This document shows, in pieces, positions 1-64,000 of a stretch of 64,000 nucleotides of DNA. The notes beneath the pieces were generated by a model, which saw only the letters and a list, made by a program, of their open reading frames with translations, did not search any database and was not told the DNA's origin. Both the position numbers and the translations under genes were made by a program. Source of the DNA: an uncultured bacterium (GTDB lineage: Bacteria > Verrucomicrobiota > Kiritimatiellia > RFP12 > UBA1067); contig CACXRO010000004.1 in NCBI GenBank assembly GCA_902770045.1, forward strand, positions 7,323 to 71,322. The letters run 5' to 3'. Within the stretch, counting starts at the first letter, position 1. The number at the start of each line of letters is the position of its first letter.

Positions 1-383
1 TCGGCATCGCGCGCTTCGCCGGCGTCCCGGCCGAGGCCGGCGGTTCCGTCGGCGGAGCGATGGTAGGGACCCTGGCGTACATGGCGCCGGAGCAGATGCT
101 CGACCCGCGGACGGTAGACGTGCGCGCCGACATCTATTCGCTCGGGGTGGTACTTTTCGAAATGCTCGCCGGGCGGCGTCCGTTTGGCGGCGACGTCGTG
201 CGCATGGTGGCGGACCGGATCGGCGGCGACGCGGTGCCGGACGTGCGGGAGTTCCGTCCCGACGCGTCCGAGGCGGTTGCGGGCCTGGTGCGGCTCATGT
301 GCGCGGCTGACCCGGAGGAGCGGGTGCGGTCGCCGCGGGCGCTGCTGTCGCTTGTCGACTGGGCGGAGAGGGGGGCGGCATGA
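1..383 (+). CDS. Ser/Thr protein kinase, C-terminal part (5' end lies outside the window)
   Basis: Open frame from position 3: GIARFAG..GTLAYMAPEQ..DIYSLGVVLFEML, i.e. activation-loop/APE and subdomain IX motifs of Hanks kinases. Stop at 381-383. Confidence 0.8.
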   Translation, partial: GIARFAGVPAEAGGSVGGAMVGTLAYMAPEQMLDPRTVDVRADIYSLGVVLFEMLAGRRPFGGDVVRMVADRIGGDAVPDVREFRPDASEAVAGLVRLMCAADPEERVRSPRALLSLVDWAERGAA

Positions 384-1246
384 TCGGCGCGCCGAGGGAG
401 GATATGTTCCAGCCGGGCGACGTGTTCCGCGGCTACCAGGTGGTAAGGATAATCGGCAAGGGCGCGGTGGGCGAGGTGTACCAGGTGCGCCACGAGGAGC
501 TCGACACGCTCTTCGCGCTCAAGGTGCTCTATCCCGAGGTGTCGGCCGGCGACGCTGAGAGCGTGAAGCGGCTCTACCGCGAGGCGAAGATCGGCGCCAA
601 GGTGCGCCACCCGAGCCTCGTGACGGTGCATGACTGCGGCTACGACCTCGACATGCGGCTGAACTACATGGTGATGGACTACGTGCCCGGCTCCAACCTG
701 CGCGTCGCCATCGGCCACACCGGCCGCATCGCCGTCGACCGCGCGGTGCGGATCGTCACCCAGCTCGCCGACGCGATGGCGGCCCTGCGGGGCTTCGGCG
801 TGGTGCACCGCGACATCAAGCCGGAGAACGTGATCCTCCAGCCGGACGGAACCGCCAAGCTCGTCGACCTCGGCATCGCGAAGGCGGTGCATCTCGAGGA
901 CTCGCTGGTGACGCTCGCCGGCGCCGCGTTCGGCTCGCCCATCTACATCTCGCCCGAGCAGATCGTGGACGCGTCCGACGTCGACGCGCGGGCCGACATC
1001 TACTCGCTCGGGATCGTGTTCTTCGAGATGGTGACCGGCCGCTGCCCGTACGCGGGGCGGAACATCGCCCAGGTGCTGCGCGAGATCATGAGCGAGGATC
1101 CGGTTCCGGACGCGCGCGACGTCTGCCCCGACGTCCCGGCGGAGGTGGCGGTGCTTATCCGGCGGATGTGCGTGAAGGACCGCGCCCGGCGGCTGCAGGA
1201 CTTCAACGCCGTCCTCGCCGAGCTCGGCAAGCTCGCCGCCCCTTGA
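380..1246 (+). CDS. Ser/Thr protein kinase (kinase domain only, 288 aa)
   Basis: GKGAVGEVY..ALKVL (ATP site), HRDIKPENVIL (catalytic loop), DLGIAK, SPEQ..DIYSLG. ATGA overlap with the upstream kinase gene. Confidence 0.85.
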   Translation: MIGAPREDMFQPGDVFRGYQVVRIIGKGAVGEVYQVRHEELDTLFALKVLYPEVSAGDAESVKRLYREAKIGAKVRHPSLVTVHDCGYDLDMRLNYMVMDYVPGSNLRVAIGHTGRIAVDRAVRIVTQLADAMAALRGFGVVHRDIKPENVILQPDGTAKLVDLGIAKAVHLEDSLVTLAGAAFGSPIYISPEQIVDASDVDARADIYSLGIVFFEMVTGRCPYAGRNIAQVLREIMSEDPVPDARDVCPDVPAEVAVLIRRMCVKDRARRLQDFNAVLAELGKLAAP

Positions 1247-1263
1247 CGGCTAACACGCCTTTT

Positions 1264-1274
1264 TGGTATACTTC
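1264..1274 (+). promoter_or_regulatory. Extended -10 promoter element TGGTATACTTC upstream of rplY
   Basis: Matches the TGGTATAMTAC motif seen 8 times in this window. About 70 nt upstream of the rplY ATG. Confidence 0.4.
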
Positions 1275-1344
1275 GCGCGTTTTACCGCAAGAGTGTAGCG
1301 CGCGTGCGCGAGAGTATTGCGGAAGATTACCAGAAAAGGCAGGA

Positions 1345-2028
1345 ATGAACCAGATCAAGATCAAGGCGGAGCCGCGCACCGAACAGGGTACGGGCGCCGT
1401 CCGGCGTTTGCGCCGCACGGGCATGATTCCCGGCAGCGTGATGAAGATGAAGAAGGGCGGCACGGAGCTCATCAAGCTTCCGGAGCACGACTTCATGATG
1501 GCTATGCGCGGCCGTACCGGCAAGCAGGTCCTCGTCTCCCTCGACATGGGCGGCAAGGAGATGTCGGCGCTGCTGCGCGAAATGCAGAACGACGTGCTCA
1601 AGGGCACGCCGATCCACGTGGACTTCAGCGAGGTGTCGCTGAGCGAGAAGGTCCGCATCACGGTCCCGATCTACCTCGTCGGCGAGGCGAAGGGCGTCAA
1701 GATCGGCGGCGGCGTGCTGGAGCAGACTCTCCGCACCGTCGACATCGACGTGCTGCCGGCCGACATCCCCGAGAAGTTCGACGTCGACGTCTCGGCGCTC
1801 GACCTCGACCAGACCCTCTTTGTGCGCGACCTCGCCCTGGGCGACAAGTACACGGTAACCACCCGCGGCGAAGTGCCGGTGGCGGTGGTGAAGGCTCCTG
1901 ACGCGGTGCCCGGCGCGACGCCGGCCGCCGGCGCGGCGGCGGCTCCGGCCGAGGCTGCGGCGCCCGAGGTCATCAAGAAGGGCAAGGAGGAAGAGGCTGC
2001 CGCCGACAAGAAGGAGGAGAAGAAGTGA
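1345..2028 (+). CDS. rplY: 50S ribosomal protein L25 / general stress protein Ctc
   Basis: MNQIKIKAEPRTEQGTGAVRRLRRTGMIPGSV is an L25/Ctc N-terminus, followed by a Ctc-type extension with an Ala/Glu/Lys tail. ATG 1345 chosen inside the longer ORF 1168-2028. Confidence 0.85.
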   Translation: MNQIKIKAEPRTEQGTGAVRRLRRTGMIPGSVMKMKKGGTELIKLPEHDFMMAMRGRTGKQVLVSLDMGGKEMSALLREMQNDVLKGTPIHVDFSEVSLSEKVRITVPIYLVGEAKGVKIGGGVLEQTLRTVDIDVLPADIPEKFDVDVSALDLDQTLFVRDLALGDKYTVTTRGEVPVAVVKAPDAVPGATPAAGAAAAPAEAAAPEVIKKGKEEEAAADKKEEKK

Positions 2029-2420
2029 TGAAGAAGTACGACGCACTCTACATTTTCGTCGGCGTGGCCAAGGACGACGTCCTCGAGGCCAACCTCGCCA
2101 AGGCGCTTGCGGAGGTCACCCGCCTCGGCGGCGTCGTCGTGGCGCAGGACTCGCTCGGCAAGCGCACCTTCGCGCGCTCGATGAAGAAGCGCGACAGCGG
2201 CGTGTACGTCAAGGTCCGGCTCGAGATCGACCCGCAGAAGCTCAAGGAGCTCGTCGCGCGCTACCGCCTCGTCGAGGAGGTGTTCCGCGTGCAGTTCCTC
2301 GCGGTCGACGAGCGCCGCGAGGCCAAGATCGCCGCCGAGCGCGCCGCCCGCGCCGAGCGCCAGGCCCGCCGCGAGGCGGCACAGGCCGCGGCCATTGCGG
2401 AGAAGACCGCCCAGGAGTAG
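2025..2420 (+). CDS. rpsF: 30S ribosomal protein S6
   Basis: MKKYDALYIF..GKRTFA..GVYV..VFRVQF is S6-like. It sits in the conserved rpsF-ssb-rpsR-rplI order. The start could be ATG 2028. Confidence 0.8.
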   Translation: MMKKYDALYIFVGVAKDDVLEANLAKALAEVTRLGGVVVAQDSLGKRTFARSMKKRDSGVYVKVRLEIDPQKLKELVARYRLVEEVFRVQFLAVDERREAKIAAERAARAERQARREAAQAAAIAEKTAQE

Positions 2421-2426
2421 CGAGAC

Positions 2427-2834
2427 ATGGCTTCGTTCAACAAAGTCATCATCATGGGCAACCTCACGCGCGACCCCGACGTCCGCGCCGCGGGGGTGAG
2501 CGGCATGAAGGTCGCCCGCCTCGGCGTCGCGATCAACGAGCGCCGGCGCGACCGCAGCGGCCAGATGCTTGACTTCCCCGTGTTCGTCGACGTCGACGCC
2601 TGGGACAGGCTCGCGGAGCTGTGCGGCCAGCATCTGGCCAAGGGCAGCCCCGTGCTTGTCGAGGGCCGGCTCCAGATGGACACCTGGGAGCGCGAGGGCG
2701 TGAGGCACCAGAAGCTCAAGATCCGCGCGACGACCATCAAGTTCCTCCCGCGCCCCGACCGTTCGCAGTCGCCGCGCCAGATGGACCAGATGCAGTCGGC
2801 GTCGGACGACGATGGCGGCGAGATACCGTTCTAA
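2427..2834 (+). CDS. ssb: Single-stranded DNA-binding protein
   Basis: MASFNKVIIMGNLTRDPDVR is an OB-fold N-terminus. The acidic C-terminal tip DDDGGEIPF is the classic SSB tail. Confidence 0.9.
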   Translation: MASFNKVIIMGNLTRDPDVRAAGVSGMKVARLGVAINERRRDRSGQMLDFPVFVDVDAWDRLAELCGQHLAKGSPVLVEGRLQMDTWEREGVRHQKLKIRATTIKFLPRPDRSQSPRQMDQMQSASDDDGGEIPF

Positions 2835-2871
2835 ACAACCTTGAAAACTTAAACAGAGAAGGAAAAAGACA

Positions 2872-3102
2872 ATGGCGTTCAAGAAGAACAGCAGTTCGGC
2901 CGGCGAGGAGTTCGCCGCGCGCAAGCGTCCGCCGCTCGGCAAGGGCGACTCGATCGACGTCAACGACGTCGAGACGCTGAAGTACTACATCACCGACTAC
3001 GGCAAGATCCTGCCCGCTCGCATCACCGGGGTTACCTCGCAGCAGCAGCGGCAGATCCGCCAGGGCGTCAAGCGCGCCCGCAACATGGGCCTCATGGCCT
3101 GA
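2872..3102 (+). CDS. rpsR: 30S ribosomal protein S18
   Basis: YITDYGKILPARITGVTSQQQRQIRQGVKRARNMGLM is the S18 signature region. Confidence 0.9.
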   Translation: MAFKKNSSSAGEEFAARKRPPLGKGDSIDVNDVETLKYYITDYGKILPARITGVTSQQQRQIRQGVKRARNMGLMA

Positions 3103-3121
3103 TCCGGAGGGGAGACGCACC

Positions 3122-3589
3122 ATGCAGATCGAAGTCATGCTCATGGACGACGTGAAGAAGCTCGGCAAGTCCGGCCAGGTCGTCAAGGTCGCCGCCGGCT
3201 ATGCCCGCAACTTCCTCTTCCCGAAGGGGCTCGCGGCGGTCGCAACCGAGGCCGCCAAGCGCCGCCTGAAGAAGCTCGAGGCCGAGCGCGCCGCCCGCGC
3301 CGCCGAGGAGAAGAAGGCCGCGCTCGAGGTCGCGAAGAAGCTCGACAAGCTCGAGATCACCGTTTCGGCGAACACCGTGGACGGCAAGCGCCTCTACGGC
3401 TCGGTCGGCATCTCCGACATCCTTGCGGCAATCGAGGCCAACCGCGGCATCAAGCTCGAGCGCTCGCAGATCGAGCTCGAGGACTCGCTCAAGGAAATCG
3501 GCGAGTACGAGCCCACGATCGACCTCGGCCACGGCGTGAACGTCCGCTTCAAGATCACGATCCTGGACGAGGGGGCCGCCCAGGCCTAA
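3122..3589 (+). CDS. rplI: 50S ribosomal protein L9
   Basis: MQIEVMLMDDVKKLGKSGQVVKVAAGYARNFLFPKGLA is the L9 N-terminal domain. Confidence 0.9.
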   Translation: MQIEVMLMDDVKKLGKSGQVVKVAAGYARNFLFPKGLAAVATEAAKRRLKKLEAERAARAAEEKKAALEVAKKLDKLEITVSANTVDGKRLYGSVGISDILAAIEANRGIKLERSQIELEDSLKEIGEYEPTIDLGHGVNVRFKITILDEGAAQA

Positions 3590-3599
3590 TGGCGCAGCC

Positions 3600-4526
3600 T
3601 TGGCAGGCATAGCGTTATTGCTCACCGCGGCGCTCCTCTGGGGCGCCGCGTTTGTTGCCCAGAAAGTCGGGGCGGAGAGCCTCGGCCCGTTCTCGATAAC
3701 CTTCCTGCGCAACCTCGAGGCCGGCGTGTTCCTGGCCGGCTGCTGGTGGGCGCGGCGGCTCATCTCGCCCCGGGCGCGCGCCGCCGCGCCGGCGTGGACG
3801 CGCCGCGCGATCGTCGGCGGGGCGGTCTGCGGCGCGGCGCTTTTCGCCGCTTCGCTCTCGCAGCAGGTCGGCATCATGTACACCACGCCGGGGATCTCCG
3901 CCTTCCTCACCTCCAACTACGTGCTGTTCGTGCCGGTCATCGGCCTCGCCGTCGGCCGCCGCGCCCACCCGCTCGTCTGGGCGGCGGTGGCGGTGGCGCT
4001 CGCCGGCTCCTACCTCATCTGCCTGCCGGACGGCGCGGACGGCTCCATCGGCCGCGGCGAGCTCTGGACGCTCCTCTGCGCCGTTCTCTTCTCCGTGCAG
4101 ATCCTTGTCGTGGACCGCTTCGCGCCCGGCTGCGACGTCCTCGTGTTCTCCTGCATCCAGCAGTTCTCCGGCGCGGCGCTTTCGCTTCCGTTCGTCCTGC
4201 TCCTGGGGTCGGAGAGCTCGTTTTTCTCCGCCGAGGCGCTCGTCCGCTCGGCCCTGCCTGTCCTCTTCATCGCCGTCTTCTCGAGCGGCATCGCCTACAC
4301 CTGCCAGAACCTTGGACAGAAGCGCACCCCGCCCGCGCTCGCCTCGCTCGTCATGGCCACCGAGAGTGTCTTCGGCGCGGTCTTCGGCTGGCTTTGGTTC
4401 GGCGACCGGATGAGCCTGCTCCAGCTGGCCGGCTGCGCGCTCGTATTCGCGGCCGTGGTCGTCGCCTCCGTAGCCCCATTGCCAACGCGCAGCGTTGGAA
4501 GTCCTTCAGCAGCCAACAGACAGTAA
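3600..4526 (+). CDS. EamA/DMT-family transporter (about 10 TM)
   Basis: Two-fold hydrophobic repeat architecture. LLWGAAFVAQKVG and SSGIAYTCQNLGQKR are EamA-like. TTG start. Confidence 0.7.
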   Translation: MAGIALLLTAALLWGAAFVAQKVGAESLGPFSITFLRNLEAGVFLAGCWWARRLISPRARAAAPAWTRRAIVGGAVCGAALFAASLSQQVGIMYTTPGISAFLTSNYVLFVPVIGLAVGRRAHPLVWAAVAVALAGSYLICLPDGADGSIGRGELWTLLCAVLFSVQILVVDRFAPGCDVLVFSCIQQFSGAALSLPFVLLLGSESSFFSAEALVRSALPVLFIAVFSSGIAYTCQNLGQKRTPPALASLVMATESVFGAVFGWLWFGDRMSLLQLAGCALVFAAVVVASVAPLPTRSVGSPSAANRQ

Positions 4527-4586
4527 TCAGTAATCAGTAACCAGCAGCCAACAGCCAACAGCCAACAGCCAGCAACCAGCAGCCAG
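4508..4586. repeat. Tandem heptamer array (CAGTAAT x3, then CAGCCAA/CAGCAAC x7)
   Basis: Read directly: cagtaatcagtaatcagtaaccagcagccaacagccaacagccaacagccagcaaccagcagccag. It overlaps the last codons and stop of the EamA gene. Confidence 0.9.
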
Positions 4587-4673
4587 TGTTCAGTGGATTA
4601 AGGACAATCCATATTCACTGGCCGCTGCGATGCTGGTTGCTGGACACTGAAACACTTCCAACGGCAGTGCCCG

Positions 4674-4705
4674 TTGACTGTCCGGCGACGTGTTTGGTAT
4701 ACTAC
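4674..4705 (+). promoter_or_regulatory. Sigma70-type promoter TTGACT-18 nt-TATACT with extended TGG; near-leaderless
   Basis: TTGACT at 4674-4679 and TGGTATACTAC at 4695-4705. Only 9 nt separate the -10 from ATG 4713 and there is no Shine-Dalgarno. Confidence 0.6.
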
Positions 4706-4712
4706 GGGCATA

Positions 4713-6845
4713 ATGAATGCTTATGTCAAGACGGCGGCCGCCGCGTTGCTGGCGGCGACTGCGTTCGGCGAGATGTCCGACGCCGAGCGCCACCACTCGA
4801 CGGAGATGAACTCGGCGGCTTACGCCGCGGACCGGAAGGCCGCCGGCGGAGTGAAGGTGCTGTTCATCGGCAACTCCATCACGCTGCACGGACCGAACGC
4901 GGCGATCGGCTGGACCAACAACTGGGGCATGGCCGCGAGCGCGGCGGATAAGGACTTCGTCCACCTCGTCACGCGCGAGGTCGAGCGGCGCCTCGGCCGC
5001 CGGGCAGACCTCGTGGTGCGCAACTACGCCAACTTCGAGCGCGACTTCCGCAGCTGGGACTGGTCGAAGACCGAGGAGCTCGCCAAGGAGGATCCCGACG
5101 TGCTCGTCGTCGCGCTCGGCGAGAACGTGCGGTCGCTGAAGGGCGATGCGGACCGCCTCGCGTGGCGCAACGCGTTCAAGCGGCTTCTCGGCGCGTTCCT
5201 CGACGGACGGAACACCAAGCCGCTCGCCGTCGTGCGCGGCAGCTTCTGGCCGGACGCGGCAAAGGACTGGGCGATGGCGTACGCCGCGAGCGACTACGCG
5301 ATTCCGTTCGTGAAGGCCGACGTCTATAGGCAGCCGGGGATGGATGCGAGCGATGCCGGCTTCTCCCATCCCGGCGTCAGGGCGCATCCCGGCGACCGCG
5401 GCATGGCGGAGATCGCCGCGCGCATCGTCGAGGGTCTGTTCCCGGAGAAGTCTGGCTATGAGGCGTGGATGGACGGCCGTCCGGTGAAGGTGCACGCGAT
5501 TCAGGTCTCGGCGATGGAGTACAACCGGCTCTTCACCGGCTTCCAGCGTCCCGCCGACCAGACGGAGCGCGCCGGTTTCGCCGCGGTCGAGGCGAGGGGC
5601 GCGACGTCCTGGCGGGTGAAGTGCGGCCGCGACTTCAGGAAGGCGGTGGTGCGTCCGCTCTCCGCCGGCGTGAAGCCGGCCGTGAAGGACGGAGCGGTGG
5701 AGTTCAAGCTGCCGAAGTGCGGCCACTACGTGCTCGAGCTCGACGACTACCACCGTCCGCTCGAGATCTTCGTCGAGCCCGAGAACGACTTCGCCGAGTA
5801 CCGCCGGACGGCGACGGTGGCCTTCGGGCCGGGCGTCCACCTGACGCGCGGCGTCCGGCTCAGGAGCCACGACCGCGTCTACATCGACAAGGACGCGGTG
5901 GTGTACGGTGGCTTCGCGATGGACGGCGTCGAGGACGTCCAGATCCGCGGCTACGGGATCATCTGCGGCACGACCTGCCGGCGCGTGACCGCCTACTACA
6001 ACCGCAATCCGGACGACAAGGCTGGGGCGGAGGACATGATGATGCGCCAGCTCACCCCGATCCGCGCGCGCCGCTCGAAGCGGATAGTCGTCGAGGGGCC
6101 GGTGGTCGTGGACTCGTGCGAGTGGTGCGTGGCGACGTTCGGCTGCGAGGACGTTGACGTCTCGCACCTGAAGATCACCGGCGCGTGGCGGTACAACACG
6201 GACGGCATCGACTTCTGCAACACGCGCAACGTGCGCCTCGCCGACAGCTACATCCACTCGTTCGATGACGCGGTGGTGCTGAAGGGGATCCTGCCCGACA
6301 GCGCGCGGCCGGTGGAGAACGTGAAGGTGGAGCGGTGCGTGTGCTGGTGCGGCTGGGGGCGGACGCTCGAGAACGGGCTCGAGACCTGGGCGAGCGCGTG
6401 GCGCAACATAGTCTTCGAGGACTGCGACCTCATCCACAACTCGATGGCCGCGCTGAGCGTGCACCTCGGCGGGCCGTGCGCGGTCGACGACGTGACGTTC
6501 AGGAACATCCGCATCGAGTACGACGCGTCCCGCAGCGACGCCGAGTACCAGCGCGGGCGCGACGACGTCTACTCCAAGGCCGGGAAGCGACCGGCCGTCG
6601 ACTGCTGGTTCGCCGCGCTCAACGCCAAGATGTACGCGCCGGGGTCGATGTACAAGAACAAGGACGTCTCGCCCGACGAGCCGTTCGGCAGCTTCCGCCG
6701 GTGCCTTCTCGAGGACATCGACATCCTGGTCGAGGACGGCGTGCCGCTTCCGAAGGCGGGTGTCTCATTCCAGCAGGGCACGAAGCCGGGCGAGATCGAG
6801 CTGCGCAATGTGCGCATGAACGGCAAGCCGGTCCTGCAGCTGTAG
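4713..6845 (+). CDS. Secreted SGNH/GDSL-like hydrolase fused to a GH28-like right-handed beta-helix domain
   Basis: Signal peptide MNAYVKTAAAALLAATAFG. VLFIGNSITLHG..VVALGEN is an SGNH-like block. NTDGIDFCNTRNVRLADSYIHSFDDAVVLKG is a polygalacturonase-type beta-helix motif. Confidence 0.65.
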   Translation: MNAYVKTAAAALLAATAFGEMSDAERHHSTEMNSAAYAADRKAAGGVKVLFIGNSITLHGPNAAIGWTNNWGMAASAADKDFVHLVTREVERRLGRRADLVVRNYANFERDFRSWDWSKTEELAKEDPDVLVVALGENVRSLKGDADRLAWRNAFKRLLGAFLDGRNTKPLAVVRGSFWPDAAKDWAMAYAASDYAIPFVKADVYRQPGMDASDAGFSHPGVRAHPGDRGMAEIAARIVEGLFPEKSGYEAWMDGRPVKVHAIQVSAMEYNRLFTGFQRPADQTERAGFAAVEARGATSWRVKCGRDFRKAVVRPLSAGVKPAVKDGAVEFKLPKCGHYVLELDDYHRPLEIFVEPENDFAEYRRTATVAFGPGVHLTRGVRLRSHDRVYIDKDAVVYGGFAMDGVEDVQIRGYGIICGTTCRRVTAYYNRNPDDKAGAEDMMMRQLTPIRARRSKRIVVEGPVVVDSCEWCVATFGCEDVDVSHLKITGAWRYNTDGIDFCNTRNVRLADSYIHSFDDAVVLKGILPDSARPVENVKVERCVCWCGWGRTLENGLETWASAWRNIVFEDCDLIHNSMAALSVHLGGPCAVDDVTFRNIRIEYDASRSDAEYQRGRDDVYSKAGKRPAVDCWFAALNAKMYAPGSMYKNKDVSPDEPFGSFRRCLLEDIDILVEDGVPLPKAGVSFQQGTKPGEIELRNVRMNGKPVLQL

Positions 6846-6853
6846 TCCGCCGC

Positions 6854-6885
6854 TTGACTGCGGCGAAGGCAATATGGTATACTAC
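6854..6885 (+). promoter_or_regulatory. Sigma70-type promoter for tRNA-Tyr (TTGACT-18 nt-TATACT)
   Basis: TTGACT at 6854-6859 and TGGTATACTAC at 6875-6885. The tRNA begins about 20 nt downstream. Confidence 0.65.
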
Positions 6886-6902
6886 ACGCCAAATTTGGCA
6901 CC

Positions 6903-6988
6903 GGTGGGATACTCAAGTGGTCAACGAGGGCAGACTGTAAATCTGCTGGCTAACGCCTTCCAAGGTTCGAATCCTTGCCCCACCACCA
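6903..6988 (+). tRNA. tRNA-Tyr (anticodon GTA), class II with long variable arm, encoded CCA
   Basis: Acceptor GGTGGGA/CCCCACC. Anticodon stem-loop GCAGA-CTGTAAA-TCTGC. Long variable arm tggctaacgcc. T-arm CAAGG-TTCGAAT-CCTTG. Ends in ACCA. Confidence 0.9.
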
Positions 6989-7029
6989 ATTAAACCTGTA
7001 GACCAGCGATTTGACGGAGGAAAGGACCT

Positions 7030-7251
7030 ATGGAAGACCAGGTAAAGGCAAAGCTGGAGGAGCTCCGCGCCGGGCTGCAGGCCGACGGGGGCGACCTTGA
7101 GTTCGTGAAGATGGACGGCAAGGTGGTCTACCTGCGCCTCGTCGGCCACTGCGGGAGCTGCCCGTTCGCGATGATGACGCTCAAGCAGGGCATCGAGGCG
7201 TCGCTCCGCGAGCTCGACCCCGAGATCACCGTCGAGAGGGTGGAGGGCTGA
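7030..7251 (+). CDS. NifU-like Fe-S cluster scaffold domain protein
   Basis: GGDLEFVKMDGKVVYLRLVGHCGSCPFAMMTLKQGIE contains the CxxC motif of the NifU C-terminal domain. Confidence 0.8.
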   Translation: MEDQVKAKLEELRAGLQADGGDLEFVKMDGKVVYLRLVGHCGSCPFAMMTLKQGIEASLRELDPEITVERVEG

Positions 7252-7853
7252 TGAAGAAGACGGTCAACGTCTCGCTCGTCGGCGTCGGCGGGCAGGGCAT
7301 CATCCTCGCCGCGGACATCCTCGCCAAGGCGGCGGCGATGGCCGGGTACGACGTGAAGAAGTCCGAGATCCACGGCATGGCCCAGCGCGGCGGATCGGTG
7401 ACGAGCCAGGTGCGCTTCGGCGCGTCGGTCGCCTCGCCGATCATCCAGGAGGGCACGGCCGACATCCTCGTCGCCTTCGACAAGATCGAGGCGCTGCGCA
7501 GCTCCGGGGTGCTGGCGAAGGACGGCACGGCGGTGGTGAACGACCTCTGCCTCGTGCCGGTCACGGTGTCCTCGGGCCAGCAGCCGCCGGTCGAGGACCT
7601 CGACGGCAGGGTGAAGAAGACCTTTAGGCAGCTGGTGCTGGTCGACGCCTCCGCTATCGCGTCCGGCGAGATCGGCAACGCGCGCACGATGAACATGGTG
7701 CTCGCGGGCGCGCTCTCGGCCAAGTGCCCGTTTCCGGAGGAGGTGTGGTACGCGGCGATGGCCGATCTCCTCTCGGGTCCCAAGGCGAAGCTCCTCGAGG
7801 TGAACCGCAGGGCGTTCGCGGCCGGCCGCGAACGCGCCATCGGAGACCGGTGA
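7251..7853 (+). CDS. iorB: Indolepyruvate/2-oxoacid:ferredoxin oxidoreductase, beta/gamma-type subunit
   Basis: VGVGGQGIILAADILAKAAAMAGYDVKKSEIHGMAQRGGSVTSQVRFG is the POR gamma / IorB signature. No adjacent iorA is present. Confidence 0.7.
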   Translation: MKKTVNVSLVGVGGQGIILAADILAKAAAMAGYDVKKSEIHGMAQRGGSVTSQVRFGASVASPIIQEGTADILVAFDKIEALRSSGVLAKDGTAVVNDLCLVPVTVSSGQQPPVEDLDGRVKKTFRQLVLVDASAIASGEIGNARTMNMVLAGALSAKCPFPEEVWYAAMADLLSGPKAKLLEVNRRAFAAGRERAIGDR

Positions 7854-7855
7854 AG

Positions 7856-9127
7856 ATGGCCGAGACGCTGAGCTTCGAGCCGCCGCGCGGGATGCGCGAC
7901 TTCTACCCCGAGGACATGGCGTGGCGCAACCGCGTGTTCGACGCGTTCCGCGCCGCAGGCGAGGCTGCTGGGTTCAGCCCCTACGACAGCTGCGTCGTCG
8001 AGAGCTACGACCTGCTGGCCAGGAAGGCCGGCGAGGAGGTGGGCGAGCAGATCTACCACTTCTTCGACAAGTCCGAGCGCCACATCGCGCTGCGTCCGGA
8101 GATGACCCCGACGCTCGCGCGGATGGTGGCGCAGCGCCAGAAGGAGCTTTCGTTCCCGATCAAGTGGACGACGATCGCCCAGTGCTTCCGCTACGAGCGG
8201 ATGACCAAGGGGCGCAAGCGCGAGCACTACCAGTGGAACGTCGACATCGTCGGCGAGGACTCGGTGCTGGCCGAGGCGGAGGTGCTCGGCGCGGCGTGCG
8301 ACGCGCTGCGGCGGATGGGGCTTTCCTCGGCGGACTTCAGGGTGCACGTCTCCTCGCGGCGGCTGCTCGGCGAGGTGCTGGAGCGGAGCGGCGTGCCCAC
8401 CGACCGCCATGCGCAGGTGTTCCTCGCGCTCGACAAGCGCGGCAAGATGCCGGACGCCGAGATCGCCGCGATGCTGCGCGACGGCGGGCTCGACGACGCG
8501 CTGGTCGCCAAGGTGTTCGAGATCCTCTCGCTCAAGGACCTCGACTCGGTCGTTGCCTACCTTGGCGCGGCGGCGGAGGGCTCGCGCGCGGTGGCCGAGC
8601 TTTCGGAGCTCTTCCGGCTTGCCGGGGCGGCTGGCTTCGCGGAGTCGCTCGTCTTCGACATCGGCGTCATCCGCGGCCTGAGCTACTACACCGGCATCGT
8701 GTTCGAGTGCTTCGACGCCAAGGGCGAGTTCCGGGCGATCTTCGGCGGCGGCCGCTACGACAACCTGCTCACCGCGATCGGCGGATTGCCGATGAGCGCG
8801 GTGGGACTGGGCTTTGGCGACGTGGTGGTGACGGAGCTTCTCAAGTCCCGCCTCGGCGGGAGCGCGTCCTCTGCGCGCAGGGGCGTCGCGGTGGGGTTCA
8901 TGGAGGACGCCCAGCGCGACGCCGCGGTGCGCCTCGCCGCGCGCCTGCGCCGCGAGGGAAAGTCGGTCGACCTCGCGCTCCACTCGATGAAGCCGAAGAA
9001 GTTCTTCGCCCACGCCGGCTCCTCGATGGCGGCGGAGGCGGTGTTCCTGGGGCCGGACGACGTGGAGAAGGGCACCGCCAGGCTCAAGAACCTCGAAACG
9101 CGCGAAGAGTCCGGGATAAGCCTATGA
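7856..9127 (+). CDS. hisS: Histidine--tRNA ligase
   Basis: PRGMRDFYPED, RPEMTPTLARM, QCFRYERMTKGRKREHYQWNVD and GGGRYDNL are class II HisRS motifs. ATG 7856 chosen inside the longer ORF. Confidence 0.9.
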   Translation: MAETLSFEPPRGMRDFYPEDMAWRNRVFDAFRAAGEAAGFSPYDSCVVESYDLLARKAGEEVGEQIYHFFDKSERHIALRPEMTPTLARMVAQRQKELSFPIKWTTIAQCFRYERMTKGRKREHYQWNVDIVGEDSVLAEAEVLGAACDALRRMGLSSADFRVHVSSRRLLGEVLERSGVPTDRHAQVFLALDKRGKMPDAEIAAMLRDGGLDDALVAKVFEILSLKDLDSVVAYLGAAAEGSRAVAELSELFRLAGAAGFAESLVFDIGVIRGLSYYTGIVFECFDAKGEFRAIFGGGRYDNLLTAIGGLPMSAVGLGFGDVVVTELLKSRLGGSASSARRGVAVGFMEDAQRDAAVRLAARLRREGKSVDLALHSMKPKKFFAHAGSSMAAEAVFLGPDDVEKGTARLKNLETREESGISL

Positions 9128-9840
9128 CCGCGCTCGTGCTCGCCGCCGCGATGGCGTCCTCGGAGGCGCTCGTAACCGTGCTCAACACGCGGACCTCGGT
9201 CTCGCAGGACCGCTACGACGCCGCGGTCGCGGTGGTCGAGCGCGACGCCGCGGCGGGCAAGCCGCTCCAGCAGTTCGTCATCGGAGTCACCACCGACGAC
9301 CAGGAGAAGGCGGCGCGCTATCTCGACTCCTCGCGCGGTACGATCAAGTCCCTGGCGGAGAAGCGCGGCAATCCGCTCGCGTGGTACCTCCTCTCGATGG
9401 AGTCGAACGACCGCGCCCTCCTGGAGCGGGCGGCGAAGGGCGGCAACGTGCAGGCGCTCAACGCGCTCGGCGCGATGCTGGTGCAGGAGGCCAACTCGGC
9501 CACGGGCGAGGCGACGAACGGAGTTCGGCGGCTTCTCCGCGAGGGCTTCGAGTGCTTCAGCAAGGCCTCGGAGCAGCGCGACCCCAACGCCTTCGTCAAC
9601 GTCGGCGCGTGCTACATGAACGGCATTGGCTGCAGGAAGAACGCGATGCTCGCGTTCGAGTGCTTCCGCACCGCCGCGCAGGAAGGCGGCCATCCTGAGG
9701 CGATGATGTACCTGTCGACGTGCTTCGACCGCGGCATCGGCGTGAAGGCCGATCCGGAGAAGGCGATGTTCTGGCGGATGAAGGCAAGAGCCTGCCGCGG
9801 CGACAAGGCGGCGGCGAAGTGGCTGGAGAGCAGGAAATGA
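9124..9840 (+). CDS. Sel1/TPR-like repeat protein with signal peptide
   Basis: MTALVLAAAMASSEA, then repeated units of the form A..GN..A.N.LG.M and GCRKNAMLAFECFRTAAQEGGHPEAMMYLSTCFDRGIGV. Confidence 0.7.
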   Translation: MTALVLAAAMASSEALVTVLNTRTSVSQDRYDAAVAVVERDAAAGKPLQQFVIGVTTDDQEKAARYLDSSRGTIKSLAEKRGNPLAWYLLSMESNDRALLERAAKGGNVQALNALGAMLVQEANSATGEATNGVRRLLREGFECFSKASEQRDPNAFVNVGACYMNGIGCRKNAMLAFECFRTAAQEGGHPEAMMYLSTCFDRGIGVKADPEKAMFWRMKARACRGDKAAAKWLESRK

Positions 9841-10610
9841 CGGTGCTCATGGTCGGCGACGTCGTCGGCGGCCCCGGCCGGCGGATCCTCAGGCGCGAGC
9901 TCAAGGGGCTCAAGGCGCGCTTCGGCGCCGCGGCGGCGGTCGTCAACGCCGAGAACTGCGCCGCGGGCTCGGGCATAACCGCCGCGCTTGCGGAGGAGAT
10001 CTTCGACGCCGGGGCGGATGCGATCACTCTCGGCGACCACACCTGGGGCCAGAAGGAGTTCGCCGCGCAGATCGGCGGCGTCGAGCGGCTGGTGCGCCCC
10101 GCCAACTTCGCTGCGGAGTGCCCCGGCCGCGGCTGGTGCCTCGTCAACCTGCCGGTCGGACGCCTCGCGGTCCTCAACCTCCAGGGCAGGGTGTTCATGC
10201 AGGCGGCGGACTGTCCCTTCAAGGCCGCCGACCGCGCGCTGGCGGAGATTCCGAAGGACGTGCCGGTGGTGGTCGACTTCCACGCCGAGGCGACGAGCGA
10301 GAAGGCCACTTTCGCGCACTACCTCGACGGACGCGTCGCCGCCGTCGCCGGCACCCACACCCACGTCCAGACCTCCGACGCCAGGCTGCTACCGAAGGGG
10401 ACGGCGTACATCACCGACCTCGGGATGACCGGCCCCTACGTCTCCTCGATCGGGCGCGACCTCAAGCCGGTCACCCGCAAGTTCATCACCGGCATCCCGG
10501 CGCGCTTCGAGGTGGCCGAGGGACCCTGTACGCTCGAGGGCGCGGCGATTTCGATCGACCCTAAGACCCGCCTCGCCGAGTCGATCGAGTCCTTCCGCGT
10601 CAGGGACTGA
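9837..10610 (+). CDS. YmdB-family (TIGR00282-type) metallophosphoesterase
   Basis: MTVLMVGDVVGGPGRR..VVNAENCAAGSGIT..TLGDHTW..DFHAEATSEK..GTHTHVQTSD. ATGA overlap with the upstream gene. Confidence 0.8.
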   Translation: MTVLMVGDVVGGPGRRILRRELKGLKARFGAAAAVVNAENCAAGSGITAALAEEIFDAGADAITLGDHTWGQKEFAAQIGGVERLVRPANFAAECPGRGWCLVNLPVGRLAVLNLQGRVFMQAADCPFKAADRALAEIPKDVPVVVDFHAEATSEKATFAHYLDGRVAAVAGTHTHVQTSDARLLPKGTAYITDLGMTGPYVSSIGRDLKPVTRKFITGIPARFEVAEGPCTLEGAAISIDPKTRLAESIESFRVRD

Positions 10611-10639
10611 GTTTCCGCTGCGCAGACGGCGCCGTATTT

Positions 10640-10650
10640 TGGTATAATAC
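10640..10650 (+). promoter_or_regulatory. Extended -10 promoter TGGTATAATAC; near-leaderless
   Basis: The -10 hexamer is at 10643-10648. Only 10 nt separate it from ATG 10659 and there is no SD. Confidence 0.5.
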
Positions 10651-10658
10651 ACCAAGAT

Positions 10659-12503
10659 ATGGCCAAGGAATATGGAGACAAAAGCATCGTCACCCTCGAT
10701 CCGGTGACGCACATCCGCATGCGCCCCGGCATGTACGTGGGCGAGCCGGGCACCGGCGCGATGTACCACGACTGCATCTACATCCTGATGAAGGAGGTGA
10801 TCGACAACGCGGTCGACGAGTTCGGGCAGGGCTTCGGCAAGCGCATCGAGGTGACAGTCGACTACGACTCCGGCGAGGTGTCGGTGCGCGACTACGGGCG
10901 CGGCATTCCGCTCGGCAAGGTGGTCGACTGCGTTTCGCAGATGAACACCGGCGGCAAGTACGACAACGAGAACTACCAGTTCTCCGCCGGCATGAACGGC
11001 GTCGGCACCAAGGCGGTGAACGCGCTCTCGGAGTTCTTCGAGGTGCGTAGCTTCCGCGACGGCGAGTTCTCCGAGGCGTACTTCGAGGCGGGCAGGCTCA
11101 AGTCGAAGAAGCGCGGCAAGGACAAGGCGGGCGAGCACCCCGGCACCTTCATCCGCTACAAGCCGGATGTCAAGGTGCTCAAGCACTTCAAGGTGCGCGA
11201 GGAGCATGTCCTCAGGCGCATGAAGATGTACTGCTACGTGAACGCCGGGCTCACCATCGTCCTCAACGGGCAGGAGATCCGCTCCGACCGCGGCCTCGCC
11301 GACCTGATCGCCGACGAGGCGCAGTTCGAGAAGCTCTACCAGCCGTTCCACGTGAAGACCAAGTCGCTGGAGATCATCTTCACCCACACCAACCGCTTCG
11401 GCGAGGAGTACCACACCTTCGTCAACGGCCAGTACACCACCGACGGCGGCACCCACCTCACCGCCTTCAAGGAGGCGCTCACCAAGGCGCTCAACGACTA
11501 TGACCCGAAGAAGAAGTTCGACGGCGACGACATCCGCGACGGACTCCTCGGCGCAGTCGCGGTGAGGATCATGAACCCGGTCTTCGAGGGGCAGACGAAG
11601 ATCAAGTTCGTGATGAACGACATGCGCGCCGACCTCGTCGCCGAGATGAAGAAGGAGATCGAGGCCGCGCTCCACCGCTCGCCGTCCGAGACCGACCGGC
11701 TGATCGCCAAGATCGAGGAGACTGGCAAGATCCGCTCGCAGCTCAACACCATCAAGAAGCAGGCTCGCGAGCGCTCGCAGGCGGTGTCGGTGCGGGTGCC
11801 GCAGCTGAAGGACTCGAAGAACCACCTGCGGCTCGACCGCATCAACAAGAAGACCGGCAAGCCCGAGGGCGACGACACGATGATCTTCCTCACCGAGGGC
11901 AAGTCCGCCGGCGGCACGCTCGGCAACGCGCGCGATGCGCTCAACCAGGCCGTGTTCTTCCTCCGCGGCAAGCCGCTCAACACCTGCGGCGTGGGGAAGG
12001 AGGTGCTCTACAAGAACGAGGAGTTCTTCAACCTCATCAAGACGCTCGACGTGGACGAGTCGCTCGAGCACCTCCGCTACGGCAAGATCATCTTCGCGAC
12101 CGACGCCGACGTGGACGGGCTCCACATCCGGATGCTGCTCGCCACCTTCTTCATGCGCTTCTACCGCCAGCTGGTGACGGACGGGCGCGTGTTCATCCTG
12201 GAGACGCCGCTCTTCCGCGTGCGCAACAAGAAGGAGCAGTACTACTGCTTCTCCGAGGAGGAGAAGGTCGCTGCGCAGGCGAAGTGCGGCCGCGGCTGCG
12301 AGACCACCCGCTTCAAGGGCCTCGGCGAGCTGAACGCCAAGGAGTTCAAGGACTTCATCGGCGAGGACATGCGGCTCACCCCCGTCACCTGCGCGGACGA
12401 CATCGACGTCGAGAAGACGATCAAGTTCTACATGGGCGCCAACACGCCCGAGCGCAAGAACTACATCATGGATTCGCTCGTGTGCGACGCGAGCGACTTT
12501 TAG
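10659..12503 (+). CDS. Type IIA DNA topoisomerase subunit B (ParE/GyrB family, short 614 aa form)
   Basis: RMRPGMYVGE; GHKL ATPase motifs (GGKY, GMNGVG); Toprim motifs TEGKSAGG and ATDADVDGLHIR. Confidence 0.8.
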   Translation: MAKEYGDKSIVTLDPVTHIRMRPGMYVGEPGTGAMYHDCIYILMKEVIDNAVDEFGQGFGKRIEVTVDYDSGEVSVRDYGRGIPLGKVVDCVSQMNTGGKYDNENYQFSAGMNGVGTKAVNALSEFFEVRSFRDGEFSEAYFEAGRLKSKKRGKDKAGEHPGTFIRYKPDVKVLKHFKVREEHVLRRMKMYCYVNAGLTIVLNGQEIRSDRGLADLIADEAQFEKLYQPFHVKTKSLEIIFTHTNRFGEEYHTFVNGQYTTDGGTHLTAFKEALTKALNDYDPKKKFDGDDIRDGLLGAVAVRIMNPVFEGQTKIKFVMNDMRADLVAEMKKEIEAALHRSPSETDRLIAKIEETGKIRSQLNTIKKQARERSQAVSVRVPQLKDSKNHLRLDRINKKTGKPEGDDTMIFLTEGKSAGGTLGNARDALNQAVFFLRGKPLNTCGVGKEVLYKNEEFFNLIKTLDVDESLEHLRYGKIIFATDADVDGLHIRMLLATFFMRFYRQLVTDGRVFILETPLFRVRNKKEQYYCFSEEEKVAAQAKCGRGCETTRFKGLGELNAKEFKDFIGEDMRLTPVTCADDIDVEKTIKFYMGANTPERKNYIMDSLVCDASDF

Positions 12504-12518
12504 GCGACGGAGGACGAA

Positions 12519-12869
12519 ATGGCATATTCGCGATTCGGAACGACTGACGAGAAGGGGCGGCTCCAGCCGCCCAAACCGGAGCCGCGCCCGCAGAAGCGCC
12601 CCGGTGCGCGGCGGTCGGGGAGCCGCCTCTCCTTCGCGGCATCGGTCCTCGTGGCCGTCGCCGCCTCGCTCTGGGCGTGGAAGGTGGCCTCTCCCGAGAG
12701 TTTCTCGCGCACATGGGACGGGCTCGGCCGCTACTTCGCCGACCTGCGCGGCAGCGTCTCGGTGAAGTCAGACCGGTTCCGTCCGCGCCCCGGCGCCACC
12801 GGCGCGGTGAAGGTGACGAGCTCGGCTTCGAAGAAGGTTTCAAAACCAAAGAAAGGAAACTCGAAATGA
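12519..12869 (+). CDS. Hypothetical membrane-anchored basic protein
   Basis: GGAGGA SD 7 nt upstream. One TM helix (SFAASVLVAVAASLWAW). ATGA coupling to the downstream gene. Confidence 0.45.
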   Translation: MAYSRFGTTDEKGRLQPPKPEPRPQKRPGARRSGSRLSFAASVLVAVAASLWAWKVASPESFSRTWDGLGRYFADLRGSVSVKSDRFRPRPGATGAVKVTSSASKKVSKPKKGNSK

Positions 12870-15457
12870 ACAGAACCATCGTAATCGGCGCCGCCGCGTT
12901 GGCGGCGCTGGCGTCTGGATGCGAACCCTCCGGCGGCCGCCGCGTCGCCGCGCTTGACGCCGCGGCGTGGAAGGAGAGCGTGTGGATCAGCGTGCCGGAG
13001 GCGAAGACGCTGCCGGACGACTGGTGGCAGAAGAATATCCAGCGCGCGGCGGACGGCACCAGCTGGTTCGTGGGCAGGCTCGAGAACGCAGCCAAGGTGA
13101 AGAAGGCCACCTGGATGACGGCCGGCCTCGGCGTCTACGAGGTCTACGTGAACGGCGTGCGCGTCGGCAGCGACTTCCTCAAGCCCGGCTTCACCCACAA
13201 CGAGAAGACGAAGTATTCCTTCACCTACGACGTCACCGACCTCGTCAAGGCCGGAGCCGGCGACGAAAACTTCTTCGCCGCCGAGGTCTCCGCCGGCTGG
13301 TGGCGCGACAAGATCGTCAACTTCAAGGGCAGGAAGAGCGCCTTCCGCTCGGTCGTCGAGCTCGAGTTCGCGAACGGCGAGAAGCAGCTCTTCGGCACCA
13401 ACCTGAAGGACTGGAAGTGCGGCGTCGCCGGCGCGGTGAAGCACGCGGCGATCTTCGACGGCGAGGAGTACGACGCGCGCGTCGCGCAGCCATACTTCGG
13501 CGCGGACGACTTCGTCGCGCCCGAGGAGAACAAGGAGTTCAAGGGCGAGATATTCCCGACCGCCGGCGCGGAGGTCGTCTTGCGCGGCGACCTGGCGCTC
13601 AAGCCGGTCGAAGCGTACTGCTGGAAGGGCGTCGAGGGCGAGGACAAGGCGAAGCACGTCTTCGGCAAGGTGGTGAAGACCCGCGTCTTCGACCCCGCCG
13701 CGGCGCTCGCGGTCGAGCCCGGCGAGACGCTCGTCGTCGACTTCGGCCAGAACTGCGCGGCGGTTCCGGCTTTTGTGATGAAGTCCGAGCCCGGCGCCAC
13801 GCTCACCTGCCTTCCAGGCGAGATGCTCAATGACATGAACGGCGAGCGCAGCCGCGGCAACGACGGCCCCGGCGGCTCGGTCTACCGCGAGAACCTGCGC
13901 GTTCCGACCCAGGGGATGCGCGCGGTCTACACCTTCGCGACGGCGAAGGACGAGCTCTATGTGCCGCGGTTCACCTTCTTCGGCTACCGCTACGTCTCGA
14001 TCACCGCCGACAAGCCGGTGACGATCAAGTGCCTGCGGTCCGTACCCGTCACCTCGATCACGAAGGAGATGGAGGCCGGCAGCCTCGTGACCGGCGACGA
14101 GTCGCTCAACCGCTTCATCGCCAACGTCTACTGGGGCCAGCTCTCCAACTACCTCTCGGTGCCGACCGACTGCCCGCAGCGCAACGAGCGCCTTGGCTGG
14201 ACCGCCGACACCCAGGTGTTCACCGAGACCGGCGCCTTCAACGCCGACACCTCCGCGTTCTTCCGCAAGTGGATGCGCGACATGCGCGACACCCAGGACG
14301 GCCGCGGCGGCTATCCCGGCGTCGCGCCGCTCGCGCAGTACGGCAGCGCCGACACCATGCGCATGTGCTGGTCCGACGCGGGCATCGTGGTGCCGTTCGA
14401 GATGTTCAAGCAGTTCGGCGACACGGAGATCGTGAAGGAGAACTGGGCGTCGATGGAGAAGTACATGAAGCGCATGGACGAGACGCGCTGCGAACACTCC
14501 AAGCTGATCGGCGAGAACCGCAACTACCAGTGGGCCGACTGGCTCTCGTTCGAGGACCTGGAGTCGTGCAGCGCCCGCATACGCAGTCCTGACGGCTCGA
14601 TCAAGCCGGCGGCGGTCCTCTACTGGAACTTCCTCTACTCCTGCTACTGGGCGCTTGACAGCGACATGATGGCGGCGATGGCGCGCGGCGTCGGCGACGA
14701 AGCCGGCGTCAAGAAGTACGTCGCGATGGGCGAGAAGGCGCGCGCGCAGATCAGGGAGAGGTTCTTCGACAAAGAGACGGGGATGCTCGTCAAGGAGATC
14801 GCGGGCCTCCAGACCGCGAACGTGATGGCGCTCGCGACCGGGGTCGTCAAGGGCGAGCAGCGCGCAGCGGTCGCCGCGCACCTCAGGGAGCTCATCGAGG
14901 GCGAGAGCGAGATCGACGAGGCCGGCTACCGCAAGCGCGTCAAGGGCGTCCTGAAGACTGGCTTCCTCGGCTCGCATTTCGTGATGGACGTTCTCGCGGA
15001 CAACGGCATGGCGGACCTCGCCTATACGCTGCTCCTAAGCCACAAGTTCCCGAGCTGGCTCTATTCCGTCGACCAGGGCGCGACCACGATCTGGGAGCGC
15101 TGGAACGGCTATGTCAAGGAGCGCGGGTTCGGCCCCGTGGGGATGAACAGCTTCAACCACTACGCCTACGGCCAGGTGGTGGCCTGGATCTACCGCCGCG
15201 CCGCCGGCATCGCCGCCGACCCCGCCTCGCCCGGCTTCAGGACGATCGTGATGAAGCCGCTGCCCGACCGCCGCCTCGGATCCGTTAAGGCGTCCTACCG
15301 CTCGGCCGCGGGTCTCGTGACGAGCGCGTGGAGGTACGAGGGCGAGACCTGGATCTGGGAGTTCACCGTCCCCGAGGGCGCGGTCGCGCGCGTCACCCTG
15401 CCGGGCGAGACCGAGTCGAAGGAGTATCCGGCCGGGTCGTACGTCATCAGGCGCTGA
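12866..15457 (+). CDS. Alpha-L-rhamnosidase (GH78) lipoprotein
   Basis: Lipobox AALASGC. CPQRNERLGWTADTQVF and WLYSVDQGATTIWERWNG are typical of bacterial rhamnosidases. Confidence 0.8.
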   Translation: MNRTIVIGAAALAALASGCEPSGGRRVAALDAAAWKESVWISVPEAKTLPDDWWQKNIQRAADGTSWFVGRLENAAKVKKATWMTAGLGVYEVYVNGVRVGSDFLKPGFTHNEKTKYSFTYDVTDLVKAGAGDENFFAAEVSAGWWRDKIVNFKGRKSAFRSVVELEFANGEKQLFGTNLKDWKCGVAGAVKHAAIFDGEEYDARVAQPYFGADDFVAPEENKEFKGEIFPTAGAEVVLRGDLALKPVEAYCWKGVEGEDKAKHVFGKVVKTRVFDPAAALAVEPGETLVVDFGQNCAAVPAFVMKSEPGATLTCLPGEMLNDMNGERSRGNDGPGGSVYRENLRVPTQGMRAVYTFATAKDELYVPRFTFFGYRYVSITADKPVTIKCLRSVPVTSITKEMEAGSLVTGDESLNRFIANVYWGQLSNYLSVPTDCPQRNERLGWTADTQVFTETGAFNADTSAFFRKWMRDMRDTQDGRGGYPGVAPLAQYGSADTMRMCWSDAGIVVPFEMFKQFGDTEIVKENWASMEKYMKRMDETRCEHSKLIGENRNYQWADWLSFEDLESCSARIRSPDGSIKPAAVLYWNFLYSCYWALDSDMMAAMARGVGDEAGVKKYVAMGEKARAQIRERFFDKETGMLVKEIAGLQTANVMALATGVVKGEQRAAVAAHLRELIEGESEIDEAGYRKRVKGVLKTGFLGSHFVMDVLADNGMADLAYTLLLSHKFPSWLYSVDQGATTIWERWNGYVKERGFGPVGMNSFNHYAYGQVVAWIYRRAAGIAADPASPGFRTIVMKPLPDRRLGSVKASYRSAAGLVTSAWRYEGETWIWEFTVPEGAVARVTLPGETESKEYPAGSYVIRR

Positions 15458-15480
15458 AAGACAGGAGGCTGGTTTTGGCA

Positions 15481-16926
15481 ATGCCTGGAATCAAGAAGCT
15501 TGCAGCCGCCGCGCTGGCGGCAATGACATGCTCCGCCGCCTGCGGCGCAGCGCCCAAGTACGTCTTCCTTTTCATCGGCGACGGCATGTCCACGCCGCAG
15601 CGGATGGTGGCGGAGTCGTTCGCGGAGAAGATCGGCTATGGACGGCTGGCGATGAACTCGCTGCCCTACCAGGCCAACACCCGCACCCAGAGCGCGAACT
15701 CGATCATCACCGACTCCGCGGCGGCCGCGACCGCCATCGCCTGCGGCGAGAAGACCCGGAACGGGATGATCGGGGTCGATCCGTCGACCAACCGGCTATT
15801 CTCCGTGGCCGAGGCCGCGAAGAAGTCCGGGCGCAAGGTGGGGATCGTGACCACGGTCACGATCTGCCACGCCACCCCGGCCGGATTCTACGCCCACCGT
15901 CCGTCGCGCGGAATGAGCTACGAGATCGGGCTCGACATGGTCGACTCCGGCTTCGACTACTTTTGCGGCGGCGGCATCTACTCGAGCTACGACGACCGGA
16001 AGAGCGGCGAATACCGCGGCGACATCCGCGACCTCGCGCGCGCGGCCGGCTACGCCGTCACCACCAACCGCGCCGAATGGGCGGCGCTCAGGCCCGGAGG
16101 CAAGGCATGGAGCATCTTCGGCGACTGGGGGATGGAGTTCGCGATCGACCGCGACGAATCTCAGCCGTCGCTTGCCGAGATCGTGGCCAAGGGCATCGAG
16201 CTCCTCGACAACCCCGCCGGATTCTTCATCATGTGCGAGGGCGGCAAGGTTGACTACGCCGGCCACGCCAACGACGCGGCGACGAACCTGCGGGACGTGA
16301 TCGCGCTCGACGAGGCGGTCAAGACCGCGCTCGAGTTCCAGCGCCTCCATCCCGAAGACACTCTCGTCATCACCACCGGCGACCACGAGACCGGCGGCCT
16401 TTCAATGGGCTTCGCCGGCATCGGCGGCCAGTTCCGGGTGGAGCTCCTCAAGCACCAGAAGGTCTCGGTCGAGAAGTTTTCCGAGTGGTTCAAGTCCCGT
16501 GTGCGTGAAACGAAGGGAAAGATCGAGTTCGAGGACATCAAGCCGGTGCTGACCGAGAAGTTCGGGCTCTTGTTCCCGCCGCCCCGGGATGACGCCAAGG
16601 CGGCGCAGAAGAAGGGGCCTCCCGACCCGATGATGCTCACGAAGAAGGATGTCAAGGTGCTCGAGGAGGCGTTCCAGACCGACGTCGACAAGGTGCGAAA
16701 CAAGGTCAGGGACACCACCGCCCACGACGTCGCGCGCAACTATGTCTTCGCCCAGACGGTGAAGAACGTCCTCAACGCCCACGCCGGCGTCGGCTGGAGC
16801 TCCGGCTCGCACACGGCGCTCCCGACCTTCACCACCGCCGCCGGGCCGCGCGCCGACATCGTCGTCGGCATGCAGGAGAACACCGACCTCGGCCGCCGCC
16901 TCCGCGCGCTCTACGAGGAGAAGTAG
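15481..16926 (+). CDS. Alkaline phosphatase (secreted)
   Basis: Signal peptide, then FLFIGDGMS, ITDSAAAATAIACG (active-site Ser motif), TGDHETGG, HTALP. Confidence 0.8.
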   Translation: MPGIKKLAAAALAAMTCSAACGAAPKYVFLFIGDGMSTPQRMVAESFAEKIGYGRLAMNSLPYQANTRTQSANSIITDSAAAATAIACGEKTRNGMIGVDPSTNRLFSVAEAAKKSGRKVGIVTTVTICHATPAGFYAHRPSRGMSYEIGLDMVDSGFDYFCGGGIYSSYDDRKSGEYRGDIRDLARAAGYAVTTNRAEWAALRPGGKAWSIFGDWGMEFAIDRDESQPSLAEIVAKGIELLDNPAGFFIMCEGGKVDYAGHANDAATNLRDVIALDEAVKTALEFQRLHPEDTLVITTGDHETGGLSMGFAGIGGQFRVELLKHQKVSVEKFSEWFKSRVRETKGKIEFEDIKPVLTEKFGLLFPPPRDDAKAAQKKGPPDPMMLTKKDVKVLEEAFQTDVDKVRNKVRDTTAHDVARNYVFAQTVKNVLNAHAGVGWSSGSHTALPTFTTAAGPRADIVVGMQENTDLGRRLRALYEEK

Positions 16927-16932
16927 GCGAAG

Positions 16933-18045
16933 ATGGGCATGGGGAAGCGAGATTGGATGCCCGTGCCCGTGCTCGCGGCGCTCTGCGTTGCGATGATGTT
17001 CGCGCCGACGGCGGAAAGGGTCGTGAGCGACGGCGGCGAAACCGTCCGCGCGCGCGTCGTCTCCGTCGACGACTCCAAGCTCGTCTACACCGGACTGGTC
17101 CGCTACGGCACCCAGTACCTGGAGGCGGAGGTCGTCTCCGGCCCGGCGGCGGGGACGAAGGTGCGCGCCGAGAACGAGCTCCGCGCGCAGATGGACCTCG
17201 ACAAGGTCTTCGCCCCCGGCGACGTCGCGGTGCTCTCGGTCCCCGCCGGCGAAGTTCGCGCCGGCGACACGCTCGTCGCCCGCGACCACTGGCGCCTCGG
17301 CTGGGAAGTCGCGGTGTTCGCGGTGTTCGCCGCGCTGCTCGTGGCCTTCGCCGGCTGGACCGGACTCAAGGCGCTCTTCAGCTTCGTCTTCAGCTGCGTC
17401 GCCGTCTGGAAGCTGCTCGTGCCGCTCTGCCTCAATGGCTGGAGCGCGCTCTGGACCTCGTTCGCCGTCGTCGCGGCGCTGACGGCGGTAATCATGTACC
17501 TCGTCGCCGGCGCGACTCGCAAGGGCGCCGCGGCGTTTCTCGGCGCGACGACCGGCGTGGCCGCGTCGCTTGCGCTCGCCCGCCTCTTCGCGTCGCTGAT
17601 GCACGTCAACGGCGCGACGATGCCGTTCTCCCAGGCGCTCGTCTACACCGGCTACCCCGGTCTCGACCTCGCCGACATCTTCTGCGGCGGGGCGGTGCTG
17701 GCCGCGAGCGGGGCGGTGATGGATCTCGCGATGGACGTCTCCGCCGGCGTCTCGGAAGTGGCCAGGCATTCGCCGGGCCTCGGCCGCCGCGAGCTCTTCA
17801 TGAGCGGACTCAGGATCGGCCGGGCGGTCGTCGGCACGATGACCACCACGCTTCTGCTCGCCTATTCTGGCGGCTACCTCACCCTGCTCATGGTTTTCGC
17901 CGCGCAGGGTACGTCGCCCGTCGACTTCATCAACTCCACCCTCGTCTCGGCCGAGTTCGTCAAGACCATGGTCGGCAGCTTCGGCCTGGTGCTGGTGGCG
18001 CCCGCCTCCGCGCTCGCCGCCGCGTACCTCCACGACAATGGGTAG
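16933..18045 (+). CDS. YibE/F-like multi-pass membrane protein
   Basis: N-terminal soluble beta-rich segment followed by about 6 TM helices. Family assignment is from overall resemblance only. Confidence 0.5.
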   Translation: MGMGKRDWMPVPVLAALCVAMMFAPTAERVVSDGGETVRARVVSVDDSKLVYTGLVRYGTQYLEAEVVSGPAAGTKVRAENELRAQMDLDKVFAPGDVAVLSVPAGEVRAGDTLVARDHWRLGWEVAVFAVFAALLVAFAGWTGLKALFSFVFSCVAVWKLLVPLCLNGWSALWTSFAVVAALTAVIMYLVAGATRKGAAAFLGATTGVAASLALARLFASLMHVNGATMPFSQALVYTGYPGLDLADIFCGGAVLAASGAVMDLAMDVSAGVSEVARHSPGLGRRELFMSGLRIGRAVVGTMTTTLLLAYSGGYLTLLMVFAAQGTSPVDFINSTLVSAEFVKTMVGSFGLVLVAPASALAAAYLHDNG

Positions 18046-19072
18046 CGGAGTCGAGAAAGGCGTGTCGGCGGCCGTGCTGACCATCGTCGCGCTTGCGTCG
18101 TGCTGGACGGCGCTGGCGGTCGAGGTCTCGAACCGCTACCGCAGCCCACGCAACCCCGAGCGCGCGGTGCGCTCCTCGACCGAGCTCATCGTCCTCCACA
18201 CCACCGAGGCCCCGGCGCGCAGCTCGCTCAACAAGCTCTGCGACCGCGGCGAGGCCCACTACTGCGTCACCGAGGACGGCACGATCTACGCCATCGTCGA
18301 CCGCGACCGCGAGGCGTTCCACGCCGGCCGCTCGATGTGGAACGGCAAGGAGGACGTGGACAAGTTCTCGGTCGGCATCGAGTGCGTCGGCTACCACGAC
18401 AAGCCGATGGGGATCGTGCAGCTGAGGGCGATCGCCGCGCTGGTGAAGGAGCTCAAGGCCATGTACCGGCTCGGCGACGACCGCGTCGTCTGCCACAGCC
18501 ACGTCGCCTACGGCGCCCCCAACCGCTACCACCGCGTCCGCCACCGCGGCCGCAAGCGCTGCGGCATGCTCTTCGCGATGAACACGATCCGCCGGATCCT
18601 CGGCCTTGCGGCCAAGCCGAAGTCCGACCCCGACACCCGCGCCGGGCGGCTGGTCGTGGGCGACCCGTACCTGAAGAGCGTCCTCTACGGCGGCGTCGAC
18701 ACCATGGCCGCGCGCTACCCGAAGCCGGCTCCGGCGAATACGCAGGTCGCAAAGACGCAGCCCGCCAAGGCGACGCCGGCGAAGCCGCAGGTCGTGAAGA
18801 CGCCGCCGAAGCAGCCGCCCGCGAAGGCGCAGCCGGCGCCGAAGCCGCCGCCGGTCGTGCAGGCGAAGAAGGTGCCGCGCACTGAGGCGGAGCTGAAGTC
18901 CATGGGCTATTCGCGCAAGGGCGTCATTTCGCCGGGGCTGACCGCGATGAAGATCGCCGGGGCGAAGTGGAACGCCGACAACACCTACTACGTGGTGCGG
19001 GGCAAGGCGACCCCGGGCTCGATGATCAACCCGGCGCGGATCGAGGTCGGCGCGGCGATCTGGATGAAGTGA
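18038..19072 (+). CDS. N-acetylmuramoyl-L-alanine amidase (Amidase_2/PGRP fold) with Pro/Lys-rich linker
   Basis: LIVLHTTE..HYCVTEDGTIYAIV..AFHAG..GIECVGYHD. Then an AKPQ/PPK-rich linker and a small C-terminal domain. Confidence 0.75.
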   Translation: MGSGVEKGVSAAVLTIVALASCWTALAVEVSNRYRSPRNPERAVRSSTELIVLHTTEAPARSSLNKLCDRGEAHYCVTEDGTIYAIVDRDREAFHAGRSMWNGKEDVDKFSVGIECVGYHDKPMGIVQLRAIAALVKELKAMYRLGDDRVVCHSHVAYGAPNRYHRVRHRGRKRCGMLFAMNTIRRILGLAAKPKSDPDTRAGRLVVGDPYLKSVLYGGVDTMAARYPKPAPANTQVAKTQPAKATPAKPQVVKTPPKQPPAKAQPAPKPPPVVQAKKVPRTEAELKSMGYSRKGVISPGLTAMKIAGAKWNADNTYYVVRGKATPGSMINPARIEVGAAIWMK

Positions 19073-19091
19073 TTTCAACAAGGAGGAAAGT

Positions 19092-19964
19092 ATGCAGCTG
19101 ATAGACGGCAAGGCGCTCGCGAAGCGCATGAGGGAGGAGATAGCGGCGGACGTCGCCGCGCTGAGGGCGGAGCGCGGCGTCGTCCCCGGGCTCGCGGTGG
19201 TGCTGGTCGGCGAGGACCCGGCCAGCGTCTCCTACGTCACCGCCAAGGAGCGTGCCTGCGCCGAGGCGGGGATGCGCTCGGTGGAGGTGCGGCTCCCGGA
19301 GAGCGTCGCCGAGGACAAGCTGGTCGCGGAGATCGCCCGCCTCAACGCCGACCCGGAGGTCGACGGCGTGCTGGTGCAGCTGCCGCTGCCGAAGGGGATC
19401 GACACCAAGCGCGTCATCGAGGCGATTTCGCCGGAGAAGGACGTGGACGGATTCACCCCCGTCAACATCGGGCGGATGATGATCGGCGACAAGTGCTTTC
19501 TTCCGTGCACGCCGCACGGGATCGTGAAGCTCATCGAGTTCGCCGGGATGGACCTGAAGGGGAGACACGTGGTGGTTATCGGTCGGTCCAACATCGTCGG
19601 CCGCCCGCTCTCGGTGCTGCTCTCCATGAAGGGCGTCGACGCCACGGTCACGCTCTGCCACACGGCGACGCGGGACGTCGCCGCCTTCACGCGCACCGCC
19701 GACGCGGTGGTGGTGGCGGCCGGTCGCCCCAACACGCTCACCGGCGACATGATCAGGAAGGGCGCGGTGGTAATCGATGTCGGCGTCAACCGCGTCCCGG
19801 ACGCAACGAGCGCGCGCGGCTACCGCCTCGTCGGCGACGCCGACTTCGCCTCCTGCTCGCGCGTCGCCTCGGCGATCACCCCGGTTCCCGGCGGCGTCGG
19901 TCCGATGACGATCACCATGCTGCTCTGGAACACGCTCGCATCCGCCCGCCGCCGGGCGAAGTAG
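19092..19964 (+). CDS. folD: Bifunctional methylenetetrahydrofolate dehydrogenase/cyclohydrolase
   Basis: PGLAVVLVGEDPASVSYV..DGVLVQLPLP..TPHG..VVVIGRSNIVGRP..PGGVGPMT. Confidence 0.92.
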   Translation: MQLIDGKALAKRMREEIAADVAALRAERGVVPGLAVVLVGEDPASVSYVTAKERACAEAGMRSVEVRLPESVAEDKLVAEIARLNADPEVDGVLVQLPLPKGIDTKRVIEAISPEKDVDGFTPVNIGRMMIGDKCFLPCTPHGIVKLIEFAGMDLKGRHVVVIGRSNIVGRPLSVLLSMKGVDATVTLCHTATRDVAAFTRTADAVVVAAGRPNTLTGDMIRKGAVVIDVGVNRVPDATSARGYRLVGDADFASCSRVASAITPVPGGVGPMTITMLLWNTLASARRRAK

Positions 19965-19967
19965 AAG

Positions 19968-21293
19968 ATGTCCCTCCGGTTCCACATCCACACCTACGGG
20001 TGCCAGATGAACGTGCGCGACTCCGAGGCGGTCGCGGCGATGCTCGCCGCCGCCGGCCATGTGCGCGCAGAGGGCGAGGAAGACGCGGACCTCGTCGTCG
20101 TCAACAGCTGCACCGTGCGCCAGAAGGCGGAGGAGAAGGCGGTCGGCAAGGTGGGCAACCTGATCGCCGCCGGCAAGATCGTCGGCCTCGCCGGCTGCGC
20201 CGCGGAACGCATGGGCGAAGAGGTGTTCCGGCGGCTGCCGAAGCTCCACTTCGCGGTCGGGCCGCGGCAGCTCTGGCGCATCCCGTCGATTGTCGCCGAG
20301 TTCGAGTCCGCCCCGCCCGGACGCATGCCGCGGCGAATCCTCAAGCTCGGCGCGGGCGAGATGCCGCGCGGACTCGACGCGCATCTTGCCGCGGAGAAGG
20401 GGTCGTTCGACGCGTTCGAGAGTTTCGTTACGGTCATGGTCGGCTGCGACAACCGCTGCAGCTACTGCATCGTCCCGTCCGTGCGCGGACACGAGTGGTG
20501 CCGTCCCGAGGCGGAGATCGTCGCCGAGGTGAGGTGCCTGGCGGCGCGCGGAGTGAAGGAGGTGTGCCTGCTCGGACAGAGCGTGCTCCGCTACCGCGGC
20601 GACGGCGGATGCGCCTTTCCGCATCTCCTTCGGGAGCTGCAGGCGGTCGACGGGCTCGAGCGCATCCGCTTCACCTCGGCGCACCCCGCCGGCTGCACCG
20701 AGGAGCTCATCGCGGCCTACCGCGACTGCCCCAAGGTCTGCCGCCACCTGCACCTGCCGGTGCAGTCCGGCTCCGACCGCATCCTGAAGTCGATGGGGCG
20801 GCGCTACGACCGAGCGGAGTACCTGGACGCCGTCGCGCGCCTGCGCGCGTTCGACCCCGAGTTCGCGGTGACGACCGACGTGATCGTCGGCTATCCCGGC
20901 GAGACGGAGGAGGACTTCGAGGCGACTCGTTCGCTGATGGACGAGGCCGGGTTCGACAACGCGTTCGTCTTCAAGTACTCGCCGCGCCCCGGCACGCGCG
21001 CCGCGGAGCTTGCCGACGACGTGCCCGTCACCGAGAAGGAGCGCCGTGACCAGGTGCTTCTCGCCGACCAGGAGCGCCGCGGGCTCGAGCGCAATTCGCG
21101 GCTTGTCGGCTCGGTGCGCACGGTACTCGCCGAAGGGCCGTCGAAGCGCAACCGCGAGCGCTGGAGCGGACGAGACTCCGGCAACCGGATCGTGGTATTC
21201 CCGCCGGTGGACGGAGTGTCCGTCGGCGACGAGGTGGAGGTGCGCGTCGCCGAGGCGCACGCGCAGATACTGGTGGGGGAGGTGGTGAAATGA
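19968..21293 (+). CDS. miaB: tRNA methylthiotransferase (radical SAM), MiaB-like
   Basis: TYGCQMNVRDSE (UPF0004 domain), GCDNRCSYCIVP (CxxxCxxC), and a TRAM-like C-terminus. Confidence 0.85.
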   Translation: MSLRFHIHTYGCQMNVRDSEAVAAMLAAAGHVRAEGEEDADLVVVNSCTVRQKAEEKAVGKVGNLIAAGKIVGLAGCAAERMGEEVFRRLPKLHFAVGPRQLWRIPSIVAEFESAPPGRMPRRILKLGAGEMPRGLDAHLAAEKGSFDAFESFVTVMVGCDNRCSYCIVPSVRGHEWCRPEAEIVAEVRCLAARGVKEVCLLGQSVLRYRGDGGCAFPHLLRELQAVDGLERIRFTSAHPAGCTEELIAAYRDCPKVCRHLHLPVQSGSDRILKSMGRRYDRAEYLDAVARLRAFDPEFAVTTDVIVGYPGETEEDFEATRSLMDEAGFDNAFVFKYSPRPGTRAAELADDVPVTEKERRDQVLLADQERRGLERNSRLVGSVRTVLAEGPSKRNRERWSGRDSGNRIVVFPPVDGVSVGDEVEVRVAEAHAQILVGEVVK

Positions 21294-22171
21294 GCAAGAA
21301 GATCCAGCAGCCAATTGAATTCGTAGACCGGCGCACCGGCGAGCGCGTCGTCGAGACGGTGATGGGCGACGGCGCGCTGCGCTTCGCCTACGAGACGCTG
21401 CTCGGGCGGACGCTCTGGCCGGTCCTCTTCGGGTCGCGCCTGGTGTCATCCCTGCTCGGCCGCCGCTACGATTCGCCGCGGTCGAAGAAGGACATCGCCG
21501 CGCTCGCTAACCTCGCGGGGTGCAGTCCGGAGGAGGCGGAAAAGCCGATCGAGGAGTACGCGTCGTTCAACGACTTCTTCACCCGGCGGCTGAAGCCGGG
21601 GGCGCGTCCGCTCGGCGAAGGGTTCGTGAGCCCGGCGGACGGCAGGCTGCGCCTTTTCCTGGGGGCCGACGCCGACACCCCGTTCCCGCTCAAGGGCGCG
21701 AAGCGTCCGCTCCGCGAGGTGTTCGACTCCGCCGCGCCCGGCGGCACTTACGACGTGGCGGTGGTGCGGCTCGCGCCGGTCGACTACCACCGCTTCCACT
21801 TCCCCTGCGACTGCGAGACGCCCGAGCCGGTGCGCGTCGTGCCCGGGAAGTATCATTCGGTGAATCCGCTCGCGCTGCTGAAGCGGCCCGACGTCTACGC
21901 GGACAACGAGCGCCAGAGCGTGCGCTGCCGCGCCTTCTTCGGCGACTTCTGGATGGTGGAGGTCGGCGCGTTCGGGGTGGGTACGATCGTGCAGACTGCC
22001 GAGGGCCGGCGCCATTGGAAGGGGGACGAGAAGGGCTACTTCAAGTTCGGCGGCTCGACGGTGGTCGTCGTGGTCCCGGCCGGCCTGGTGCGCTTCGACG
22101 ACGACCTCGTCGCCAATTCCGCCGCGGGGCTGGAGACGCGCGTCCTCTGCGGCGAGCGAATCGGCGCTTAG
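21290..22171 (+). CDS. psd: Phosphatidylserine decarboxylase proenzyme
   Basis: FNDFFTRRLKPGARP..SPADG..RLAPVDYHRFHFP..GYFKFGGSTVVVV (self-cleavage G-S site). Confidence 0.85.
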   Translation: MSKKIQQPIEFVDRRTGERVVETVMGDGALRFAYETLLGRTLWPVLFGSRLVSSLLGRRYDSPRSKKDIAALANLAGCSPEEAEKPIEEYASFNDFFTRRLKPGARPLGEGFVSPADGRLRLFLGADADTPFPLKGAKRPLREVFDSAAPGGTYDVAVVRLAPVDYHRFHFPCDCETPEPVRVVPGKYHSVNPLALLKRPDVYADNERQSVRCRAFFGDFWMVEVGAFGVGTIVQTAEGRRHWKGDEKGYFKFGGSTVVVVVPAGLVRFDDDLVANSAAGLETRVLCGERIGA

Positions 22172-22572
22172 CCGAACGACTCCGGCAGCAGTCCGGCGAG
22201 CGTGAATTCGCGCCAGGATGACTCCGACGAGGCCACGTAGACCTTGAAGTCGTCCGGCGCGGCGAATTCGCGCAACGTCTGGCGGCAGAGCCCGCACGGC
22301 GTGCAGTCCGCGGCGATGGAGTCGTCCGGTTTCAGCCCGGCCACGGCGACCGCCGCGAACCTGGTCTCGCCCTCCGCCACCGCCCGCGCCACCGCCGCGC
22401 GCTCGGCGCAGATTCCGCAGGGATACGACGCGTTCTCGACGTTGGCGCCGGTGTAGACGCGGCCGGACGCGGCGACGAGCGCCGCGCCGACGCGGAAGCG
22501 GGAGTAGGGCGCGTAGGCGCGCTTCGCCGCCGCCAGGGCGGCTTGGACCAGTTCCTGTGGGTTGGCTTCCAT
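22168..22572 (-). CDS. cdd: Cytidine deaminase
   Basis: AYAPYSRFRVGAAL..NVENASYPCGICAERAA..TPCGLCRQ (CAE / PCxxC zinc motifs). ATG 22572 chosen inside the longer ORF. Confidence 0.9.
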   Translation of the reverse strand: MEANPQELVQAALAAAKRAYAPYSRFRVGAALVAASGRVYTGANVENASYPCGICAERAAVARAVAEGETRFAAVAVAGLKPDDSIAADCTPCGLCRQTLREFAAPDDFKVYVASSESSWREFTLAGLLPESFG

Positions 22573-23432
22573 CAGAACGCCTCCGCCGCGTCGTTGACCC
22601 GCGCCTTGCGCTTCTCGGCGGCGTTTTTCCGTGCCTCGCGGCGGATCTCTTCCGCCTCCTCGGCCGCGGCGCGCAGCATGTTCTCGTCCCAGGCCACTAC
22701 CACCGTCTCGTAGTCGCGCGTCGCTCCCTCGAGCGCGGCGGTCACGTAGCGGTCGGAGCCGAGGTCGAAGGTGTAGACGGGCCGGCACCAGCTGCGCGGA
22801 CGCGCCCAGGTCTGGTAGCGTTTCTCCAGCGCCTCGATAAGGTAGTTGCGCCTCCAGCTCGAGCCGGAGTCCACCGCATTCTTCGCGCAGGCGTAGACCT
22901 TGACCGCGCGGTGCGTGGTGGGCGTCACGTAGACGTAGTAGTCGTTGAACCCGGCGAGAGCCTTCTTCGGCTTGAACGCGGTCCTGAGGAGCGTCGGTTC
23001 GGACGGGTCCTCGGCGAACTCGCCCTCCTTGACCTCGCTGCCGAACTTGACGCCCATGAACGAGTCGCAGTCGGCGGCGTTTTCAGCCTTGTCGACCTGC
23101 TTTGCGCCGTCTATCCGCCGCGAGAGCGAGGCGATCTCGCCGTCGCCGACGGGGTAGCTCTGGGCGTATTCGCTCGTCGAGCTTTCGAGCAGGTTGCCGT
23201 CCGCGTCGAGCGTGGTGCGCGTTTCGCGGCGGTGCTCCGTGACCATGTTTCCGTTGGTCGTCACCGTCGATTCGGTGAAGACGCGCGAGACCGAGCCGTT
23301 TTCGTTGGTGGTTATGCCAGACTCGGTGTTGGACGACGACGCGCTGGCACCCGACTCGGCGTAGAGCGCGGCGGCAAGCGCGATCATGGCGACTCCGCCG
23401 ATCGCGGTAATCTGGGTTATGCTGGTTTTCAT
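22572..23432 (-). CDS. Hypothetical secreted protein
   Basis: MKTSITQITAIGGVAMIALAAALYA signal peptide preceded by AAGGAAAGGAGAAACC. Stop overlaps the cdd start (TGATG). Confidence 0.6.
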   Translation of the reverse strand: MKTSITQITAIGGVAMIALAAALYAESGASASSSNTESGITTNENGSVSRVFTESTVTTNGNMVTEHRRETRTTLDADGNLLESSTSEYAQSYPVGDGEIASLSRRIDGAKQVDKAENAADCDSFMGVKFGSEVKEGEFAEDPSEPTLLRTAFKPKKALAGFNDYYVYVTPTTHRAVKVYACAKNAVDSGSSWRRNYLIEALEKRYQTWARPRSWCRPVYTFDLGSDRYVTAALEGATRDYETVVVAWDENMLRAAAEEAEEIRREARKNAAEKRKARVNDAAEAF

Positions 23433-23595
23433 GTTGGTTTCTCCTTTCCTTGTTTTCCCTCTTTCGAAGGAACGGTGCGTATTGTACCCTGCCGATGTTA
23501 ACGGATTGTCAATGAAACGCAGATTTCCAATTACCATCCAACCATCAATCTGCCGCGCAAAGTACCGCGGAAACCGCCGCGCAGCCAGACCGTGG

Positions 23596-23643
23596 CCTTT
23601 CAACCTTTCAACATTTCAACTTGTTTAACCAACCACCCAACCC
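23596..23643. repeat. Left island-flank repeat: 3 tandem octamers (C/A)TTTCAAC, then an AACCAACCACCCAACC tract
   Basis: Read directly: cctttcaacctttcaacatttcaac. This is the reverse complement of the GTTGAAAG arrays at 29732-29764 and 31737-31775. Confidence 0.8.
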
Positions 23644-23664
23644 TTCTCCACTTTTCAAACCCCA

Positions 23665-23696
23665 TTGACTTTTGCGCCAAAATTTTCGTATAATAC
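23665..23696 (+). promoter_or_regulatory. Strong sigma70-type promoter TTGACT-18 nt-TATAAT
   Basis: TTGACT at 23665-23670 and cgTATAATAC with the hexamer at 23689-23694. No ORF with an RBS follows for about 530 nt. Confidence 0.65.
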
Positions 23697-23699
23697 ATT

Positions 23700-24175
23700 G
23701 CATCGCCGTTGCGAGTAAGTTGTTCGTGGCGGAGATGTGAGGGATAAAGCGCAGTTGGGATATGCGCAAGCCGCATGAGCGGCGTTGATCTTTGACATAG
23801 GCCGGAGACCCAGCATCCGGCTACCGAGCGGCAGAGTGTGCAATCACAAGTCTCTGCCGCGACCATCGTCCCGGTAGGGTCACGCGTCCCGCGTGACCGC
23901 CGAGGGCGGTGCCAGCGAGACCGAAAGGCCGTCGCTGGGACGTACGCAACAGCGTATTGAGCTTCTAGAGAAAACCGCTAATTTTCACTGCATGAAGCGA
24001 GATACGATTGCTGTGCTGCGTTGGTAATCCACGCGGCGCACTTTCTATTCATATTTCATGCAAGGCTCTTAGCGGTGCCTCTCTAGAGATGCGAATCAGG
24101 GAGTGCGCCGCTTCAATTGTATAAGGAGGGCGGCATTCCCGGCACGGATTGGAACGCCGCCCTCGTCCTTTTCCG
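23700..24175 (+). ncRNA. Candidate ~470 nt structured RNA or long regulatory leader (unclassified)
   Basis: Starts at the promoter and ends at a terminator-like hairpin. Complementary pairs read directly are listed here. GCGGCAGAG 23828-36 / CTCTGCCGC 23852-60. CGTCCC 23867-72 / GGGACG 23937-42, enclosing three hairpins (GGTCACGC/GCGTGACC, CCGCC/GGCGG, CCAGCGA/TCGCTGG). TCTAGAG+CCGCTAA 23964-81 / TTAGCGG+CTCTAGA 24069-88. TGCATGAA 23989-96 / TTCATGCA 24055-62. Pseudoknot GCGGCGCACT 24033-42 / AGTGCGCCGC 24102-11. Confidence 0.5.
24126..24175 (+). terminator. Intrinsic-terminator-like or attenuator hairpin
   Basis: GAGGGCGGC (24126-34) ... GCCGCCCTC (24156-64), followed by gtccTTTTcc. It lies between the structured RNA and the RBS (AAGGAGG) of the first island gene. 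Confidence 0.45.
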
Positions 24176-24226
24176 TGGAACACAAGGTGGGCTACAAGGG
24201 GAACCCTTTAAGGAGGTAGAAAAATT

Positions 24227-25804
24227 ATGAAGTGCGAAAATTGCGGTGCAGAGATCACCGACAAGATGAAGTTCTGCAGTGAATGCGGTACGCGTGTCCC
24301 AACTGATAAGGAGTGTCCGGCATGCCACACCCGGTGCGCTCTCGCGGCAAAGTTCTGCTCTGAATGCGGACATGATTTTTCAAAACTGGAGGAAATTGAA
24401 GAAGACACAGGCGACGATGACAATGACAGCGAAGAGGACACTTCTTCTAGTGGACACTACTCAGTCATACTGAAAGATTGTGGCGAGGACAAGGGCGCGG
24501 TGCTCAGGGATCTCGTTGCCATGACGGGTAAACGTCTTTGGCCGGACATCTCCGATATGGTAGATAATTTGCCTGCTGTCGTTGCCAAAGGTCTTACCCG
24601 AGACAAGGCAGATCTATATTATGGCGGATTGCTTCTTGATGGGGCTCAGGCCGAGATTGTCGCAGATGAAGATGGAGACGGCGATTCAGACGACGATGAT
24701 TCTTCTCCGGGCGAGCCATACCCGGAGATGGTGGATATCCCCGGACGTAACTTCAAGTTGGGCTGTACTCCGGTCACGCAGGCGCAGTGGGAAGCAGTGA
24801 TGGGGTATAACCCTTCTTATTTCACTTATAAAGGCGCGAACCGTCCAGTGGAGCAGGTCAGCTGGGACGATTGTCAGGAGTTCATCGAAAAGCTGAACGA
24901 GCAGACGGGGATGTGCTTCCGGTTGCCGACACAGAAGGAGTGGGAGTATGCCTGCCGCGCTGGCAGCAAGGGTGACTACGGTCTTGTGGAAGGTGGAGAG
25001 GAAGGCGACATCGACGACATGGGCTGGTATGACGGCAACAGTGACGACGAGACGCATCCCGTCGCGCAGAAACAGCCCAATGCATGGGGGCTCTACGACA
25101 TGCACGGCAACGTGTCGACATGGTGCGCAGACGCGTCCGGCCCGTCGAGCCACGTGGTTTGCGGCGGCGGATTCAACTTTGACGCCGGCAGCTGCACGGC
25201 TACGTATCGGAACGGATGCGAGTCAGATTGTAGCGATAACTGGATTGGTCTTCGCCTTGCGATGGATTGCGACTCAGACACGGACGATGACGAGTCCGAA
25301 GAAGAGGATTCGTCATCGGCCGGGAGCAGTCACAAAAGTCGTACCTGTTCGGTTTTCCTAAAGGATATCGGTAACGACAAAAACGCTGTGATCAGGGAAG
25401 TGCGTAGACTTTTCAACAAGACATTCGGAGAGGCGAAGAATCTGGTGGAAACGAACATTTCACCCATACCTCTTCATCTGGACTGTCTCCGCGAAAAGGC
25501 CGAAGAGATTGCCGCGGCGCTGGAGGCGGTGGGTGCCACCGTTGAGATCTCCGACAAGGACGTAGGGACTGTAACAAGCGGGAACTGCTCGGTCGTTATC
25601 AAGAAGCTCCCATTCATGATGGGGCGTGGAGACAGGATGGGGGTCGCTTGTATAATTGCCGAGGCTGAGGGATGTATGCCAGCCAACGCATGGAAGATGC
25701 TAGACAACCTCCCCTTGACTTTTGCAAAGAACATCTCCCGCGAAGAGGCGGAGGAAATCGCTTCTAAAATTGAGGCGAGAAAGTGCAAGGTCGAAATTGT
25801 CTGA
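24227..25804 (+). CDS. Double zinc-ribbon protein with three ribosomal L7/L12 C-terminal-like domains flanking an FGE/SUMF1 (C-type-lectin-fold) domain
   Basis: N-terminus CENCG..CSECG..CPAC..CSECG. Three segments align to the L12 CTD: SVILKDCGEDKGAVLRDLVAMTG..DMVDNLPAVVAKG..GAQAEIV; SVFLKDIGNDKNAVIREVRRLF..AKNLVE..AEEIAAALEAVGATVEIS; SVVIKK..NLPLTFAKNISREEAEEIASKIEARKCKVEIV. FGE motifs: RPVEQVSWDDCQEF, RLPTQKEWEYACRAG, GWYDGNSDDETHPVAQKQPNAWGLYDMHGNVSTW, IGLRLA. Confidence 0.8.
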   Translation: MKCENCGAEITDKMKFCSECGTRVPTDKECPACHTRCALAAKFCSECGHDFSKLEEIEEDTGDDDNDSEEDTSSSGHYSVILKDCGEDKGAVLRDLVAMTGKRLWPDISDMVDNLPAVVAKGLTRDKADLYYGGLLLDGAQAEIVADEDGDGDSDDDDSSPGEPYPEMVDIPGRNFKLGCTPVTQAQWEAVMGYNPSYFTYKGANRPVEQVSWDDCQEFIEKLNEQTGMCFRLPTQKEWEYACRAGSKGDYGLVEGGEEGDIDDMGWYDGNSDDETHPVAQKQPNAWGLYDMHGNVSTWCADASGPSSHVVCGGGFNFDAGSCTATYRNGCESDCSDNWIGLRLAMDCDSDTDDDESEEEDSSSAGSSHKSRTCSVFLKDIGNDKNAVIREVRRLFNKTFGEAKNLVETNISPIPLHLDCLREKAEEIAAALEAVGATVEISDKDVGTVTSGNCSVVIKKLPFMMGRGDRMGVACIIAEAEGCMPANAWKMLDNLPLTFAKNISREEAEEIASKIEARKCKVEIV

Positions 25805-25810
25805 TGTGTT

Positions 25811-25836
25811 GCCAACTCCGCCCGGCGGGTGCTGGA
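25811..25836 (+). promoter_or_regulatory. Conserved post-stop hairpin motif, copy 1 (CCAACTCCG-CCCGGC-GGGT-GCTGGA)
   Basis: One of three near-identical motifs that each follow a stop codon in the island. Stem CCGGC/GCTGG with one G-T pair. Confidence 0.55.
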
Positions 25837-25870
25837 TGCGGAGGAGGTGACGTGAAAGAAGGGAAAGATT

Positions 25871-26107
25871 ATGTTGGATAACAATCAAGACGGCCCAGAC
25901 GAAAACATACGAATCATGCCGAAGGATGTGTTCGCAAATTATAGTAACTCTGATTTACATCGGATACAGAAAGCGATTATCGATTGGGATGTTATGGTTG
26001 ATAAACATCCTGAACTGGAGAAACTCTACGAGACGTATGGTGCGGATTATGAGAAGTTAAAACGGGACATCATAGATGAACTTAAGCGACGCGCGCTCAG
26101 TTCGTAA
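25871..26107 (+). CDS. Hypothetical small protein (78 aa, helical)
   Basis: GAAAGAAGGGAAAG purine-rich RBS upstream. AT-rich codon usage like its neighbours. No recognisable domain. Confidence 0.5.
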   Translation: MLDNNQDGPDENIRIMPKDVFANYSNSDLHRIQKAIIDWDVMVDKHPELEKLYETYGADYEKLKRDIIDELKRRALSS

Positions 26108-26129
26108 AAAACAAAAGGGAGATCAAGCG

Positions 26130-26390
26130 ATGACTTTTACAGAGTGGTTTGAAAGTCTGGACATTCGTGGCAATATCGATGAGATATTTTGTCTGTATCG
26201 CACGGTTCTAGAACATAGTGACACCTGGGGATATGATGTCAAGGTTACTCCACATAGTTTTGTGGTCTCTCGTTACGACATAGAACCGCACCGATTTACA
26301 GAAAAGACGGCAAGTCAGTTTTGTGACTATCTAGATTCCTTGTTTGAATCTGGGGTCGAGGGAGAACATTATCGGGTTAATGGGAAATGA
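26130..26390 (+). CDS. Hypothetical small protein (86 aa)
   Basis: ATG 26130 preceded by AAAGGGAG. The longer ORF from 26076 would overlap the previous gene. No recognisable domain. Confidence 0.5.
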   Translation: MTFTEWFESLDIRGNIDEIFCLYRTVLEHSDTWGYDVKVTPHSFVVSRYDIEPHRFTEKTASQFCDYLDSLFESGVEGEHYRVNGK

Positions 26391-26431
26391 GGTCCACTGA
26401 TAGTGGTTACCGTGCTGATACGGGCATTTTT

Positions 26432-26457
26432 ACCAACTTCGCCCGGCGGGTGCCGGA
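26432..26457 (+). promoter_or_regulatory. Conserved post-stop hairpin motif, copy 2 (CCAACTTCG-CCCGGC-GGGT-GCCGGA)
   Basis: Stem CCGGC/GCCGG with loop GGGT. Confidence 0.55.
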
Positions 26458-26505
26458 AGCAGGGATGGTGAAAACAAAAAGTAAACACCACAAAGGAAAC
26501 AAAGC

Positions 26506-26793
26506 ATGAAAAGAATTCTTGATGGACATGATTTGACTTATTCTCAAATGAATGGATTGTCTTCTCTTTTCGGCGAGCCTGGACGTGCAATGCCTGTTAC
26601 TAATAATAAGTTAAGAGAAACAGGAATGTCAGAGGATGAGGTGGAGGATCTTGTAAATAAAGGATATTTAGAACTTCTTACCAATGGTGATTATCTTTTG
26701 CCTAGAGATACATGTGGGAATGTTATCATATCTAGACTGACGGAGCGGGGAAACGACGAAAGAATTCGACAAATGAATTCAAGAATGTTTTGA
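26506..26793 (+). CDS. Hypothetical small protein (95 aa)
   Basis: AAAGGAAACAAAGC upstream of the ATG. No recognisable domain. Confidence 0.5.
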   Translation: MKRILDGHDLTYSQMNGLSSLFGEPGRAMPVTNNKLRETGMSEDEVEDLVNKGYLELLTNGDYLLPRDTCGNVIISRLTERGNDERIRQMNSRMF

Positions 26794-26941
26794 TCGCTAA
26801 TCTTGTACAAGGAGGTGCAATTTGACACTTCAATCCAAGGCTGTTCGCGAAACAGATTCTTTACTCAGATTCTTTACTCCGACTGGGGGCATGCAAACAA
26901 AAATATAGAGGCGAAAATCTCTAAAAGAAAGAGGAGTTGGA

Positions 26942-27175
26942 ATGAAATTAGTGTCATACTCATATGAATTAGACGGGCACACACATTGTTTGTATGTTGA
27001 TGAGGATTTCGCGGATTCTCTGTTGCCTCCAGAGGTAAAGACAATTACAGCGGGCCGGACAAAGGCGGCGTGTAGTGGGTCTATCAGGTTTGATCCAAAG
27101 GATAAAGAGTCCCTCCAGAAGAAAGGTTATCTGGACACGGGTCACTACTTCATAGAATCAGAGGCGGATTTATAA
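26942..27175 (+). CDS. Hypothetical small protein (77 aa)
   Basis: AGAGGAG SD 6 nt upstream. No recognisable domain. Confidence 0.5.
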   Translation: MKLVSYSYELDGHTHCLYVDEDFADSLLPPEVKTITAGRTKAACSGSIRFDPKDKESLQKKGYLDTGHYFIESEADL

Positions 27176-27181
27176 TGCTTT

Positions 27182-27207
27182 TCCAACTCCGTTCGGCGAA
27201 TGCCGAA
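27182..27207 (+). promoter_or_regulatory. Conserved post-stop hairpin motif, copy 3 (CCAACTCCG-TTCGGC-GAAT-GCCGAA)
   Basis: Perfect 6 bp stem TTCGGC/GCCGAA. The C->T / G->A changes relative to copies 1-2 are compensatory. Confidence 0.55.
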
Positions 27208-27254
27208 TAAGGAGACTAATCTTACAACGACAATAAAAAAAGAAAGAGGTTGGT

Positions 27255-29234
27255 ATGAGCAAGACGAAAACATGCCCTAAATGTGGTGGAAGCGGTATGC
27301 TTGACCATTGTGGACGATGCAATGGGTCTGGCAAGGTGACGTGTAGCACGTGCGGCGGATCAGGAGAAATAAAAGATAGCTGCAGAGCCTGCAATGGGAC
27401 TGGTAAGATTACGAAAACAAGGCTGAAAAATTGCTCTCAGTGTCATGGGGCGGGACAAATATATTTAGACACATATTTAGACCATCGTTGGATCAGCTGT
27501 GGGAAATGCGGTGGAAGCGGACAGGTGGAGGATGAGTACGATGAAGTCTGCCCAAATTGTAATGGAACTGGAGATTTTGGCTCGGGACGAGGATGCTCGG
27601 ACTGCAATGGAACTGGCGAAGTAATCTGTCCAAGCTGTGGTGGCAATGCGCATAAACCGTCCACCTGTGATAGATGTGACGGTTCAGGAGAAGTTGAAGT
27701 ATATACATCTTCCTCATCCTCTTCGTCTGAAGAAGGGAAATGGTGGGAATATGTCCTTGGGCTTCTTATATTGATTGCGCTTTGCTGGGGTGGATGGCGC
27801 GGTTACAAATGGCTATTTGGGGAGCGCGGCGGTAGCGAAGTCATCACGGAAGCCGAGATTATGGAGAAGTGGCAGGAGCATCTCGAAAAGAGGCGTGATG
27901 CTTTTGATGATGGCTTGCCCGAAAAGGAGATCGAAGCAAAGGGGCTAAAAAACTACACTTGGGACGAGTGGCAGGAGAAGTTCAAGAAGGAGCATGAAGC
28001 ACCGGCGAAGCAAGAGGGTTCTGACAAAACAAGGGCGCAGGAAATTGGCGAGCAGGCACTTTCCACGGCAAAAGATCTTGGCGACAAGGCGAAAGGGTTG
28101 TGGCAAAGTATCACAGCCAAGGAAGAGAAGGATCCAGAAGCCGAACTGAAAAGACTCAATGCGCGTCTTGCGGAGTTGGAGGGTCGCAGCAATAGTGGTG
28201 AGACGACTGATGTGGAGAACATCGGAGAAAAATATAGAGAGCATCAACGGAAGCGAAGCGAATTGCTTATGAGCGGGCTTACTGATAGGCAACTTGACGC
28301 GATGGGGTATGCTGACTATACTTACAATGGGTTTAAAAAGAACTACAAGAATATAAAATACAAGACACTGGAAGAGATTCGGCAGGACAGTGAGTCTTCT
28401 GCAAGGCCTGTTGTGGTTCCAGAGAAGACAGCGGAGCCAAAAGATGCAACGTCGAGCACAACGGCTGAGGCGGTAGCGAGGGCGAAGGTGGCTGCCGAGG
28501 ACAAGTCCAAGGCGGAGGCAGAGGCGAGGGCCAAGGCCGAGGCAGAGGCAAAACGACTTGCTGAGAAGTTGGCGCGCAAGGAAGCCGAAGAGAAGGCACG
28601 GGCCGAAGAGCAGGCAAGGGCGAAGAAAAAGGCAGAAGCCAAGGCTAAGGCTGAGGCAGAGGCGAGGGCTAGAGCAGAAGCCGAGGCAAAACGACTTGCT
28701 GAAGAATTGGCGCGCAAGGAAGCCGAAGAGAAGGCGCGGGCCAGAGAGGAAGCACGTGCAAAAATCCAGGCGGAAGATAGGGCTAAAGCTGAAGCTGAGG
28801 CGAAAGCTCGTGCCACGGCGGAGGCTATCGCAAAGGCGGAAGTAAATGCGGATGCCTCTGTCGAACCTGAAGGTTCTGCAGTTGGACAGCAAGACGGTGA
28901 TATGCATAAAGCATCAAAGGATTCGAAAGGTATACGTATCGTAGTCCAGGGAAAGGGCAAGACGAAGGATGCTGCGGTGCGCTGGGCAATTCGTGATGCG
29001 GTGTGGAAAACCGTCGGCAAATGGGTGGATTCAAAGGCTCGGATTCAGGAGAATCATGACAAGGTTGTTGCCCAGGTGAAGACAATCACCGAAGCCGACG
29101 TTGCCAAGTTTGAGGTGATGGACACTCAGATGCAGGACGGCGGTTTTGTCGTCAAGGTGAGAGTCTCTGTCTCGAAGAAGAAGATCGCGCCGAAGTTTGC
29201 GGAAATCTTCCCTGATGTGTTTGGCAATGAATAA
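27255..29234 (+). CDS. Protein with ten DnaJ-type CxxCxGxG zinc-finger motifs, one TM helix, a long Ala/Glu/Lys coiled coil and a C-terminal alpha/beta domain
   Basis: [78 protein letters not shown]. Poly-Ser, then [21 protein letters not shown]. TolA-like [18 protein letters not shown] repeats. The C-terminus [29 protein letters not shown].. is tentatively LPP20-like. Confidence 0.75.
28512..28787 (+). repeat. Tandem ~138 nt duplication inside the coiled-coil coding region
   Basis: [38 protein letters not shown].. is repeated as [38 protein letters not shown]... The copies start at 28512 and 28650. Confidence 0.85.
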
Positions 29235-29268
29235 TAAAAGTAGTGAATGAGAAAAGGAGTTGAATAAA

Positions 29269-29676
29269 ATGAAAAAGCTGATTAAAGGTGTTGTACTCAT
29301 TGTCGCGGCGATTCTGATGCTCGGCATCGTTGGATGCGGAGACGGAGATTCGGCGGACAGCATCGCGGAAAAGTGTGTTGATTGCTTAAAGGAGGCAGAC
29401 TTCGACGGCATGCGGCAGATGTCAACGGGCGGCATGATTCAGTGGATAGACGTTGCCGAACGGAAATACGACGAAATCGCCAGATTGCTAGGCGAGAAGA
29501 CTGCGTCCAAGTTCAGGGAGACATACGACGAATTGAAATACGAGCTTGGTGGCGTCCCTGACGGTGACACCAAGGTGATTGTGCCAGTCAGGATCAACGG
29601 ACAGGATACGCCGATGACTCTCATCAAGCTGGGCGGCAAGTGGAGAATCGAGAAGTTCGACTTCCCGATCATATAG
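29269..29676 (+). CDS. Small lipoprotein (DUF4878-like)
   Basis: AAGGAG SD 9 nt upstream. Lipobox LGIVGCG. The ending KLGGKWRIEKFDF is typical of small NTF2/cystatin-like lipoproteins. Confidence 0.65.
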   Translation: MKKLIKGVVLIVAAILMLGIVGCGDGDSADSIAEKCVDCLKEADFDGMRQMSTGGMIQWIDVAERKYDEIARLLGEKTASKFRETYDELKYELGGVPDGDTKVIVPVRINGQDTPMTLIKLGGKWRIEKFDFPII

Positions 29677-29690
29677 GCCATTTCTGCATT

Positions 29691-29728
29691 GCGCGGGGAC
29701 AGTTCCTTTGAACGGGACTGTCCTGCGC
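29691..29728 (+). terminator. Terminator-like stem-loop after the lipoprotein gene
   Basis: GCGCGGGGACAGT ... ACTGTCCTGCGC (about 11 bp, one bulge). No clear U-tract. Confidence 0.35.
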
Positions 29729-29731
29729 ATT

Positions 29732-29764
29732 GTTCAAAAGTTGAAAAGGTATATTTGAAAGGGG
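29732..29764. repeat. GTTGAAAG-type octamer repeats (internal island copy)
   Basis: gttcaaaagttgaaaaggtatatttgaaagggg. Same orientation as the right-flank copy. Confidence 0.6.
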
Positions 29765-29778
29765 ATAAGGTTCGATAG

Positions 29779-31575
29779 TTGGCAAGCAAATGCGACAAAT
29801 GCGGGAAACTCGTTCCTGACGGTGAGGCGTCTTGTCCCCATTGCGGAACGAAGATCGAAATGGACAATCTTGCAGTAGGTTGTCTTTTCGTGCTTGGTTT
29901 GATTGGCCTTCTCTATCTTATTTTTAAACATTGGCAAGTGATCATTCTTGTTGCCGCTGTTTTGCTTGTTGCGGGGATATGCTATGCTGTCATAAAAAGC
30001 ACTAAAAGTGAAGACGGCAATGATGAAAACCCAGGGGAAGGTGCGGATAAGGAAGGTCAAAGCACAGAGCCCGATAAGGTTGACGAAAGCGGCTCGTCGG
30101 CATGGCCTGAATTCGCTTCCGAGGTTGTAGAGGCGTCTGAAAGCCTGTATTCGGCCTTGTTGAAGATGTCGGGCGACGCGCCTTTTATCGCTACATTGGA
30201 AGCGACTGACTGGTTGGATTTGGGCGGCGAATGGTCGATGAACAACCGTTTGTGCGCACTTGCGCAAATCGACATGTTCAACGTCCTGAGGTTGCTCGGG
30301 CATGATGACATCGAGGAGAGCAAGGAGGGCTTGGCTTGCGCCTACATCGTGACCCGACTGAGTGCGGCAGCCGGTCAGAACATTGATACCTTCACTGCTG
30401 GATACAAGACCAATGAGTCCATGGCAAGGCAATTGGCTAAGATTGCTGAAGAGACAAGGCGTGTTCTCAGTCCGCTGATGGAGAGATGGCGTTCTTCCGT
30501 TCCAAGCGAGAAGAGTTTCTATTCTGCGGTGGTTACATTCTTTGTCGCGAAATGCAATCAGCCGGAGTTGTCGCTAAACTATTTGCGTTCGCTATATCAA
30601 TGGGCTTCTGTGATTGCGAAGGCCGATGGTTCGGTCAGTGATGCCGAGGCAAAGAGCCTTGCGGCAATCATGAAAGCGCATGATGCGGCTAAATCGCCTG
30701 TCGGGAGAACAAGTGTTTCGGGCGGCGAGACGGGCGCGACAGAGAAATGCCAGGCGACGTCTTTTGCGCGAGACGAAGATCCATTCCAGAAACTTGAAGC
30801 GTTGATTGGACTCGCGCCGGTAAAGAACGAGATTATGGCGCTTGCGAATTTCGTTAAGATACAAAAGCAGCGAGTCGATGCCGGCATGAAGGCGGTGCCT
30901 GTTTCATACCATTGTGTTTTTACGGGGAATCCAGGAACCGGGAAGACCACGGTCGCCCGTATCGTCGCCGGGATATACAGGGATTTGGGCGTGCTTGCAA
31001 AAGGCCATCTTGTGGAGACGGATAGGTCGGGACTTGTTGCGGAATATGTCGGTCAGACAGCCGTCAAGACCAACAAAGTGATTGACAATGCGATAGATGG
31101 CGTCCTTTTTATAGACGAAGCATATACGCTTGCTCAAGCCGGGGGGAATGATTTTGGGATGGAGGCTATCGCCACTTTGCTCAAACGCATGGAAGACGAC
31201 CGCTCCAGGCTCGTTGTGATCCTCGCCGGTTATTCTGGCGAGATGGAAACATTCATAGAAGCCAATCCCGGGTTGCGGTCGCGATTCAACAGGTACATAG
31301 ATTTCCCCGACTATAGTGCGGAAGAACTTGTTCAGATATTCATGTCTTTGGCTGAATCCAACGAGTATGACTGCGACGATAGTCTTGCATCGGAGATTCA
31401 CAAGGTTATGGTTAAAACTATCAGGCAGGAAGACGAGAATTTTGGCAATGCCAGATTTGTCCGGAACCTTTTCGAGAAAAGCATCCAGAAGCAAGCGATC
31501 CGTCTTTCAAAGGTTGCGCCCATCACGAACAAGATGCTTCGAACACTTACTGCCGATGATTTACCCTCAGTATAA
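29779..31575 (+). CDS. Zinc-ribbon / 2-TM / TerB-like / AAA+ ATPase (CbbX-SpoVK-type)
   Basis: CDKCG..CPHCG. Two TM helices. [30 protein letters not shown] is a TerB-like motif. AAA+ motifs: Walker [10 protein letters not shown], Walker [27 protein letters not shown] start. Confidence 0.8.
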
Positions 31576-31736
31576 TGAGCAGCAGCTCCAGGGGTTCGCG
31601 CGCATTTGCGTCAACCCGTAGTTCTTCCTGTCGAAAAAGTACAATAGGCAAAAAGGGACAGACCCACCTATATATGTTTTACTGTATATGCTTGACGGCG
31701 GGGAGGCGATGTAAAAGTTCCGCGGCAGATAAACAG

Positions 31737-31775
31737 GTTGAAAAGTTGGGCTATTCCGGTTGAAAAGTTGAAAGG
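31737..31775. repeat. Right island-flank repeat: GGTTGAAAAGTTG ... GGTTGAAAAGTTGAAAGG
   Basis: Inverted relative to 23596-23620. G+C rises again immediately to the right. Confidence 0.75.
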
Positions 31776-31904
31776 CTACCGGCAGGATCAGGCCGGAACT
31801 GCACTCCTCTGGCTGTGCGCCGCGGCTCTACCCGCGCTCCATCCGCAACGACGAGAATTCCGCCGCGTACCTGGTGACGCTGGAGCGCTGAGACTGGGCC
31901 TGCG

Positions 31905-34900
31905 TCAAGCCCGCGCCGCGTGCCACTCCTGCAGCGAGCGGGGCGGCACGGCTTTCGACGAGGCGGTTGCCGCCATGCCGCGCACCGCCTCGGCGAAGCC
32001 GGCGAGCGTCGTCGTGACCGGAACACCCGCGAGCGTCGCTGCCGTGCGTATCTTGACGCTGTCGTGCGCGGCGCTTTCGCCGTCCTCGCGCGTGTTGACG
32101 ATCCACTTCACCTTGCCGCGCCGGATGAGGTCGAGCGTGTTGGGGCTGCCGAGCGGAATCTTGTAGAGGGCGTTCGATTCGATGCCGGCTTTCCAGAGCG
32201 CCGTGGAAGTGCCGCGGGTCGCCCAGATCTCGTAGCCGAGCTTGTCCAGCGTCTTGGCGAGCTCAACGACCTCGGCCTTGTCTTCGTCGCGGATGCAGAG
32301 GACGATTCCGCCATGCCCCGGCAGCGGCAGCGGGCTCCCCGCCGCGATCTGGCTCTTGTAGTAGGCCGTCGCCGCGTCCGCGCCGAACGCCATCACCTCG
32401 CCGGTCGACTTCATCTCCGGCGTCAGCGTGATGTCCGCGCCCGGGAACTTCACGAACGGGAACACCGCCTCCTTGGCGCAGAAATATGGTTTGGTAGTTT
32501 GGTGGTTAGGTGGTTTGGTGGTTTGGTGGTTAGGTGGTTGGGTGGTTAGGTGGTTGGGTGGTTGGGTGTGTAGCCGCTCTCCGACCATGCACCTTGCGGC
32601 GGTGCCGGCGAGCGACCAGCCGACCGCCTTCGAGACAAATGGCACGGTGCGCGAGGCGCGCGGGTTCACTTCGATCATCCACACCTCGCCGTCCTTGACC
32701 GCCAGCTGGATGTTCATGAGCCCGCAGACGTTGAGCTTCTCCGCGAAAGTGCGCGCGATGCGCTCGACCTCGGCGATCGTCTTCGCCGAGAGCGACACCG
32801 GCGGCGTGACCGCGGCGGCGTCGCCGGAGTGGCATCCCGCAGCCTCGACGTGCTCGAGGATCGCGCCGACGACGCAGGTCTTGCCGTCCGCGACGCAGTC
32901 GACGTCGAGCTCGATTGCGTGGGTGAGGAACTTGTCGATGAGGATGGGGCGGCCTTCCGAGATCTTTACCGCCGCCTCGACGTATTCCCGGAGCCGGTCC
33001 TCGTGGTAGACGATCGCCATGCCGCGTCCGCCGAGGACGAAGCTCGGGCGCACGAGGATGGGATAGCCGATCTCCCCGGCGATCTTCAGGGCGTCCTCGA
33101 CGGAGTGGGCGATTCCGCTCGGCGGCTGCTTCACGCCCACCTCGTTGACGAGGGCGCGGAAGAAGTCGCGGTCCTCGGCGAGCGCGATGTCGTGGGGCGA
33201 CGTTCCGAGGACGTTCACGCCTGCCTCGGCGAGGCGCTCGGCGAGGTTGAGCGGGGTCTGGCCGCCGAACTGGACGATCGCGCCATCGCACCGCTCGCGC
33301 TCGTAGATCTCCATCACGTCCTCGAAGGTGAGCGGCTCGAAGTAGAGCCTGTCGGAGGTGTCGTAGTCGGTCGAGACGGTCTCGGGGTTGGAGTTGACCA
33401 TCACCACCTCGATGCCCATCTTGCGGAGCGCGAAAGCCGCGTGGCAGCAGCACCAGTCGAACTCGATTCCCTGGCCGATGCGGTTCGGCCCGCCGCCGAG
33501 GACCATGATTTTATGTTTCTGCCGCAAAGTACGCAAAGAGCGCAAAGGACGTTCTGTCTTTGCGTTCTCTGCGTTCTCTGCGGCTAACGAATAATATGAA
33601 TAATAATACGGCGTTTTGGCTTCGAATTCGCCGGCGCAGGTGTCGACTTCGCCGAACTCGGGGCGGATGCCAAGGGCAAGGCGATTCTTCCGCACCGTAA
33701 TCTCGTCGGTGCCGATCGCCGCGGCGATCTCCTTGTCGCTGAAGCCGAACGCCTTCGCCTGACGAAGGACTTCGGGCCTTAGCATATTTGTGTTTTTGCC
33801 GCAAAGATCGCAAAGGTCGCAAAGTGGTTCAGGGTGAGTGGAGTCTGAACTTGTCTTTGCGTTCTCTGCGTTCTTTGCGGCTAAAAAATGGCCACCAAGA
33901 TATTCCCTGAAAGCTTCGATTTCATCGAGCTCGCGCTTGAACCACGGGTCGAAGCCCGACGCGTCGTGTCCCGCGAGCGGCGCCTCCAGCGACCTGACCG
34001 CCTTCAGGTATGCCTGCTTGAAGGTGCGGCCGATGGCCATCGCCTCGCCGACGGACTTCATCTGGGTGCCGAGGCGCCTGTCGGCGCCCGGGAACTTCTC
34101 GAAGGTGAAGCGCGGCACTTTTACGACCACGTAGTCGAGCGCGGGCTCGAAGCAGGTCGGAGTCACCTGGGTTATGTCGTTCTTGAGCTCGTCGAGCGTG
34201 TAGCCGACGGCGAGGAGCGCGGCGATCTTGGCGATCGGGAAGCCAGTCGCCTTCGACGCGAGCGCGGACGAGCGCGAGACGCGCGGGTTCATCTCGATGA
34301 TGATGCGCCGGCCGGTCTTCGGGTTGACCGCCCACTGCACGTTGGAGCCGCCGGTCTCGATGCCAATCTTCTCGAGAACGCGGATGGAGTCGTCGCGCAT
34401 CGCCTGGTATTCGCGGTCGGTCAGCGTCTGGATCGGCGCGACGGTGATCGAGTCGCCGGTGTGGACGCCCATCGGATCCATGTTCTCGATGGAGCAGACG
34501 ATCACGGCGTTCCCCGCCTTGTCGCGCATCACCTCCATTTCGAATTCCTTCCAGCCGATGAGCGACTCCTCGATCAGCACCTCGTGGTTGAGCGACGCCT
34601 CCAGGCCGCGCGAGACGATCTCGCGGAACTCGCCCTCGTCGTGCGCGATGCCACCGCCGGTGCCGCCGAGGGTGAAGCCGGGGCGGATGATGAGCGGCCA
34701 CGAGCCGATCTCCGCCGCGATCCGCTGCGCCTCCTCCGGCGAATGGGCGCTCCCCGACTTCGGCATGTCGAGTCCGAGCTCCGACATGGCGGCCTTGAAG
34801 AGGTTGCGGTCCTCGGCGCGCGCGATGGCCTCGGCGTTCGCGCCGATCATCTCGACGCCGCATTCGGCGAGGACGCCGGACTTCGCCAGCCCCGTTGCCA

Positions 34901-35189
34901 CGTTGAGCGCGGTCTGTCCGCCAAGCGTCGGGAGCAGCGCGTCCGGGCGCTCCTTGCGGATGATCGCGGCGACGGAGTCGACGGTCAGCGGCTCGATGTA
35001 GGTCGCCTCGGCCATTTCCGGGTCGGTCATCACCGTCGCCGGATTGGAGTTCGCGAGGACGATTTCGAATCCCTCGCGCCGCAGCGCCTTCACCGCCTGG
35101 CAGCCCGAGTAGTCGAACTCGCAGCCCTGGCCGATGACGATCGGACCGGAGCCGATGATCAATATCTTTTTCAGGTCGGTGCGCTTCAT
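31905..35189 (-). CDS. carB: Carbamoyl-phosphate synthase large subunit (with three in-frame repeat insertions)
   Basis: [29 protein letters not shown].., second ATP-grasp half [22 protein letters not shown].., MGS-like C-terminus. ATGA overlap with the pyrG stop. Confidence 0.93.
32488..32568. repeat. GGTTAGGT/GGTTGGGT/GGTTTGGT octamer array (about 10 units) in frame in carB
   Basis: Translated on the minus strand as [28 protein letters not shown]. Confidence 0.9.
33519..33586. repeat. CGCAAAG nonamer hairpin element in frame in carB
   Basis: ctgccgcaaagtacgcaaagagcgcaaagg-acgttctg-tctttgcgttctctgcgttctctgcggc. Translated as [24 protein letters not shown], just before the conserved [13 protein letters not shown]. 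Confidence 0.9.
33796..33883. repeat. CGCAAAG nonamer hairpin element in frame in carB
   Basis: ttgccgcaaagatcgcaaaggtcgcaaag-(30 nt loop)-ctttgcgttctctgcgttctttgcggcta. Translated as [30 protein letters not shown]. Confidence 0.9.
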
Positions 35190-36922
35190 TTCCGCTTCCT
35201 GCCTTTCAGCGCCGCCGCGACGAGGCCGAGGAAGAGCGGGTGCGGGGCGGTGGGGCGGCTCTTGAACTCGGGGTGAAACTGGCCGGCGATGAAGTACGGG
35301 TGCGACGGCAGTTCGACGATCTCCACGAGCTTGCCGTCGGGCGAAAGGCCGCTTACCTTGAGCCCGGCCGCCTCGAGCCTTTCGCACGCCTCGCTGTCGT
35401 AGGCGAGCTCGTAGCGGTGGCGGTGTCGCTCGGAGATTGTCAATGTTCCATTTTTAGCCACAAAGGACACAGAGTTCACAGAGTCTTTGTGCTCTTTGTG
35501 TTCTTTGTGGCTATAGAGTTTATCGGCGAGAGTGCCGCGCTTGATGACGCAGGGATAGGCGCCGAGGCGCATGGTGCCGCCTTTCTGGGTGATGCCGCGC
35601 TGTTCCTCCATGAGGTCGATGACCGGATGCGTTGTGTGCTCGTCGAACTCCGTCGAGTTGGCGTCCGCCCATCCGAGCACATCGCGGGCGTATTCGATCA
35701 CCGTGCACTGCATGCCAAGGCAGATGCCAAGGAAGGGGATCTTGTGCTCGCGCGCGTACTTGATCGCCGCGATCTTGCCCTCGACGCCTCTTGATCCAAA
35801 GCCCCCCGGAACCAGAATGCCGTCGATGTTTGATAATTTTTTGCCACAAAGATCACAAAGGCCACAAAGTCTTTTCCCGCTCTTTGCGTTCTCTGTGTTC
35901 TTTGTGGCTAAAAGTTCTTCCGATTCGATCGGCACGACCACCACCTTGCAGTCGTTCGCCATGCCGGCGTGCTGCAGCGCCTCGTGGATCGACTTGTAGG
36001 CGTCGCGGATGGCGATGTACTTGCCGACGAGCGCGATGCGGCAGTGCTTCTTCGGCTGCGTCGCCTTCCTGACGAGCGTGTCCCAGACGGTGTGCTTCAC
36101 CGGCCAGATGTCGAGGTGGAGCTGCCGCAGGACCTGCTCGTCGAGTCCCTGCTTCCTGAGCTCCCGCGGCACCGCATAGACCGAGTCGGTCACGTCCTGC
36201 TCCTCGATCACGCACTCGGGCCTCACGTTGCAGAAGAGGGCCAGCTTTTGCTTGTGCTCCTCGGGAATCGGCATCTCCGTGCGGCAGACGAGGATGTCGG
36301 GGATGATGCCGATGTTGCGGAGCTGTCCCACCGAGTGCTGCGACGGCTTGGTCTTGAGCTCGCCCGCGGCCTTCAGGTAGGGGACGAGCGTCAGGTGCAC
36401 GAAGCAGGTGTTCTCGATGCCCTCCTCGAAGCGGAACTGCCGCGCCGCCTCGAGGAAGGGGAGCGACTCGATGTCGCCGGAGACGCCTCCGATCTCGCAG
36501 AGGACGATGTCGCAGTCGTGGTTGCCGGCGTCGTGGATCGCCGCCTTGATCTCGTCGGTGATGTGCGGGACGACCTGCACCGTACCGCCGAGGTACCCGC
36601 CCGCGCGCTCGCGCGCGAGGACGGCGGAGTAGATGCGGCCCGAGGTGTAGTTGGACGCCTTGGTGCAGGTGACGCCGGCGAAGCGCTCGTAGTGGCCGAG
36701 GTCGAGGTCGGTCTCCGCGCCGTCGTCGGTCACGAACACCTCGCCGTGCTGGTAGGGCGACATAGTGCCGGGGTCGACGTTGAGGTACGGGTCGAGCTTC
36801 TGCATGAAGACCTTGTAGCCGCGCGACTTGAGAAGCAGCGCGAGCGAAGCCGAGGTGATTCCCTTGCCGAGCGAGCTCACGACGCCGCCTGTGATGAACA
36901 CGTATTTGACTTGCTTTTTCAT
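35186..36922 (-). CDS. pyrG: CTP synthase (with two in-frame repeat insertions)
   Basis: [55 protein letters not shown]. Confidence 0.93.
35455..35513. repeat. CACAAAG nonamer hairpin element in frame in pyrG
   Basis: tagccacaaaggacacagagttcacagag-tctttgtgctctttgtgttctttgtggcta. Translated as [22 protein letters not shown]. Confidence 0.9.
35841..35910. repeat. CACAAAG/CGCAAAG nonamer hairpin element in frame in pyrG
   Basis: ttgccacaaagatcacaaaggccacaaag-tcttttcccg-ctctttgcgttctctgtgttctttgtggcta. Translated as [24 protein letters not shown]. Confidence 0.9.
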
Positions 36923-36933
36923 GGCTGTTGTTT

Positions 36934-36991
36934 TTGCCGCAGAGAACGCAAAGAGCGCAAAGGCTTTGCGTACTATGCGTTCTTTGCGGCT
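36934..36991. repeat. CGCAAAG nonamer hairpin spanning the carA stop and the carA-pyrG spacer
   Basis: ttgccgcagagaacgcaaagagcgcaaagg-ctttgcgtactatgcgttctttgcggc. The last carA residues AAKNA and its TAG stop are encoded by the right arm. Confidence 0.9.
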
Positions 36992-38169
36992 TTTATCATC
37001 GATTTGAATTGGTTAAATAGGTAGTTGGAGTCGTGCGGACCGGGGCAGGCCTCGGGATGGTACTGCACCGAGAACGCCGGGAGCGTCTTGTGCCGGATAC
37101 CCTCGATCGACCCGTCGTTGAGGTTGACGTGCGTGACTTCGAGGCAGTCCGGCACCGACTCCGGGATGACGGCGAAGTTGTGGTTCTGGCTGGTGATCTC
37201 CACCTTGCCGGTCTCAAGGTTCTTCACCGGATGGTTGCAGCCGTGGTGGCCGAACTTGAGCCTGCCGGTCTTCGCGCCGCAGGCAAGCGAGAGCAGCTGA
37301 TGCCCCAGGCAGATGCCCATGATGGGGATTGGTTTGGTGGTTAGGTGGTTAGGTGGTTGGGTGGTGCTGGTATGCGCACTCAAACGCTCAAACCCCAACA
37401 ACTTTCTGATGTTCTCGATGGCATAAGTCACTGCCGCCGGGTCGGCGGGGCCATTCGAGAGGAACACGCCGTCGGGGGAGAGAGCAAGCACCTCCTCGGC
37501 CGGCGTCTTCGCCGGCACGACCGTGACCTTCGCCCACGACGCCAGCGACCTGAGGATGTTCAGCTTGACGCCGAAGTCATAGCAGATGATCCATGGTTCG
37601 TGGTTCGTGGCTCGTGGCTCGGGTGTGAAATCATACGCCTTTTCGCAAGTCACTTTTGCCGCGTAGTCTTGGCCGTCGAGACCGGGCCATTCGTTGGACT
37701 TGGCCATCGCAGCTTCCTCGCTTAGAGACGCGTCAACGCAGAGATACGCCTTCCGGTTGCCGTGCTCGCGGATGTGCAGCGTCAGCGCACGGGTGTCCAC
37801 GCCGTAGATGCCCGGGACGCCGTTCTCGGCGAGATATTCGCCGAGGCTCTTTTCGCTGCGCCAGTTGCTGGGTTCAGTGAGGTCGCCGATGACGAGCCCC
37901 GACAGAAAAAGTCCCCGGGACTCGACGTCCTCGGGGTTGATGCCGTAGTTGCCGACTTCGGCGGTGGTGAGGGTGACGAACTGTCCGGCGTAGGAGGGGT
38001 CGGTCAGGATCTCCTGGTAGCCGCTCATCCCGGTGTTGAAGACGACCTCGCCGAGCGCATCTTTCTTCGCGCCGAACGCGACGCCGTGGAATACGGCGCC
38101 ATCGTCCAGCGCAAGGAACGCCTTCCGCTCCCGCTCGTTCTTCCATTTCTCCTCGTAGCTCATAGCCAT
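36973..38169 (-). CDS. carA: Carbamoyl-phosphate synthase small (glutaminase) subunit
   Basis: GEVVFNTGMSGYQEILTDPSYAGQ..GICLGHQLL..HGCNHPV..SQNHNF..VQYHPE. Confidence 0.93.
   Translation of the reverse strand: MAMSYEEKWKNERERKAFLALDDGAVFHGVAFGAKKDALGEVVFNTGMSGYQEILTDPSYAGQFVTLTTAEVGNYGINPEDVESRGLFLSGLVIGDLTEPSNWRSEKSLGEYLAENGVPGIYGVDTRALTLHIREHGNRKAYLCVDASLSEEAAMAKSNEWPGLDGQDYAAKVTCEKAYDFTPEPRATNHEPWIICYDFGVKLNILRSLASWAKVTVVPAKTPAEEVLALSPDGVFLSNGPADPAAVTYAIENIRKLLGFERLSAHTSTTQPPNHLTTKPIPIMGICLGHQLLSLACGAKTGRLKFGHHGCNHPVKNLETGKVEITSQNHNFAVIPESVPDCLEVTHVNLNDGSIEGIRHKTLPAFSVQYHPEACPGPHDSNYLFNQFKSMIKAAKNA
37331..37365. repeat. GGTTAGGT octamer array in frame in carA
   Basis: ggtttggtggttaggtggttaggtggttgggtggt. 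Translated as [12 protein letters not shown], immediately before the conserved IMGICLGHQ. Confidence 0.9.
37595..37621. repeat. GGTTCGTG/GGCTCGTG octamer array in frame in carA
   Basis: ggttcgtggttcgtggctcgtggctcg. Translated as EPRATNHEP. Confidence 0.85.
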
Positions 38170-38182
38170 AGTTCGGTTTTAG

Positions 38183-38217
38183 CCTTTGTCTTTGCGGTCT
38201 ATGCGTTCTTTGCGGCT
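38183..38217. repeat. CGCAAAG-family half element in the purF-carA spacer
   Basis: cctttgtctttgcggtctatgcgttctttgcggct. Confidence 0.8.
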
Positions 38218-38224
38218 GACAACA

Positions 38225-40171
38225 CTAGTAAGACCTTTCATTTATTTTGTCAAGATAGTTCTTGATCGCCTGGTGCAGGACCTTGTAGCCTCCTGGCGTC
38301 GGGTAGTCGCCGGTGAAGTACCAGTCGCCGAATTCGTGGTTCGTGGTTCGTGGTTCGTGGTTCGTGGCTGGGCGGTTAGGTGGTTGCAGGCATTGGCGAA
38401 GGTTGTCGACGGTCTGGTAGACGACCTTGACTTCCGCCTTCATGCCGGGCGGCGTGAGGAGACGCGCGATTTCCGCGCAGTGCTCCTCTTCGGTGAAGCG
38501 GGCATAGAGTTCGGCGAGAGGGTTTTCTTTGACAGGATTTACAGGATTAACAGGATTGGGATTGGGGGGCTGGGGGGTGTCTCCAGATAATCCTGAAAAT
38601 CTTGTTAATCCTGTCAAAAGATTTTCGGCTTCCTTGCCGAGCAGGTTCATGAGCGCCTTGAAGGCGACGAGTTCGCCGAGGGTGGACATGTCGATGCCGT
38701 AGCAGTCGGGATAGCGGATCGGCGGCGCGGAGGAGGCGACGACGATCCGCTTCGGCCCCAGCCGGTCCAGCATCGGCAGGATGGCGTTCTTCATCGTGTT
38801 GCCGCGGACGATCGAGTCGTCCAGCACCACGAGCGTGTCCCGGCCGGGGCGCACCAGTCCGTAGGTGACGTCGTAGACGTGCTTGTAGAACTCGCGTCGC
38901 GCCGCGGCGTCGGCGATGAAGGTGCGGAACTTCGCGTCCTTCACCGCAATTTCCCCGAAGCGGGGAAATTGGTTAGGCGGTTGGGTGGTTAGGTGGTTAG
39001 GTGACTGCTGAGCTGAACTGTCCAACCATTTTTTGAATAATTCTTCCAGCAGCCCATGGAAGGCGATGCGGGCGGAGTTGGGGATGTAGGAGAAGAAGAT
39101 GTCTTCGATCGGCGCATCCGCCGCGGCGAGGATCTGCGGCACCAGCGCCGCGCCGAGCGCCTTGCGCTCGCGGTGGATGTCGGCGTCGTTGGCGCGGGAA
39201 AAGTAGATGCGCTCGAAGGTGCAGGGGCGGGGTGGTGGTTGGGTGGCTGTGGGAGGATTTTCAAACCGCACTTCGCCGTCAGGAGAAACGACGAGCGTTT
39301 GGCCGGGCGGGAGTTCCTTCACCGCCTCCGGCGGCACGTCGAAGGCGGCCTGGATCGCGGGGCGCTCGCTGGCTACTGCCACCACGTTGTCGTCGAGGTA
39401 GTAGAAGCCGGGGCGGATGCCGCACGGGTCGCGCGTCGCGAAGGCCCAGCCGTCGCCGGTCGTGCCGCATAGCGTCCAGGCGCCGTCGGCTTTGGCGAGC
39501 GCGGAGGAGAGTGCTCTGGCAATCGGAGTCTCACACGGAGGCACAGAGGCACGGAGCCTTCCGTCCTCTGAGTCTCTGTGGCTCTGCGTGAGTTCGTGGG
39601 CGATCAGTTCGCAGATGAGGTAGCCGTCGGACCGGCTGGTGGGGAAGGAGCCGCGGCGTTGGTAGTCGTCGAAGAGCTCGCGCGCGTTGGTGAGGTTGAA
39701 GTTGCCGGCGAGGAGGACAGTGTGGGCGAGTTCGCTCGATTCGTGGATGAACGGATGGCAGAACGCCACCTCGTTCTTTCCGAAGGTGGCGTAGCGGAGG
39801 TGGCCGAGGAATATCCTTTCTTGATTTTTGCCACAAAGATCACAAAGGCCACAAAGGCTATCTCCCTCATTTTTGTGTTCTATGTGTTCTTTGTGGCTAA
39901 ATCTTCTCCCGATGGCGGCGAGTATGTCCGCAAGCGGCGTCGCCGAAGCCGATTTTGCGATCCAGTACGGCGGTTCTCCCGGATTGGGGTTGTTGGAGAG
40001 GATCGCCGCGCCGGCGCCGTCCTGGCCGCGGTTGTGCTGCTTCTCCATGAGGAGCGAGAGCTTCGTTCCGCCATAATCGCCCGCGGCGACGGTGGTCCCG
40101 CGCAGGACCACCATCGCCACGGCGCATTCGTGCTTTAGTTCATCTGACATTTTGTCCGACTGCCATAGCAC
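38225..40171 (-). CDS. purF: Amidophosphoribosyltransferase (648 aa, expanded by at least 5 in-frame repeat insertions)
   Basis: N-terminal nucleophile region HECAVAMV..HNRGQDGAG..GHLRYATFG. PRT motif LVVLDDSIVRGNT. The start may be ATG 40150 instead. Confidence 0.88.
   Translation of the reverse strand: MLWQSDKMSDELKHECAVAMVVLRGTTVAAGDYGGTKLSLLMEKQHNRGQDGAGAAILSNNPNPGEPPYWIAKSASATPLADILAAIGRRFSHKEHIEHKNEGDSLCGLCDLCGKNQERIFLGHLRYATFGKNEVAFCHPFIHESSELAHTVLLAGNFNLTNARELFDDYQRRGSFPTSRSDGYLICELIAHELTQSHRDSEDGRLRASVPPCETPIARALSSALAKADGAWTLCGTTGDGWAFATRDPCGIRPGFYYLDDNVVAVASERPAIQAAFDVPPEAVKELPPGQTLVVSPDGEVRFENPPTATQPPPRPCTFERIYFSRANDADIHRERKALGAALVPQILAAADAPIEDIFFSYIPNSARIAFHGLLEELFKKWLDSSAQQSPNHLTTQPPNQFPRFGEIAVKDAKFRTFIADAAARREFYKHVYDVTYGLVRPGRDTLVVLDDSIVRGNTMKNAILPMLDRLGPKRIVVASSAPPIRYPDCYGIDMSTLGELVAFKALMNLLGKEAENLLTGLTRFSGLSGDTPQPPNPNPVNPVNPVKENPLAELYARFTEEEHCAEIARLLTPPGMKAEVKVVYQTVDNLRQCLQPPNRPATNHEPRTTNHEFGDWYFTGDYPTPGGYKVLHQAIKNYLDKINERSY
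38333..38386. repeat. GGTTCGTG octamer x5 plus GGTTAGGT units in frame near the purF C-terminus
   Basis: Translated as QPPNRPATNHEPRTTNHE. Confidence 0.9.
38528..38618. repeat. AATCCTGTT nonamer hairpin element in frame in purF
   Basis: tttgacaggatttacaggattaacaggatt-(loop)-aatcctgaaaatcttgttaatcctgtcaaa. Translated as LTGLTRFSGLSGDTPQPPNPNPVNPVNPVKE. Confidence 0.9.
38971..39003. repeat. GGTTAGGT octamer array in frame in purF
   Basis: ggttaggcggttgggtggttaggtggttaggtg. Translated as [12 protein letters not shown]. Confidence 0.9.
39533..39590. repeat. CAGAGGC-family hairpin element in frame in purF
   Basis: cacacggaggcacagaggcacggag-ccttc-cgtcctctgagtctctgtggctctgcgtg. Translated as TQSHRDSEDGRLRASVPPCE. 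Confidence 0.85.
39828..39899. repeat. CACAAAG nonamer hairpin element in frame in purF
   Basis: ttgccacaaagatcacaaaggccacaaagg-(loop)-tttgtgttctatgtgttctttgtggcta. Translated as [25 protein letters not shown]. Confidence 0.9.
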
Positions 40172-40210
40172 TAAACCACCAAACTACCTAACAACCTAAC
40201 CACCTAACCA
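40172..40210. repeat. CCTAACC/CCAAACC octamer tract in the glnN-purF spacer
   Basis: ctaaaccaccaaactacctaacaacctaaccacctaacc. Opposite orientation, relative to transcription, compared with the intragenic copies. Confidence 0.8.
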
Positions 40211-42167
40211 TTAGTACAGGAACAGCATGTCGCGGTACTTCGGCAGCGGCCAGCGCTTGCCGTCGACCCGCTTCTCCATGGCGTCGACCGTGGTTCTCAG
40301 CGCGCGCATCGCGGCGATGATCACGCCGACGTCGCTGCCGCCGAGGGCCTCCTCGATGTCGTGGATCTCGAGCCGCAGCGCGTCAAGTCCGGCGCCGAGC
40401 TCGACCAGGCTCTCGCGCAGGGCGGTGGTGCCGGACGACACGCCGACCTTCTCGGCCCGCGCGAAGGCGTCCGCCGTCTCGAGGTACTCGGCCTTGACCG
40501 CCGGGAACACCATCTCCGAGGCGATGTCGCGGGCGCAGGCGCCTTCGATGCGGATCTTCTTCTCGTATTCCTCGAGGAAGATCTCGTGGCGGCTCTCCAG
40601 CTCGCGGCCGGTCATGACGCCGTACTTGGCGAAGAGGGCGATGTTCTCCTTCTTCGCGAGCGCGGCGAGCGCGGACGGTGTGTCCGGCGCGTTGGGGAGC
40701 CCGCGCCTGGCGGCCTCCTCCGGCCACTCGGCCTCGTAGCCGTTGCCGTTGAAGACGGCGCGCTTGTGGGCCTTGAGCGAGGCCTGCAGGATCTTCTGCA
40801 GCGCGTTGTGGAAGGCGGGGGTGTGCTCGCCGGGCTTCGCCTTGCCGGCGACCTTGGCCTTCTCGAGCTCGCCGGCGATGCGGTCGACCGCCTCGGCGAC
40901 GATGGTGTTGAGGACCGTCATCGGACCCGAGCAGCAGATGGTGGAGCCGGGGGCGCGGAACTCGAACTTGTTGCCGGTGAAGGCGAAGGGCGAGGTGCGG
41001 TTGCGGTCGGTCGCGTCCTTGGGGATCACCGGCAGGGTGTCGACGCCGATCTTCATCGCGCCGCCGCCCTTGGACTTCGCGCCGCCGCCTTTCTCCAGCC
41101 GGTCGAGGACTTCCGCGAGCTGGTCGCCGACGTAGATCGAGATGACGGCGGGCGGCGCCTCGTTCGCGCCGAGGCGGTGGTCGTTGCCGGCGCCGGCGAC
41201 GGACGCCCTCAAGAGGTCAGCGTGCCGGTCGACCGCCTCGATGACGGCGATGAGCATCGTCAGGAACACGGCGTTCTCGTCCGGATTGGTGCCGGGGTCG
41301 AGCAGGTTCTTGCCGCCGTAGGCGACCGACCAGTTGTTGTGCTTGCCCGAGCCGTTGACGCCGGCGAACGGCTTTTCGTGGAGGAGGCACTTGAAGCCGT
41401 GCTTCTCGGCGACGTTGCGGAGCGCGTCCATGATGAGCATGTTGTGGTCGCTCGCCAGGTTGAGCTCCTCGAACTGCGGCGCGAGCTCGAACTGCGCGGG
41501 CGCGACCTCGTTGTGGCGCGTCTTGGCGGGGATGCCGAGCTTCCAGAGCTCGCGCTCGACGTCGTTCATGAACGAGAGCACGCGGTCCGGGATGGTGCCG
41601 AAGTAGTGGTCCTCGAGCTGCTGTCCCTTGGCGGACGGCGCGCCGAAGAGCGTGCGGCCGGTGAGCACGAGGTCGGGGCGCTTCTTCCAGTACTCCTTGT
41701 CGACGAGGAAGGGCGGTCGGGATGCAGAGCGTCGCGCCGTTCGAATGGCGCTTGATGAAGGCGGGGCTCGTCGGGTCCCACGCCGTGTAGCCGCGGGCCT
41801 CGAAGGTGGAGCGGATGCCGCCCGAGGGGAAGGACGAGGCGTCGGGCTCGCCGACGATGAGGTTCTTGCCGCTGAAGAGCATGATCGGCTCGCCGTCCTT
41901 CAGCTCCAGGAACGAGTCGTGCTTCTCGGCGGTGGAGCCGGTCATCGGCAGGAACCAGTGGGTGTAGTGGGTGGCGCCGCGGTCCATCGCCCAGTGGCGG
42001 ATGCCGTGCGCGACCTCGTTCGCGATCGACGGATCGAGCGGTTTGCCTTCGCGGATCGTCGCCTGGAGCTTCTTCGCCGTGTCCTTGCTTAGGTAGGTCT
42101 TGATGGCCTCTTCGCCGAATACGTCTTCGCCGAAGTGGGTGGCTTTCTTGGTCTCTTCCGTCATTGC
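40211..42167 (-). pseudogene. glnN: Type III glutamine synthetase (GlnN-like), disrupted by a frameshift and an apparent internal deletion
   Basis: N-terminal part in one frame ([59 protein letters not shown], ending about 41712). The rest is in another frame starting at 41710 ([77 protein letters not shown]). The region that normally links CIPT to EQEYFLVD is missing. Confidence 0.6.
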
Positions 42168-42223
42168 GTTTTCCTTTCGGTGCCGCCGCGTCACCATGAC
42201 GTGGCGAGCGAACGTGTTTTCAT

Positions 42224-42241
42224 TAGCACGATCCGTGCCAA
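42224..42241 (-). promoter_or_regulatory. Sigma54-type promoter for glnN: TGGCAC-ggatc-GTGCTAA
   Basis: The reverse complement of 42224-42241 reads tTGGCACGGATCGTGCTAA. The GG/GC spacing equals the consensus TGGCAC-N5-TTGC. About 45 nt upstream of ATG 42167. Confidence 0.6.
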
Positions 42242-42461
42242 AGCCGAAATGCCGCGGCGCGCGGCCGGATTCTTACGCGCAGCGTCGGATTCTCGGCGAA
42301 GCGATTACTGAAATCGTAACCGGCACCGGATACAATGGCAAGTCCTGATTGGACTTCCCGGACGGCCGTCAACGCCGCCGTTTATTACATGATTGATACT
42401 TTGCGGATGGGCGAATTACATGGGCTGTAAGAAATTCGGTTTTGCGCGGGGTTGTCAGCCC

Positions 42462-42480
42462 ATGGCACGGGTTGTGCTAA
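42462..42480 (+). promoter_or_regulatory. Sigma54-type promoter for gltDB: TGGCAC-gggtt-GTGCTAA
   Basis: aTGGCACGGGTTGTGCTAA at 42462-42480, nearly identical to the glnN copy. The ATG at 42493 is about 15 nt after the -12 GC, so the leader is very short. Confidence 0.6.
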
Positions 42481-42492
42481 GTTGCACCCAAT

Positions 42493-43851
42493 ATGCAACG
42501 GATACACGACATCTACCGCCCGGCGGAGGAGCGCAAGACTGACTGGCGCGAAGTCGAGCGCTCGCTTTCGGACGAAGAGCTGAAGGAGCAGACTTCGCGC
42601 TGCATGAACTGCGGCCAGCCGTTCTGCCACGCCTACGGCTGCCCGCTCGGAAACCTTGTGCCGGACCAGAACCGCGCCGTGGCGCAGGGGGACTGGAAGC
42701 GGGCATACGACCTTTTGACGGTGAACTCGGACTTCCCCGAGTTCACTTCGCGCATCTGCCCCGCGCTCTGCGAGGCGAGCTGCGTCCACGGCCTTGACGA
42801 GGAGGCGGTCATGATCCGCCAGTCGGAAAAGCGCATCATCGAGACCGCGTTTGAGCGCGGCTGGGTGGTGCCGCGGCCGCCGGAAAGGGAAAACGGCAAG
42901 TCCGCCGCGGTGATTGGCGCGGGGCCGGCGGGGCTTTCCGCCGCGGTTACGCTCCGGCGCCGGGGCTGGGCCGTCACGGTCTACGAGCGCCGCGCCCAGA
43001 TCGGCGGGCTGCTCCGCTACGGCATTCCCTGCTTCAAGCTCGACAAGGCGCTCATCGACCGCCGCCGCAAGATCCTGGAGTCGGAGGGGATAAAGTTCGT
43101 GACGGACTGCGAGGTCGGCCGGGACGTCTCCGCCGAATGGCTGGAGAAGGAACACGACGCGGTCGTCGTCGCCATCGGCACGCCCGCCGCGCGCGACCTG
43201 AAGATCCCCGGGCGCGAGCTTGAGGGGATCCACCTCGCGCTCGAGCTACTTGAAGGGCAGAACCGCTTCCTCACCGGCGAGCTGCCGGAGCCGCCGATCA
43301 GCGCCAAGGGCAGGGACGTGCTCGTCATCGGCGGCGGCGACACCGGCTCGGACTGCGTCGGCACCGCGATCCGCCACGGCGCGAAGTCGGTGACGCAGAT
43401 CGAGATCATGCCCAAGCCGCCGGAGGAGCGCGACGCCTCGACGCCGTGGCCGCTCTGGCCCTACATGCTGCGCACGAGCTCCAGCCACAAGGAGGGCTGC
43501 ATCCGCCGCTGGAACCTCAATTCGCTCCGGTTCGTCGGCGACGGGCGCGTCGCGGGCGTGGAGGTGGAGACGGTCAAGTGGGAGTTCTCGCCCGAGGGCC
43601 GTCCGGCGAAGTTCGCCGCGGTGCCGGGGACTAAGGAGACGATCAAGGCCGACCTCGTGCTGCTCGCCATGGGCTTCACCGGCGTCCCCGCCGACCTGCC
43701 GCTCGTCGCGCAGCTCGGGCTCAAGGAGACGCCGCGCACCGCGCTCCTGCCCGACCCGGCGCGGAACATCTTCTGCGTCGGCGACTGCGCCTCGGGCGCG
43801 TCGCTCGTCGTCCGCGCCCTCGCCAGCGGGAAGGCGCTGCCACTTGACTGA
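42493..43851 (+). CDS. gltD: Glutamate synthase small (NAD(P)H) subunit
   Basis: RCMNCGQPFCH..CPLGNLVP..ICPALCEASC..AVIGAGPAGLSAA..VIGGGDTGSDC. Confidence 0.9.
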   Translation: MQRIHDIYRPAEERKTDWREVERSLSDEELKEQTSRCMNCGQPFCHAYGCPLGNLVPDQNRAVAQGDWKRAYDLLTVNSDFPEFTSRICPALCEASCVHGLDEEAVMIRQSEKRIIETAFERGWVVPRPPERENGKSAAVIGAGPAGLSAAVTLRRRGWAVTVYERRAQIGGLLRYGIPCFKLDKALIDRRRKILESEGIKFVTDCEVGRDVSAEWLEKEHDAVVVAIGTPAARDLKIPGRELEGIHLALELLEGQNRFLTGELPEPPISAKGRDVLVIGGGDTGSDCVGTAIRHGAKSVTQIEIMPKPPEERDASTPWPLWPYMLRTSSSHKEGCIRRWNLNSLRFVGDGRVAGVEVETVKWEFSPEGRPAKFAAVPGTKETIKADLVLLAMGFTGVPADLPLVAQLGLKETPRTALLPDPARNIFCVGDCASGASLVVRALASGKALPLD

Positions 43852-43863
43852 AAGAACCAGACC

Positions 43864-46800
43864 ATGAACGATCAAAGCAGAAAAGACCGACAGCCGGGGC
43901 TCTACCGGCGAGAATTCGAGCACGACGCGTGCGGCGTCGGCATGGTCGCGAACCTCTCCGGCGAGGCGAGCCACGACATCGTCGAGAAGGGCATGACCAT
44001 CCTGAAGCGGCTCATGCACCGCGGCGCCACCGGCAACGACCCGGATACCGGCGACGGCGCGGGACTGCTGATGAAGATCCCGTATGGGTTTTTCAAAAAA
44101 GTGCTTAAGTTACCCAACCACCTAACCACCCAACCACCTAACCACCAAACCGAATTCGGAATTGCGATGATTTTCGGCGGCGAGGGCGAGGAGGCGGCGA
44201 TCGAGGGCGTGGTCAAGTCCGAGGGATGCAAGGTCCTCGGCTGGCGCGACGTGCCGACCAACCCCGACGCCATCGGACGCGACGCCCGCGCCGTTATGCC
44301 GCGGATTAGGCAGCTGTTCATAGCCGCTGGATCGGCAAGCTCTCAGAATCCTGTTAATCCTGTTAATCCTGTCAAAGAAGATTTCGAGCGCAGGCTCTAC
44401 ATCGTCCGCCGTCAGATCGAGAAGGCGACGAAGAAGACGTACGTCTGCTCCTGCTCGGCGCGGACGATTGTCTACAAGGGGCTGCTGCTTGCGACCCAGA
44501 TCGAGAGGTTCTACCCCGACCTCTCGGACCCGGACTTCGTCACGCCGTTCGCGATCGTCCACCAGCGGTACTCCACGAACACCTTCCCTTCCTGGGAGCT
44601 CGCCCATCCGTTTCGCGCCATCGCGCACAACGGCGAGATCAACGCGCTCAAGGGCAACCTCAACGCGCTTGCCGCGCGCGAGCCGTCGCTCGCCTCGCCG
44701 CTCTTCGGCGACGAGCTGAAGAAGCTGCTGCCGGTCGTCCACGCGGGGCAGTCCGACTCCGCATCGCTCGACAACATGTTCGAGCTGCTGGTCGCGGCCG
44801 GGCGCGACGCCCCTCACGCGATGATGATGCTCGTTCCCCAGGCCTGGGGCGCGAAGTACCACATGGGCCACGACGTGCGCGCCTTCTACGAGTACCACTC
44901 CGCGCTGATGGAGCCGTGGGACGGCCCCGCGGCGCTGGCGTTCACCGACGGCAAGGGCCTCGGCGCGACCCTCGACCGCAACGGACTCCGTCCCGCGCGC
45001 TGGACGCTCACCAAGGACGGGCTCTTCGTCCTCGCCTCCGAGACCGGCGTCCTCGACATCCCGGCGGATGCGGTAGCCCGCCGCGGCAGGGTGAAGCCGG
45101 GGGCGATGCTCTGGCTGGACCTCGAGAGCCACCGGCTCATGGAGGACGCGGAGGTCAAGACGTTCTACGCCCGCCGCCGTCCCTACCGTCGCTGGGTGGA
45201 CGAGAACCACATCCCGGTCACCGGCCTCTTCGCGGAGATCGTGCCGTCGAAGGCGCCCGGCGGCGCCGGCGCGCTCGCCGCGCAGCAGCGGAGCTTCGGC
45301 TACACGCTGGAGGACGTCGAGCTCATCCTCAGGCCCATGGCCGAGACCGGGCACGAGCCGGTCGGCGCGATGGGCAACGACGCGGCGCTAGCGTGCCTGA
45401 GGCAGGGGCGCTTCCGCCTCTTCGACTGCTTCCACCAGCTCTTCGCGCAGGTCACGAACCCGCCGATCGACCCGATCCGCGAGGAGCTCGTGATGTCGAT
45501 CATGACCTACATCGGCAACCAGGGGAACATCCTTGACGAGACGCCGGAGCACGCGCGGCTCGTCAAGATGACGCGCCCGGTGCTGACCGACGACGAGATG
45601 CGGCGCATCCGGAACATCCCCGACTTCCCGGCGAAGACGCTGCCGCTGTTCTTCGGCGGCTCGCTCGAGGACGCGCTCAAACGGCTCGCCGCGGACGCGC
45701 TCGCGGCGGTGAAGGGCGGCGCGAAGATCATCATCTTGTCGGACCGAGAGGGTTTAGCCACAAAGGACACAAAGGACACAAAGAACACAGAGGGGAAAAG
45801 AATTCCATCGCTCCTTGCAGTCGCGGCGGTCAACAAGTCGCTTGCGGACGCCGGCTTGAGGCCGTCCGTCGGCGTCGTCGTCGAGTCCGGCGAGGTGAGC
45901 GAGGTTCACCACTTCGCCGTCCTGCTCGGCTTCGGCGCGACGGCGGTCAACCCCTGGCTCGCGCTGGAGACCGTCTCTGAGATCGGCCGGGCGGGGCTTC
46001 CCCGCTCCGCCGTCGAGACGACCGCGCTCCACGCGGTGCGTCCGGAGGCCGCCCCCTACCTGGCCACCTCCAACTACGTCACGGCGGTATGCAAGGGGCT
46101 GATGAAGATCATGTCGAAGATGGGCATCTCGACGCTCAGGTCCTACCGCTCGGCGAAGATCTTCGAGGCCGTCGGGCTCGGTCCAAAGCTCATGGCGGAG
46201 TACTTCGAGGGCGTCGTCTCGCCAGTCGGCGGTCTGGAGCTGGAGGATCTCGAGAGACTCGTGGCTCGTGGCTCGTGGTTCGTGTCGGAGAATCACGAGA
46301 CACGAATCGCGAACCACGAATCACGAAACACGACTCTTTCGCCCGGCGGCGAGTACCGCGCGCGCAAGGGCGGCGAGGAGCACCTCTGGACGCCGCAGCG
46401 GCTCGTCGACTTCCGCGAGGCAGTGCGCAACGACGACTACGCCCGCTTCCACCGCTACACCGATGCCATCGACCAGAACAGCCATGTGACGCTCCGCTCG
46501 CTGCTGGAGTTCAATCCCAACCACCTAACCACCCAACCACCTAACCACCTAACCATTGAGGTCGAACCCGTCGATTCCATCGTGAAGCACTTCGTCGGCG
46601 GCGCGATGTCCCTGGGCTCGCTCTCGCCCGAGGCGCACGAGACGATTGCGCTCGCGCTGAACGGGCTCGGCACGATGTCCAACTCCGGCGAGGGCGGCGA
46701 GAACCCCGAGCGCTTCGGCACCGACAAGAACAGCGCGATCAAGCAGGTCGCGTCCGGCCGCTTCGGCGTGACGATCGAGTACCTCCGCAGCGCCAAGGAC

Positions 46801-48384
46801 CTGCAGATCAAGCTTGCCCAGGGCGCGAAGCCGGGCGAGGGCGGGCAGCTACCCGCGCACAAGGTGAACGAGTTCGTCGCCCGCCTCCGCCACGCGAAGC
46901 CGGGCACCCCGCTCATCTCGCCGCCGCCGCACCACGACATCTACTCCATCGAGGACCTCGCGCAGCTCGTCTACGACCTCAAGTGTGCCAACCCCGCCGC
47001 GCGCGTCTCGGTGAAGCTCGTCTCCGAGGCGGGGGTCGGCACGATCGCCGCTGGCGTCGCCAAGGCGCACGCCGACGTGGTGGTCATCTCCGGCTTCGAC
47101 GGCGGCACCGGCGCCGCTCCGCTCACCTCGGTGAAGCACACGGGTCTGCCGTGGGAGCCGGGGCTCGCCGAGGCCCACCAGACGCTGGTCAAGAACAACC
47201 TCCGGCACCGCGTGAAGCTGCAGGTCGACGGACAGCTCCGCACCGGACGCGACATCGTCATCGCCGCGATGCTCGGCGCGGACGAGTTCGCGTTCGGCAC
47301 CTCGATGCTCGTCTCGCTCGGCTGCATCCAGTGCCGCAACTGCAACCTCAACTGCTGCCCCGTCGGCATCGCGACCCAGAAGGAGGAGCTGCGCTGCAAG
47401 TTCGCCGGCAAGCCAGAGCACCTGCAGCGCTACTTCCGATTCCTCGCCGAGGAGGTGCGCGAGGTGCTCGCCTCGCTCGGACTCAAGTCGCTCGCCGAGG
47501 CGCGCGGCCGCACCGACTTGCTGAAGGCGGTCGACGGCTCGCGGTTTGATTTTGGTGATGTGCTCGCGCAGAGACGCGGAGAAGCGGAGAAGCGCAAGGA
47601 CTTTGAGCCTTATGCGTTCTCCGAGGCCGAGAACTACGACTTCCGCGAGCTGATTCCGGCCGTGGAGAAGGGCGAGACCGAGCTGAAGCGCGCAATCGCC
47701 AACCGCGACCGATCCGTCGGCGCGGCGCTCTCCGGCTGGCTCGTCGCCCACCATCCAACCACCCAACCACCTAACCACCTAACCATAAACTTCACCGGCG
47801 TTGCCGGGCAGTCCTTCGGCGCGTTTCTCGCCAAGGGAGTGGAGTTCAACCTCGTGGGCGAGGCGAACGACTACGTCGGCAAGTCGCTCTCCGGCGGCGT
47901 GATTACCATCAAGGCGCAGGATAACAAGTCTTTCCGTCCCGAGGACAATGTCATCGCCGGCAACGTGATTGCCTACGGCGCCACGTCGGGCGCGATCTAC
48001 GTCAACGGGCAGGCGGGCGAGCGCTTCGGCATCCGCAACTCCGGCGCGACGCTCGTCGCCGAGGGCGTGGGCGACCACGGTTGCGAGTACATGACCGGCG
48101 GCACGGCGGTGGTGCTGGGTCCGGTCGGCGTCAACTTCGCCGCGGGCATGACCGGCGGCGTCGCCTACGTCTACGACGAGAAGGGCGACATGGACCTCAA
48201 CTGCAACCTCGACTCCGTCGACCTCTTCCCGGTGGAGGCGGGATCGGCGGACGAGAAGGAACTGCTCGCGCTCATCGACGAGCACATCTCGCGCACCGGC
48301 TCGCCCAAGGCCAAGCGACTCGTCGCAGGCTGGGCGGACGTACGTCCGTATTTCACGAAAGTCCTGCCGGCGCACCGTCGGTAG
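43864..48384 (+). CDS. gltB: Glutamate synthase large subunit (with at least 6 in-frame repeat insertions)
   Basis: EHDACGVGMVANL (Ntn Cys), HQRYSTNTFPSWELAHPF, QVTNPPIDPIREE, SGEGGE, GAKPGEGGQLP, SPPPHHDIYSIEDL, C-terminal GxxGxxG beta-helix. Confidence 0.93.
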   Translation: MNDQSRKDRQPGLYRREFEHDACGVGMVANLSGEASHDIVEKGMTILKRLMHRGATGNDPDTGDGAGLLMKIPYGFFKKVLKLPNHLTTQPPNHQTEFGIAMIFGGEGEEAAIEGVVKSEGCKVLGWRDVPTNPDAIGRDARAVMPRIRQLFIAAGSASSQNPVNPVNPVKEDFERRLYIVRRQIEKATKKTYVCSCSARTIVYKGLLLATQIERFYPDLSDPDFVTPFAIVHQRYSTNTFPSWELAHPFRAIAHNGEINALKGNLNALAAREPSLASPLFGDELKKLLPVVHAGQSDSASLDNMFELLVAAGRDAPHAMMMLVPQAWGAKYHMGHDVRAFYEYHSALMEPWDGPAALAFTDGKGLGATLDRNGLRPARWTLTKDGLFVLASETGVLDIPADAVARRGRVKPGAMLWLDLESHRLMEDAEVKTFYARRRPYRRWVDENHIPVTGLFAEIVPSKAPGGAGALAAQQRSFGYTLEDVELILRPMAETGHEPVGAMGNDAALACLRQGRFRLFDCFHQLFAQVTNPPIDPIREELVMSIMTYIGNQGNILDETPEHARLVKMTRPVLTDDEMRRIRNIPDFPAKTLPLFFGGSLEDALKRLAADALAAVKGGAKIIILSDREGLATKDTKDTKNTEGKRIPSLLAVAAVNKSLADAGLRPSVGVVVESGEVSEVHHFAVLLGFGATAVNPWLALETVSEIGRAGLPRSAVETTALHAVRPEAAPYLATSNYVTAVCKGLMKIMSKMGISTLRSYRSAKIFEAVGLGPKLMAEYFEGVVSPVGGLELEDLERLVARGSWFVSENHETRIANHESRNTTLSPGGEYRARKGGEEHLWTPQRLVDFREAVRNDDYARFHRYTDAIDQNSHVTLRSLLEFNPNHLTTQPPNHLTIEVEPVDSIVKHFVGGAMSLGSLSPEAHETIALALNGLGTMSNSGEGGENPERFGTDKNSAIKQVASGRFGVTIEYLRSAKDLQIKLAQGAKPGEGGQLPAHKVNEFVARLRHAKPGTPLISPPPHHDIYSIEDLAQLVYDLKCANPAARVSVKLVSEAGVGTIAAGVAKAHADVVVISGFDGGTGAAPLTSVKHTGLPWEPGLAEAHQTLVKNNLRHRVKLQVDGQLRTGRDIVIAAMLGADEFAFGTSMLVSLGCIQCRNCNLNCCPVGIATQKEELRCKFAGKPEHLQRYFRFLAEEVREVLASLGLKSLAEARGRTDLLKAVDGSRFDFGDVLAQRRGEAEKRKDFEPYAFSEAENYDFRELIPAVEKGETELKRAIANRDRSVGAALSGWLVAHHPTTQPPNHLTINFTGVAGQSFGAFLAKGVEFNLVGEANDYVGKSLSGGVITIKAQDNKSFRPEDNVIAGNVIAYGATSGAIYVNGQAGERFGIRNSGATLVAEGVGDHGCEYMTGGTAVVLGPVGVNFAAGMTGGVAYVYDEKGDMDLNCNLDSVDLFPVEAGSADEKELLALIDEHISRTGSPKAKRLVAGWADVRPYFTKVLPAHRR
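44113..44151. repeat. CCAACCAC/CTAACCAC octamer array in frame in gltB
   Basis: Translated as [14 protein letters not shown]. Confidence 0.9.
44345..44377. repeat. AATCCTGTT nonamer x3 (half element) in frame in gltB
   Basis: cagaatcctgttaatcctgttaatcctgtcaaa. Translated as QNPVNPVNPVK. Confidence 0.9.
45754..45792. repeat. CACAAAG nonamer x3 (half element) in frame in gltB
   Basis: ttagccacaaaggacacaaaggacacaaagaacacagag. Translated as LATKDTKDTKNTE. Confidence 0.9.
46258..46333. repeat. GGCTCGTG/GGTTCGTG hairpin element in frame in gltB
   Basis: ctcgtggctcgtggctcgtggttcgtg-tcggagaa-tcacgagacacgaatcgcgaaccacgaatcacgaaacacg. Translated as LVARGSWFVSENHETRIANHESRNT. Confidence 0.9.
46516..46555. 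repeat. CCAACCAC/CTAACCAC octamer array in frame in gltB
   Basis: Translated as [15 protein letters not shown]. Confidence 0.9.
47754..47785. repeat. CCAACCAC/CTAACCAC octamer array in frame in gltB
   Basis: Translated as [12 protein letters not shown]. Confidence 0.9.
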
Positions 48385-48400
48385 ATTAGGAAAGGAAGCA

Positions 48401-49948
48401 ATGGAGAAAGTTCGCCAGCGCATCGTCATCTTCGACTACGGCTCGCAGTACACGCACCTCATCGCGCGCCGCATCCGCGAGCAGCACGTCTATTCCGAGG
48501 TCGTCCCGTTCTCGACGACCGCCGAGAGCCTCCGCGCGGACCTGCCGGCGGGCATAGTCCTTTCCGGCGGCCCGAACAGCGTTTTCGCGGAAGGCGCGCC
48601 GTCCATCGACCCCGCGGTGTTCGACCTCGGCGTGCCGGTGCTCGGGATCTGCTACGGGATGCAGATCATGTCCCAGGCGCTCGGCGGCAGGGTCGTGGCC
48701 GGCACCGCGCGCGAGTACGGCAAGGCGGAGCTGAAGGCGGACGGCTCCTGCGCGCTCTTCGCCGGCGTCCCCGAGACGTCGGTCGTCTGGATGAGCCACG
48801 GCGACCGGGTCGAGCGGCTGCCGGAGGGCTTCAGGGCTGCGGCCGTGAGCGCGAACTGCCCGTTCGCCGCGGCGTGCGACGAGTCGCGCCGGCTCTACGC
48901 GCTCCAGTTCCACCCCGAGGTCGTGCACACCCAGTTCGGCGAGCGGATCATCGGCAACTTCCTCTTCGGGATCTGCGCCTGCCGTCCCGACTGGGACATG
49001 GGCAAGTGGATAGAGCGCGCGGTCGAGGACCTGCGCCGGAAGATCGGCGACGAGCACGTCGTCCTCGGCCTCTCCGGCGGCGTGGACTCCTCGGTCGTCG
49101 CCGTGCTGCTCGACCGCGCGATCGGCAAGCGGCTCCACTGCATCTTTGTGGACAACGGGCTCCTCCGCTACCGCGAGGTCGAGGAGGTGGAGGCGATGTT
49201 CGCGGGGAAGCTCGGCCTCGACCTCCACGTCGCCCGCGCGGCGGAGCGGTTCTACTCGGCGCTGAAGGGAATTGAGGAGCCGGAGGCGAAGCGCAAGGCG
49301 ATCGGCCGCGAGTTCATCGCCGTCTTCGCCGAGGAGGCGCGCAAGTTCAGCCACTGCCGGTTCCTCGCGCAGGGCACGATCTACCCCGACGTCATCGAGA
49401 GCTCCTGCGCGCCCGGCGGCCCCTCGCAGACCATCAAGAGCCACCACAACGTCGGCGGACTGCCGCCCGACCTCAAGTTCGAGCTCGTCGAGCCGCTCCG
49501 CGACCTCTTCAAGGACGAGGTGCGCGCGGTGGGTCGGCTTCTCGGCATGGATCCCTCGCTCCTCGACCGCCAGCCGTTCCCCGGCCCCGGGCTCGGCGTG
49601 CGCATCCTCGGCGAGGTGACAGGCGAGAAGGTGCGGCTTCTGCAGGAGGCGGACCGCCGCGTCCAGGAGGAAGTGCGCAAGCTGCCCGCCTATCGGGACA
49701 TCTGGCAGTCCTTCGCGGTGCTGCTGCCGTGCCGCTCGGTGGGGGTGATGGGCGACCAGCGCACCTACGAGTACACCTGCGCGATCCGCTGCGTGAACTC
49801 CATCGACGCTATGACGGCGGACTGGGCTCGCCTCCCCTACGAGACGCTGGCGGCGATCTCGAGCCGGATCATCAACGAGGTGCGCGGCATCAACCGCGTG
49901 GTCTACGACATCTCCTCCAAGCCCCCAGCGACAATCGAGTGGGAGTAG
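48401..49948 (+). CDS. guaA: GMP synthase (glutamine-hydrolysing)
   Basis: GICYGMQ, LQFHPEV, LGLSGGVDSSV (PP-loop), and a C-terminus ending PATIEWE. No repeat insertions seen. Confidence 0.93.
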   Translation: MEKVRQRIVIFDYGSQYTHLIARRIREQHVYSEVVPFSTTAESLRADLPAGIVLSGGPNSVFAEGAPSIDPAVFDLGVPVLGICYGMQIMSQALGGRVVAGTAREYGKAELKADGSCALFAGVPETSVVWMSHGDRVERLPEGFRAAAVSANCPFAAACDESRRLYALQFHPEVVHTQFGERIIGNFLFGICACRPDWDMGKWIERAVEDLRRKIGDEHVVLGLSGGVDSSVVAVLLDRAIGKRLHCIFVDNGLLRYREVEEVEAMFAGKLGLDLHVARAAERFYSALKGIEEPEAKRKAIGREFIAVFAEEARKFSHCRFLAQGTIYPDVIESSCAPGGPSQTIKSHHNVGGLPPDLKFELVEPLRDLFKDEVRAVGRLLGMDPSLLDRQPFPGPGLGVRILGEVTGEKVRLLQEADRRVQEEVRKLPAYRDIWQSFAVLLPCRSVGVMGDQRTYEYTCAIRCVNSIDAMTADWARLPYETLAAISSRIINEVRGINRVVYDISSKPPATIEWE

Positions 49949-49963
49949 CCCGCGGGCACCCGC

Positions 49964-49995
49964 TTTACAAGCCAAACTGAAATCTGGTATACTAC
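49964..49995 (+). promoter_or_regulatory. Sigma70-type promoter TTTACA-18 nt-TATACT with extended TGG; near-leaderless
   Basis: TGGTATACTAC at 49985-49995. 11 nt separate the -10 from ATG 50005 and there is no SD. Confidence 0.55.
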
Positions 49996-50004
49996 TGCAC
50001 AGCA

Positions 50005-50991
50005 ATGAAAATCTGTGTAGTTGGAGACGGAGGCTGGGGAACGGCAAACGCGATGCTGCTCTCCGGGTACGGCCATGACGTGACGCTTTGGGGCGCATTT
50101 CCGGACTATATCGAGGAGATGCGCCGGACGCGCCGCAACGAGCGCTACCTTCCCGGGGTGGAGCTGCCGGCGGCGGTGCGGCTCGAGTCCGACCGTGCCC
50201 GCGCCGCGGAAGGGGCCGAGGTGGTGGTGCTCGCGCCGCCGTCGAAGTACTTTGCCCAGGTGGCCGAGGGCTTCCGCGGGCTGGTGGGGCCGGAGGCGCT
50301 GGTGGTCTCGATCACCAAGGGGCTCTGCGAGCGGACCTGCCGGCGGATGACCGAGCTCGGCGAGGAGACGCTCGGCATCGGGCCGATAGTCGCTCTCGCC
50401 GGTCCCTCGCACGCCGAGGAGGTCTCGCGCGGCGTCCCGACCGCGGTCGTGGCCGCGTGCGCCGATCCAGAAAAGGCGCGGCGGGTGCAGGATATCTGGT
50501 CCGGCCCGCGCTTCCGCGTCTACACCTCCGACGACCCGGCCGGGGTCGAGATCGGCGGGGCGGTGAAGAACGTGCTTGCGATCGCCGTGGGCTGCTCCGA
50601 CGGCATGGGATTCGGCGACAACACGCGCGCGGCGCTGATCACGCGCGGCCTGGTGGAGATGAAGCGCTTCGTAATCGCCTACGGCGGCCGGCGCGAGACG
50701 CTCGACGGGCTCGCCGGCGTCGGCGACCTGATCGTGACCTGCACCTCGGTGCATTCTCGCAACCGCGCGGTCGGCGAGCGCCTCGGGCGCGGCGAGGCGA
50801 TCGAGGCGATAACCGGCTCCATGCAGATGGTCGCCGAAGGGGTGTGGAACTCGCGGGTGGTGCACGAGATCGCCGCGCGGCTCGGCGTCGAGATGCCGAT
50901 CTGCGAGATCGTCTACCGCGTCTGCCACTGCGGGCTCCCCGCGCGCGACGCGGTGGAGCTCGTCATGTCCCGCAGCCTGAAGCCGGAGTAG
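50005..50991 (+). CDS. gpsA: NAD(P)H-dependent glycerol-3-phosphate dehydrogenase
   Basis: MKICVVGDGGWGTA..GPSHAEEV..GAVKNVLAIAVG..AEGV. Confidence 0.9.
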   Translation: MKICVVGDGGWGTANAMLLSGYGHDVTLWGAFPDYIEEMRRTRRNERYLPGVELPAAVRLESDRARAAEGAEVVVLAPPSKYFAQVAEGFRGLVGPEALVVSITKGLCERTCRRMTELGEETLGIGPIVALAGPSHAEEVSRGVPTAVVAACADPEKARRVQDIWSGPRFRVYTSDDPAGVEIGGAVKNVLAIAVGCSDGMGFGDNTRAALITRGLVEMKRFVIAYGGRRETLDGLAGVGDLIVTCTSVHSRNRAVGERLGRGEAIEAITGSMQMVAEGVWNSRVVHEIAARLGVEMPICEIVYRVCHCGLPARDAVELVMSRSLKPE

Positions 50992-51042
50992 CGGCCGGCC
51001 CCGCGTGTTCCACTGCCGCTGCAGCGAAAGGATGTAAGAAAA

Positions 51043-52596
51043 ATGGCACTTGACGAGATTGGCGAGTCGAGGTTTCCGCCGCCGGGGCGGACTCCGCGCG
51101 AGGACACCGCGGCGGTGATGAAGTTCTACCGGCTGCCCAAGGCGTTTCCGCCGGCGGCGCTGGATGAGGCGCGGCGGATCGCCCGCGGCGCGATTCCGGC
51201 GAAGGGCCGGCTCGACCTCCGGAAGAAGTTCGTCTTCACCTGCGACCCCGAGTCGGCGCGGGACTTCGACGACGCGCTCTCGCTCGAGACCGACCGCCGC
51301 GGCAACCGCGTCCTCGGCGTGCACATCGCGGACGTCTCCCACTACGTGAAGCCCGGCTCCGCGCTCGACCGCGAGGCGTACCGCCGCGGCACCAGCGTCT
51401 ACCTCTGCGACCGCGTGGTGCCGATGCTCCCCGAGGAGCTCTCCAACGGCGTCTGCTCGCTCGTGCCCGGCGAGGACCGGCTCGCGTTCTCGGTGTTCAT
51501 GACCTTCGACCGCTCCGGCGAGATGGTCCGCCGCGAGTTCGCGAAAAGCGTCATCCGCTCCCGCGCGCGCTTCACCTACGAGCAGGTGATGGCGGTCATC
51601 CGCGGCGGCCGCGCGTCCGTCGCCGGCGTCGGCCCCAAGGAGCTCAGGACCGTGCGCGCCATCGCCGCGCTCGCGATGGAGCTGCGCGCGCGCCGCTTCG
51701 CCGCCGGCGCGCTCGACATCGAGATCCCAGAGGCGGAGGTCGCGCTCGACCGCGACGGCGAGCTCGAGAGCATCACCGCCCGCCCCTACGACGAGTCGCA
51801 CCAGATGGTCGAGGAGTGCATGGTCGCCGCGAACGAGGCCGTCGCCAAGGAGCTCTGGACGCGCGGGATCAGGATCCTCGCGCGCCTCCACGAGCCGCCG
51901 GACCCGGAGAAGCTGCTGATGCTGCGCGCGGAGCTCAAGTCCATCGGCGTCAAGGCCGGCAACCTCGGCAACCAGAAAGTGATGGCGCAGTTCCTCGCCT
52001 CCGTCAAGGGCCACCCGCTCTACCCGACGATCGCGATGATGGTCCTGAGGTCGATGAAGCGCGCGGTCTACGACGCGTCCACGATCGGCCACTTCGGCCT
52101 CGCCAAGCGCTACTACGCCCACTTCACCTCGCCCATCCGCCGCTATCCCGACCTCACGCTCCACCGCCAGCTCGCGGCGTGGCTGGAGAAGCGGGACGCC
52201 AAGGTGCCGCCGAAGCTGCTCGCGAAGTGGGCAGAGCACTCGAGCGAGCGCGAGGAGATCGCCGCCGAGGCGGAGCGGGGGCTTTTGGAGATCAAGAAGT
52301 ACCGCCTGCTCGACGCCCAGCTCTCGACGCGGCAGATCCTCGACTACGACGCCGTCGTCACCAAGTGCGCGCCGTTCGGCTGCTTCGTGGAGATACCCGA
52401 GCTCGCGGTCTCGGGGCTCGTCCACGTCTCGCTCCTCTCCCGCAAGTTCGTGCGCTTCAACGAAAGCGACCAGACGCTCTCGGCGCCCGGCGGCGGCAGC
52501 TGGCGCGTAGGCGACCGGATGCGCGTCCACGTGGCGCGGGTGGACTTCGACGCGCGGCGGGTGGACTTCGTCCCCGTCGGCCGCCGGGACAGGTAG
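51043..52596 (+). CDS. RNase II/R-family 3'-5' exoribonuclease (RNB + S1 domains, short N-terminus)
   Basis: DPESARDFDDALS..HIADVSHYV..SVYLCDRVVPMLP..HFGLA..YAHFTSPIRRYPDL. C-terminal S1-like GCFVEIPELAVSGLVHVS. The start is uncertain (51043 or 51118). Confidence 0.8.
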   Translation: MALDEIGESRFPPPGRTPREDTAAVMKFYRLPKAFPPAALDEARRIARGAIPAKGRLDLRKKFVFTCDPESARDFDDALSLETDRRGNRVLGVHIADVSHYVKPGSALDREAYRRGTSVYLCDRVVPMLPEELSNGVCSLVPGEDRLAFSVFMTFDRSGEMVRREFAKSVIRSRARFTYEQVMAVIRGGRASVAGVGPKELRTVRAIAALAMELRARRFAAGALDIEIPEAEVALDRDGELESITARPYDESHQMVEECMVAANEAVAKELWTRGIRILARLHEPPDPEKLLMLRAELKSIGVKAGNLGNQKVMAQFLASVKGHPLYPTIAMMVLRSMKRAVYDASTIGHFGLAKRYYAHFTSPIRRYPDLTLHRQLAAWLEKRDAKVPPKLLAKWAEHSSEREEIAAEAERGLLEIKKYRLLDAQLSTRQILDYDAVVTKCAPFGCFVEIPELAVSGLVHVSLLSRKFVRFNESDQTLSAPGGGSWRVGDRMRVHVARVDFDARRVDFVPVGRRDR

Positions 52597-52607
52597 GGGA
52601 GAACGCC

Positions 52608-53342
52608 ATGCGCCGCGCCTTCACCCTGATCGAGCTCCTGACTGTCGTCGCCATCATGGCGACGATGGTCACGGTCGGCGTGGTGAGCCTCAGCTCTTCG
52701 CGCGGCTCCACCCGCGTCTTCGCGGCGGTCAGGGACATGATGGCGATGATCCGCCGCGCGCGGTCGGTGGCGCTCGTCACCCAGAAGCCGGCGCTGGTGA
52801 TCTACTCCAACGCCATGGTCGGCGACGAGCCGTCCATCAAGGTGGAGATCAAGGGCGAGCGGCTCTTCTCTTCGAACGAGTCGACGCGCGAGGTGCGGAC
52901 GCTCGCCGGCGACCTGGTGCCGGCGCCGGAGCCGGCCGACGCCGAGGGCGGCGGCGAGACGATCGAGGACGTCCTCTCGCCCGAGTCGCTCTCCGAGGAG
53001 GTCGGGCGCGGGCTGCGCGTCAAGGTGCTCGTCGGCGACGAGGAGCTCGCCTCCTCCGGCGAGGAGCGCGCCCGCTCGCGGATATCGATCTACTCGACCG
53101 CGGACAACGTCTCGCGCACCCTGGTCGCGGAGGATGAGAAGAAGGCGCCCGAGGCGCCGGAGGGCGACGGCGCCGAGGCCGACGGCCCGGTGAAGGTGGC
53201 CTTCGCCGCCAACGGCACCGTGGACCCAGCCCACCGCATCTGGATCTACCCGGACGGCTCCACGCCGGAGAAGGGCTACTGCATCGAGGTCGACCGATTC
53301 GGCGAGCCCCGCTGCCGCGAACTGGAGGGAGGAGAGCGTTGA
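52608..53342 (+). CDS. Prepilin-type N-terminal methylation-motif pseudopilin (GspH-like)
   Basis: MRRAFTLIELLTVVAIMATMV. ATG 52608 chosen inside a long read-through ORF. Confidence 0.7.
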   Translation: MRRAFTLIELLTVVAIMATMVTVGVVSLSSSRGSTRVFAAVRDMMAMIRRARSVALVTQKPALVIYSNAMVGDEPSIKVEIKGERLFSSNESTREVRTLAGDLVPAPEPADAEGGGETIEDVLSPESLSEEVGRGLRVKVLVGDEELASSGEERARSRISIYSTADNVSRTLVAEDEKKAPEAPEGDGAEADGPVKVAFAANGTVDPAHRIWIYPDGSTPEKGYCIEVDRFGEPRCRELEGGER

Positions 53343-53797
53343 GGCGCGGTTTCACCCTCCTCGAAGTGCTGCTCGCCGCGATCATCCTCGGCGTCGGGCT
53401 TGCCGGTATCCTCACCTCGATGGTCCAGTCGCAGCGGTTCATGCAGACCATGCCAGACCTCGTGACCGCCCAGGAGATGATGGACCTCGGCGACATGGCC
53501 TATCCGCTCGCCGAGGTGAAGGACGCAACCGACATCAACGTCAGGGAGTGCCGGGTGGACGACCTCTGGCGGATCATCGCCGGCGACCACGGCCCGCGCC
53601 TCACCCGCGAGCAGAACGAGAAGTACCACGGCTACCGCTGGGAGCGCGAGGACCTCGACGAGCACGCGTCCGACAAGGACCTGGAGCGCCTCGGCTACCT
53701 CCACCGCGTGCGCGTCACCGTCACCTGGGGCGACCGCTTCCGCGGCAAGAAGAACTCGGAGAGCTACGTCACGCTCTGGCGCGACCCGGAGAAGTGA
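53339..53797 (+). CDS. Minor pseudopilin (GspI-like)
   Basis: RRGFTLLEVLLAAIILGVGLAG. Overlaps the upstream stop by 4 nt. Confidence 0.65.
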   Translation: MRRGFTLLEVLLAAIILGVGLAGILTSMVQSQRFMQTMPDLVTAQEMMDLGDMAYPLAEVKDATDINVRECRVDDLWRIIAGDHGPRLTREQNEKYHGYRWEREDLDEHASDKDLERLGYLHRVRVTVTWGDRFRGKKNSESYVTLWRDPEK

Positions 53798-53800
53798 GGA

Positions 53801-54712
53801 TTGCCCAAAATGCGCACGGAAAGACGCCACAGACCGGCCTTCACCCTCGTCGAGCTCATGCTCGCCGTGGTGCTGCTCGGCGTCATGACCACCATCTCCA
53901 TCCTCACCTTCCGCGCCGTCACCAACGGCTGGCGCGTCTCGCGCGAGTACATGGACCGCCTCGAGCGCACCGACTACGCCCTCGACCAGCTCGTCTCCGC
54001 CCTCAAGTGCGCCTACTACCCCCACTCCGGCTCCCAGAACGGCGAGTTCGGCTTCATGCTCACGGACAACGGCGACGGCGACTCGCCGCGGAAGTCCGAC
54101 ACCATCGAATGGTCGAAGAAGGGCACCGCCCTCATCGGCTCCGACTCCTCCGGCGACGCCGTCCACCGCCTCCAGCTGATGGTGCTCGAGAAGGGCAGCG
54201 ACGACTGGGGCGTGAAGATCGAGCGCACCGGGCTCTACGCCCGCGTCAAGCCCCACGCCAAGGTGATGATCGAGGAAGGCTCCACCAAGGACGAGAAGGA
54301 CTTCGGCTTCGAAAGCGACGAGCGCTACTTCCCGATGCTCGTCGCCGGCGACGTGGACGGCTTCAACTGCCGCGTCCTCAAGGAGCCGCCGCAGAACGAC
54401 ACCCGCGGCAAGGAGGACAAGTCGGAGTGGGAGGACGAGTTCGCCGAGTCCAACGCCGTCCCCTACAAGGTGCAGCTCACCTTCTACATCGAGAAGGAGG
54501 ACCCCGAGTACCGCTCGCGCAAGATCCGCATCCCGCTCCTGCGGACAGTCCGGATGCCCGTCTACGAGCAGTCGAAGGACGGCGCCGCGCTGCCGGGCGA
54601 GGGGGAAGACGGCGGCCGTAGCGCCGGCCCGCGCAGGGTAGGCGGCGGCGGAATCCGCGCGCCAGGAGGCAGAGGCGGCGCGGTGCCAGGAGGCGGAGGA
54701 GGCGGCAGATGA
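53801..54712 (+). CDS. Minor pseudopilin (GspJ-like)
   Basis: RPAFTLVELMLAVVLLGVMTTISILTFRAV. The start may be ATG 53810. Gly/Arg-rich C-terminal tail. Confidence 0.65.
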   Translation: MPKMRTERRHRPAFTLVELMLAVVLLGVMTTISILTFRAVTNGWRVSREYMDRLERTDYALDQLVSALKCAYYPHSGSQNGEFGFMLTDNGDGDSPRKSDTIEWSKKGTALIGSDSSGDAVHRLQLMVLEKGSDDWGVKIERTGLYARVKPHAKVMIEEGSTKDEKDFGFESDERYFPMLVAGDVDGFNCRVLKEPPQNDTRGKEDKSEWEDEFAESNAVPYKVQLTFYIEKEDPEYRSRKIRIPLLRTVRMPVYEQSKDGAALPGEGEDGGRSAGPRRVGGGGIRAPGGRGGAVPGGGGGGR

Positions 54713-55950
54713 GGCGGGGAAGCGCGCTGCTGATGGCCCTCTGGACGATCATGGTCCTCTCCGTGATCGTGATCTCGTTTTCCTTCGAGGCGCGGCTCCA
54801 GGGCGGCATCAACGTCTACGTCCAGAACAAGAACCGCGTCAAGCGGCTCGTCGAGTCCGGACGGATCCTCGGCGAGGCGGTGCTCCTCGGCTACAACGAC
54901 GCCAAGCAGTGGACCGAGGACGAGGACGAGAAGGAGCTCCTCGAGGACGACCGCTGGTACAAGGAGAAGCGCGACCTCAAGTACGCCTCGAAGTGCATCG
55001 TCGGCCCCATCCTGCTCGACGAGGACGACCCCGACTCCGGCACCGTCGAGGTCGAGATCTCCATTTCCGAACACGCCTCCGAGGGCGGCATCAACGTCAA
55101 CAAGCTCTTCTCCGAGGACCCCAACTACATCACCCGCTGGCAGATCATCCTCGACCGGCTCGGCGTCTCGCGCGAGGAAGACTTCCGTACCGAGGAAGGC
55201 AAGACCATCAACCTCCAGCACCGCGTCATCGCCTGCTGGAACGACTACCGTGACGAGGACGACGTCACCACCTCGATCGACGGCAAGGAGTGCGGCGCCG
55301 AGAACAAGGAATACGAGGAGTGGTACGACGACCACAAGAAGGATGTCGCCGAGGAAGACCGCTTCGGCCCGCTCAACGGCGAGATCACCGACATCAAGGA
55401 GCTCTCCCGCGTCCTCTGCTTCCGCGAGTACCCGGCGCTGCTCACCGGCGGCGTGGTGAACCCCTACGACGACCGCAAGAGCCAGGTCACGGTGAAGGGG
55501 CTCCTCAACATGAAGATCCTCTCCGCCACCGGCGACGGCAAGATCAACGTCAACGACTGCACCGTCGACCAGCTCCTAACCGTGCCCGGCATCTACGTCG
55601 AGGACGAGGTGGACGACGACGACAAGACCGAGAGCCTCGAGGTCGCCGAGGCGATCGTCAAGTGCCGCTCGATCAAGCCGCAGGAGTACGACGTGCCCGA
55701 GGACGGCCGCACCGAGTGGGGCTACGGCGAGTTCACCTCCGACTGGTGGTCGGACATGTGCCAGCGCGTCTCGGACGAGTTCGACGTCGAGGTCGACCAG
55801 GCCGCGCAGAAGTACCTCACCGCCGCGCCGTCCGAGTCCACCGTCTTCAAGATGCGGATCACCGCGCGGCTCATGGACATGTCGTACACCGCCGAGTGCG
55901 AGTGCTACGTGAAGGACAAGCAGGTCCGCTACGTGAGCTGGAAGGAGTAG
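54709..55950 (+). CDS. gspK: Minor pseudopilin GspK-like
   Basis: MRRGSALLMALWTIMVLSVIVISF, plus the helix-hairpin-helix-like DCTVDQLLTVPGI typical of T2SS protein K. Confidence 0.6.
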   Translation: MRRGSALLMALWTIMVLSVIVISFSFEARLQGGINVYVQNKNRVKRLVESGRILGEAVLLGYNDAKQWTEDEDEKELLEDDRWYKEKRDLKYASKCIVGPILLDEDDPDSGTVEVEISISEHASEGGINVNKLFSEDPNYITRWQIILDRLGVSREEDFRTEEGKTINLQHRVIACWNDYRDEDDVTTSIDGKECGAENKEYEEWYDDHKKDVAEEDRFGPLNGEITDIKELSRVLCFREYPALLTGGVVNPYDDRKSQVTVKGLLNMKILSATGDGKINVNDCTVDQLLTVPGIYVEDEVDDDDKTESLEVAEAIVKCRSIKPQEYDVPEDGRTEWGYGEFTSDWWSDMCQRVSDEFDVEVDQAAQKYLTAAPSESTVFKMRITARLMDMSYTAECECYVKDKQVRYVSWKE

Positions 55951-55955
55951 CCGAA

Positions 55956-56801
55956 GTGACCGATGTCGCGGTGATAGTGCTGATCGGACGCGAGCGCCTG
56001 CACATCGCGCGGTGCGTGGAGCGCCTCGGCCCCCTCGCGCCGCGGCAGGTCTTCGTCGTCGCCTCGCAGCCCGACGACGGCGGCGAGGCCCTCGCGCGCG
56101 ACGCCGCGCGGCGGCTCGGCTGGGCCGTGGACGCGCAGGACCCCGCGCGCCCGTCGCTGGAGATCCGCTTCCACGAATGGCCGGGCAATCAGGCGGTCCA
56201 GCTCAACTGGGCGATCGACAGCCTGCCGCTCGCGGCGGAATGGGTGCTGCGGCTCGACGCCGACGAGTACCTCCTGCAGGAGACCGTCGAGGAGCTCAAG
56301 GCGACGCTCCCCGCGACCGACGCCACCTCGCTTGCCTTCCCGCTCTCGCGGCGCATCTTCGGCGGACCCATCCGCCACGGCATGCCCGAGATCGTGCTCG
56401 TGCGCGCATTCCGCCGCGGACTCGGGCGCTCGACCGGCGCGGAGATGGACGAGCGGTTCGTGACCGAGCGCGGAACCTGCCTGCGGATGAATGGCGGGTT
56501 CGTGGACGATTCGCTCCTGCCGCTCGCGGACTGGAAGCAGAAGCACCGCGACTACGCGCGGCGAGAGGCGAGGATGGCCGTCGAGGGGCGCGCCAACGGC
56601 AACAAGCGCCTCTACTACCGCCTGCCGCCGTACCTGCGCGCAGTCGCCTACTTCGCCTGGCGCTACTTCCTGCGCCTCGGCTTCCTCGACGGACTCCCCG
56701 GCTGGCGCTGGCACTTCTGGCAGGGACTCTGGTACCGCCTCCTCGTCGACTGCGAGATTTCTTGCCTGAAACGAACCACGAACCACGAACCACGAATATG
56801 A
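55956..56801 (+). CDS. Family 2 glycosyltransferase-like protein (GTG start); C-terminal tail encoded by a repeat
   Basis: VAVIVLIGRERLHIARC..LRLDADEYL (DxD-like). The last residues KRTTNHEPRI come from the GAACCACG array. Confidence 0.6.
   Translation: MTDVAVIVLIGRERLHIARCVERLGPLAPRQVFVVASQPDDGGEALARDAARRLGWAVDAQDPARPSLEIRFHEWPGNQAVQLNWAIDSLPLAAEWVLRLDADEYLLQETVEELKATLPATDATSLAFPLSRRIFGGPIRHGMPEIVLVRAFRRGLGRSTGAEMDERFVTERGTCLRMNGGFVDDSLLPLADWKQKHRDYARREARMAVEGRANGNKRLYYRLPPYLRAVAYFAWRYFLRLGFLDGLPGWRWHFWQGLWYRLLVDCEISCLKRTTNHEPRI
56771..56796. repeat. CGAACCAC octamer x3 (GGTTCGTG family)
   Basis: acgaaccacgaaccacgaaccacgaa. It forms the 3' end of the GT2 gene and abuts the proS promoter. 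Confidence 0.9.
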
Positions 56802-56808
56802 TATAATA
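56798..56808 (+). promoter_or_regulatory. Extended -10 promoter TGATATAATAC; near-leaderless proS
   Basis: The -10 hexamer is at 56801-56806. Only 8 nt separate it from ATG 56815 and there is no SD. Confidence 0.5.
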
Positions 56809-56814
56809 CGCGCC

Positions 56815-58530
56815 ATGAAATGGTCTAAGCTGATGATACAGACGCTCCGGGAGGACCCGGGCGACGCCGAAATCGACTCGCACAAGCTCATGGTCCGCGC
56901 CGGACTCATGAAGAAAGCCGCCGGCGGCCTCTACACCTACCTGCCGCTCGGCATGCGCGTCCTCAACAAGGTCCAGCGCATCGTCCGCGAGGAGATGGAC
57001 CGCGCCGGCGCGCAGGAGATCGTAATGCCGATCCTCCAGCCCGCCGAGCTCTGGAAGACCTCCGGCCGCTGGGAGTCGATGGGCCCCGGGATGTTCCGCC
57101 TCAAGGACCGCGGCGCTCACGACTACGCGCTCTCGCCGACCGCCGAGGAGATGGTGACCGACCTCGTCAAGGGCGTCGTCAGCTCCTACCGCCAGCTGCC
57201 GGTCACGGTCTACCAGATCCAGTGGAAGTTCCGCGACGAGATCCGCCCGCGCTTCGGCCTCATGCGCTCGAAGGAGTTCCTGATGAAGGACGCATATTCC
57301 TTTGATGTCTCGCTTGACGCGGCGGACGCGAGCTATATGGCGATGTTCGAGGCGTACAAGCGCGTCTTCGCTCGCTGCGGCCTCAAGGCCTATCCGGTCG
57401 AGGCCGACACCGGCGACATCGGCGGCAAGTTCAGCCACGAGTTCCACGTGCTCGCCGACTCGGGCGAGGACGGCATCGCCTTCTGCGGCGGCTGCGGCTA
57501 CGCCGCCAACCTCGAGAAGGCCGAGCGCCGCGTCGCCCCGCGCGCCGACGCTCCCTGCGGCGAGATGGAGACCATCCCCACGCCCGGCGCCAAGACGATC
57601 GACGAGGTCTCGAAGTTCATGGGCGTGCCCGGCTCGGCGTTCGTCAAGTCCCTCGTCTATCTCGCCGACGGCAGACCGGTCATGGTCTGCGTCCCCGGCG
57701 ACCGCGATGTCAACGAGGTGAAGCTCCGCCACTTCCTCGACGCCAAGAAGGTGGAGCTCGCCGACTTCGAGACGGTGCTCCGCGCGACCGGCGCGAACGC
57801 CGGCTCGGTGGGCCCGGTCAAGCCGGCCGACGCGTCCCTCCGCATCGTCTGCGACCAGGAGCTCAGGGGCGCGAAGGGCTGCATCGTCGGCGCCAACCGC
57901 GACGACCACCACATCAAGAACGTCGACCTCGACCGCGACGCGAAGATCGCGCCCGGCGACTACGCCGACCTGGTGGTCGTCCGCGACGGCGACATCTGCG
58001 CCAAGTGCGGCCAGCCGCTCGCCATCCGCCGCGGCATCGAGGTGGGTCACGTCTTCAAGCTCGGCACCAAGTACACCGACGCCTTCAAGGCCGTCTACAA
58101 GAACGACAGCCTCGAGGAGCGCACGATGGTGATGGGCTGCTACGGCATCGGCGTCTCGCGCACGGTCCAGGCCGTCATCGAGCAGAGCCACGACGCGAAC
58201 GGCATCGTCTGGCCGGCGTCCGTCGCCCCGTTCCAGGTCTGCATCTGTCTGCTCGACCCGGACAACGCCGACGCCGCCCAGGTCGCCGCGAAGCTCGAGT
58301 CGGAGCTGGAGGCGAAGGGGATCGACGTCATCGTCGACGACCGCCAGGAGCGTCCGGGCGTCAAGTTCAAGGACGCCGACCTCATCGGCTTCACCGTTCG
58401 CGTCGTCGTCGGTGCCAAGGGACTCGCCGCCGGCGGAGTCGAGGTGAAGCGCCGGTGCGACGAGAAGTCCGCCACCCGGGTCGTGCCGCCCGCCGAGGCC
58501 GCCGAGGCCGTAGCCTCTTTGCTCGCATGA
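56815..58530 (+). CDS. proS: Proline--tRNA ligase (bacterial type with editing domain)
   Basis: MKWSKLMIQTLREDPGDAEIDSHKLMVRAG..WKFRDEIRPRFGLMRSKEFLMKDAYSF..GCYGIGVSR. Confidence 0.93.
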   Translation: MKWSKLMIQTLREDPGDAEIDSHKLMVRAGLMKKAAGGLYTYLPLGMRVLNKVQRIVREEMDRAGAQEIVMPILQPAELWKTSGRWESMGPGMFRLKDRGAHDYALSPTAEEMVTDLVKGVVSSYRQLPVTVYQIQWKFRDEIRPRFGLMRSKEFLMKDAYSFDVSLDAADASYMAMFEAYKRVFARCGLKAYPVEADTGDIGGKFSHEFHVLADSGEDGIAFCGGCGYAANLEKAERRVAPRADAPCGEMETIPTPGAKTIDEVSKFMGVPGSAFVKSLVYLADGRPVMVCVPGDRDVNEVKLRHFLDAKKVELADFETVLRATGANAGSVGPVKPADASLRIVCDQELRGAKGCIVGANRDDHHIKNVDLDRDAKIAPGDYADLVVVRDGDICAKCGQPLAIRRGIEVGHVFKLGTKYTDAFKAVYKNDSLEERTMVMGCYGIGVSRTVQAVIEQSHDANGIVWPASVAPFQVCICLLDPDNADAAQVAAKLESELEAKGIDVIVDDRQERPGVKFKDADLIGFTVRVVVGAKGLAAGGVEVKRRCDEKSATRVVPPAEAAEAVASLLA

Positions 58531-59339
58531 CCGCTGCGGTCCTGCTGGCCGCCGCCGCGCTGGTGGCCGCCTCGGCCGCCGGCCCGGCCGGGCGCGGCGC
58601 GCCGACGTTTACGGACGAGTTCGACGGCGCCGGGCTCGACGCGCAAGTCTGGAGCGACTGGGAGGCGTCTTTCCAGGGCCGCCGCGCAGGGTTTCTTTTC
58701 GCCCGGGACAATGTCGCGGTCTCCAACGGATGCCTCAACCTGACCGCGCGGCTGCTGCGCACGGACGAGAAGACGGTGGAGAATCTCCGCCGCGGCTTCG
58801 ACACCTACGCCACCGCCTATGTTCGCCGCCGCGAAAAGAGCTTCTACGGCTACTACGAGTGCCGCGCTCGGACGATGGACTCGAAGGTGTGCAACGCCTT
58901 CTGGCTCTACGACCCGCTCTCCGACCAGCCCGAACGCAAGTTCCGCGTCGGCGACGTCTCGGAGGAGATCGACATGTTCGAGATCTTCGGCTCGTTGCGC
59001 GAATGGTACGGTACGGTCCACTGCCTTAAGACGCCGTATCTCGAGGGAATCGTCCACGGCGGGGTGGAGAAACTGCCGGAGAAGTCGAAGAAGGTGGCGC
59101 TCGATTTCAATCCCGCCGCGGAGTTCCACGTCTATGGCTTCCTCTGGTCCCGCGACCGCCTCGCCTGGTACATCGACGGCAAGGAGGTCTTTTCGCGCGC
59201 GAACGACCGCTTCCACCGTCCGCTCCACGTCACCTTCGACTGCGAGATCATGTACACCTGGGTCGGCGAGCCCGACCGCACCCGCCTCCCGCAGGTCTAC
59301 TCCATCGACTACTTCCGCCACTGGTCCAGTCCGGAATGA
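58527..59339 (+). CDS. Secreted GH16-family glycoside hydrolase
   Basis: Ala-rich signal peptide. Catalytic-type motif SEEIDMFE (ExDxxE). ATGA overlap with proS. Confidence 0.7.
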   Translation: MTAAVLLAAAALVAASAAGPAGRGAPTFTDEFDGAGLDAQVWSDWEASFQGRRAGFLFARDNVAVSNGCLNLTARLLRTDEKTVENLRRGFDTYATAYVRRREKSFYGYYECRARTMDSKVCNAFWLYDPLSDQPERKFRVGDVSEEIDMFEIFGSLREWYGTVHCLKTPYLEGIVHGGVEKLPEKSKKVALDFNPAAEFHVYGFLWSRDRLAWYIDGKEVFSRANDRFHRPLHVTFDCEIMYTWVGEPDRTRLPQVYSIDYFRHWSSPE

Positions 59340-59446
59340 TGGCATAGTCTCTGCTAGTGCAGTGGGCATGCCTAATCCAAACAGCCTGTCGCTAAGGATC
59401 GAACAGCATATTGTCCGGTCACGATTTGAACATAGTATTCAGAATA

Positions 59447-59457
59447 TGATAAAATAC
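59447..59457 (+). promoter_or_regulatory. Extended -10 promoter TGATAAAATAC
   Basis: About 35 nt upstream of ATG 59494, which has a GGGAGG SD. Confidence 0.4.
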
Positions 59458-59493
59458 GCGTCAGCCAATCGAACGAGAAAGGGAGGTGGCGCG

Positions 59494-61002
59494 ATGGAGC
59501 GGAATTCAAACCTGATTCTGACGGGCTGGGGCTACGCGGAATACGTGGCCTCGGCAGCGGTCGCATTGAAGGCACTTGGCGGCAGAGCGGACGTGTACGG
59601 CGTGAGCCGCAGGCGTTTGCCGGAGTTCCTTGGGGAACTTGCGGGAGAGCGCGGAACGCCGCAATGGAAGCACATCTACTTGCTTGGCCTCTCGTTGAGC
59701 GGCGATCCTGAATCGCTCAAGGCAGCTCTTGCAAAGCTGAAGGCAAAGGGCGTGGAGGTGACGTGGATAAGTGCGCTTGAAATGCCCGAACATATCGCCG
59801 CCCTGCTTGACGGCGTCGTGAAGGTGCGCTGCTATGACGGGAGCCTTCTCGAAGCGGTCGGGCAGACGTTTGGAGTGGACGTCGAGGTGTTCATGCCGTT
59901 CCTCAAAGATCGAAAGAGAGTGTCGGCAGATGTTCGCGCCTACTTCACGCTGATCGACACGGCGCAGTTCTATTACCGAAACTACCAGGACGAATCGCTC
60001 TATGCCACGACCGCCCGCTATCTTGCCGGCGGCGTTCGCCCTGCGGCGTGGGAGCCGGATGTCAGGAGTGCTGTCGAACATTACGAACGCTACGGTAGCA
60101 GAGAGCTGCTGGGGAAAAGCGACGAGATCACGACATTGCAGGATCGCATCAACCGGGTGGCGGCGCATGAACACGCCCGTGTCCTCATCCTCGGCGAAAG
60201 CGGCACCGGCAAGGAGACCGTCGCCCAGCAGATTCATACTAAAAGCCCGAGAAGCAAGATGCCGTTCATCGCCTTCAACTGCGCGAGCGTGACGAAAGAC
60301 CTGCTGGAGGATCGCTTCTTCGGCCACGAGCGCGGGGCGTTCACGAACGCCGTGGAGCGGACGGACGGTTTGTTTCTCCAGGCGGACGGCGGCACGCTCT
60401 TCCTTGATGAGATTGGAGAGATGCCGCTGGAGGTTCAGGCGCTACTCCTGCGCGTTCTCGAAGGCGGACGGTTCATGCGCGTGGGCGGCAGGGAGGAGTT
60501 GAAGTGCGACGTTCGACTCATCACGGCCACAAACCGCGACTTGCCGCGCCTCGTGGTTGAGGGCAAGTTCCGCGAAGACCTATACCAGCGCCTCAACGTG
60601 GTGCAGATGAGAACGCCGTCCCTGCGCGAACACAAGGATGACATACCGATCATCGCCAACGCATGGTGGCGCAAGTTCCACGACAACGCCGTTCTCAAAG
60701 AAGAGCAGATTGCCGCGCTGATGGACTACGACTATCCCGGCAATGTCCGCGAACTTATCAACATCCTTGACAGGGCGACCGCCCTGGAGGAGTATGATTT
60801 TGACGCCCTGATGCACGAACACAGGGAGATGAATGCGGGTCTTTCGGGTGGACTGGAATTGAAGTCTGGTCGCGTTCCCGACAAACTCGAAGACGCGATT
60901 CGCCTCCATATCCGCCGCGTGTACGAGAAGTACGGTCAGAATCTCACCCGTGCCGCCGAAGCGCTCGACGTTAGTCGGAATACCGTGCGGAAATATTTGT
61001 AG
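59494..61002 (+). CDS. Sigma54-interacting AAA+ transcriptional activator with an unassigned ~180 aa N-terminal domain and a Fis-type HTH
   Basis: VLILGESGTGKETVAQ (Walker A), GAFTNA (GAFTGA variant), LFLDEIGEM (Walker B), RFMRVGG, LYQRLNV. C-terminus NLTRAAEALDVSRNTVRKYL. Confidence 0.85.
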   Translation: MERNSNLILTGWGYAEYVASAAVALKALGGRADVYGVSRRRLPEFLGELAGERGTPQWKHIYLLGLSLSGDPESLKAALAKLKAKGVEVTWISALEMPEHIAALLDGVVKVRCYDGSLLEAVGQTFGVDVEVFMPFLKDRKRVSADVRAYFTLIDTAQFYYRNYQDESLYATTARYLAGGVRPAAWEPDVRSAVEHYERYGSRELLGKSDEITTLQDRINRVAAHEHARVLILGESGTGKETVAQQIHTKSPRSKMPFIAFNCASVTKDLLEDRFFGHERGAFTNAVERTDGLFLQADGGTLFLDEIGEMPLEVQALLLRVLEGGRFMRVGGREELKCDVRLITATNRDLPRLVVEGKFREDLYQRLNVVQMRTPSLREHKDDIPIIANAWWRKFHDNAVLKEEQIAALMDYDYPGNVRELINILDRATALEEYDFDALMHEHREMNAGLSGGLELKSGRVPDKLEDAIRLHIRRVYEKYGQNLTRAAEALDVSRNTVRKYL

Positions 61003-61016
61003 GGTGGGGTTTGTTT

Positions 61017-61045
61017 CCCGCAGAGACGCAGAGTCGCTGAGAGGA
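61017..61045. repeat. GCAGAGAC-family repeat, ending in the SD of the next gene
   Basis: cccgcagagacgcagagtcgctgagagga. The ATG at 61054 follows 8 nt later. Confidence 0.85.
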
Positions 61046-61053
61046 GTTTCTAA

Positions 61054-61995
61054 ATGGAAAAGAATGAGATAGTGTTGTTTGAGTCCGAAGATGGCGCGGT
61101 ATCGTTGCCGGTATCGGTCGAGGCTGATACCGTATGGCTGACCCGTATGCAGATGGCGAATCTATTTGGCGTCACGCCGCAGAATATCACAATCCACCTC
61201 AAAAAGGTGTATGCGGCTGGCGAATTGGAAAGATCGTCAACTAGTAAAGATTTTTTACTAGTTCAAGAAGAAGGAGGACGTCAGATAGCCCGTTCTGTGA
61301 ATTGTTACAATCTTGACGCAATCATTTCGGTCGGTTATCGTGTCAATTCCTCGCGCGCTACGCAATTTCGCATCTGGGCCACTAAAGTCTTGAAAGAGTA
61401 TATGTTGCGTGGCTATGCAGTCAACCGTGAGCGTATCCGCCAGCTCGGCCAGACGGTTGAGGTGATGAAGCGGGTTGTCAACAACCTTGACACCGAGCAG
61501 GTGCTTGACGTCGTCCAGACCTACTCGGCGGCGCTTGATCTGTTGGACGGCTACGACCACCAGACGATTGAGAAACCGAAGGCAAAGGGGCGCGCGGTCG
61601 AGTTATCCTACGAGGAGTGCCGCCGCTTCATTGACAGCATGAAGTTCGCGGCGGATTCGCCGCTGTTCGGCAACGAGAAGGACGGTTCGTTCAAGTCCGC
61701 GCTCGGGGCGGTTTACCAGTCTTTTGGCGGAAAGGACCTCTATCCGTCTTCGCAGGAGAAGGCGGCGAACCTGCTGTATCTCGTCACGAAGAACCACGGC
61801 TTCTCTGACGGCAACAAGCGAATTGCCGCCGGGCTGTTCCTGTATTTTCTGAAGCGCAACCGGCTGCTTCTTCGCAAGGACGGCTCGAAGCGCATCGCCG
61901 ACCATACGCTCGTTGCGCTTACGGTGATGATTGCAGAATCCAAGCCGCAGGAGAAAGAGCTGATGGTCAATCTCGTGATGACGTTTCTGAAGTGA
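61054..61995 (+). CDS. RhuM-family N-terminal domain fused to a Fic/Doc domain
   Basis: The RhuM-like N-terminus is VWLTRMQMANLFGVTPQNITIHLKKVY..SVGYRVNSSRATQFRIWATKVLKEY. The Doc-type motif is KNHGFSDGNKRIAAGLF. Confidence 0.8.
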   Translation: MEKNEIVLFESEDGAVSLPVSVEADTVWLTRMQMANLFGVTPQNITIHLKKVYAAGELERSSTSKDFLLVQEEGGRQIARSVNCYNLDAIISVGYRVNSSRATQFRIWATKVLKEYMLRGYAVNRERIRQLGQTVEVMKRVVNNLDTEQVLDVVQTYSAALDLLDGYDHQTIEKPKAKGRAVELSYEECRRFIDSMKFAADSPLFGNEKDGSFKSALGAVYQSFGGKDLYPSSQEKAANLLYLVTKNHGFSDGNKRIAAGLFLYFLKRNRLLLRKDGSKRIADHTLVALTVMIAESKPQEKELMVNLVMTFLK

Positions 61996-62004
61996 GTTTA
62001 TATC

Positions 62005-62036
62005 TCCCGCAGAGACGCAGAGGCGCAGAGAGGAGG
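62005..62036. repeat. GCAGAGAC-family repeat (left arm flanking the GxxExxY gene), supplies the SD
   Basis: tcccgcagagacgcagaggcgcagagaggagg, followed by tagatATG at 62042. Confidence 0.9.
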
Positions 62037-62041
62037 TAGAT

Positions 62042-62581
62042 ATGATAGAAGATGACGTGAGACAGATAACTGGCGACGTAATTGATTCGGCGATGAAGAT
62101 TCATAAGATGTTTGGACCAGGAATGTTGGAGTCGGTTTACGAACGGATGCTGGCGATAGAACTTAAGAGACGGGGGCATGGTGTGGAATGTCAGAAATCA
62201 ATCGGCTTTATGTATGAGGGCGAGGCGTTTGAAGATGCATTTCGTCTTGATTTGCTTGTGGACGGGGAAGTTGTTGTCGAGTTGAAATCTACCAGCACGA
62301 TGAATCCTGTTTTTGCCAAGCAACTTCGGACATATCTTGTTCTCTCCGGCTTGGAAATAGGCTTGGTTATTAATTTTGGTATGGCATTGATGAAAGACGG
62401 TATAGTGCGGGTAATCAACAGCCACAATCTAAACTGTTCTCAGAATCCACTCTGCGCCTCTGCGTCTCTGCGGGGAAGAGAAAAAGGGTTTCCCACAGAG
62501 GCACAGAGACACAGAGAAAAGGGCGGAACAACACTCTGCGCCTCTGCGTCTCTGCGGGAAACAAAAAAGGAACAACCATGA
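62042..62581 (+). CDS. GxxExxY-family PD-(D/E)XK-like protein with a ~50 aa repeat-encoded C-terminal extension
   Basis: [17 protein letters not shown] (GxxExxY), [13 protein letters not shown] (D..ExK), GLVINFG. Family-typical length ends near 62430. The ORF then reads through three repeats (..[23 protein letters not shown]..) to a stop overlapping the macro ATG. Confidence 0.8.
62448..62559. repeat. Three GCAGAGAC-family units: inverted (62448-62475), forward variant (62491-62523), inverted (62532-62559)
   Basis: cactctgcgcctctgcgtctctgcggg occurs twice identically. The reverse complement of its core equals 62006-62030 (25 nt). Confidence 0.9.
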
Positions 62582-63192
62582 TCAAGATTATCCAGGGCGA
62601 TATAACGACACTTGCGGTGGATGCCATCGTCAACGCGGCGAACCAGGTGATGCTTGGTGGAGGCGGTGTTGATGGCGCGATTCACCGCGCCGCCGGGCCG
62701 GAGCTTTACGAGGCGTGCCTCAAGGTTCCGGAGGTGCGGCCGGGCGTACGCTGCCCGACGGGCGAGGCGCGCATCACGACGGGCTTCAAGTTGCCTGCAA
62801 AGTTTGTAATCCACACAGTCGGCCCGGTCTATCGCGAGATAACCGCCCCTTGCGGGGGTTCGCGACCCATGGGGAAGCGAACACGCCGAGCGGAGCGAGT
62901 GCCGAGACTTCATGGCGAGCCCGAAAAACTTGCGGCCTGCTACCGCAACTCGCTTGCTCTCGCGATGGAGAACGGCTGCAAGTCCATCGCATTCCCCTGT
63001 ATCTCGACAGGTATCTACGGCTATCCGAAGGAAGATGCCGCGGAGATTGCGGTGCGGGAGGTGGAGGAATTTCTAGCCGCATCCACCTCCGCGCCTTGCG
63101 CTACGGTGGACGAGAAGAACGCAGAGATGGACGTGATCTTCTGCTGCTTCTCGACGCACGATGTGGCGGTGTATGAACGATTGCTGAAATGA
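62578..63192 (+). CDS. Macro-domain protein (YmdB/MacroD-like ADP-ribose-processing hydrolase)
   Basis: [54 protein letters not shown]. Confidence 0.88.
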
Positions 63193-63224
63193 TATATGGA
63201 ATTGAACAGGAAAGGATTTTTGCA

Positions 63225-63833
63225 ATGAAGGCAAACTATGTGATGATAGATTTCGAGAATGTCACCCCTGATAATCTCGACGCGTTGAAGCAGACGGACT
63301 TCAAAGTTATGCTTTTTGTCGGCGAAGGCCAAAAGAGCATCCCGAAACAAATTGCAATGGCGATGCAGCGCATCGGAGCAAAAGGGGAATATGTCGAGAT
63401 TGGAGGGACTGGGCACAATGCGCTTGACTTCCACATTGCCTATTACGTTGGTTGCATTTCAGTAGAGGACAAGGACGCATATTTTCACATTGTCTCAAAA
63501 GACAAAGGTTTCGATCCGCTTGTAAAGCATTTGCATGGTCGTGGCATTTTCATTGATCGTGTTGAGTCAATAGAGGCAATTCCGGCCTTGATGCAGGCCA
63601 AGTCTTCTAAAATGTCTCTCAGAGATCAGGTTGCACAGACGAAAGAGCGATTGTCAAAGCCTGGCGTAACGCTGCCTCGGTCGCGCAAGACGCTGTCCAA
63701 TCATGTCAATGCCATGTTTGGCAAGTTGTTGCCAGAGGAGCGTGTCGTGGCAATTGTTGATGCATTATTTGTAGAAGGGTTTGCATTTGAGAATGGCAAA
63801 CGTGTTGAATTCAAATGTGAGCGCAAAGCGTAA
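63225..63833 (+). CDS. PIN/NYN-like domain protein (tentative)
   Basis: VMIDFENV..MLFVGEGQ..HNALDFHIAYY..HIVSKDKGFD resembles the acidic-residue pattern of NYN/LabA-type PIN folds. AGGAAAGGA upstream. Confidence 0.4.
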   Translation: MKANYVMIDFENVTPDNLDALKQTDFKVMLFVGEGQKSIPKQIAMAMQRIGAKGEYVEIGGTGHNALDFHIAYYVGCISVEDKDAYFHIVSKDKGFDPLVKHLHGRGIFIDRVESIEAIPALMQAKSSKMSLRDQVAQTKERLSKPGVTLPRSRKTLSNHVNAMFGKLLPEERVVAIVDALFVEGFAFENGKRVEFKCERKA

Positions 63834-64000
63834 ATGACTACCTTTCTTTCCAACCGCGACATCTACACCTCCGTCGTCTGCGGGATTGTGCCGCAGGTGA
63901 GGGAACGACTGTGGATTGCAACCGCTGATATCAAGGACATGTATGTTGATTCAGGTGGGCGGGACATGGTGCCGTTCTTGGAGGTTTTAGACGGAATGGT
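63834..64000 (+). CDS. PLD-like domain protein, N-terminal fragment (runs off the window)
   Basis: The ATG directly follows the previous stop (TAAATG). MTTFLSNRDIYTSVVCGIVPQVRERLWIATADIKDMYVD.. resembles N-termini of phospholipase-D-family nucleases. Confidence 0.35.
   Translation, partial: MTTFLSNRDIYTSVVCGIVPQVRERLWIATADIKDMYVDSGGRDMVPFLEVLDGM

Follow-up and report, generated by a model that had tools for sequence, protein, structure and literature searches.

What are the short hairpins and tandem arrays that interrupt carB, pyrG, carA, purF, and gltB of an uncultured Kiritimatiellia bacterium, and how do essential enzymes come to contain them? The five genes lie within a stretch of 64,000 nucleotides (contig CACXRO010000004.1), called the window below. 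An earlier note had reported at least 18 in-frame elements in these genes. On inspection, 20 intragenic elements are found (three in carB, two in pyrG, two in carA, six in purF, and seven in gltB; Table 1), and the recurring peptides quoted in the note are all present. Three further elements fill the carA-pyrG, purF-carA, and glnA-purF spacers, and each spacer of the purF-carA-pyrG operon is occupied. As had been proposed, the carA stop codon belongs to an element, the right arm of the B-type spacer hairpin being made of the last five codons of carA and its stop.

With a fixed TRF criterion (period 7-9, at least 2.4 copies, unit GC of 0.63 or less), 31 short-unit arrays are detected in the window. 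Twenty-one are located in the five genes (12.7 kb) and 10 in intergenic DNA (7.3 kb), and the 37 other genes (44 kb) have none (binomial p = 2e-14). Density in the five genes approaches the intergenic density. In the window too, the elements behave as ordinary intergenic repeats, and B-type copies occur in many unrelated metagenomes, with 73 of 80 sampled copies outside long ORFs. The gene-restricted pattern is seen again in four genomes. A link with glutamine-dependent enzymes, as first suggested, is descriptive only: GuaA, GlnA, and GltD, encoded in the same cluster, are devoid of elements, and purD of one relative holds a copy.

Table 1. Positions of the elements, their host genes, and the nuclease locus in the window.
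Feature	Position	Strand	Remarks
carB host gene	31905..35189	-	true start MKRTDLKK at 35189; Pfam CPSase domains on ortholog
A array, 10 x CCWAACCA, carB	32487..32568	-	28-aa peptide
B hairpin, carB	33521..33584	-	directly before invariant 13-aa motif; 24-aa peptide
B hairpin, carB	33793..33888	-	29-nt loop with nested mini-stem; z -10.2; 22-aa peptide
pyrG host gene	35186..36922	-	
B hairpin, pyrG site 2	35455..35513	-	20-aa peptide
B hairpin, pyrG site 1	35837..35912	-	25-aa peptide
B hairpin filling carA-pyrG spacer	36931..36994	.	
carA host gene	36973..38169	-	
A array, carA site 2	37330..37365	-	before PIMGICLGHQ; 12-aa peptide
C array (CCACGAR 7-mers), carA site 1	37594..37621	-	inter-domain linker; EPRATNHEP
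B half element, purF-carA spacer	38177..38216	.	right arm only
purF host gene	38225..40150	-	long type
C array x5 + A remnant, purF C-terminus	38333..38386	-	QPPNRPATNHEPRTTNHE
D hairpin, purF	38531..38615	-	TGLTRFSGLSGDTPQPPNPNPVNPVNPVK
A array, purF site 4	38970..39003	-	12-aa peptide
Degenerate A remnant, purF site 3	39226..39253	-	
8-mer hairpin CACRGAGG x3 / CCTYCGTC, purF	39534..39572	-	DSEDGRLRASVPPCE
B hairpin, purF site 1	39825..39901	-	21-aa peptide
A array, glnA-purF spacer	40174..40210	.	
gltB host gene	43864..48384	+	
A array, gltB	44112..44151	+	14-aa peptide
D right arm only, gltB	44347..44373	+	NPVNPVNPV; +9 aa vs B. subtilis GltB
B left arm only, gltB	45753..45793	+	LATKDTKDTKNTEG; +10 aa vs B. 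subtilis GltB
C hairpin, gltB	46258..46333	+	LVARGSWFVSENHETRIANHESRNT
A array, gltB	46519..46555	+	14-aa peptide
Degenerate solo arm, CGCAGAGA type, gltB	47567..47599	+	AQRRGEAEKRK
A array, gltB	47750..47785	+	11-aa peptide
C-type intergenic array ACGAACC x3.7	56771..56796	.	upstream of gene at 56815
Solo left arm CGCAGAGA x3	61017..61044	+	arm end supplies RhuM/Fic ribosome-binding site
Left arm CCCGCAGAGACGCAGAGGCGCAGAGAGG of cargo-bearing hairpin	62006..62033	+	
GxxExxY / PDDEXK_3 nuclease-fold gene	62042..62449	+	in hairpin loop
Right arm CTCTGCGCCTCTGCGTCTCTGCGGGG of cargo-bearing hairpin	62450..62475	+	
Cargo-less hairpin	62489..62561	.	right arm identical to arm 62450-62475

The anatomy of the elements is established. 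They are 30-100 nt long with arms built of tandem units, and several unrelated unit families share this one design, as the earlier note had recognized. A-type elements are (CCWAACCA)n arrays. In B-type hairpins, each arm has three 9-mers (CRCAAAGnn / nnCTTTGYG), and the termini are TTTTTGCC...GGCAAAAA. The C type is made of CCACGAR 7-mers and the D type of 9-mer hairpins (ACAGGATTW / AATCCTGTW), and there is an additional 8-mer type, CRCRGAGG. Other termini are CCCGC..GCGGG, TTAGCC..GGCTAA, and TCACC..GGTGA. Folded as single strands, the hairpins reach z values of -5.5 to -10 relative to shuffled sequences; the same test reveals no structure in A arrays. Copies are uniform: a D element of about 85 nt, loop included, recurs across different genomes in purF, at both CarA sites, and in PyrG, and the B left arms at pyrG site 1 and purF site 1 are identical. 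Nesting is observed at L156 and L140, where hairpin loops contain other hairpins. Cargo-less copies dominate, 67 of 81 arm pairs having a loop of at most 200 nt.

The note had found no described element to match this design, and the databases agree. Rfam, searched at gathering and permissive thresholds, returns no meaningful family for any element, and neither Rfam nor the literature searched describes the architecture. It is met in metagenomes from soil, sediment, freshwater, and gut. A padded element-peptide query gave no match in a word-indexed search of host proteins, and an exhaustive representative search with an element peptide gave three matches only. At the 10 junctions inspected, no direct target-site duplication is visible; terminal A/T runs prolong the palindrome and are not target duplications. 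No conserved target motif is seen at the ends. No transposase domain was detected in the 34 window proteins scanned, and no parent insertion sequence with matching ends was found, the sole longer relative carrying a PD-(D/E)XK gene. Telomerase-like or reverse transcriptase-templated addition, an idea raised by the TTAGG-like 8-mers, was rejected: no reverse transcriptase domain was found in the window, and the hairpin families have defined termini.

None of the 20 intragenic copies disrupts the frame, and the host ORFs read through all of them, in agreement with the earlier note. In the 8-mer arrays, TAA is found in 0 of 10 cases where it would be in frame, against 16 of 22 otherwise (p = 2.5e-4), and this avoidance establishes a signature of selection for translatability: the 8-mer arrays are translated. 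The A array of the glnA-purF spacer has three consecutive CCTAAC units, and with them a TAA in every frame. With dN/dS values of 0.07-0.24, the host genes evolve under purifying selection. Since the surviving copies are in frame and stop-free, they would be translated as short low-complexity loops in still-functional enzymes. Synonymous sites are more conserved in the elements than in the host genes (27/28 vs. 184/305, p = 3e-5). Unit-number variants change by entire 21- or 24-nt periods and all alleles are in frame; the on/off frame-switching of contingency-locus repeats is not observed.

The inserts are lineage-specific. The outgroup Lentisphaeraceae locus L005 lacks them, as do the purF genes of L003 and L004, CarA of E. 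coli, and GltB of B. subtilis; distant orthologs do not share the segments. The inserts are placed at a few hot spots in variable linkers, the sites having been mapped by alignment with the E. coli and B. subtilis proteins. Their proposed position next to invariant motifs holds for the 13-aa motif of CarB and for P[IM]MGICLGHQ of CarA, where the insertion at site 2 amounts to 19 aa relative to the E. coli protein (1cs0_B). At CarA site 1, nothing is gained in net length over E. coli, since the linker there is long by nature. The enlargement of PurF is likewise real but smaller than the 150 aa first estimated. The window PurF, about 630 aa, is of the long Bacteroidota-like type, and element-free PurF of the same clade measures 547-581 aa, so that the elements contribute roughly 70-100 aa. 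An AlphaFold model of CarA, computed from a shallow alignment of close homologs, was unusable (pLDDT 44).

Alignment of orthologs also established polymorphism among relatives, as the note had anticipated: genomes at 94-97% amino-acid identity differ by presence or absence of an element, by family replacement, and by unit number. Among 121 close CarA homologs, 47 and 40 distinct fillers are counted at the two sites, empty sites included, and site 2 is empty in 20 of the 121 as well as in L081 and L083. The CarA homologs with at least 40 alleles per site share 76-99% identity, the rest of the protein being nearly invariant. Different families can replace one another at one site. At position 33521..33584 of carB, L083 has a C array instead of the B hairpin; pyrG site 1 is filled by other families in L081/L083, L001, and L002; and purF site 4 harbors B-type hairpins in L081, L083, and L002. 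The carB hairpin at 33793..33888 is missing from L081 and L083, and at the purF C-terminus, 57 nt in the window stand for 12 nt of L081. Variation in unit number affects the carB A array (three 24-nt periods in the window, two in L081, one in L083), the C array of carA site 1 (one to four 21-nt periods among relatives), and purF site 3 (2 units in L081, 5.5 in L083). Around replaced sites, flanking divergence climbs over a few hundred nucleotides. No transposition event or clean empty/filled pair was found among the compared alleles, and filled alleles differ in neighboring codons as well. Clean excision was considered at the empty CarA site 2 and not retained: the allele without insert belongs to a haplotype of its own (ENIK..GKVPM), similar to the outgroup, and excision is therefore not separable there from recombination.

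The first clue to the nature of the elements, missed by the earlier note, is a complete hairpin of this kind at 62.0-62.6 kb that surrounds a GxxExxY/PDDEXK_3 gene. This family is abundant and of uncharacterized function. The ORF at 62042-62449 matches PF13366 (E 1.7e-34, 119 bits, cut-off 22) and TIGR04256 (120 bits, cut-off 35) and continues to 62581 across the right arm and the next hairpin. D70, E80, K82, Q94, and Y98 are invariant across 33-39 homologs, and the PD-(D/E)XK catalytic residues D70, E80, and K82 are intact. In the structural model (pLDDT 92.8), the product is a predicted minimal RecB/Cas4/lambda-exonuclease-like PD-(D/E)XK nuclease; the best Foldseek matches, Cas4 and lambda-type exonucleases, are weak (E 5e-3, TM 0.45-0.49). 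No match was obtained with PADLOC, PHROGs, or PDB sequences.

Enclosure of this gene within inverted arms of about three tandem units is established at about 11 of 14 assessable loci (the window, L196, L185, L204, L205, L206/L207, L213, L218, L221, L223, and L226), seven of them found via protein homology alone. In L222 and L163, the nuclease genes adjoin arms and are not enclosed. Among the nuclease homologs with a C-terminal tail, 65 of 92 translate a CTCTGCG arm. The arms around the nuclease are only of the CRCRRAG type or made of unrelated 13-mers, and no nuclease was seen with A, C, or D units, which account for many intragenic copies. The hairpin at 39534..39572 of purF is related to the 8-mer arms beside the nuclease gene. 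Cargo is uncommon: of 120 viral loci showing the arm pattern, not one contains the nuclease gene, and two scans of viral contigs for nuclease loci returned the same four. Arms may border other genes as well, namely RhuM/Fic in the window and a LysM gene in L003.

The association of hairpin and nuclease hints at an undescribed kind of mobile DNA. We consider it probable that the elements represent small foldback (hairpin) mobile elements in copies without cargo, comparable to MITEs, and are tolerated as translated loops. Each arm comprises about three units of 7-10 nt in tandem, isolated arms and arrays being found as well, and complete relatives, such as the one at 62.0-62.6 kb, would hold the GxxExxY/PDDEXK_3 gene in the loop. 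In this gut and rumen lineage of Kiritimatiellia, the elements occupy intergenic spacers and would also have settled in a few permissive linkers or loops of purF-carA-pyrG-carB and gltB, where a copy would survive only with the frame kept and no stop codon. An occupied site would remain a hot spot. Slippage would alter the unit number, a new family would probably insert into or beside the resident hairpin and then be trimmed, and strains would swap alleles via homologous recombination. The nuclease may mobilize or homogenize the elements, as a transposase-like enzyme or as a homing nuclease; the mode of insertion and the reason why only these genes serve as hosts are likewise conjectural parts of the scheme. 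A purely selfish model does not predict the restriction to five genes or the excess of synonymous conservation. More tentatively, the elements might belong to a widespread, undescribed bacterial foldback class, whose arm units, about three of 7-13 nt in tandem, would co-vary in sequence with the resident GxxExxY nuclease (RecB/Cas4-like). The nuclease would then mobilize or homogenize them by hairpin cutting and gene conversion, and the cargo-less derivatives of gut Kiritimatiellia would be translated cassettes exchangeable at fixed sites of enzymes for nucleotide and glutamate biosynthesis.

The elements might instead be selected cis-acting signals of nitrogen and nucleotide-biosynthesis genes, the peptides being a by-product. 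As RNA or DNA hairpins or as arrays, they would then adjust transcription, the decay of mRNA, or its translation, the latter for instance through ribosome pausing at the Asn, Gln, His, and Pro-Pro codons frequent in the peptides. The recurrence of the gene-restricted distribution in four genomes, the occupation of all spacers of the purF-carA-pyrG operon, nucleotide conservation above that of host synonymous sites, and the ribosome-binding site provided by some arms would all fit. However, unrelated families swap at one site, sites are empty in close relatives, A arrays are without structure, and Rfam has no matching family. The arms do not pair consistently better as mRNA than as the opposite strand: arm mismatches on the sense strand are A-C in some copies (among them pyrG site 2 and purF site 4 of L081) and G-T in others, and a role of mRNA structure was set aside as no strand is consistently favored. 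The same elements are also common intergenically in unrelated metagenomes, and they lie around selfish-looking genes. We regard this explanation as unlikely.

Somewhat less likely still is that the peptides are adaptive hypervariable surface loops under diversifying selection, for which the repeats would supply raw material, for instance to evade inhibitors or toxins that target enzymes of nucleotide biosynthesis, or to adjust how the enzymes assemble. The wealth of alleles at each site of an otherwise nearly invariant CarA and the limitation of inserts to specific enzymes speak in its favor. Conservation, however, is found at the nucleotide level, including third codon positions, and not at the peptide level; the peptides are merely the open frames of DNA repeats, and identical elements lie in non-coding DNA.

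If slippage during replication, or templated repair of fragile sites, had generated the elements where they stand, they would be immobile micro- or minisatellites. The differences between strains in unit number at carB, carA site 1, and purF site 3 speak for such an origin, and Borg tandem repeats are described in PMC9879509 as likewise inserting disordered protein segments. Yet identical composite elements, alike in loop and termini, are scattered over many unlinked loci and over different species, unit lengths of 7 and 8 nt are not divisible by three, and families are common to several genomes and to intergenic copies. The dispersed identical copies already largely refute this origin, which we hold to be very improbable. 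Finally, an assembly or sequencing artefact, suggested only by the fact that the comparison sequences come mostly from metagenome assemblies, or an ancestral sequence can practically be dismissed, as numerous independent assemblies and samples share the same alleles, the ORFs are intact, and the segments are missing from outgroups and distant orthologs.

Small foldback elements, the reading retained here, have partial counterparts among known repeats. Rickettsia palindromic elements (RPEs) are about 100-150 bp long, occur in obligate intracellular alphaproteobacteria, and have arms without tandem units; we know of no partner gene for them. The Kiritimatiellia elements differ from RPEs in host and in length (30-100 nt), and each of their arms consists of three 7-10-nt units. 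Many families are interchangeable at a site, the number of units varies, the density in the five genes is very high, and there is a candidate for a partner nuclease. Both are palindromic, in frame, and translated, and RPEs are the closest analog in effect: they are in-frame palindromic repeats in unrelated metabolic genes, translated and compatible with the fold (PMC10969869). What appears new is the tandem-unit architecture and the nuclease partner, in-frame palindromic insertion being already known.

With REP/REPIN sequences, the elements share the palindrome or hairpin design and a link to a repeat-flanked enzyme gene. REPs are extragenic palindromes of 20-40 bp with a GTAG or CGTC tag, associated with RAYT, an IS200/IS605-like Y1 (HUH) transposase. 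The Kiritimatiellia termini have neither tag, arms are made of tandem units, 21 of 31 arrays are intragenic, copies are translated, and the repeat-flanked gene of the window is PDDEXK_3, with a PD-(D/E)XK fold, in contrast to RAYT. REP/REPIN are described as short imperfect palindromes, often in inverted pairs forming long hairpins, with very abundant non-autonomous copies and one small single-copy repeat-flanked enzyme gene (PMC3116915, PMC3733652). The inverted arms of our elements provide the terminal inverted repeats of a classical MITE. Foldback transposons are eukaryotic elements of kilobase size, the majority of them without a coding region. Their likeness to the Kiritimatiellia elements is architectural only, sequence and enzyme being unrelated; Drosophila FB and Tetris are described with long inverted arms of short tandem subrepeats (PMC4079207).

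Homing-endonuclease genes of introns, inteins, and rRNA intervening sequences are also small nuclease ORFs lodged in the loop of a structured host element, most copies of which are ORF-free. No sign of splicing or excision, of RNA or of protein, is seen here; stop avoidance argues for translation of the segments, and nesting of the gene concerns about 11 of 14 loci. Cyanobacterial STRR heptamer repeats are dispersed arrays of tandem 7-nt units, and a genome holds several families of them. To our knowledge, no nuclease partner has been reported for STRR or for the TAACTGA repeats of Beggiatoaceae. Both are described as intergenic direct repeats, without hairpins with conserved termini and not translated in core genes; the TAACTGA repeats form dispersed arrays of two to six tandem 7-nt units, again with several families per genome (PMC4679880).

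For genome analysis, these repeats call for caution in annotation, binning, and alignment, as they break assemblies and yield spurious ORFs and odd protein tails. Their positions also draw a natural map of where CarA, CarB, PyrG, PurF, and GltB accept insertions of 10-40 residues. If the model is true, the GxxExxY/PDDEXK_3 family would gain a role and a DNA partner, and the repeat architecture of soil, sediment, freshwater, and gut metagenomes would find an explanation. Kiritimatiellia would extend in-frame palindromic insertion of the Rickettsia type to a free-living gut lineage, with cassette-like turnover at fixed sites, and would offer a testable case of selfish DNA making new peptide segments in essential proteins.

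The minus strand between 31.9 and 48.4 kb of the window encodes carB, pyrG, carA, purF, and a glnA of type III; gltD, gltB, and guaA are encoded by the plus strand. Many arrays of 7-, 8-, and 9-nt units were identified here, both with Tandem Repeats Finder and by inspection of the sequence, in agreement with the element coordinates of an earlier note. Its count of at least 18 in-gene elements becomes 20 intragenic copies (three in carB, two each in pyrG and carA, six in purF, and seven in gltB). Three further copies occupy operon spacers, one of which provides the final five codons and the stop of carA. Each hairpin type folds into three helices of 7 bp with small internal loops between them (z-scores of -5.5 to -10 vs. 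dinucleotide shuffles); folding analysis of type A arrays gives no structure. The 8-mer arm type is related to the arms that flank a nuclease gene of the window, and is also present in purF of comparison locus L001 and at CarA site 2 of several homologues.

Repeat types and features of the window (positions in nt)
Feature	Position	Description
Type A		(CCWAACCA)n arrays, without inverted partner
Type B		Hairpin TTTTTGCC-(RCAAAGnnC)x3-loop-(CTTTGYGnn)x3-GGCAAAAA
Type C		CCACGAR 7-mers; arrays, plus one hairpin
Type D		ACAGGATTW / AATCCTGTW 9-mer hairpins
Fifth type		8-mer CRCRGAGG hairpin
Intergenic array	4521-4586	CAGTAAT x3.4, then CCAGCAG x6.6
Intergenic array	23596-23620	CCTTTCAA x3.1
Second low-GC island	24000-31600	
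Fusion gene	24227-25804	Zinc ribbon + FGE-sulfatase + ribosomal L7/L12 C-terminal domain
DnaJ-CXXCXGXG protein gene	27255-29234	138-nt tandem repeat within (28500-28803)
SpoVK/CbbX-like AAA ATPase gene	29779-31575	N-terminal zinc ribbon; adjoins carB in L081 too
8-mer arm type in purF	39534-39572	In frame
Intergenic type A array	40174-40210	
glnA	40211-42164	Minus strand; deletion junction 41711/41712
Segment between gltD and glnA	42197-42493	
Sigma-54-dependent transcriptional activator gene	58819-61002	Near nitrogen-assimilation cluster
8-mer arm type in gltB	47567-47599	In frame
Low-GC island	60000-64000	Repeat arms between genes
Arm	61017-61044	Upstream of RhuM+Fic/DOC gene
RhuM+Fic/DOC gene	61054-61995	Strong PADLOC PDC-S23 candidate-defence match
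Left arm	62006-62033	
GxxExxY gene	62042-62449	136 codons
Right arm	62450-62475	
Cargo-less hairpin	62489-62561	Right arm identical to 62450-62475
Macro-domain gene	62578-63192	
PIN7 gene	63189-63833	

With the array definition fixed at a period of 7-9, 2.4 or more copies, and a unit GC of no more than 0.63, the window holds 31 arrays, 21 in the five genes (12.7 kb) and 10 in intergenic DNA (7.3 kb), with zero in the 37 other genes (44 kb); for the distribution over coding DNA, binomial p = 2e-14. The five host genes accept elements as readily as intergenic DNA does, and their neighbours are element-free. Long multidomain genes are among those devoid of elements (a 969-aa rhamnosidase, a GH28 protein, a GyrB/ParE-like protein, RNase II/R, and HisRS), and the GuaA, GlnA, and GltD genes are element-free too. 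The same restriction is found in three related loci, L081, L083, and L001. The earlier note describes the hosts as glutamine-dependent enzymes; an 8-mer copy in frame within purD (NNRIIEFSKSRME) of the related MAG L003 shows that glutamine use does not define them, and hence, hosts extend beyond such enzymes. The same stretch of L003 (13902-16001) also has a LysM-domain gene flanked by 8-mer arrays (CATTCGAT x8.5 and inverted TCGAATGG x10). The only suggestion that we can make for the gene restriction is that elements spread locally inside a single operon, are tolerated, and use old sites again.

The genomes nearest to the window are uncultured gut and rumen Kiritimatiellia, in which the order glnA-purF-carA-pyrG-carB is syntenic. 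In the outgroup Lentisphaeraceae locus L005, purF, carA, pyrG, and carB are all without insert, as is purF of L003 and L004. Insert positions common to the window, L001, and L002 (two in CarA, two in PyrG, and about five in PurF) are filled by differing repeat families; three CarB positions are common to the window and L001, L002 not reaching carB. Against E. coli CarA, site 2 adds 19 residues between IQKFLE and TDIPVFGICLGHQ; site 1 falls in the inter-domain linker, a segment that is naturally long in E. coli. Six gltB copies align to 5-10-residue gaps vs. B. subtilis GltB. Among 121 CarA homologues at 76-99% identity, variation is seen at the two sites only, with 47 distinct fillers of 10-47 residues at site 1 and 40 of 4-40 residues at site 2. 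Twenty of the 121 have nothing at site 2 (GKVPM, resembling the outgroup GARVPLM). One D hairpin is found at site 1, site 2, or both, depending on the homologue, and either site can also hold a member of the B, C, or A family.

The reading frame is intact through every intragenic copy, as the earlier note had claimed. A pure CCTAACCA array has TAA in all frames, because its 8-nt unit cycles through the three frames. In intragenic arrays, the variable third base of A units is T in 0/10 cases where NAA is in frame and in 16/22 otherwise (Fisher p = 2.5e-4); the intergenic A array, with three CCTAAC units in a row, has stops in every frame. Such TAA avoidance is what one expects if the A arrays are read through by ribosomes, and it argues against RNA-level removal. 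In all eight type A copies, the strand that is read is the C-rich one; this could result from selection against the opposite strand, whose reading is the hydrophobic WLGGW. Outside the elements, host-gene dN/dS vs. relatives is 0.07-0.24 (dS up to about 1). At orthologous sites, third codon positions are more conserved in the elements than in the surrounding gene: 27/28 vs. 184/305 identical for the carA D element between L347 and L001 (p = 3e-5), and, for purF elements vs. other purF, 59/59 vs. 460/512 between the window and L081 (p = 0.003) and 15/18 vs. 248/440 between the window and L001 (p = 0.02). The copies are thus no decaying relics, and their conservation may come from nucleotide-level constraint, gene conversion off other copies, or re-insertion.

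Close relatives L081 and L083 are 94-97% identical to the window in protein outside gaps, and 99.2% in glnA DNA. Presence/absence polymorphism, the check proposed in the earlier note, is found between them and the window at carB hairpin 1, carA site 2, and the purF C-terminus (window vs. L081, 57 nt in place of 12 nt). At carB hairpin 2 the family changes from B to C, and pyrG site 1, purF site 4, and two gltB sites likewise have one family replaced by another. The number of 24-nt periods in the carB A array is 3, 2, or 1 among the three loci, and the unit number at carA site 1 is x1 or x4 between close strains. Around replaced sites, divergence rises over a few hundred nucleotides in a mosaic pattern; along 31852-45661, dS vs. 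L081 is 0.07-0.15 in carA, pyrG, purF, and carB and 0.03 in glnA. These patterns suggest that element-bearing genes recombine frequently, and much of the apparent family replacement looks like old alleles swapped through homologous recombination. Filled and empty alleles differ in neighbouring codons as well, and hence their comparison revealed no clean insertion junction or target-site duplication. The window and L081 are apparently two strains of one species, with synonymous divergence uneven and in mosaic blocks. The window glnA has a 149-nt frameshifting deletion vs. L081, with 4-nt microhomology at the junction, and is either a pseudogene or an assembly error. SpoIIE phosphatase and SBP_bac_3 genes stand between gltD and glnA in L081 (3292-5828) and L083; the window has neither.

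The nuclease gene, in a low-GC island, is enclosed by the left and right arms, and a cargo-less hairpin directly follows. Its product matches PF13366 (PDDEXK_3) and TIGR04256 (GxxExxY protein) far above cut-offs. The AlphaFold model, of high confidence (pLDDT 92.8), has its best PDB matches, which are weak (E 5e-3, TM 0.45-0.49), in Cas4, LHK/lambda exonuclease, and the AdnA nuclease domain. Residues D70, E80, K82, Q94, and Y98 are invariant in the 33-39 homologues compared, and such a D..ExK plus QxxxY pattern is that of the RecB/Cas4/lambda-exonuclease group. PDDEXK_3 is classified with function unknown in the one paper found on its classification (PMC3424549); searches with GxxExxY, PDDEXK_3, and related terms returned no description of such repeats. 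Homologues were collected by tblastn in comparison loci, pattern search in viral contigs, and protein search with contig look-up. They lie within inverted arms of about three tandem units in L196, L185, L204, L205, L206/L207, L213, L218, L221 (27 nt, 96% complementary), L223 (86 nt, 81%), and L226 (31 nt, 94%). In L222 a hairpin is merely adjacent, in L163 the arms are wrongly oriented, and L130 stops at the contig edge. The arm unit varies by protein lineage, with CGCAGAG 8-mers in the closest relatives, CGCGAAG, CACAGAG, CACAAAG, or CGCAGAT in more distant lineages, and an unrelated 13-mer in L206. None of the loci seen has a nuclease gene with A, C, or D family arms. The CTCTGCG arm is translated as a C-terminal tail (..LCASASLRE..) in 65 of 92 tailed homologues. 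The arms before the RhuM+Fic/DOC and GxxExxY genes end in AGAGAGGAG right before ATG, and so supply a ribosome-binding site. In L213 and L217, a homologue of the window's sigma-54-dependent activator adjoins the GxxExxY gene.

Three 9-mers CRCARAGnn, used as a pattern against metagenome contigs, matched at least 120 of them; these come from soil, sediment, and water and range in GC from 35 to 71%. Their hairpins have the same architecture, with palindromic termini (TTAACC..GGTTAA, TTAGCC..GGCTAA, TCACC..GGTGA), and are often nested in or beside other triple-unit hairpins (CACGAAG, AATCCGAA, ACAGGAT). No long ORF spans the element in 73 of the 80 loci inspected; the design is thus a widespread intergenic repeat, and in-gene translation a Kiritimatiellia peculiarity. 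Loops are at most 200 nt in 67/81 arm pairs, so that cargo is rare when counted from hairpins. Soil, sediment, freshwater, and viral/proviral contigs (L084-L203 and L227-L346) commonly hold three-9-mer hairpins, mostly in intergenic positions. Besides, the D-element peptide matches 23 separate stretches (E 7e-26) of P0121, a 1558-residue protein of the representative library that may be built largely of D-type repeats.

On the most likely reading, the intragenic elements would be cargo-less MITE-like derivatives of a foldback element that, when complete, contains the gene of a small PD-(D/E)XK nuclease. Elements would insert, or be retained, in intergenic DNA and at those few coding spots that tolerate a 10-40-residue low-complexity loop, out-of-frame or stop-bearing copies being purged by purifying selection. 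Occupied sites would stay hot through tandem-unit slippage, recombination shuffling alleles, and insertion into or beside resident hairpins, the last shown by nesting in L156, L140, and the loop of a carB copy. The nuclease may act in a transposase-like manner; alternatively, it may work as a homing enzyme does, cleaving hairpins and so setting off copying from intact copies, which would also explain their unusual uniformity.

Functionally, the closest known elements are the Rickettsia palindromic elements, likewise inserted in frame and translated (PMC10969869), but of a size that the window elements do not share. The arm architecture is similar to that of eukaryotic Foldback transposons, and the arrangement of many copies plus one enzyme to that of REPINs and RAYT transposases. 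The window elements have neither the GTAG/CGTC tag nor the extragenic location of REPs, and the target duplication and parent IS of a classical MITE were not found for them. In-frame palindromic repeats as such are already known, and we rate the window elements as a variant of that kind. There is nevertheless a substantial chance, if somewhat below even, that a new class of foldback element, associated with a nuclease, has come to light here.

Follow-up and report, generated by a model that had tools for sequence, protein, structure and literature searches.

The window, as the whole analysed stretch of 64,000 nucleotides from an uncultured bacterium is called here, contains a single GxxExxY gene, which lies beside RhuM/Fic (PADLOC candidate PDC-S23), Macro, PIN7 and PLD (Table 1). 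In other strains, PIN7 is swapped for GmrSD. The GxxExxY gene is intact: its product matches PF13366 (PDDEXK_3) over residues 8–124 (E = 1.7e-34; 119.1 bits, cut-off 22) as well as TIGR04256 (GxxExxY; E = 5.7e-35; 120.2 bits, cut-off 35), and a Pfam profile search finds no domain besides PF13366. The GxxExxY motif itself corresponds to G27–Y33 (62120–62140), while the catalytic motifs are located at D70 (62249–62251), E80-x-K82 (62279–62287) and Q94-xxx-Y98 (62321–62335). Residues G27, E30, Y33, D70, E80, K82, Q94 and Y98 are invariant across an alignment of 31 homologous sequences. The AlphaFold2 model (pLDDT 92.9) exhibits a nuclease fold closest to Cas4, lambda-exonuclease-like proteins and MGME1, with 4ic1, 4r5q and 3syy as the best Foldseek matches at TM-scores of only 0.44–0.49; by sequence, no solved structure matches the protein. 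Judging from the invariant residues, the confident model and the Cas4/lambda-exonuclease-like folds, the protein looks catalytically active. Neither PADLOC (0 families) nor PHROGs contains a match to it. The GxxExxY/PDDEXK_3 profiles match 34,712 clusters at 50% identity, a family whose function was given as unknown in a survey of PD-(D/E)XK proteins (2012; PMC3424549), and a literature search on GxxExxY, PDDEXK_3, PF13366, PF05635 and the repeat sequences returned no description of function or repeats.

The initial annotation had placed this gene between perfect 25-nt inverted copies of one repeat, and the recomputed coordinates bear this out: 62006–62030 (+) reads CCCGCAGAGACGCAGAGGCGCAGAG, and 62450–62474 is its exact reverse complement. 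No matching arm arose in 100 dinucleotide-preserving shuffles (0/100). The inverted repeat extends imperfectly to 38 nt (61997–62034 versus 62446–62483, 87%). Each arm is built from three tandem 8-nt units, (GCAGAGRC)x3, with the outer end TCCC, and the series within the core runs GCAGAGAC GCAGAGGC GCAGAG. The order of the module is a T-rich flank, CCC, three 8-nt units, a Shine-Dalgarno sequence, the GxxExxY gene, three inverted units, GGG and an A-rich flank. The conserved part of the reading frame had been estimated to reach about 62430, which is nearly right, the domain actually ending near 62415; beyond it the frame stays open through the downstream repeats to a stop at 62579–62581, and the last ~55 residues (LCASASLR..., after about 62430) are translated repeat. 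A third exact copy of CCCGCAGAGACGCAGAGGCGCAGAG lies at 62534–62558 (-) and a copy with two mismatches at 61017–61041 (+). The former belongs to a gene-less hairpin whose loop bears no resemblance to either end of the module with the gene, and the 84-nt period that this region forms (62448–62484 versus 62532–62568) is missing from the P0003-type allele. The latter belongs to a solo arm which is kept in the related locus L181 and has one unit instead of three in L184, an exact difference of 16 nt.

Table 1. Features of the GxxExxY module and its surroundings (window coordinates).
Feature	Position	Strand	Description
Solo arm, gene-module arm family	61010..61048	+	Between sigma-54 activator stop and RhuM/Fic start
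Segment missing from the empty site, 582 nt	61996..62577	+	Arm, gene, arm and extra hairpin; fills the space from RhuM/Fic stop codon to Macro start codon
Upstream arm	61997..62034	+	Core 62006-62030 = CCC + (GCAGAGAC)(GCAGAGGC)(GCAGAG); T-rich outer flank 61997-62005
Shine-Dalgarno-like GAGGAGG + ATG	62031..62044	+	GAGGAGG 62031-62037 directly at arm; ATG 62042 (read from sequence)
GxxExxY / PDDEXK_3 nuclease ORF, 179 aa	62042..62581	+	Pfam and NCBIfam matches; domain aa 8-124
Downstream arm	62446..62483	-	Core 62450-62474 = exact reverse complement of 62006-62030; A-rich outer flank
Gene-less hairpin, arm family of the gene module	62491..62567	.	Arms 62494-62516 (variant CACAGAG units) and 62534-62558; loop 17 nt

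Empty site, inheritance and recurrence of the module

An empty site, as the initial annotation had proposed to look for, was found through Fic homologues in near-identical strains (L181–L183); exact copies of Fic and Macro as queries led back only to the filled arrangement or to contigs interrupted at the repeats. The 582-nt segment of the window has a counterpart of just 13–14 nt in L181–L184 (in L181 13 nt, ATGGATGGGGCAA). The Fic protein of L181–L183 is 99% identical to the RhuM/Fic of the window, and the window and L181 share 97.2% identity as far as the Fic stop; on the other side of the spacer, beginning at the Macro ATG, the identity is 91% (blastn). The filled and the empty allele differ by replacement of the whole spacer, with no clean interruption. 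No target-site duplication is present at this pair, and the lengths of flanking direct repeats in 53 loci equal the shuffled expectation. L311 carries this module next to another left neighbour, and its Macro gene is shortened to 41 aa, the junction being occupied by an arm. Copies whose proteins are 87–89% identical lie in different gene neighbourhoods, and their DNA homology runs from outer arm end to outer arm end and then ceases: towards the copies in L087, L095 and L311 it starts at the outer flank of the upstream arm, and towards those in L087 and L095 it stops at CTCTGCGGG(A), the outer end of the downstream arm.

Compared with the L087 and L095 copies, the gene shows a dN/dS of 0.07–0.10 at a pS of 0.35–0.52, and the arms differ by only 0–1 nt; purifying selection acts on the gene as well as on the arms. 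These are the closest copies in other contexts, differing at 35–52% of synonymous sites, and no near-identical copies at multiple sites were found. Copies in different contexts are therefore old and give no sign of recent bursts. In sphingomonads, seven genome loci from four named genera carry the module between fabD and fabG, as does an annotated Sphingomonas (S.) parapaucimobilis record; the proteins are 54–89% identical with saturated synonymous sites, yet the two arms match perfectly in every genome, and four of the genomes have identical arms. Variable positions are matched between the two arms in 0.60–1.00 of loci (0.36–0.65 expected), and 48% of the unit pairs inside an arm are identical (12% expected).

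The recurrence of the layout was assessed in 80 species-level genome loci with a GxxExxY gene, 75 of them testable, from at least 10 phyla. A gene was counted as flanked if its inverted repeat reached or exceeded the 99th percentile of controls with the same geometry, corresponding to a control rate of 1%. By this measure, 61 of the 75 genes (81%) lie between inverted arms, and the prospect that other GxxExxY paralogs are never flanked by repeats is thus dismissed. A purine-rich arm is located upstream in 55 of the 61 flanked genes and a periodic unit pattern is seen in 53, with TCAC-(GCRRAGRC)x3 as the design shared across phyla. Annotated Bacteroides and Bernardetia loci have the same layout, and the tails of homologous proteins, for example LRVN, are translated arms. 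In one Fusobacteria copy, a 22-nt direct repeat takes the place of the inverted arms. Together with the homology that ends at the outer arm ends and the existing empty site, the layout upholds the original description of a repeat-bounded unit with a gene in its loop.

In many phyla, the gap between the upstream arm and the start codon is about -5 to +30 nt. The module is co-oriented with its host operons (Fic-Macro here, fabD-fabG in sphingomonads), and simple scans revealed neither a promoter nor a terminator of its own. At the window and all loci read, it lies between protein genes and never in an rRNA helix; housekeeping contexts elsewhere include fabD/fabG, radA, ade, secDF and kduI, and no linked recombinase gene is present in the loci read. 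The units are G/C-richer in Alphaproteobacteria and A-richer in Cyanobacteria and Bacteroidota. Unit sequence thus appears to track host lineage, which may mirror host composition and not coevolving specificity.

Dispersed repeats outside the module

Sampling by repeat only yielded 120 metagenome loci with 203 arms. Adjacent arms in these loci are oriented (+,-) in 46 cases (44 within 1.5 kb) versus (-,+) in 9 (5 within 1.5 kb), and 32 hairpins have at most 150 nt between their arms. For most arms, there is no GxxExxY gene nearby. The gene is found in six of the repeat-selected loci, each time beside an arm; it occupies four of the five loops of 370–530 nt and is the sole cargo gene seen more than once. 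The arms are a family of dispersed periodic palindromes, mostly gene-less hairpins or solo arms. The records of S. parapaucimobilis contain one GxxExxY match, whereas arms occupy at least 16 places, spread over five records; these include a gene-less hairpin and one hairpin nested inside another's loop. A set of 79 viral loci with about 150 arms in 730 kb contained no GxxExxY gene. A plasmid collection contained five GxxExxY records, too few to compare paralogues within one genome.

The window is rich in periodic repeats of several families. Gene-less hairpins inside pyrG and carB are read through in frame without a stop and therefore represent inserted DNA. These in-gene hairpins belong to other unit families with a period of 9 (RCAAAG, ACAGGATT and others), as opposed to the period-8 arms of the GxxExxY gene, and no GxxExxY subfamily matching them, including more distant ones, was found next to these other families in about 2 Mb searched. 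Since some PD-(D/E)XK proteins are RNA-splicing endonucleases (3ajv is a weak fold match), splicing of the in-gene hairpins at the RNA level was considered and rejected: in the cases read, every pyrG and carB hairpin keeps the frame open without a stop, implying that it is translated and not removed.

A candidate partnership of nuclease and repeats

The explanation that we favor, at a probability of roughly one half, is a partnership of the repeats with a RecB/Cas4-like nuclease, similar to that of REPINs and RAYTs. The nuclease, a single-domain PD-(D/E)XK enzyme of the RecB/Cas4/lambda-exonuclease type in which the D...ExK and QxxxY motifs are intact, would be encoded inside one copy of the repeat that it recognizes. 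It may bind the tandem units of the arms, possibly with one protomer per 8-nt unit, and cut hairpin or cruciform DNA formed by them. As a PD-(D/E)XK nuclease is unable to reseal DNA, copying, loss and rearrangement of the repeats would proceed via host break repair, and target-site duplications would not be expected from copying by this route. The arms may also pair in the operon transcript and cover the ribosome-binding site of the gene, an occlusion which would keep expression low for a module residing inside host operons. The occurrence of the same layout in at least ten phyla suggests that the nuclease works on dispersed hairpin repeats. We infer that it acts on the arms by binding or cutting, and that this action may drive the spread or maintenance of the repeats. 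The idea in the initial annotation of an autonomous partner for cargo-less elements thereby gains indirect support from GxxExxY as the sole recurrent cargo, from one gene facing at least 16 arm places and from the inserted in-gene hairpins; against it stand the lack of target-site duplications and the different unit families of the in-gene hairpins in the window.

The closest parallel is provided by REP/REPIN repeats and their RAYT transposases (Bertels & Rainey 2011, PMC3116915; Bertels et al. 2017, PMC5581495). Both systems have a single, vertically inherited enzyme gene with inverted palindromic-repeat copies on both sides, and both lack target-site duplications and persist for long under purifying selection. 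The remaining REPIN copies are scattered over the genome as hairpin doublets without a gene, and those of the present family appear to be so too. In contrast to the PD-(D/E)XK nuclease of the RecB/Cas4 type described here, a RAYT is an HUH tyrosine transposase of the IS200/IS605 kind, and three tandem 8-nt units with a TCAC end take the place of the REP hairpin with its GTAG tag. Furthermore, a PD-(D/E)XK enzyme forms no covalent DNA intermediate, so any copying needs host repair, and the module occurs in many phyla beyond Proteobacteria. Insertion sequences (IS) with terminal inverted repeats and MITEs likewise have a gene bounded by inverted repeats, much commoner gene-less short derivatives and presence/absence polymorphism between strains. 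The module differs from them in lacking target-site duplications and a known transposase fold, in the age and divergence of its copies, which are not near-identical, and in gene-less hairpins that are not internal-deletion derivatives of the gene-bearing unit. Rickettsia palindromic elements are palindromic repeats in frame within protein genes, as are the hairpins in pyrG and carB, although the unit design differs and no enzyme gene is known to be associated with the Rickettsia elements. The likeness to Cas4, RecB and lambda exonuclease holds at the fold level only, in the PD-(D/E)XK core with its D...ExK and QxxxY motifs: the GxxExxY protein, at about 125 aa, is single-domain, has no Fe-S cluster domain and occurs without a CRISPR or recombination gene context.

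In a window so rich in periodic repeats of several families, two of many genomic repeats could flank a small gene by coincidence. The comparative data refute this: no shuffle matched the arm, 81% of the genes in 75 species are flanked versus the control rate of 1%, and all six GxxExxY genes (6/6) in repeat-selected loci lie directly at arms. The arms could also act solely as RNA, a pairing of ~25 bp in the transcript serving as a substrate for a double-strand RNase (e.g., RNase III) or hiding the ribosome-binding site, with the arms as DNA being irrelevant to the protein. In that case, the inserted cistron would be lost by trimming or kept silent, in the manner of 23S rRNA intervening sequences, some of which carry a small ORF (PF05635, “S23p” four-helix-bundle) in the loop of a long flanking-repeat stem inside the host transcript. 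The module shares the small ORF in the loop of an inverted-repeat stem within a host transcript, but is located outside rRNA and encodes an unrelated family. Consistent with a stem, the predicted minimum-free-energy fold of 61996–62580 pairs 62006–62030 with 62450–62474 and takes in part of GAGGAGG (z-score -5.8), the two arms covary, the upstream arm adjoins the start codon in many phyla, and the module is co-oriented inside operons with no promoter or terminator of its own by simple scans. However, the mismatches between arms include many transversions, and G-U-compatible changes among them do not favor the sense strand (47 sense versus 64 antisense), a result that also lends no support to the intervening-sequence-type stem considered in the initial annotation. 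The likeness of units within an arm is not needed for a stem, partnerless solo arms are retained between strains, and similarly built hairpins that lie in frame within essential genes point to insertion at the DNA level. No Rfam family matches, permissive E-values yielding just sub-threshold generic hairpin (miRNA precursor) matches. An explanation by RNA stem alone is therefore considered unlikely.

Alternatively, the gene might be a parasite of independent host repeats, that is, a homing-type selfish nuclease gene that targets hairpin loops, is copied into them by break repair and takes no part in the spread or upkeep of the repeats. The absence of target-site duplications is in line with this, as is the replacement of the whole spacer with a drop in flank identity from 97% to 91% across the site, which co-conversion would give. 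The nested hairpin indicates that loops can take insertions, and arms far outnumber genes and are plentiful in phage contigs without the gene. Yet stable inheritance at one operon site across sphingomonad genera and strong purifying selection are unlike a free-riding homing gene, the loop of the neighboring gene-less hairpin does not resemble the module ends, and arms of 25–35 nt would offer short homology for repair-mediated copying; we regard this parasitic origin as quite improbable. It is far less credible still that the arms are recombination sites shuffling small genes in a variable island, with GxxExxY as another defence-type nuclease cassette. While this would suit the RhuM/Fic, Macro, PIN7 and PLD neighbors, the exchange of PIN7 and GmrSD and the truncated Macro gene at the arm junction in L311, it is at odds with the lack of GxxExxY matches in PADLOC and PHROGs, the housekeeping neighbors elsewhere and the absence of a linked recombinase gene in the loci read.

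If the partnership of nuclease and repeats is generalized, GxxExxY nucleases and periodic palindromes (3 x 7–10 nt) might tentatively be regarded as a third kind of enzyme-repeat replicator besides HUH (RAYT/REPIN) and DDE (IS/MITE) systems, although we lean against so broad a statement. Such a replicator would be ancient, present in at least ten phyla and mostly vertically inherited, would copy its repeats by nuclease-triggered repair without target duplications, and would be the source of the in-frame hairpins of pyrG and carB.

For annotation, a consequence is that long repeat-encoded tails and fusions are called on GxxExxY genes; for assembly, contigs break at these repeats. The GxxExxY family gains a concrete candidate substrate in the three-unit arms which flank the gene in most lineages. 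If the partnership is real, the arrangement known from RAYTs and REPINs, in which an enzyme gene lies inside a copy of its own dispersed palindrome, would have arisen with a different catalytic chemistry, and short palindromic repeats of unexplained origin in many phyla, including repeats translated inside essential proteins, would have a candidate enzyme.

The GxxExxY module and its boundaries

The window contains a single GxxExxY gene, which lies between inverted copies of the sequence CCCGCAGAGACGCAGAGGCGCAGAG. The initial annotation had described these as perfect 25-bp copies, and exact complementarity was indeed found, with no match to the arm in any of 100 dinucleotide-preserving shuffles. 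When mismatches are allowed, it reaches a length of 38 nt (61997-62034 versus 62446-62483). The arm consists of a T-rich flank and TCCC followed by three tandem 8-nt units, GCAGAGAC GCAGAGGC GCAGAG. The motif GAGGAGG is located directly 3' of the upstream arm, and the ORF starts 7 nt after it. The nuclease domain ends near 62415, but no stop codon interrupts the reading frame within the downstream repeats; the final ~55 residues are thus translated repeat, and the stop codon overlaps the start of the next gene. In database homologues, too, arms are translated, as C-terminal tails and in some cases as N-terminal extensions (AETQRRRE, HEDTKARGE).

An alignment of 31 homologues revealed the invariant residues G25, G27, E30, Y33, D70, E80, K82, Q94, and Y98, which correspond to the GxxExxY motif, the canonical D...ExK nuclease center and a QxxxY motif. 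The AlphaFold2 model is confident (mean pLDDT 92.9, pTM 0.86), and Foldseek places Cas4 (4ic1, 4r5q), a lambda-exonuclease-like enzyme (3syy), and MGME1 highest among solved structures, with high probability but TM-scores of only 0.44-0.49; a sequence search found no solved structure. The family profile matches 34,712 clusters at 50% identity (E <= 0.001). A superfamily survey from 2012 gave the function of the GxxExxY / PDDEXK_3 family as unknown (PMC3424549), and no paper assigning one was found in a literature search. Tandem double domains joined by a short linker (about 275-295 aa) are present in database proteins including P0235-P0238, P0240, and P0241.

Repeat arms, genes and periodic repeat families in the window
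Feature	Position	Strand	Remarks
Solo arm	61017-61041		two-mismatch copy of CCCGCAGAGACGCAGAGGCGCAGAG; upstream of RhuM/Fic; three units
RhuM/Fic gene	61054-61995		matches PADLOC candidate PDC-S23
Upstream arm	62006-62030		CCCGCAGAGACGCAGAGGCGCAGAG
GxxExxY ORF	62042-62581		between arms; PF13366 PDDEXK_3 E 1.7e-34 (residues 8-124), TIGR04256 GxxExxY E 5.7e-35
Downstream arm	62450-62474		exact reverse complement of CCCGCAGAGACGCAGAGGCGCAGAG
Third exact copy of CCCGCAGAGACGCAGAGGCGCAGAG	62534-62558	minus	
Macro gene	62578-63192		Pfam Macro match split by extra segment at 62836-62930
carB	31905-35387	minus	in-frame read-through of two hairpins, 33513-33590 and 33793-33886
pyrG ORF	35186-36922	minus	in-frame read-through of two hairpins, 35455-35513 and 35835-35916
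648-aa ORF	38225-40171	minus	glutamine amidotransferase domain; runs through several hairpins and periodic repeats, from different families, at 38528-38618, 38971-38998, 39531-39590, 39826-39901
ACAGGATT family, period 9	38528-38618, 44346-44375		
CCACGAA family, period 7	37594-37621, 38332-38368, 46251-46341, 56770-56797		
GGTGGTTA family, period 8	32493-32568, 37338-37364, 40186-40210, 44118-44144, 46521-46547, 47750-47771		

Homologues 87-89% identical to the window protein occur in other neighborhoods. The gene for P0006 is flanked by a PDDEXK_4 gene and a PIF1 helicase, that for P0012 adjoins secDF, and a fucose-isomerase-like gene and kduI enclose that for P0020 (71% identical). When four DNA copies are aligned, similarity runs from the outer, T-rich flank of the upstream arm to CTCTGCGGG(A) of the downstream arm and the flanks beyond are unrelated, so that the repeat-bounded unit proposed in the initial annotation ends where the arms end. 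Empty sites were likewise found: only 13-14 nt separate the Fic stop from the Macro start in the strain loci L181-L183 (RhuM/Fic 99% identical) and L184 (91%), as opposed to 582 nt in the window (61996-62577). Comparison with L181 by blastn gave 97.2% identity up to the Fic stop and 91% from the Macro ATG; the entire spacer differs between filled and empty sites, and no direct repeat was found at the junctions.

A third allele (P0003, locus L311) carries the gene with a single downstream arm, lacking exactly the 84-nt period with the extra hairpin. This period comprises arm, spacer, arm, and loop (window 62448-62568; L311 about 700-730), and the gene-less hairpin beside the gene is thus polymorphic. 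The left neighbor of the L311 module is that of L087, another copy, and not that of the window. At L311 752-877, only 41 codons of the Macro gene are left, namely its first 22 codons and a C-terminal remnant, with an TCTCACGCGGAGGCGCGGAG arm at the junction. Macro genes of 194, 198, 202, and 204 aa occur in different strains. The solo arm upstream of Fic has three units in the window and L181 and one unit in L184 (about 3470-3490), a length difference of exactly 16 nt; unit number is therefore variable between strains. The region 61054-63833, also represented in L181 and L184, is a variable, defense-like island in which RhuM/Fic is followed by Macro, PIN7 (GmrSD in other strains), and PLDc_2. 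At E <= 1e-40, about 8,000 relatives of RhuM/Fic are in the database, and well over 100 distinct sequences among them group, unusually, tightly at 89-90% identity.

Occurrence of the arms with and without the gene

The expectation that other GxxExxY genes would also be flanked by repeat arms was borne out by a scan of 80 loci, one genome per species, from Alpha-, Gamma-, Delta-, and Zetaproteobacteria, Cyanobacteria, Verrucomicrobiota, Planctomycetota, Acidobacteriota, Chloroflexota, Gemmatimonadota, Bacteroidota, and others. Each locus was scored by the best ungapped inverted repeat between 160 nt upstream and 220 nt downstream of the domain, with 2,073 same-geometry placements within the same loci as controls. 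In 61 of 75 testable species (81%) the score reached at least the 99th percentile of the controls; the purine-rich arm lies upstream in 55 of these 61, and 53 show the periodic unit pattern. The common design is TCAC-(GCRRAG RC)x3 with variations. For example, sphingomonads have GCGGAG or GCGAAG units, Nostoc, Nodularia, and several Verrucomicrobiota have GCAAAG, ACAGAG and ACAAAG occur in Bacteroidota and Chloroflexota, and Geobacter has GCAACG. Annotated records of Bacteroides finegoldii and Bernardetia exhibit the same layout. An exception is a Fusobacteria plasmid gene (L309 1100-1660), which has the 22-nt direct repeat CAGATTTAATCCGTGTACCTAT instead of inverted periodic arms. At L074 3001-4700, partial gene copies form a tandem array with a period of about 237 nt and the same arm after each copy.

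Loci were also sampled by the repeat alone. None of the 79 viral loci recovered with the pattern CGCAGAGRCGCAGAGRCGCAGAG (about 150 arms, mostly solo or in short hairpins between phage genes) contained a GxxExxY gene. Among 203 arms in 120 metagenome loci (667 kb), adjacent arms were oriented (+,-) in 46 cases (44 within 1.5 kb) versus (-,+) in nine (five within 1.5 kb), and 32 hairpins had at most 150 nt between the arms. GxxExxY genes or fragments occurred in six of these loci, always directly at arms, and in four of five (+,-) loops of 370-530 nt; no other gene recurred in the 120 loci. The S. parapaucimobilis records hold one GxxExxY match versus at least 16 arm places in five replicon records, including a gene-less hairpin between tonB and pdeM. 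Nearly every gene thus has arms and most arms have no gene, an asymmetry also described for RAYT genes and REP/REPIN repeats (PMC3116915, PMC5581495).

Four viral contigs (L112, L130, L134, L158) carry long tandem arrays of the octamer GCAGAGGC with ten or more units. At least three further short periodic families in the window are likewise built with three units in each arm and often form hairpins; they have no associated gene there.

Constraint on gene and arms

Relative to the L087 and L095 copies, the window gene shows a dN/dS of 0.07-0.10 at a pS of 0.35-0.52, and the arms differ by only 0-1 nt. The module occupies the interval from fabD to fabG in Sphingomonas, Sphingomicrobium, Sphingorhabdus, and Novosphingobium, in agreement with the S. 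parapaucimobilis annotation (fabD, GxxExxY, fabG, acpP, fabF). These Sphingomonadaceae proteins are 54-89% identical with saturated synonymous sites; within each genome their two arms complement each other perfectly or nearly so, and one arm sequence is common to four genomes of three genera. The clade of L014 and L031 has GCGAAG in all six units, other sphingomonads GCGGAG. In a set of 20 loci with period-8 arms, agreement between the two arms at variable positions was seen in 0.60-1.00 of loci (0.36-0.65 expected), and 48% of unit pairs from the same arm are identical (12% expected). Three constraints thus act on the arms: on their sequence, on their complementarity and on the similarity of the three units. 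For a plain stem, complementarity would suffice; alike units would be expected if one protein bound each of them, or under a homogenizing process.

Candidate partnership of nuclease and repeats

The best-supported reading, at a probability of roughly 0.5, is a nuclease-repeat partnership similar to REPIN-RAYT but with another enzyme at its core. It would work alike, yet it does not belong to REPIN-RAYT itself, as the enzyme here is no HUH transposase and the repeats differ from GTAG-tagged REP hairpins. Other known systems were also rejected: a classical insertion sequence, as target duplications are absent at the module flanks and near-identical copies are lacking; an rRNA intervening sequence, as the module is not in rRNA; a known RNA family, as no match was found in Rfam; and, for GxxExxY, a listed defense protein. 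No paper with these repeat sequences, or linking GxxExxY genes to flanking repeats, was found in the literature searched, which does not cover all journals.

A stem with a role in RNA only is an unlikely alternative. The predicted fold of 61996-62580 pairs the two arms and places part of GAGGAGG in the stem (z = -5.8), and the arm abuts the start codon in many lineages. However, arm mismatches in 67 loci show no G-U-preserving excess on the sense strand (47 sense versus 64 antisense) and include many transversions. Furthermore, gene-less hairpins that share the arm design, with period-9 RCAAAG units, are read through in frame inside the essential genes pyrG and carB. They resemble the palindromic elements found inside protein genes of Rickettsia, and their behavior is that of inserted DNA which persists where it can be translated. 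In S. parapaucimobilis CP155752 (L307 about 1500-1700), the loop of a GCGAAG-type hairpin contains a nested hairpin of the GCGGAG type, so that both unit types are found in a single genome. Due to the missing G-U bias and Rfam match, the in-frame hairpins and the nested one, the repeats are taken as DNA-level elements.

Against the partnership stand the age of the module copies, which have not recently multiplied, the abundance of arms in phage contigs without the gene, and the in-gene hairpins of the window, which are made of units from other families (period 9 RCAAAG and ACAGGATT, period 7 CCACGAA, period 8 GGTGGTTA) for which no matching GxxExxY subfamily was found. A homing-type nuclease gene parasitizing the loops of an independent repeat family appears somewhat less probable still than the RNA-only stem. 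That the module is a component of a cassette or defense island is improbable: its neighbors are defense-like in the window but housekeeping genes elsewhere. Chance is a negligible explanation.

Under the nuclease-repeat partnership, the GxxExxY protein would recognize the 8-nt units and cut hairpin or cruciform arms, after which host repair would copy, delete or rearrange the repeats. Such a repair step would fit the lack of target duplications, the replacement of a whole spacer with a change in flank identity, and deletions with arms at their junctions. In addition, the arms may influence how strongly the nuclease gene is expressed, at the RNA level.
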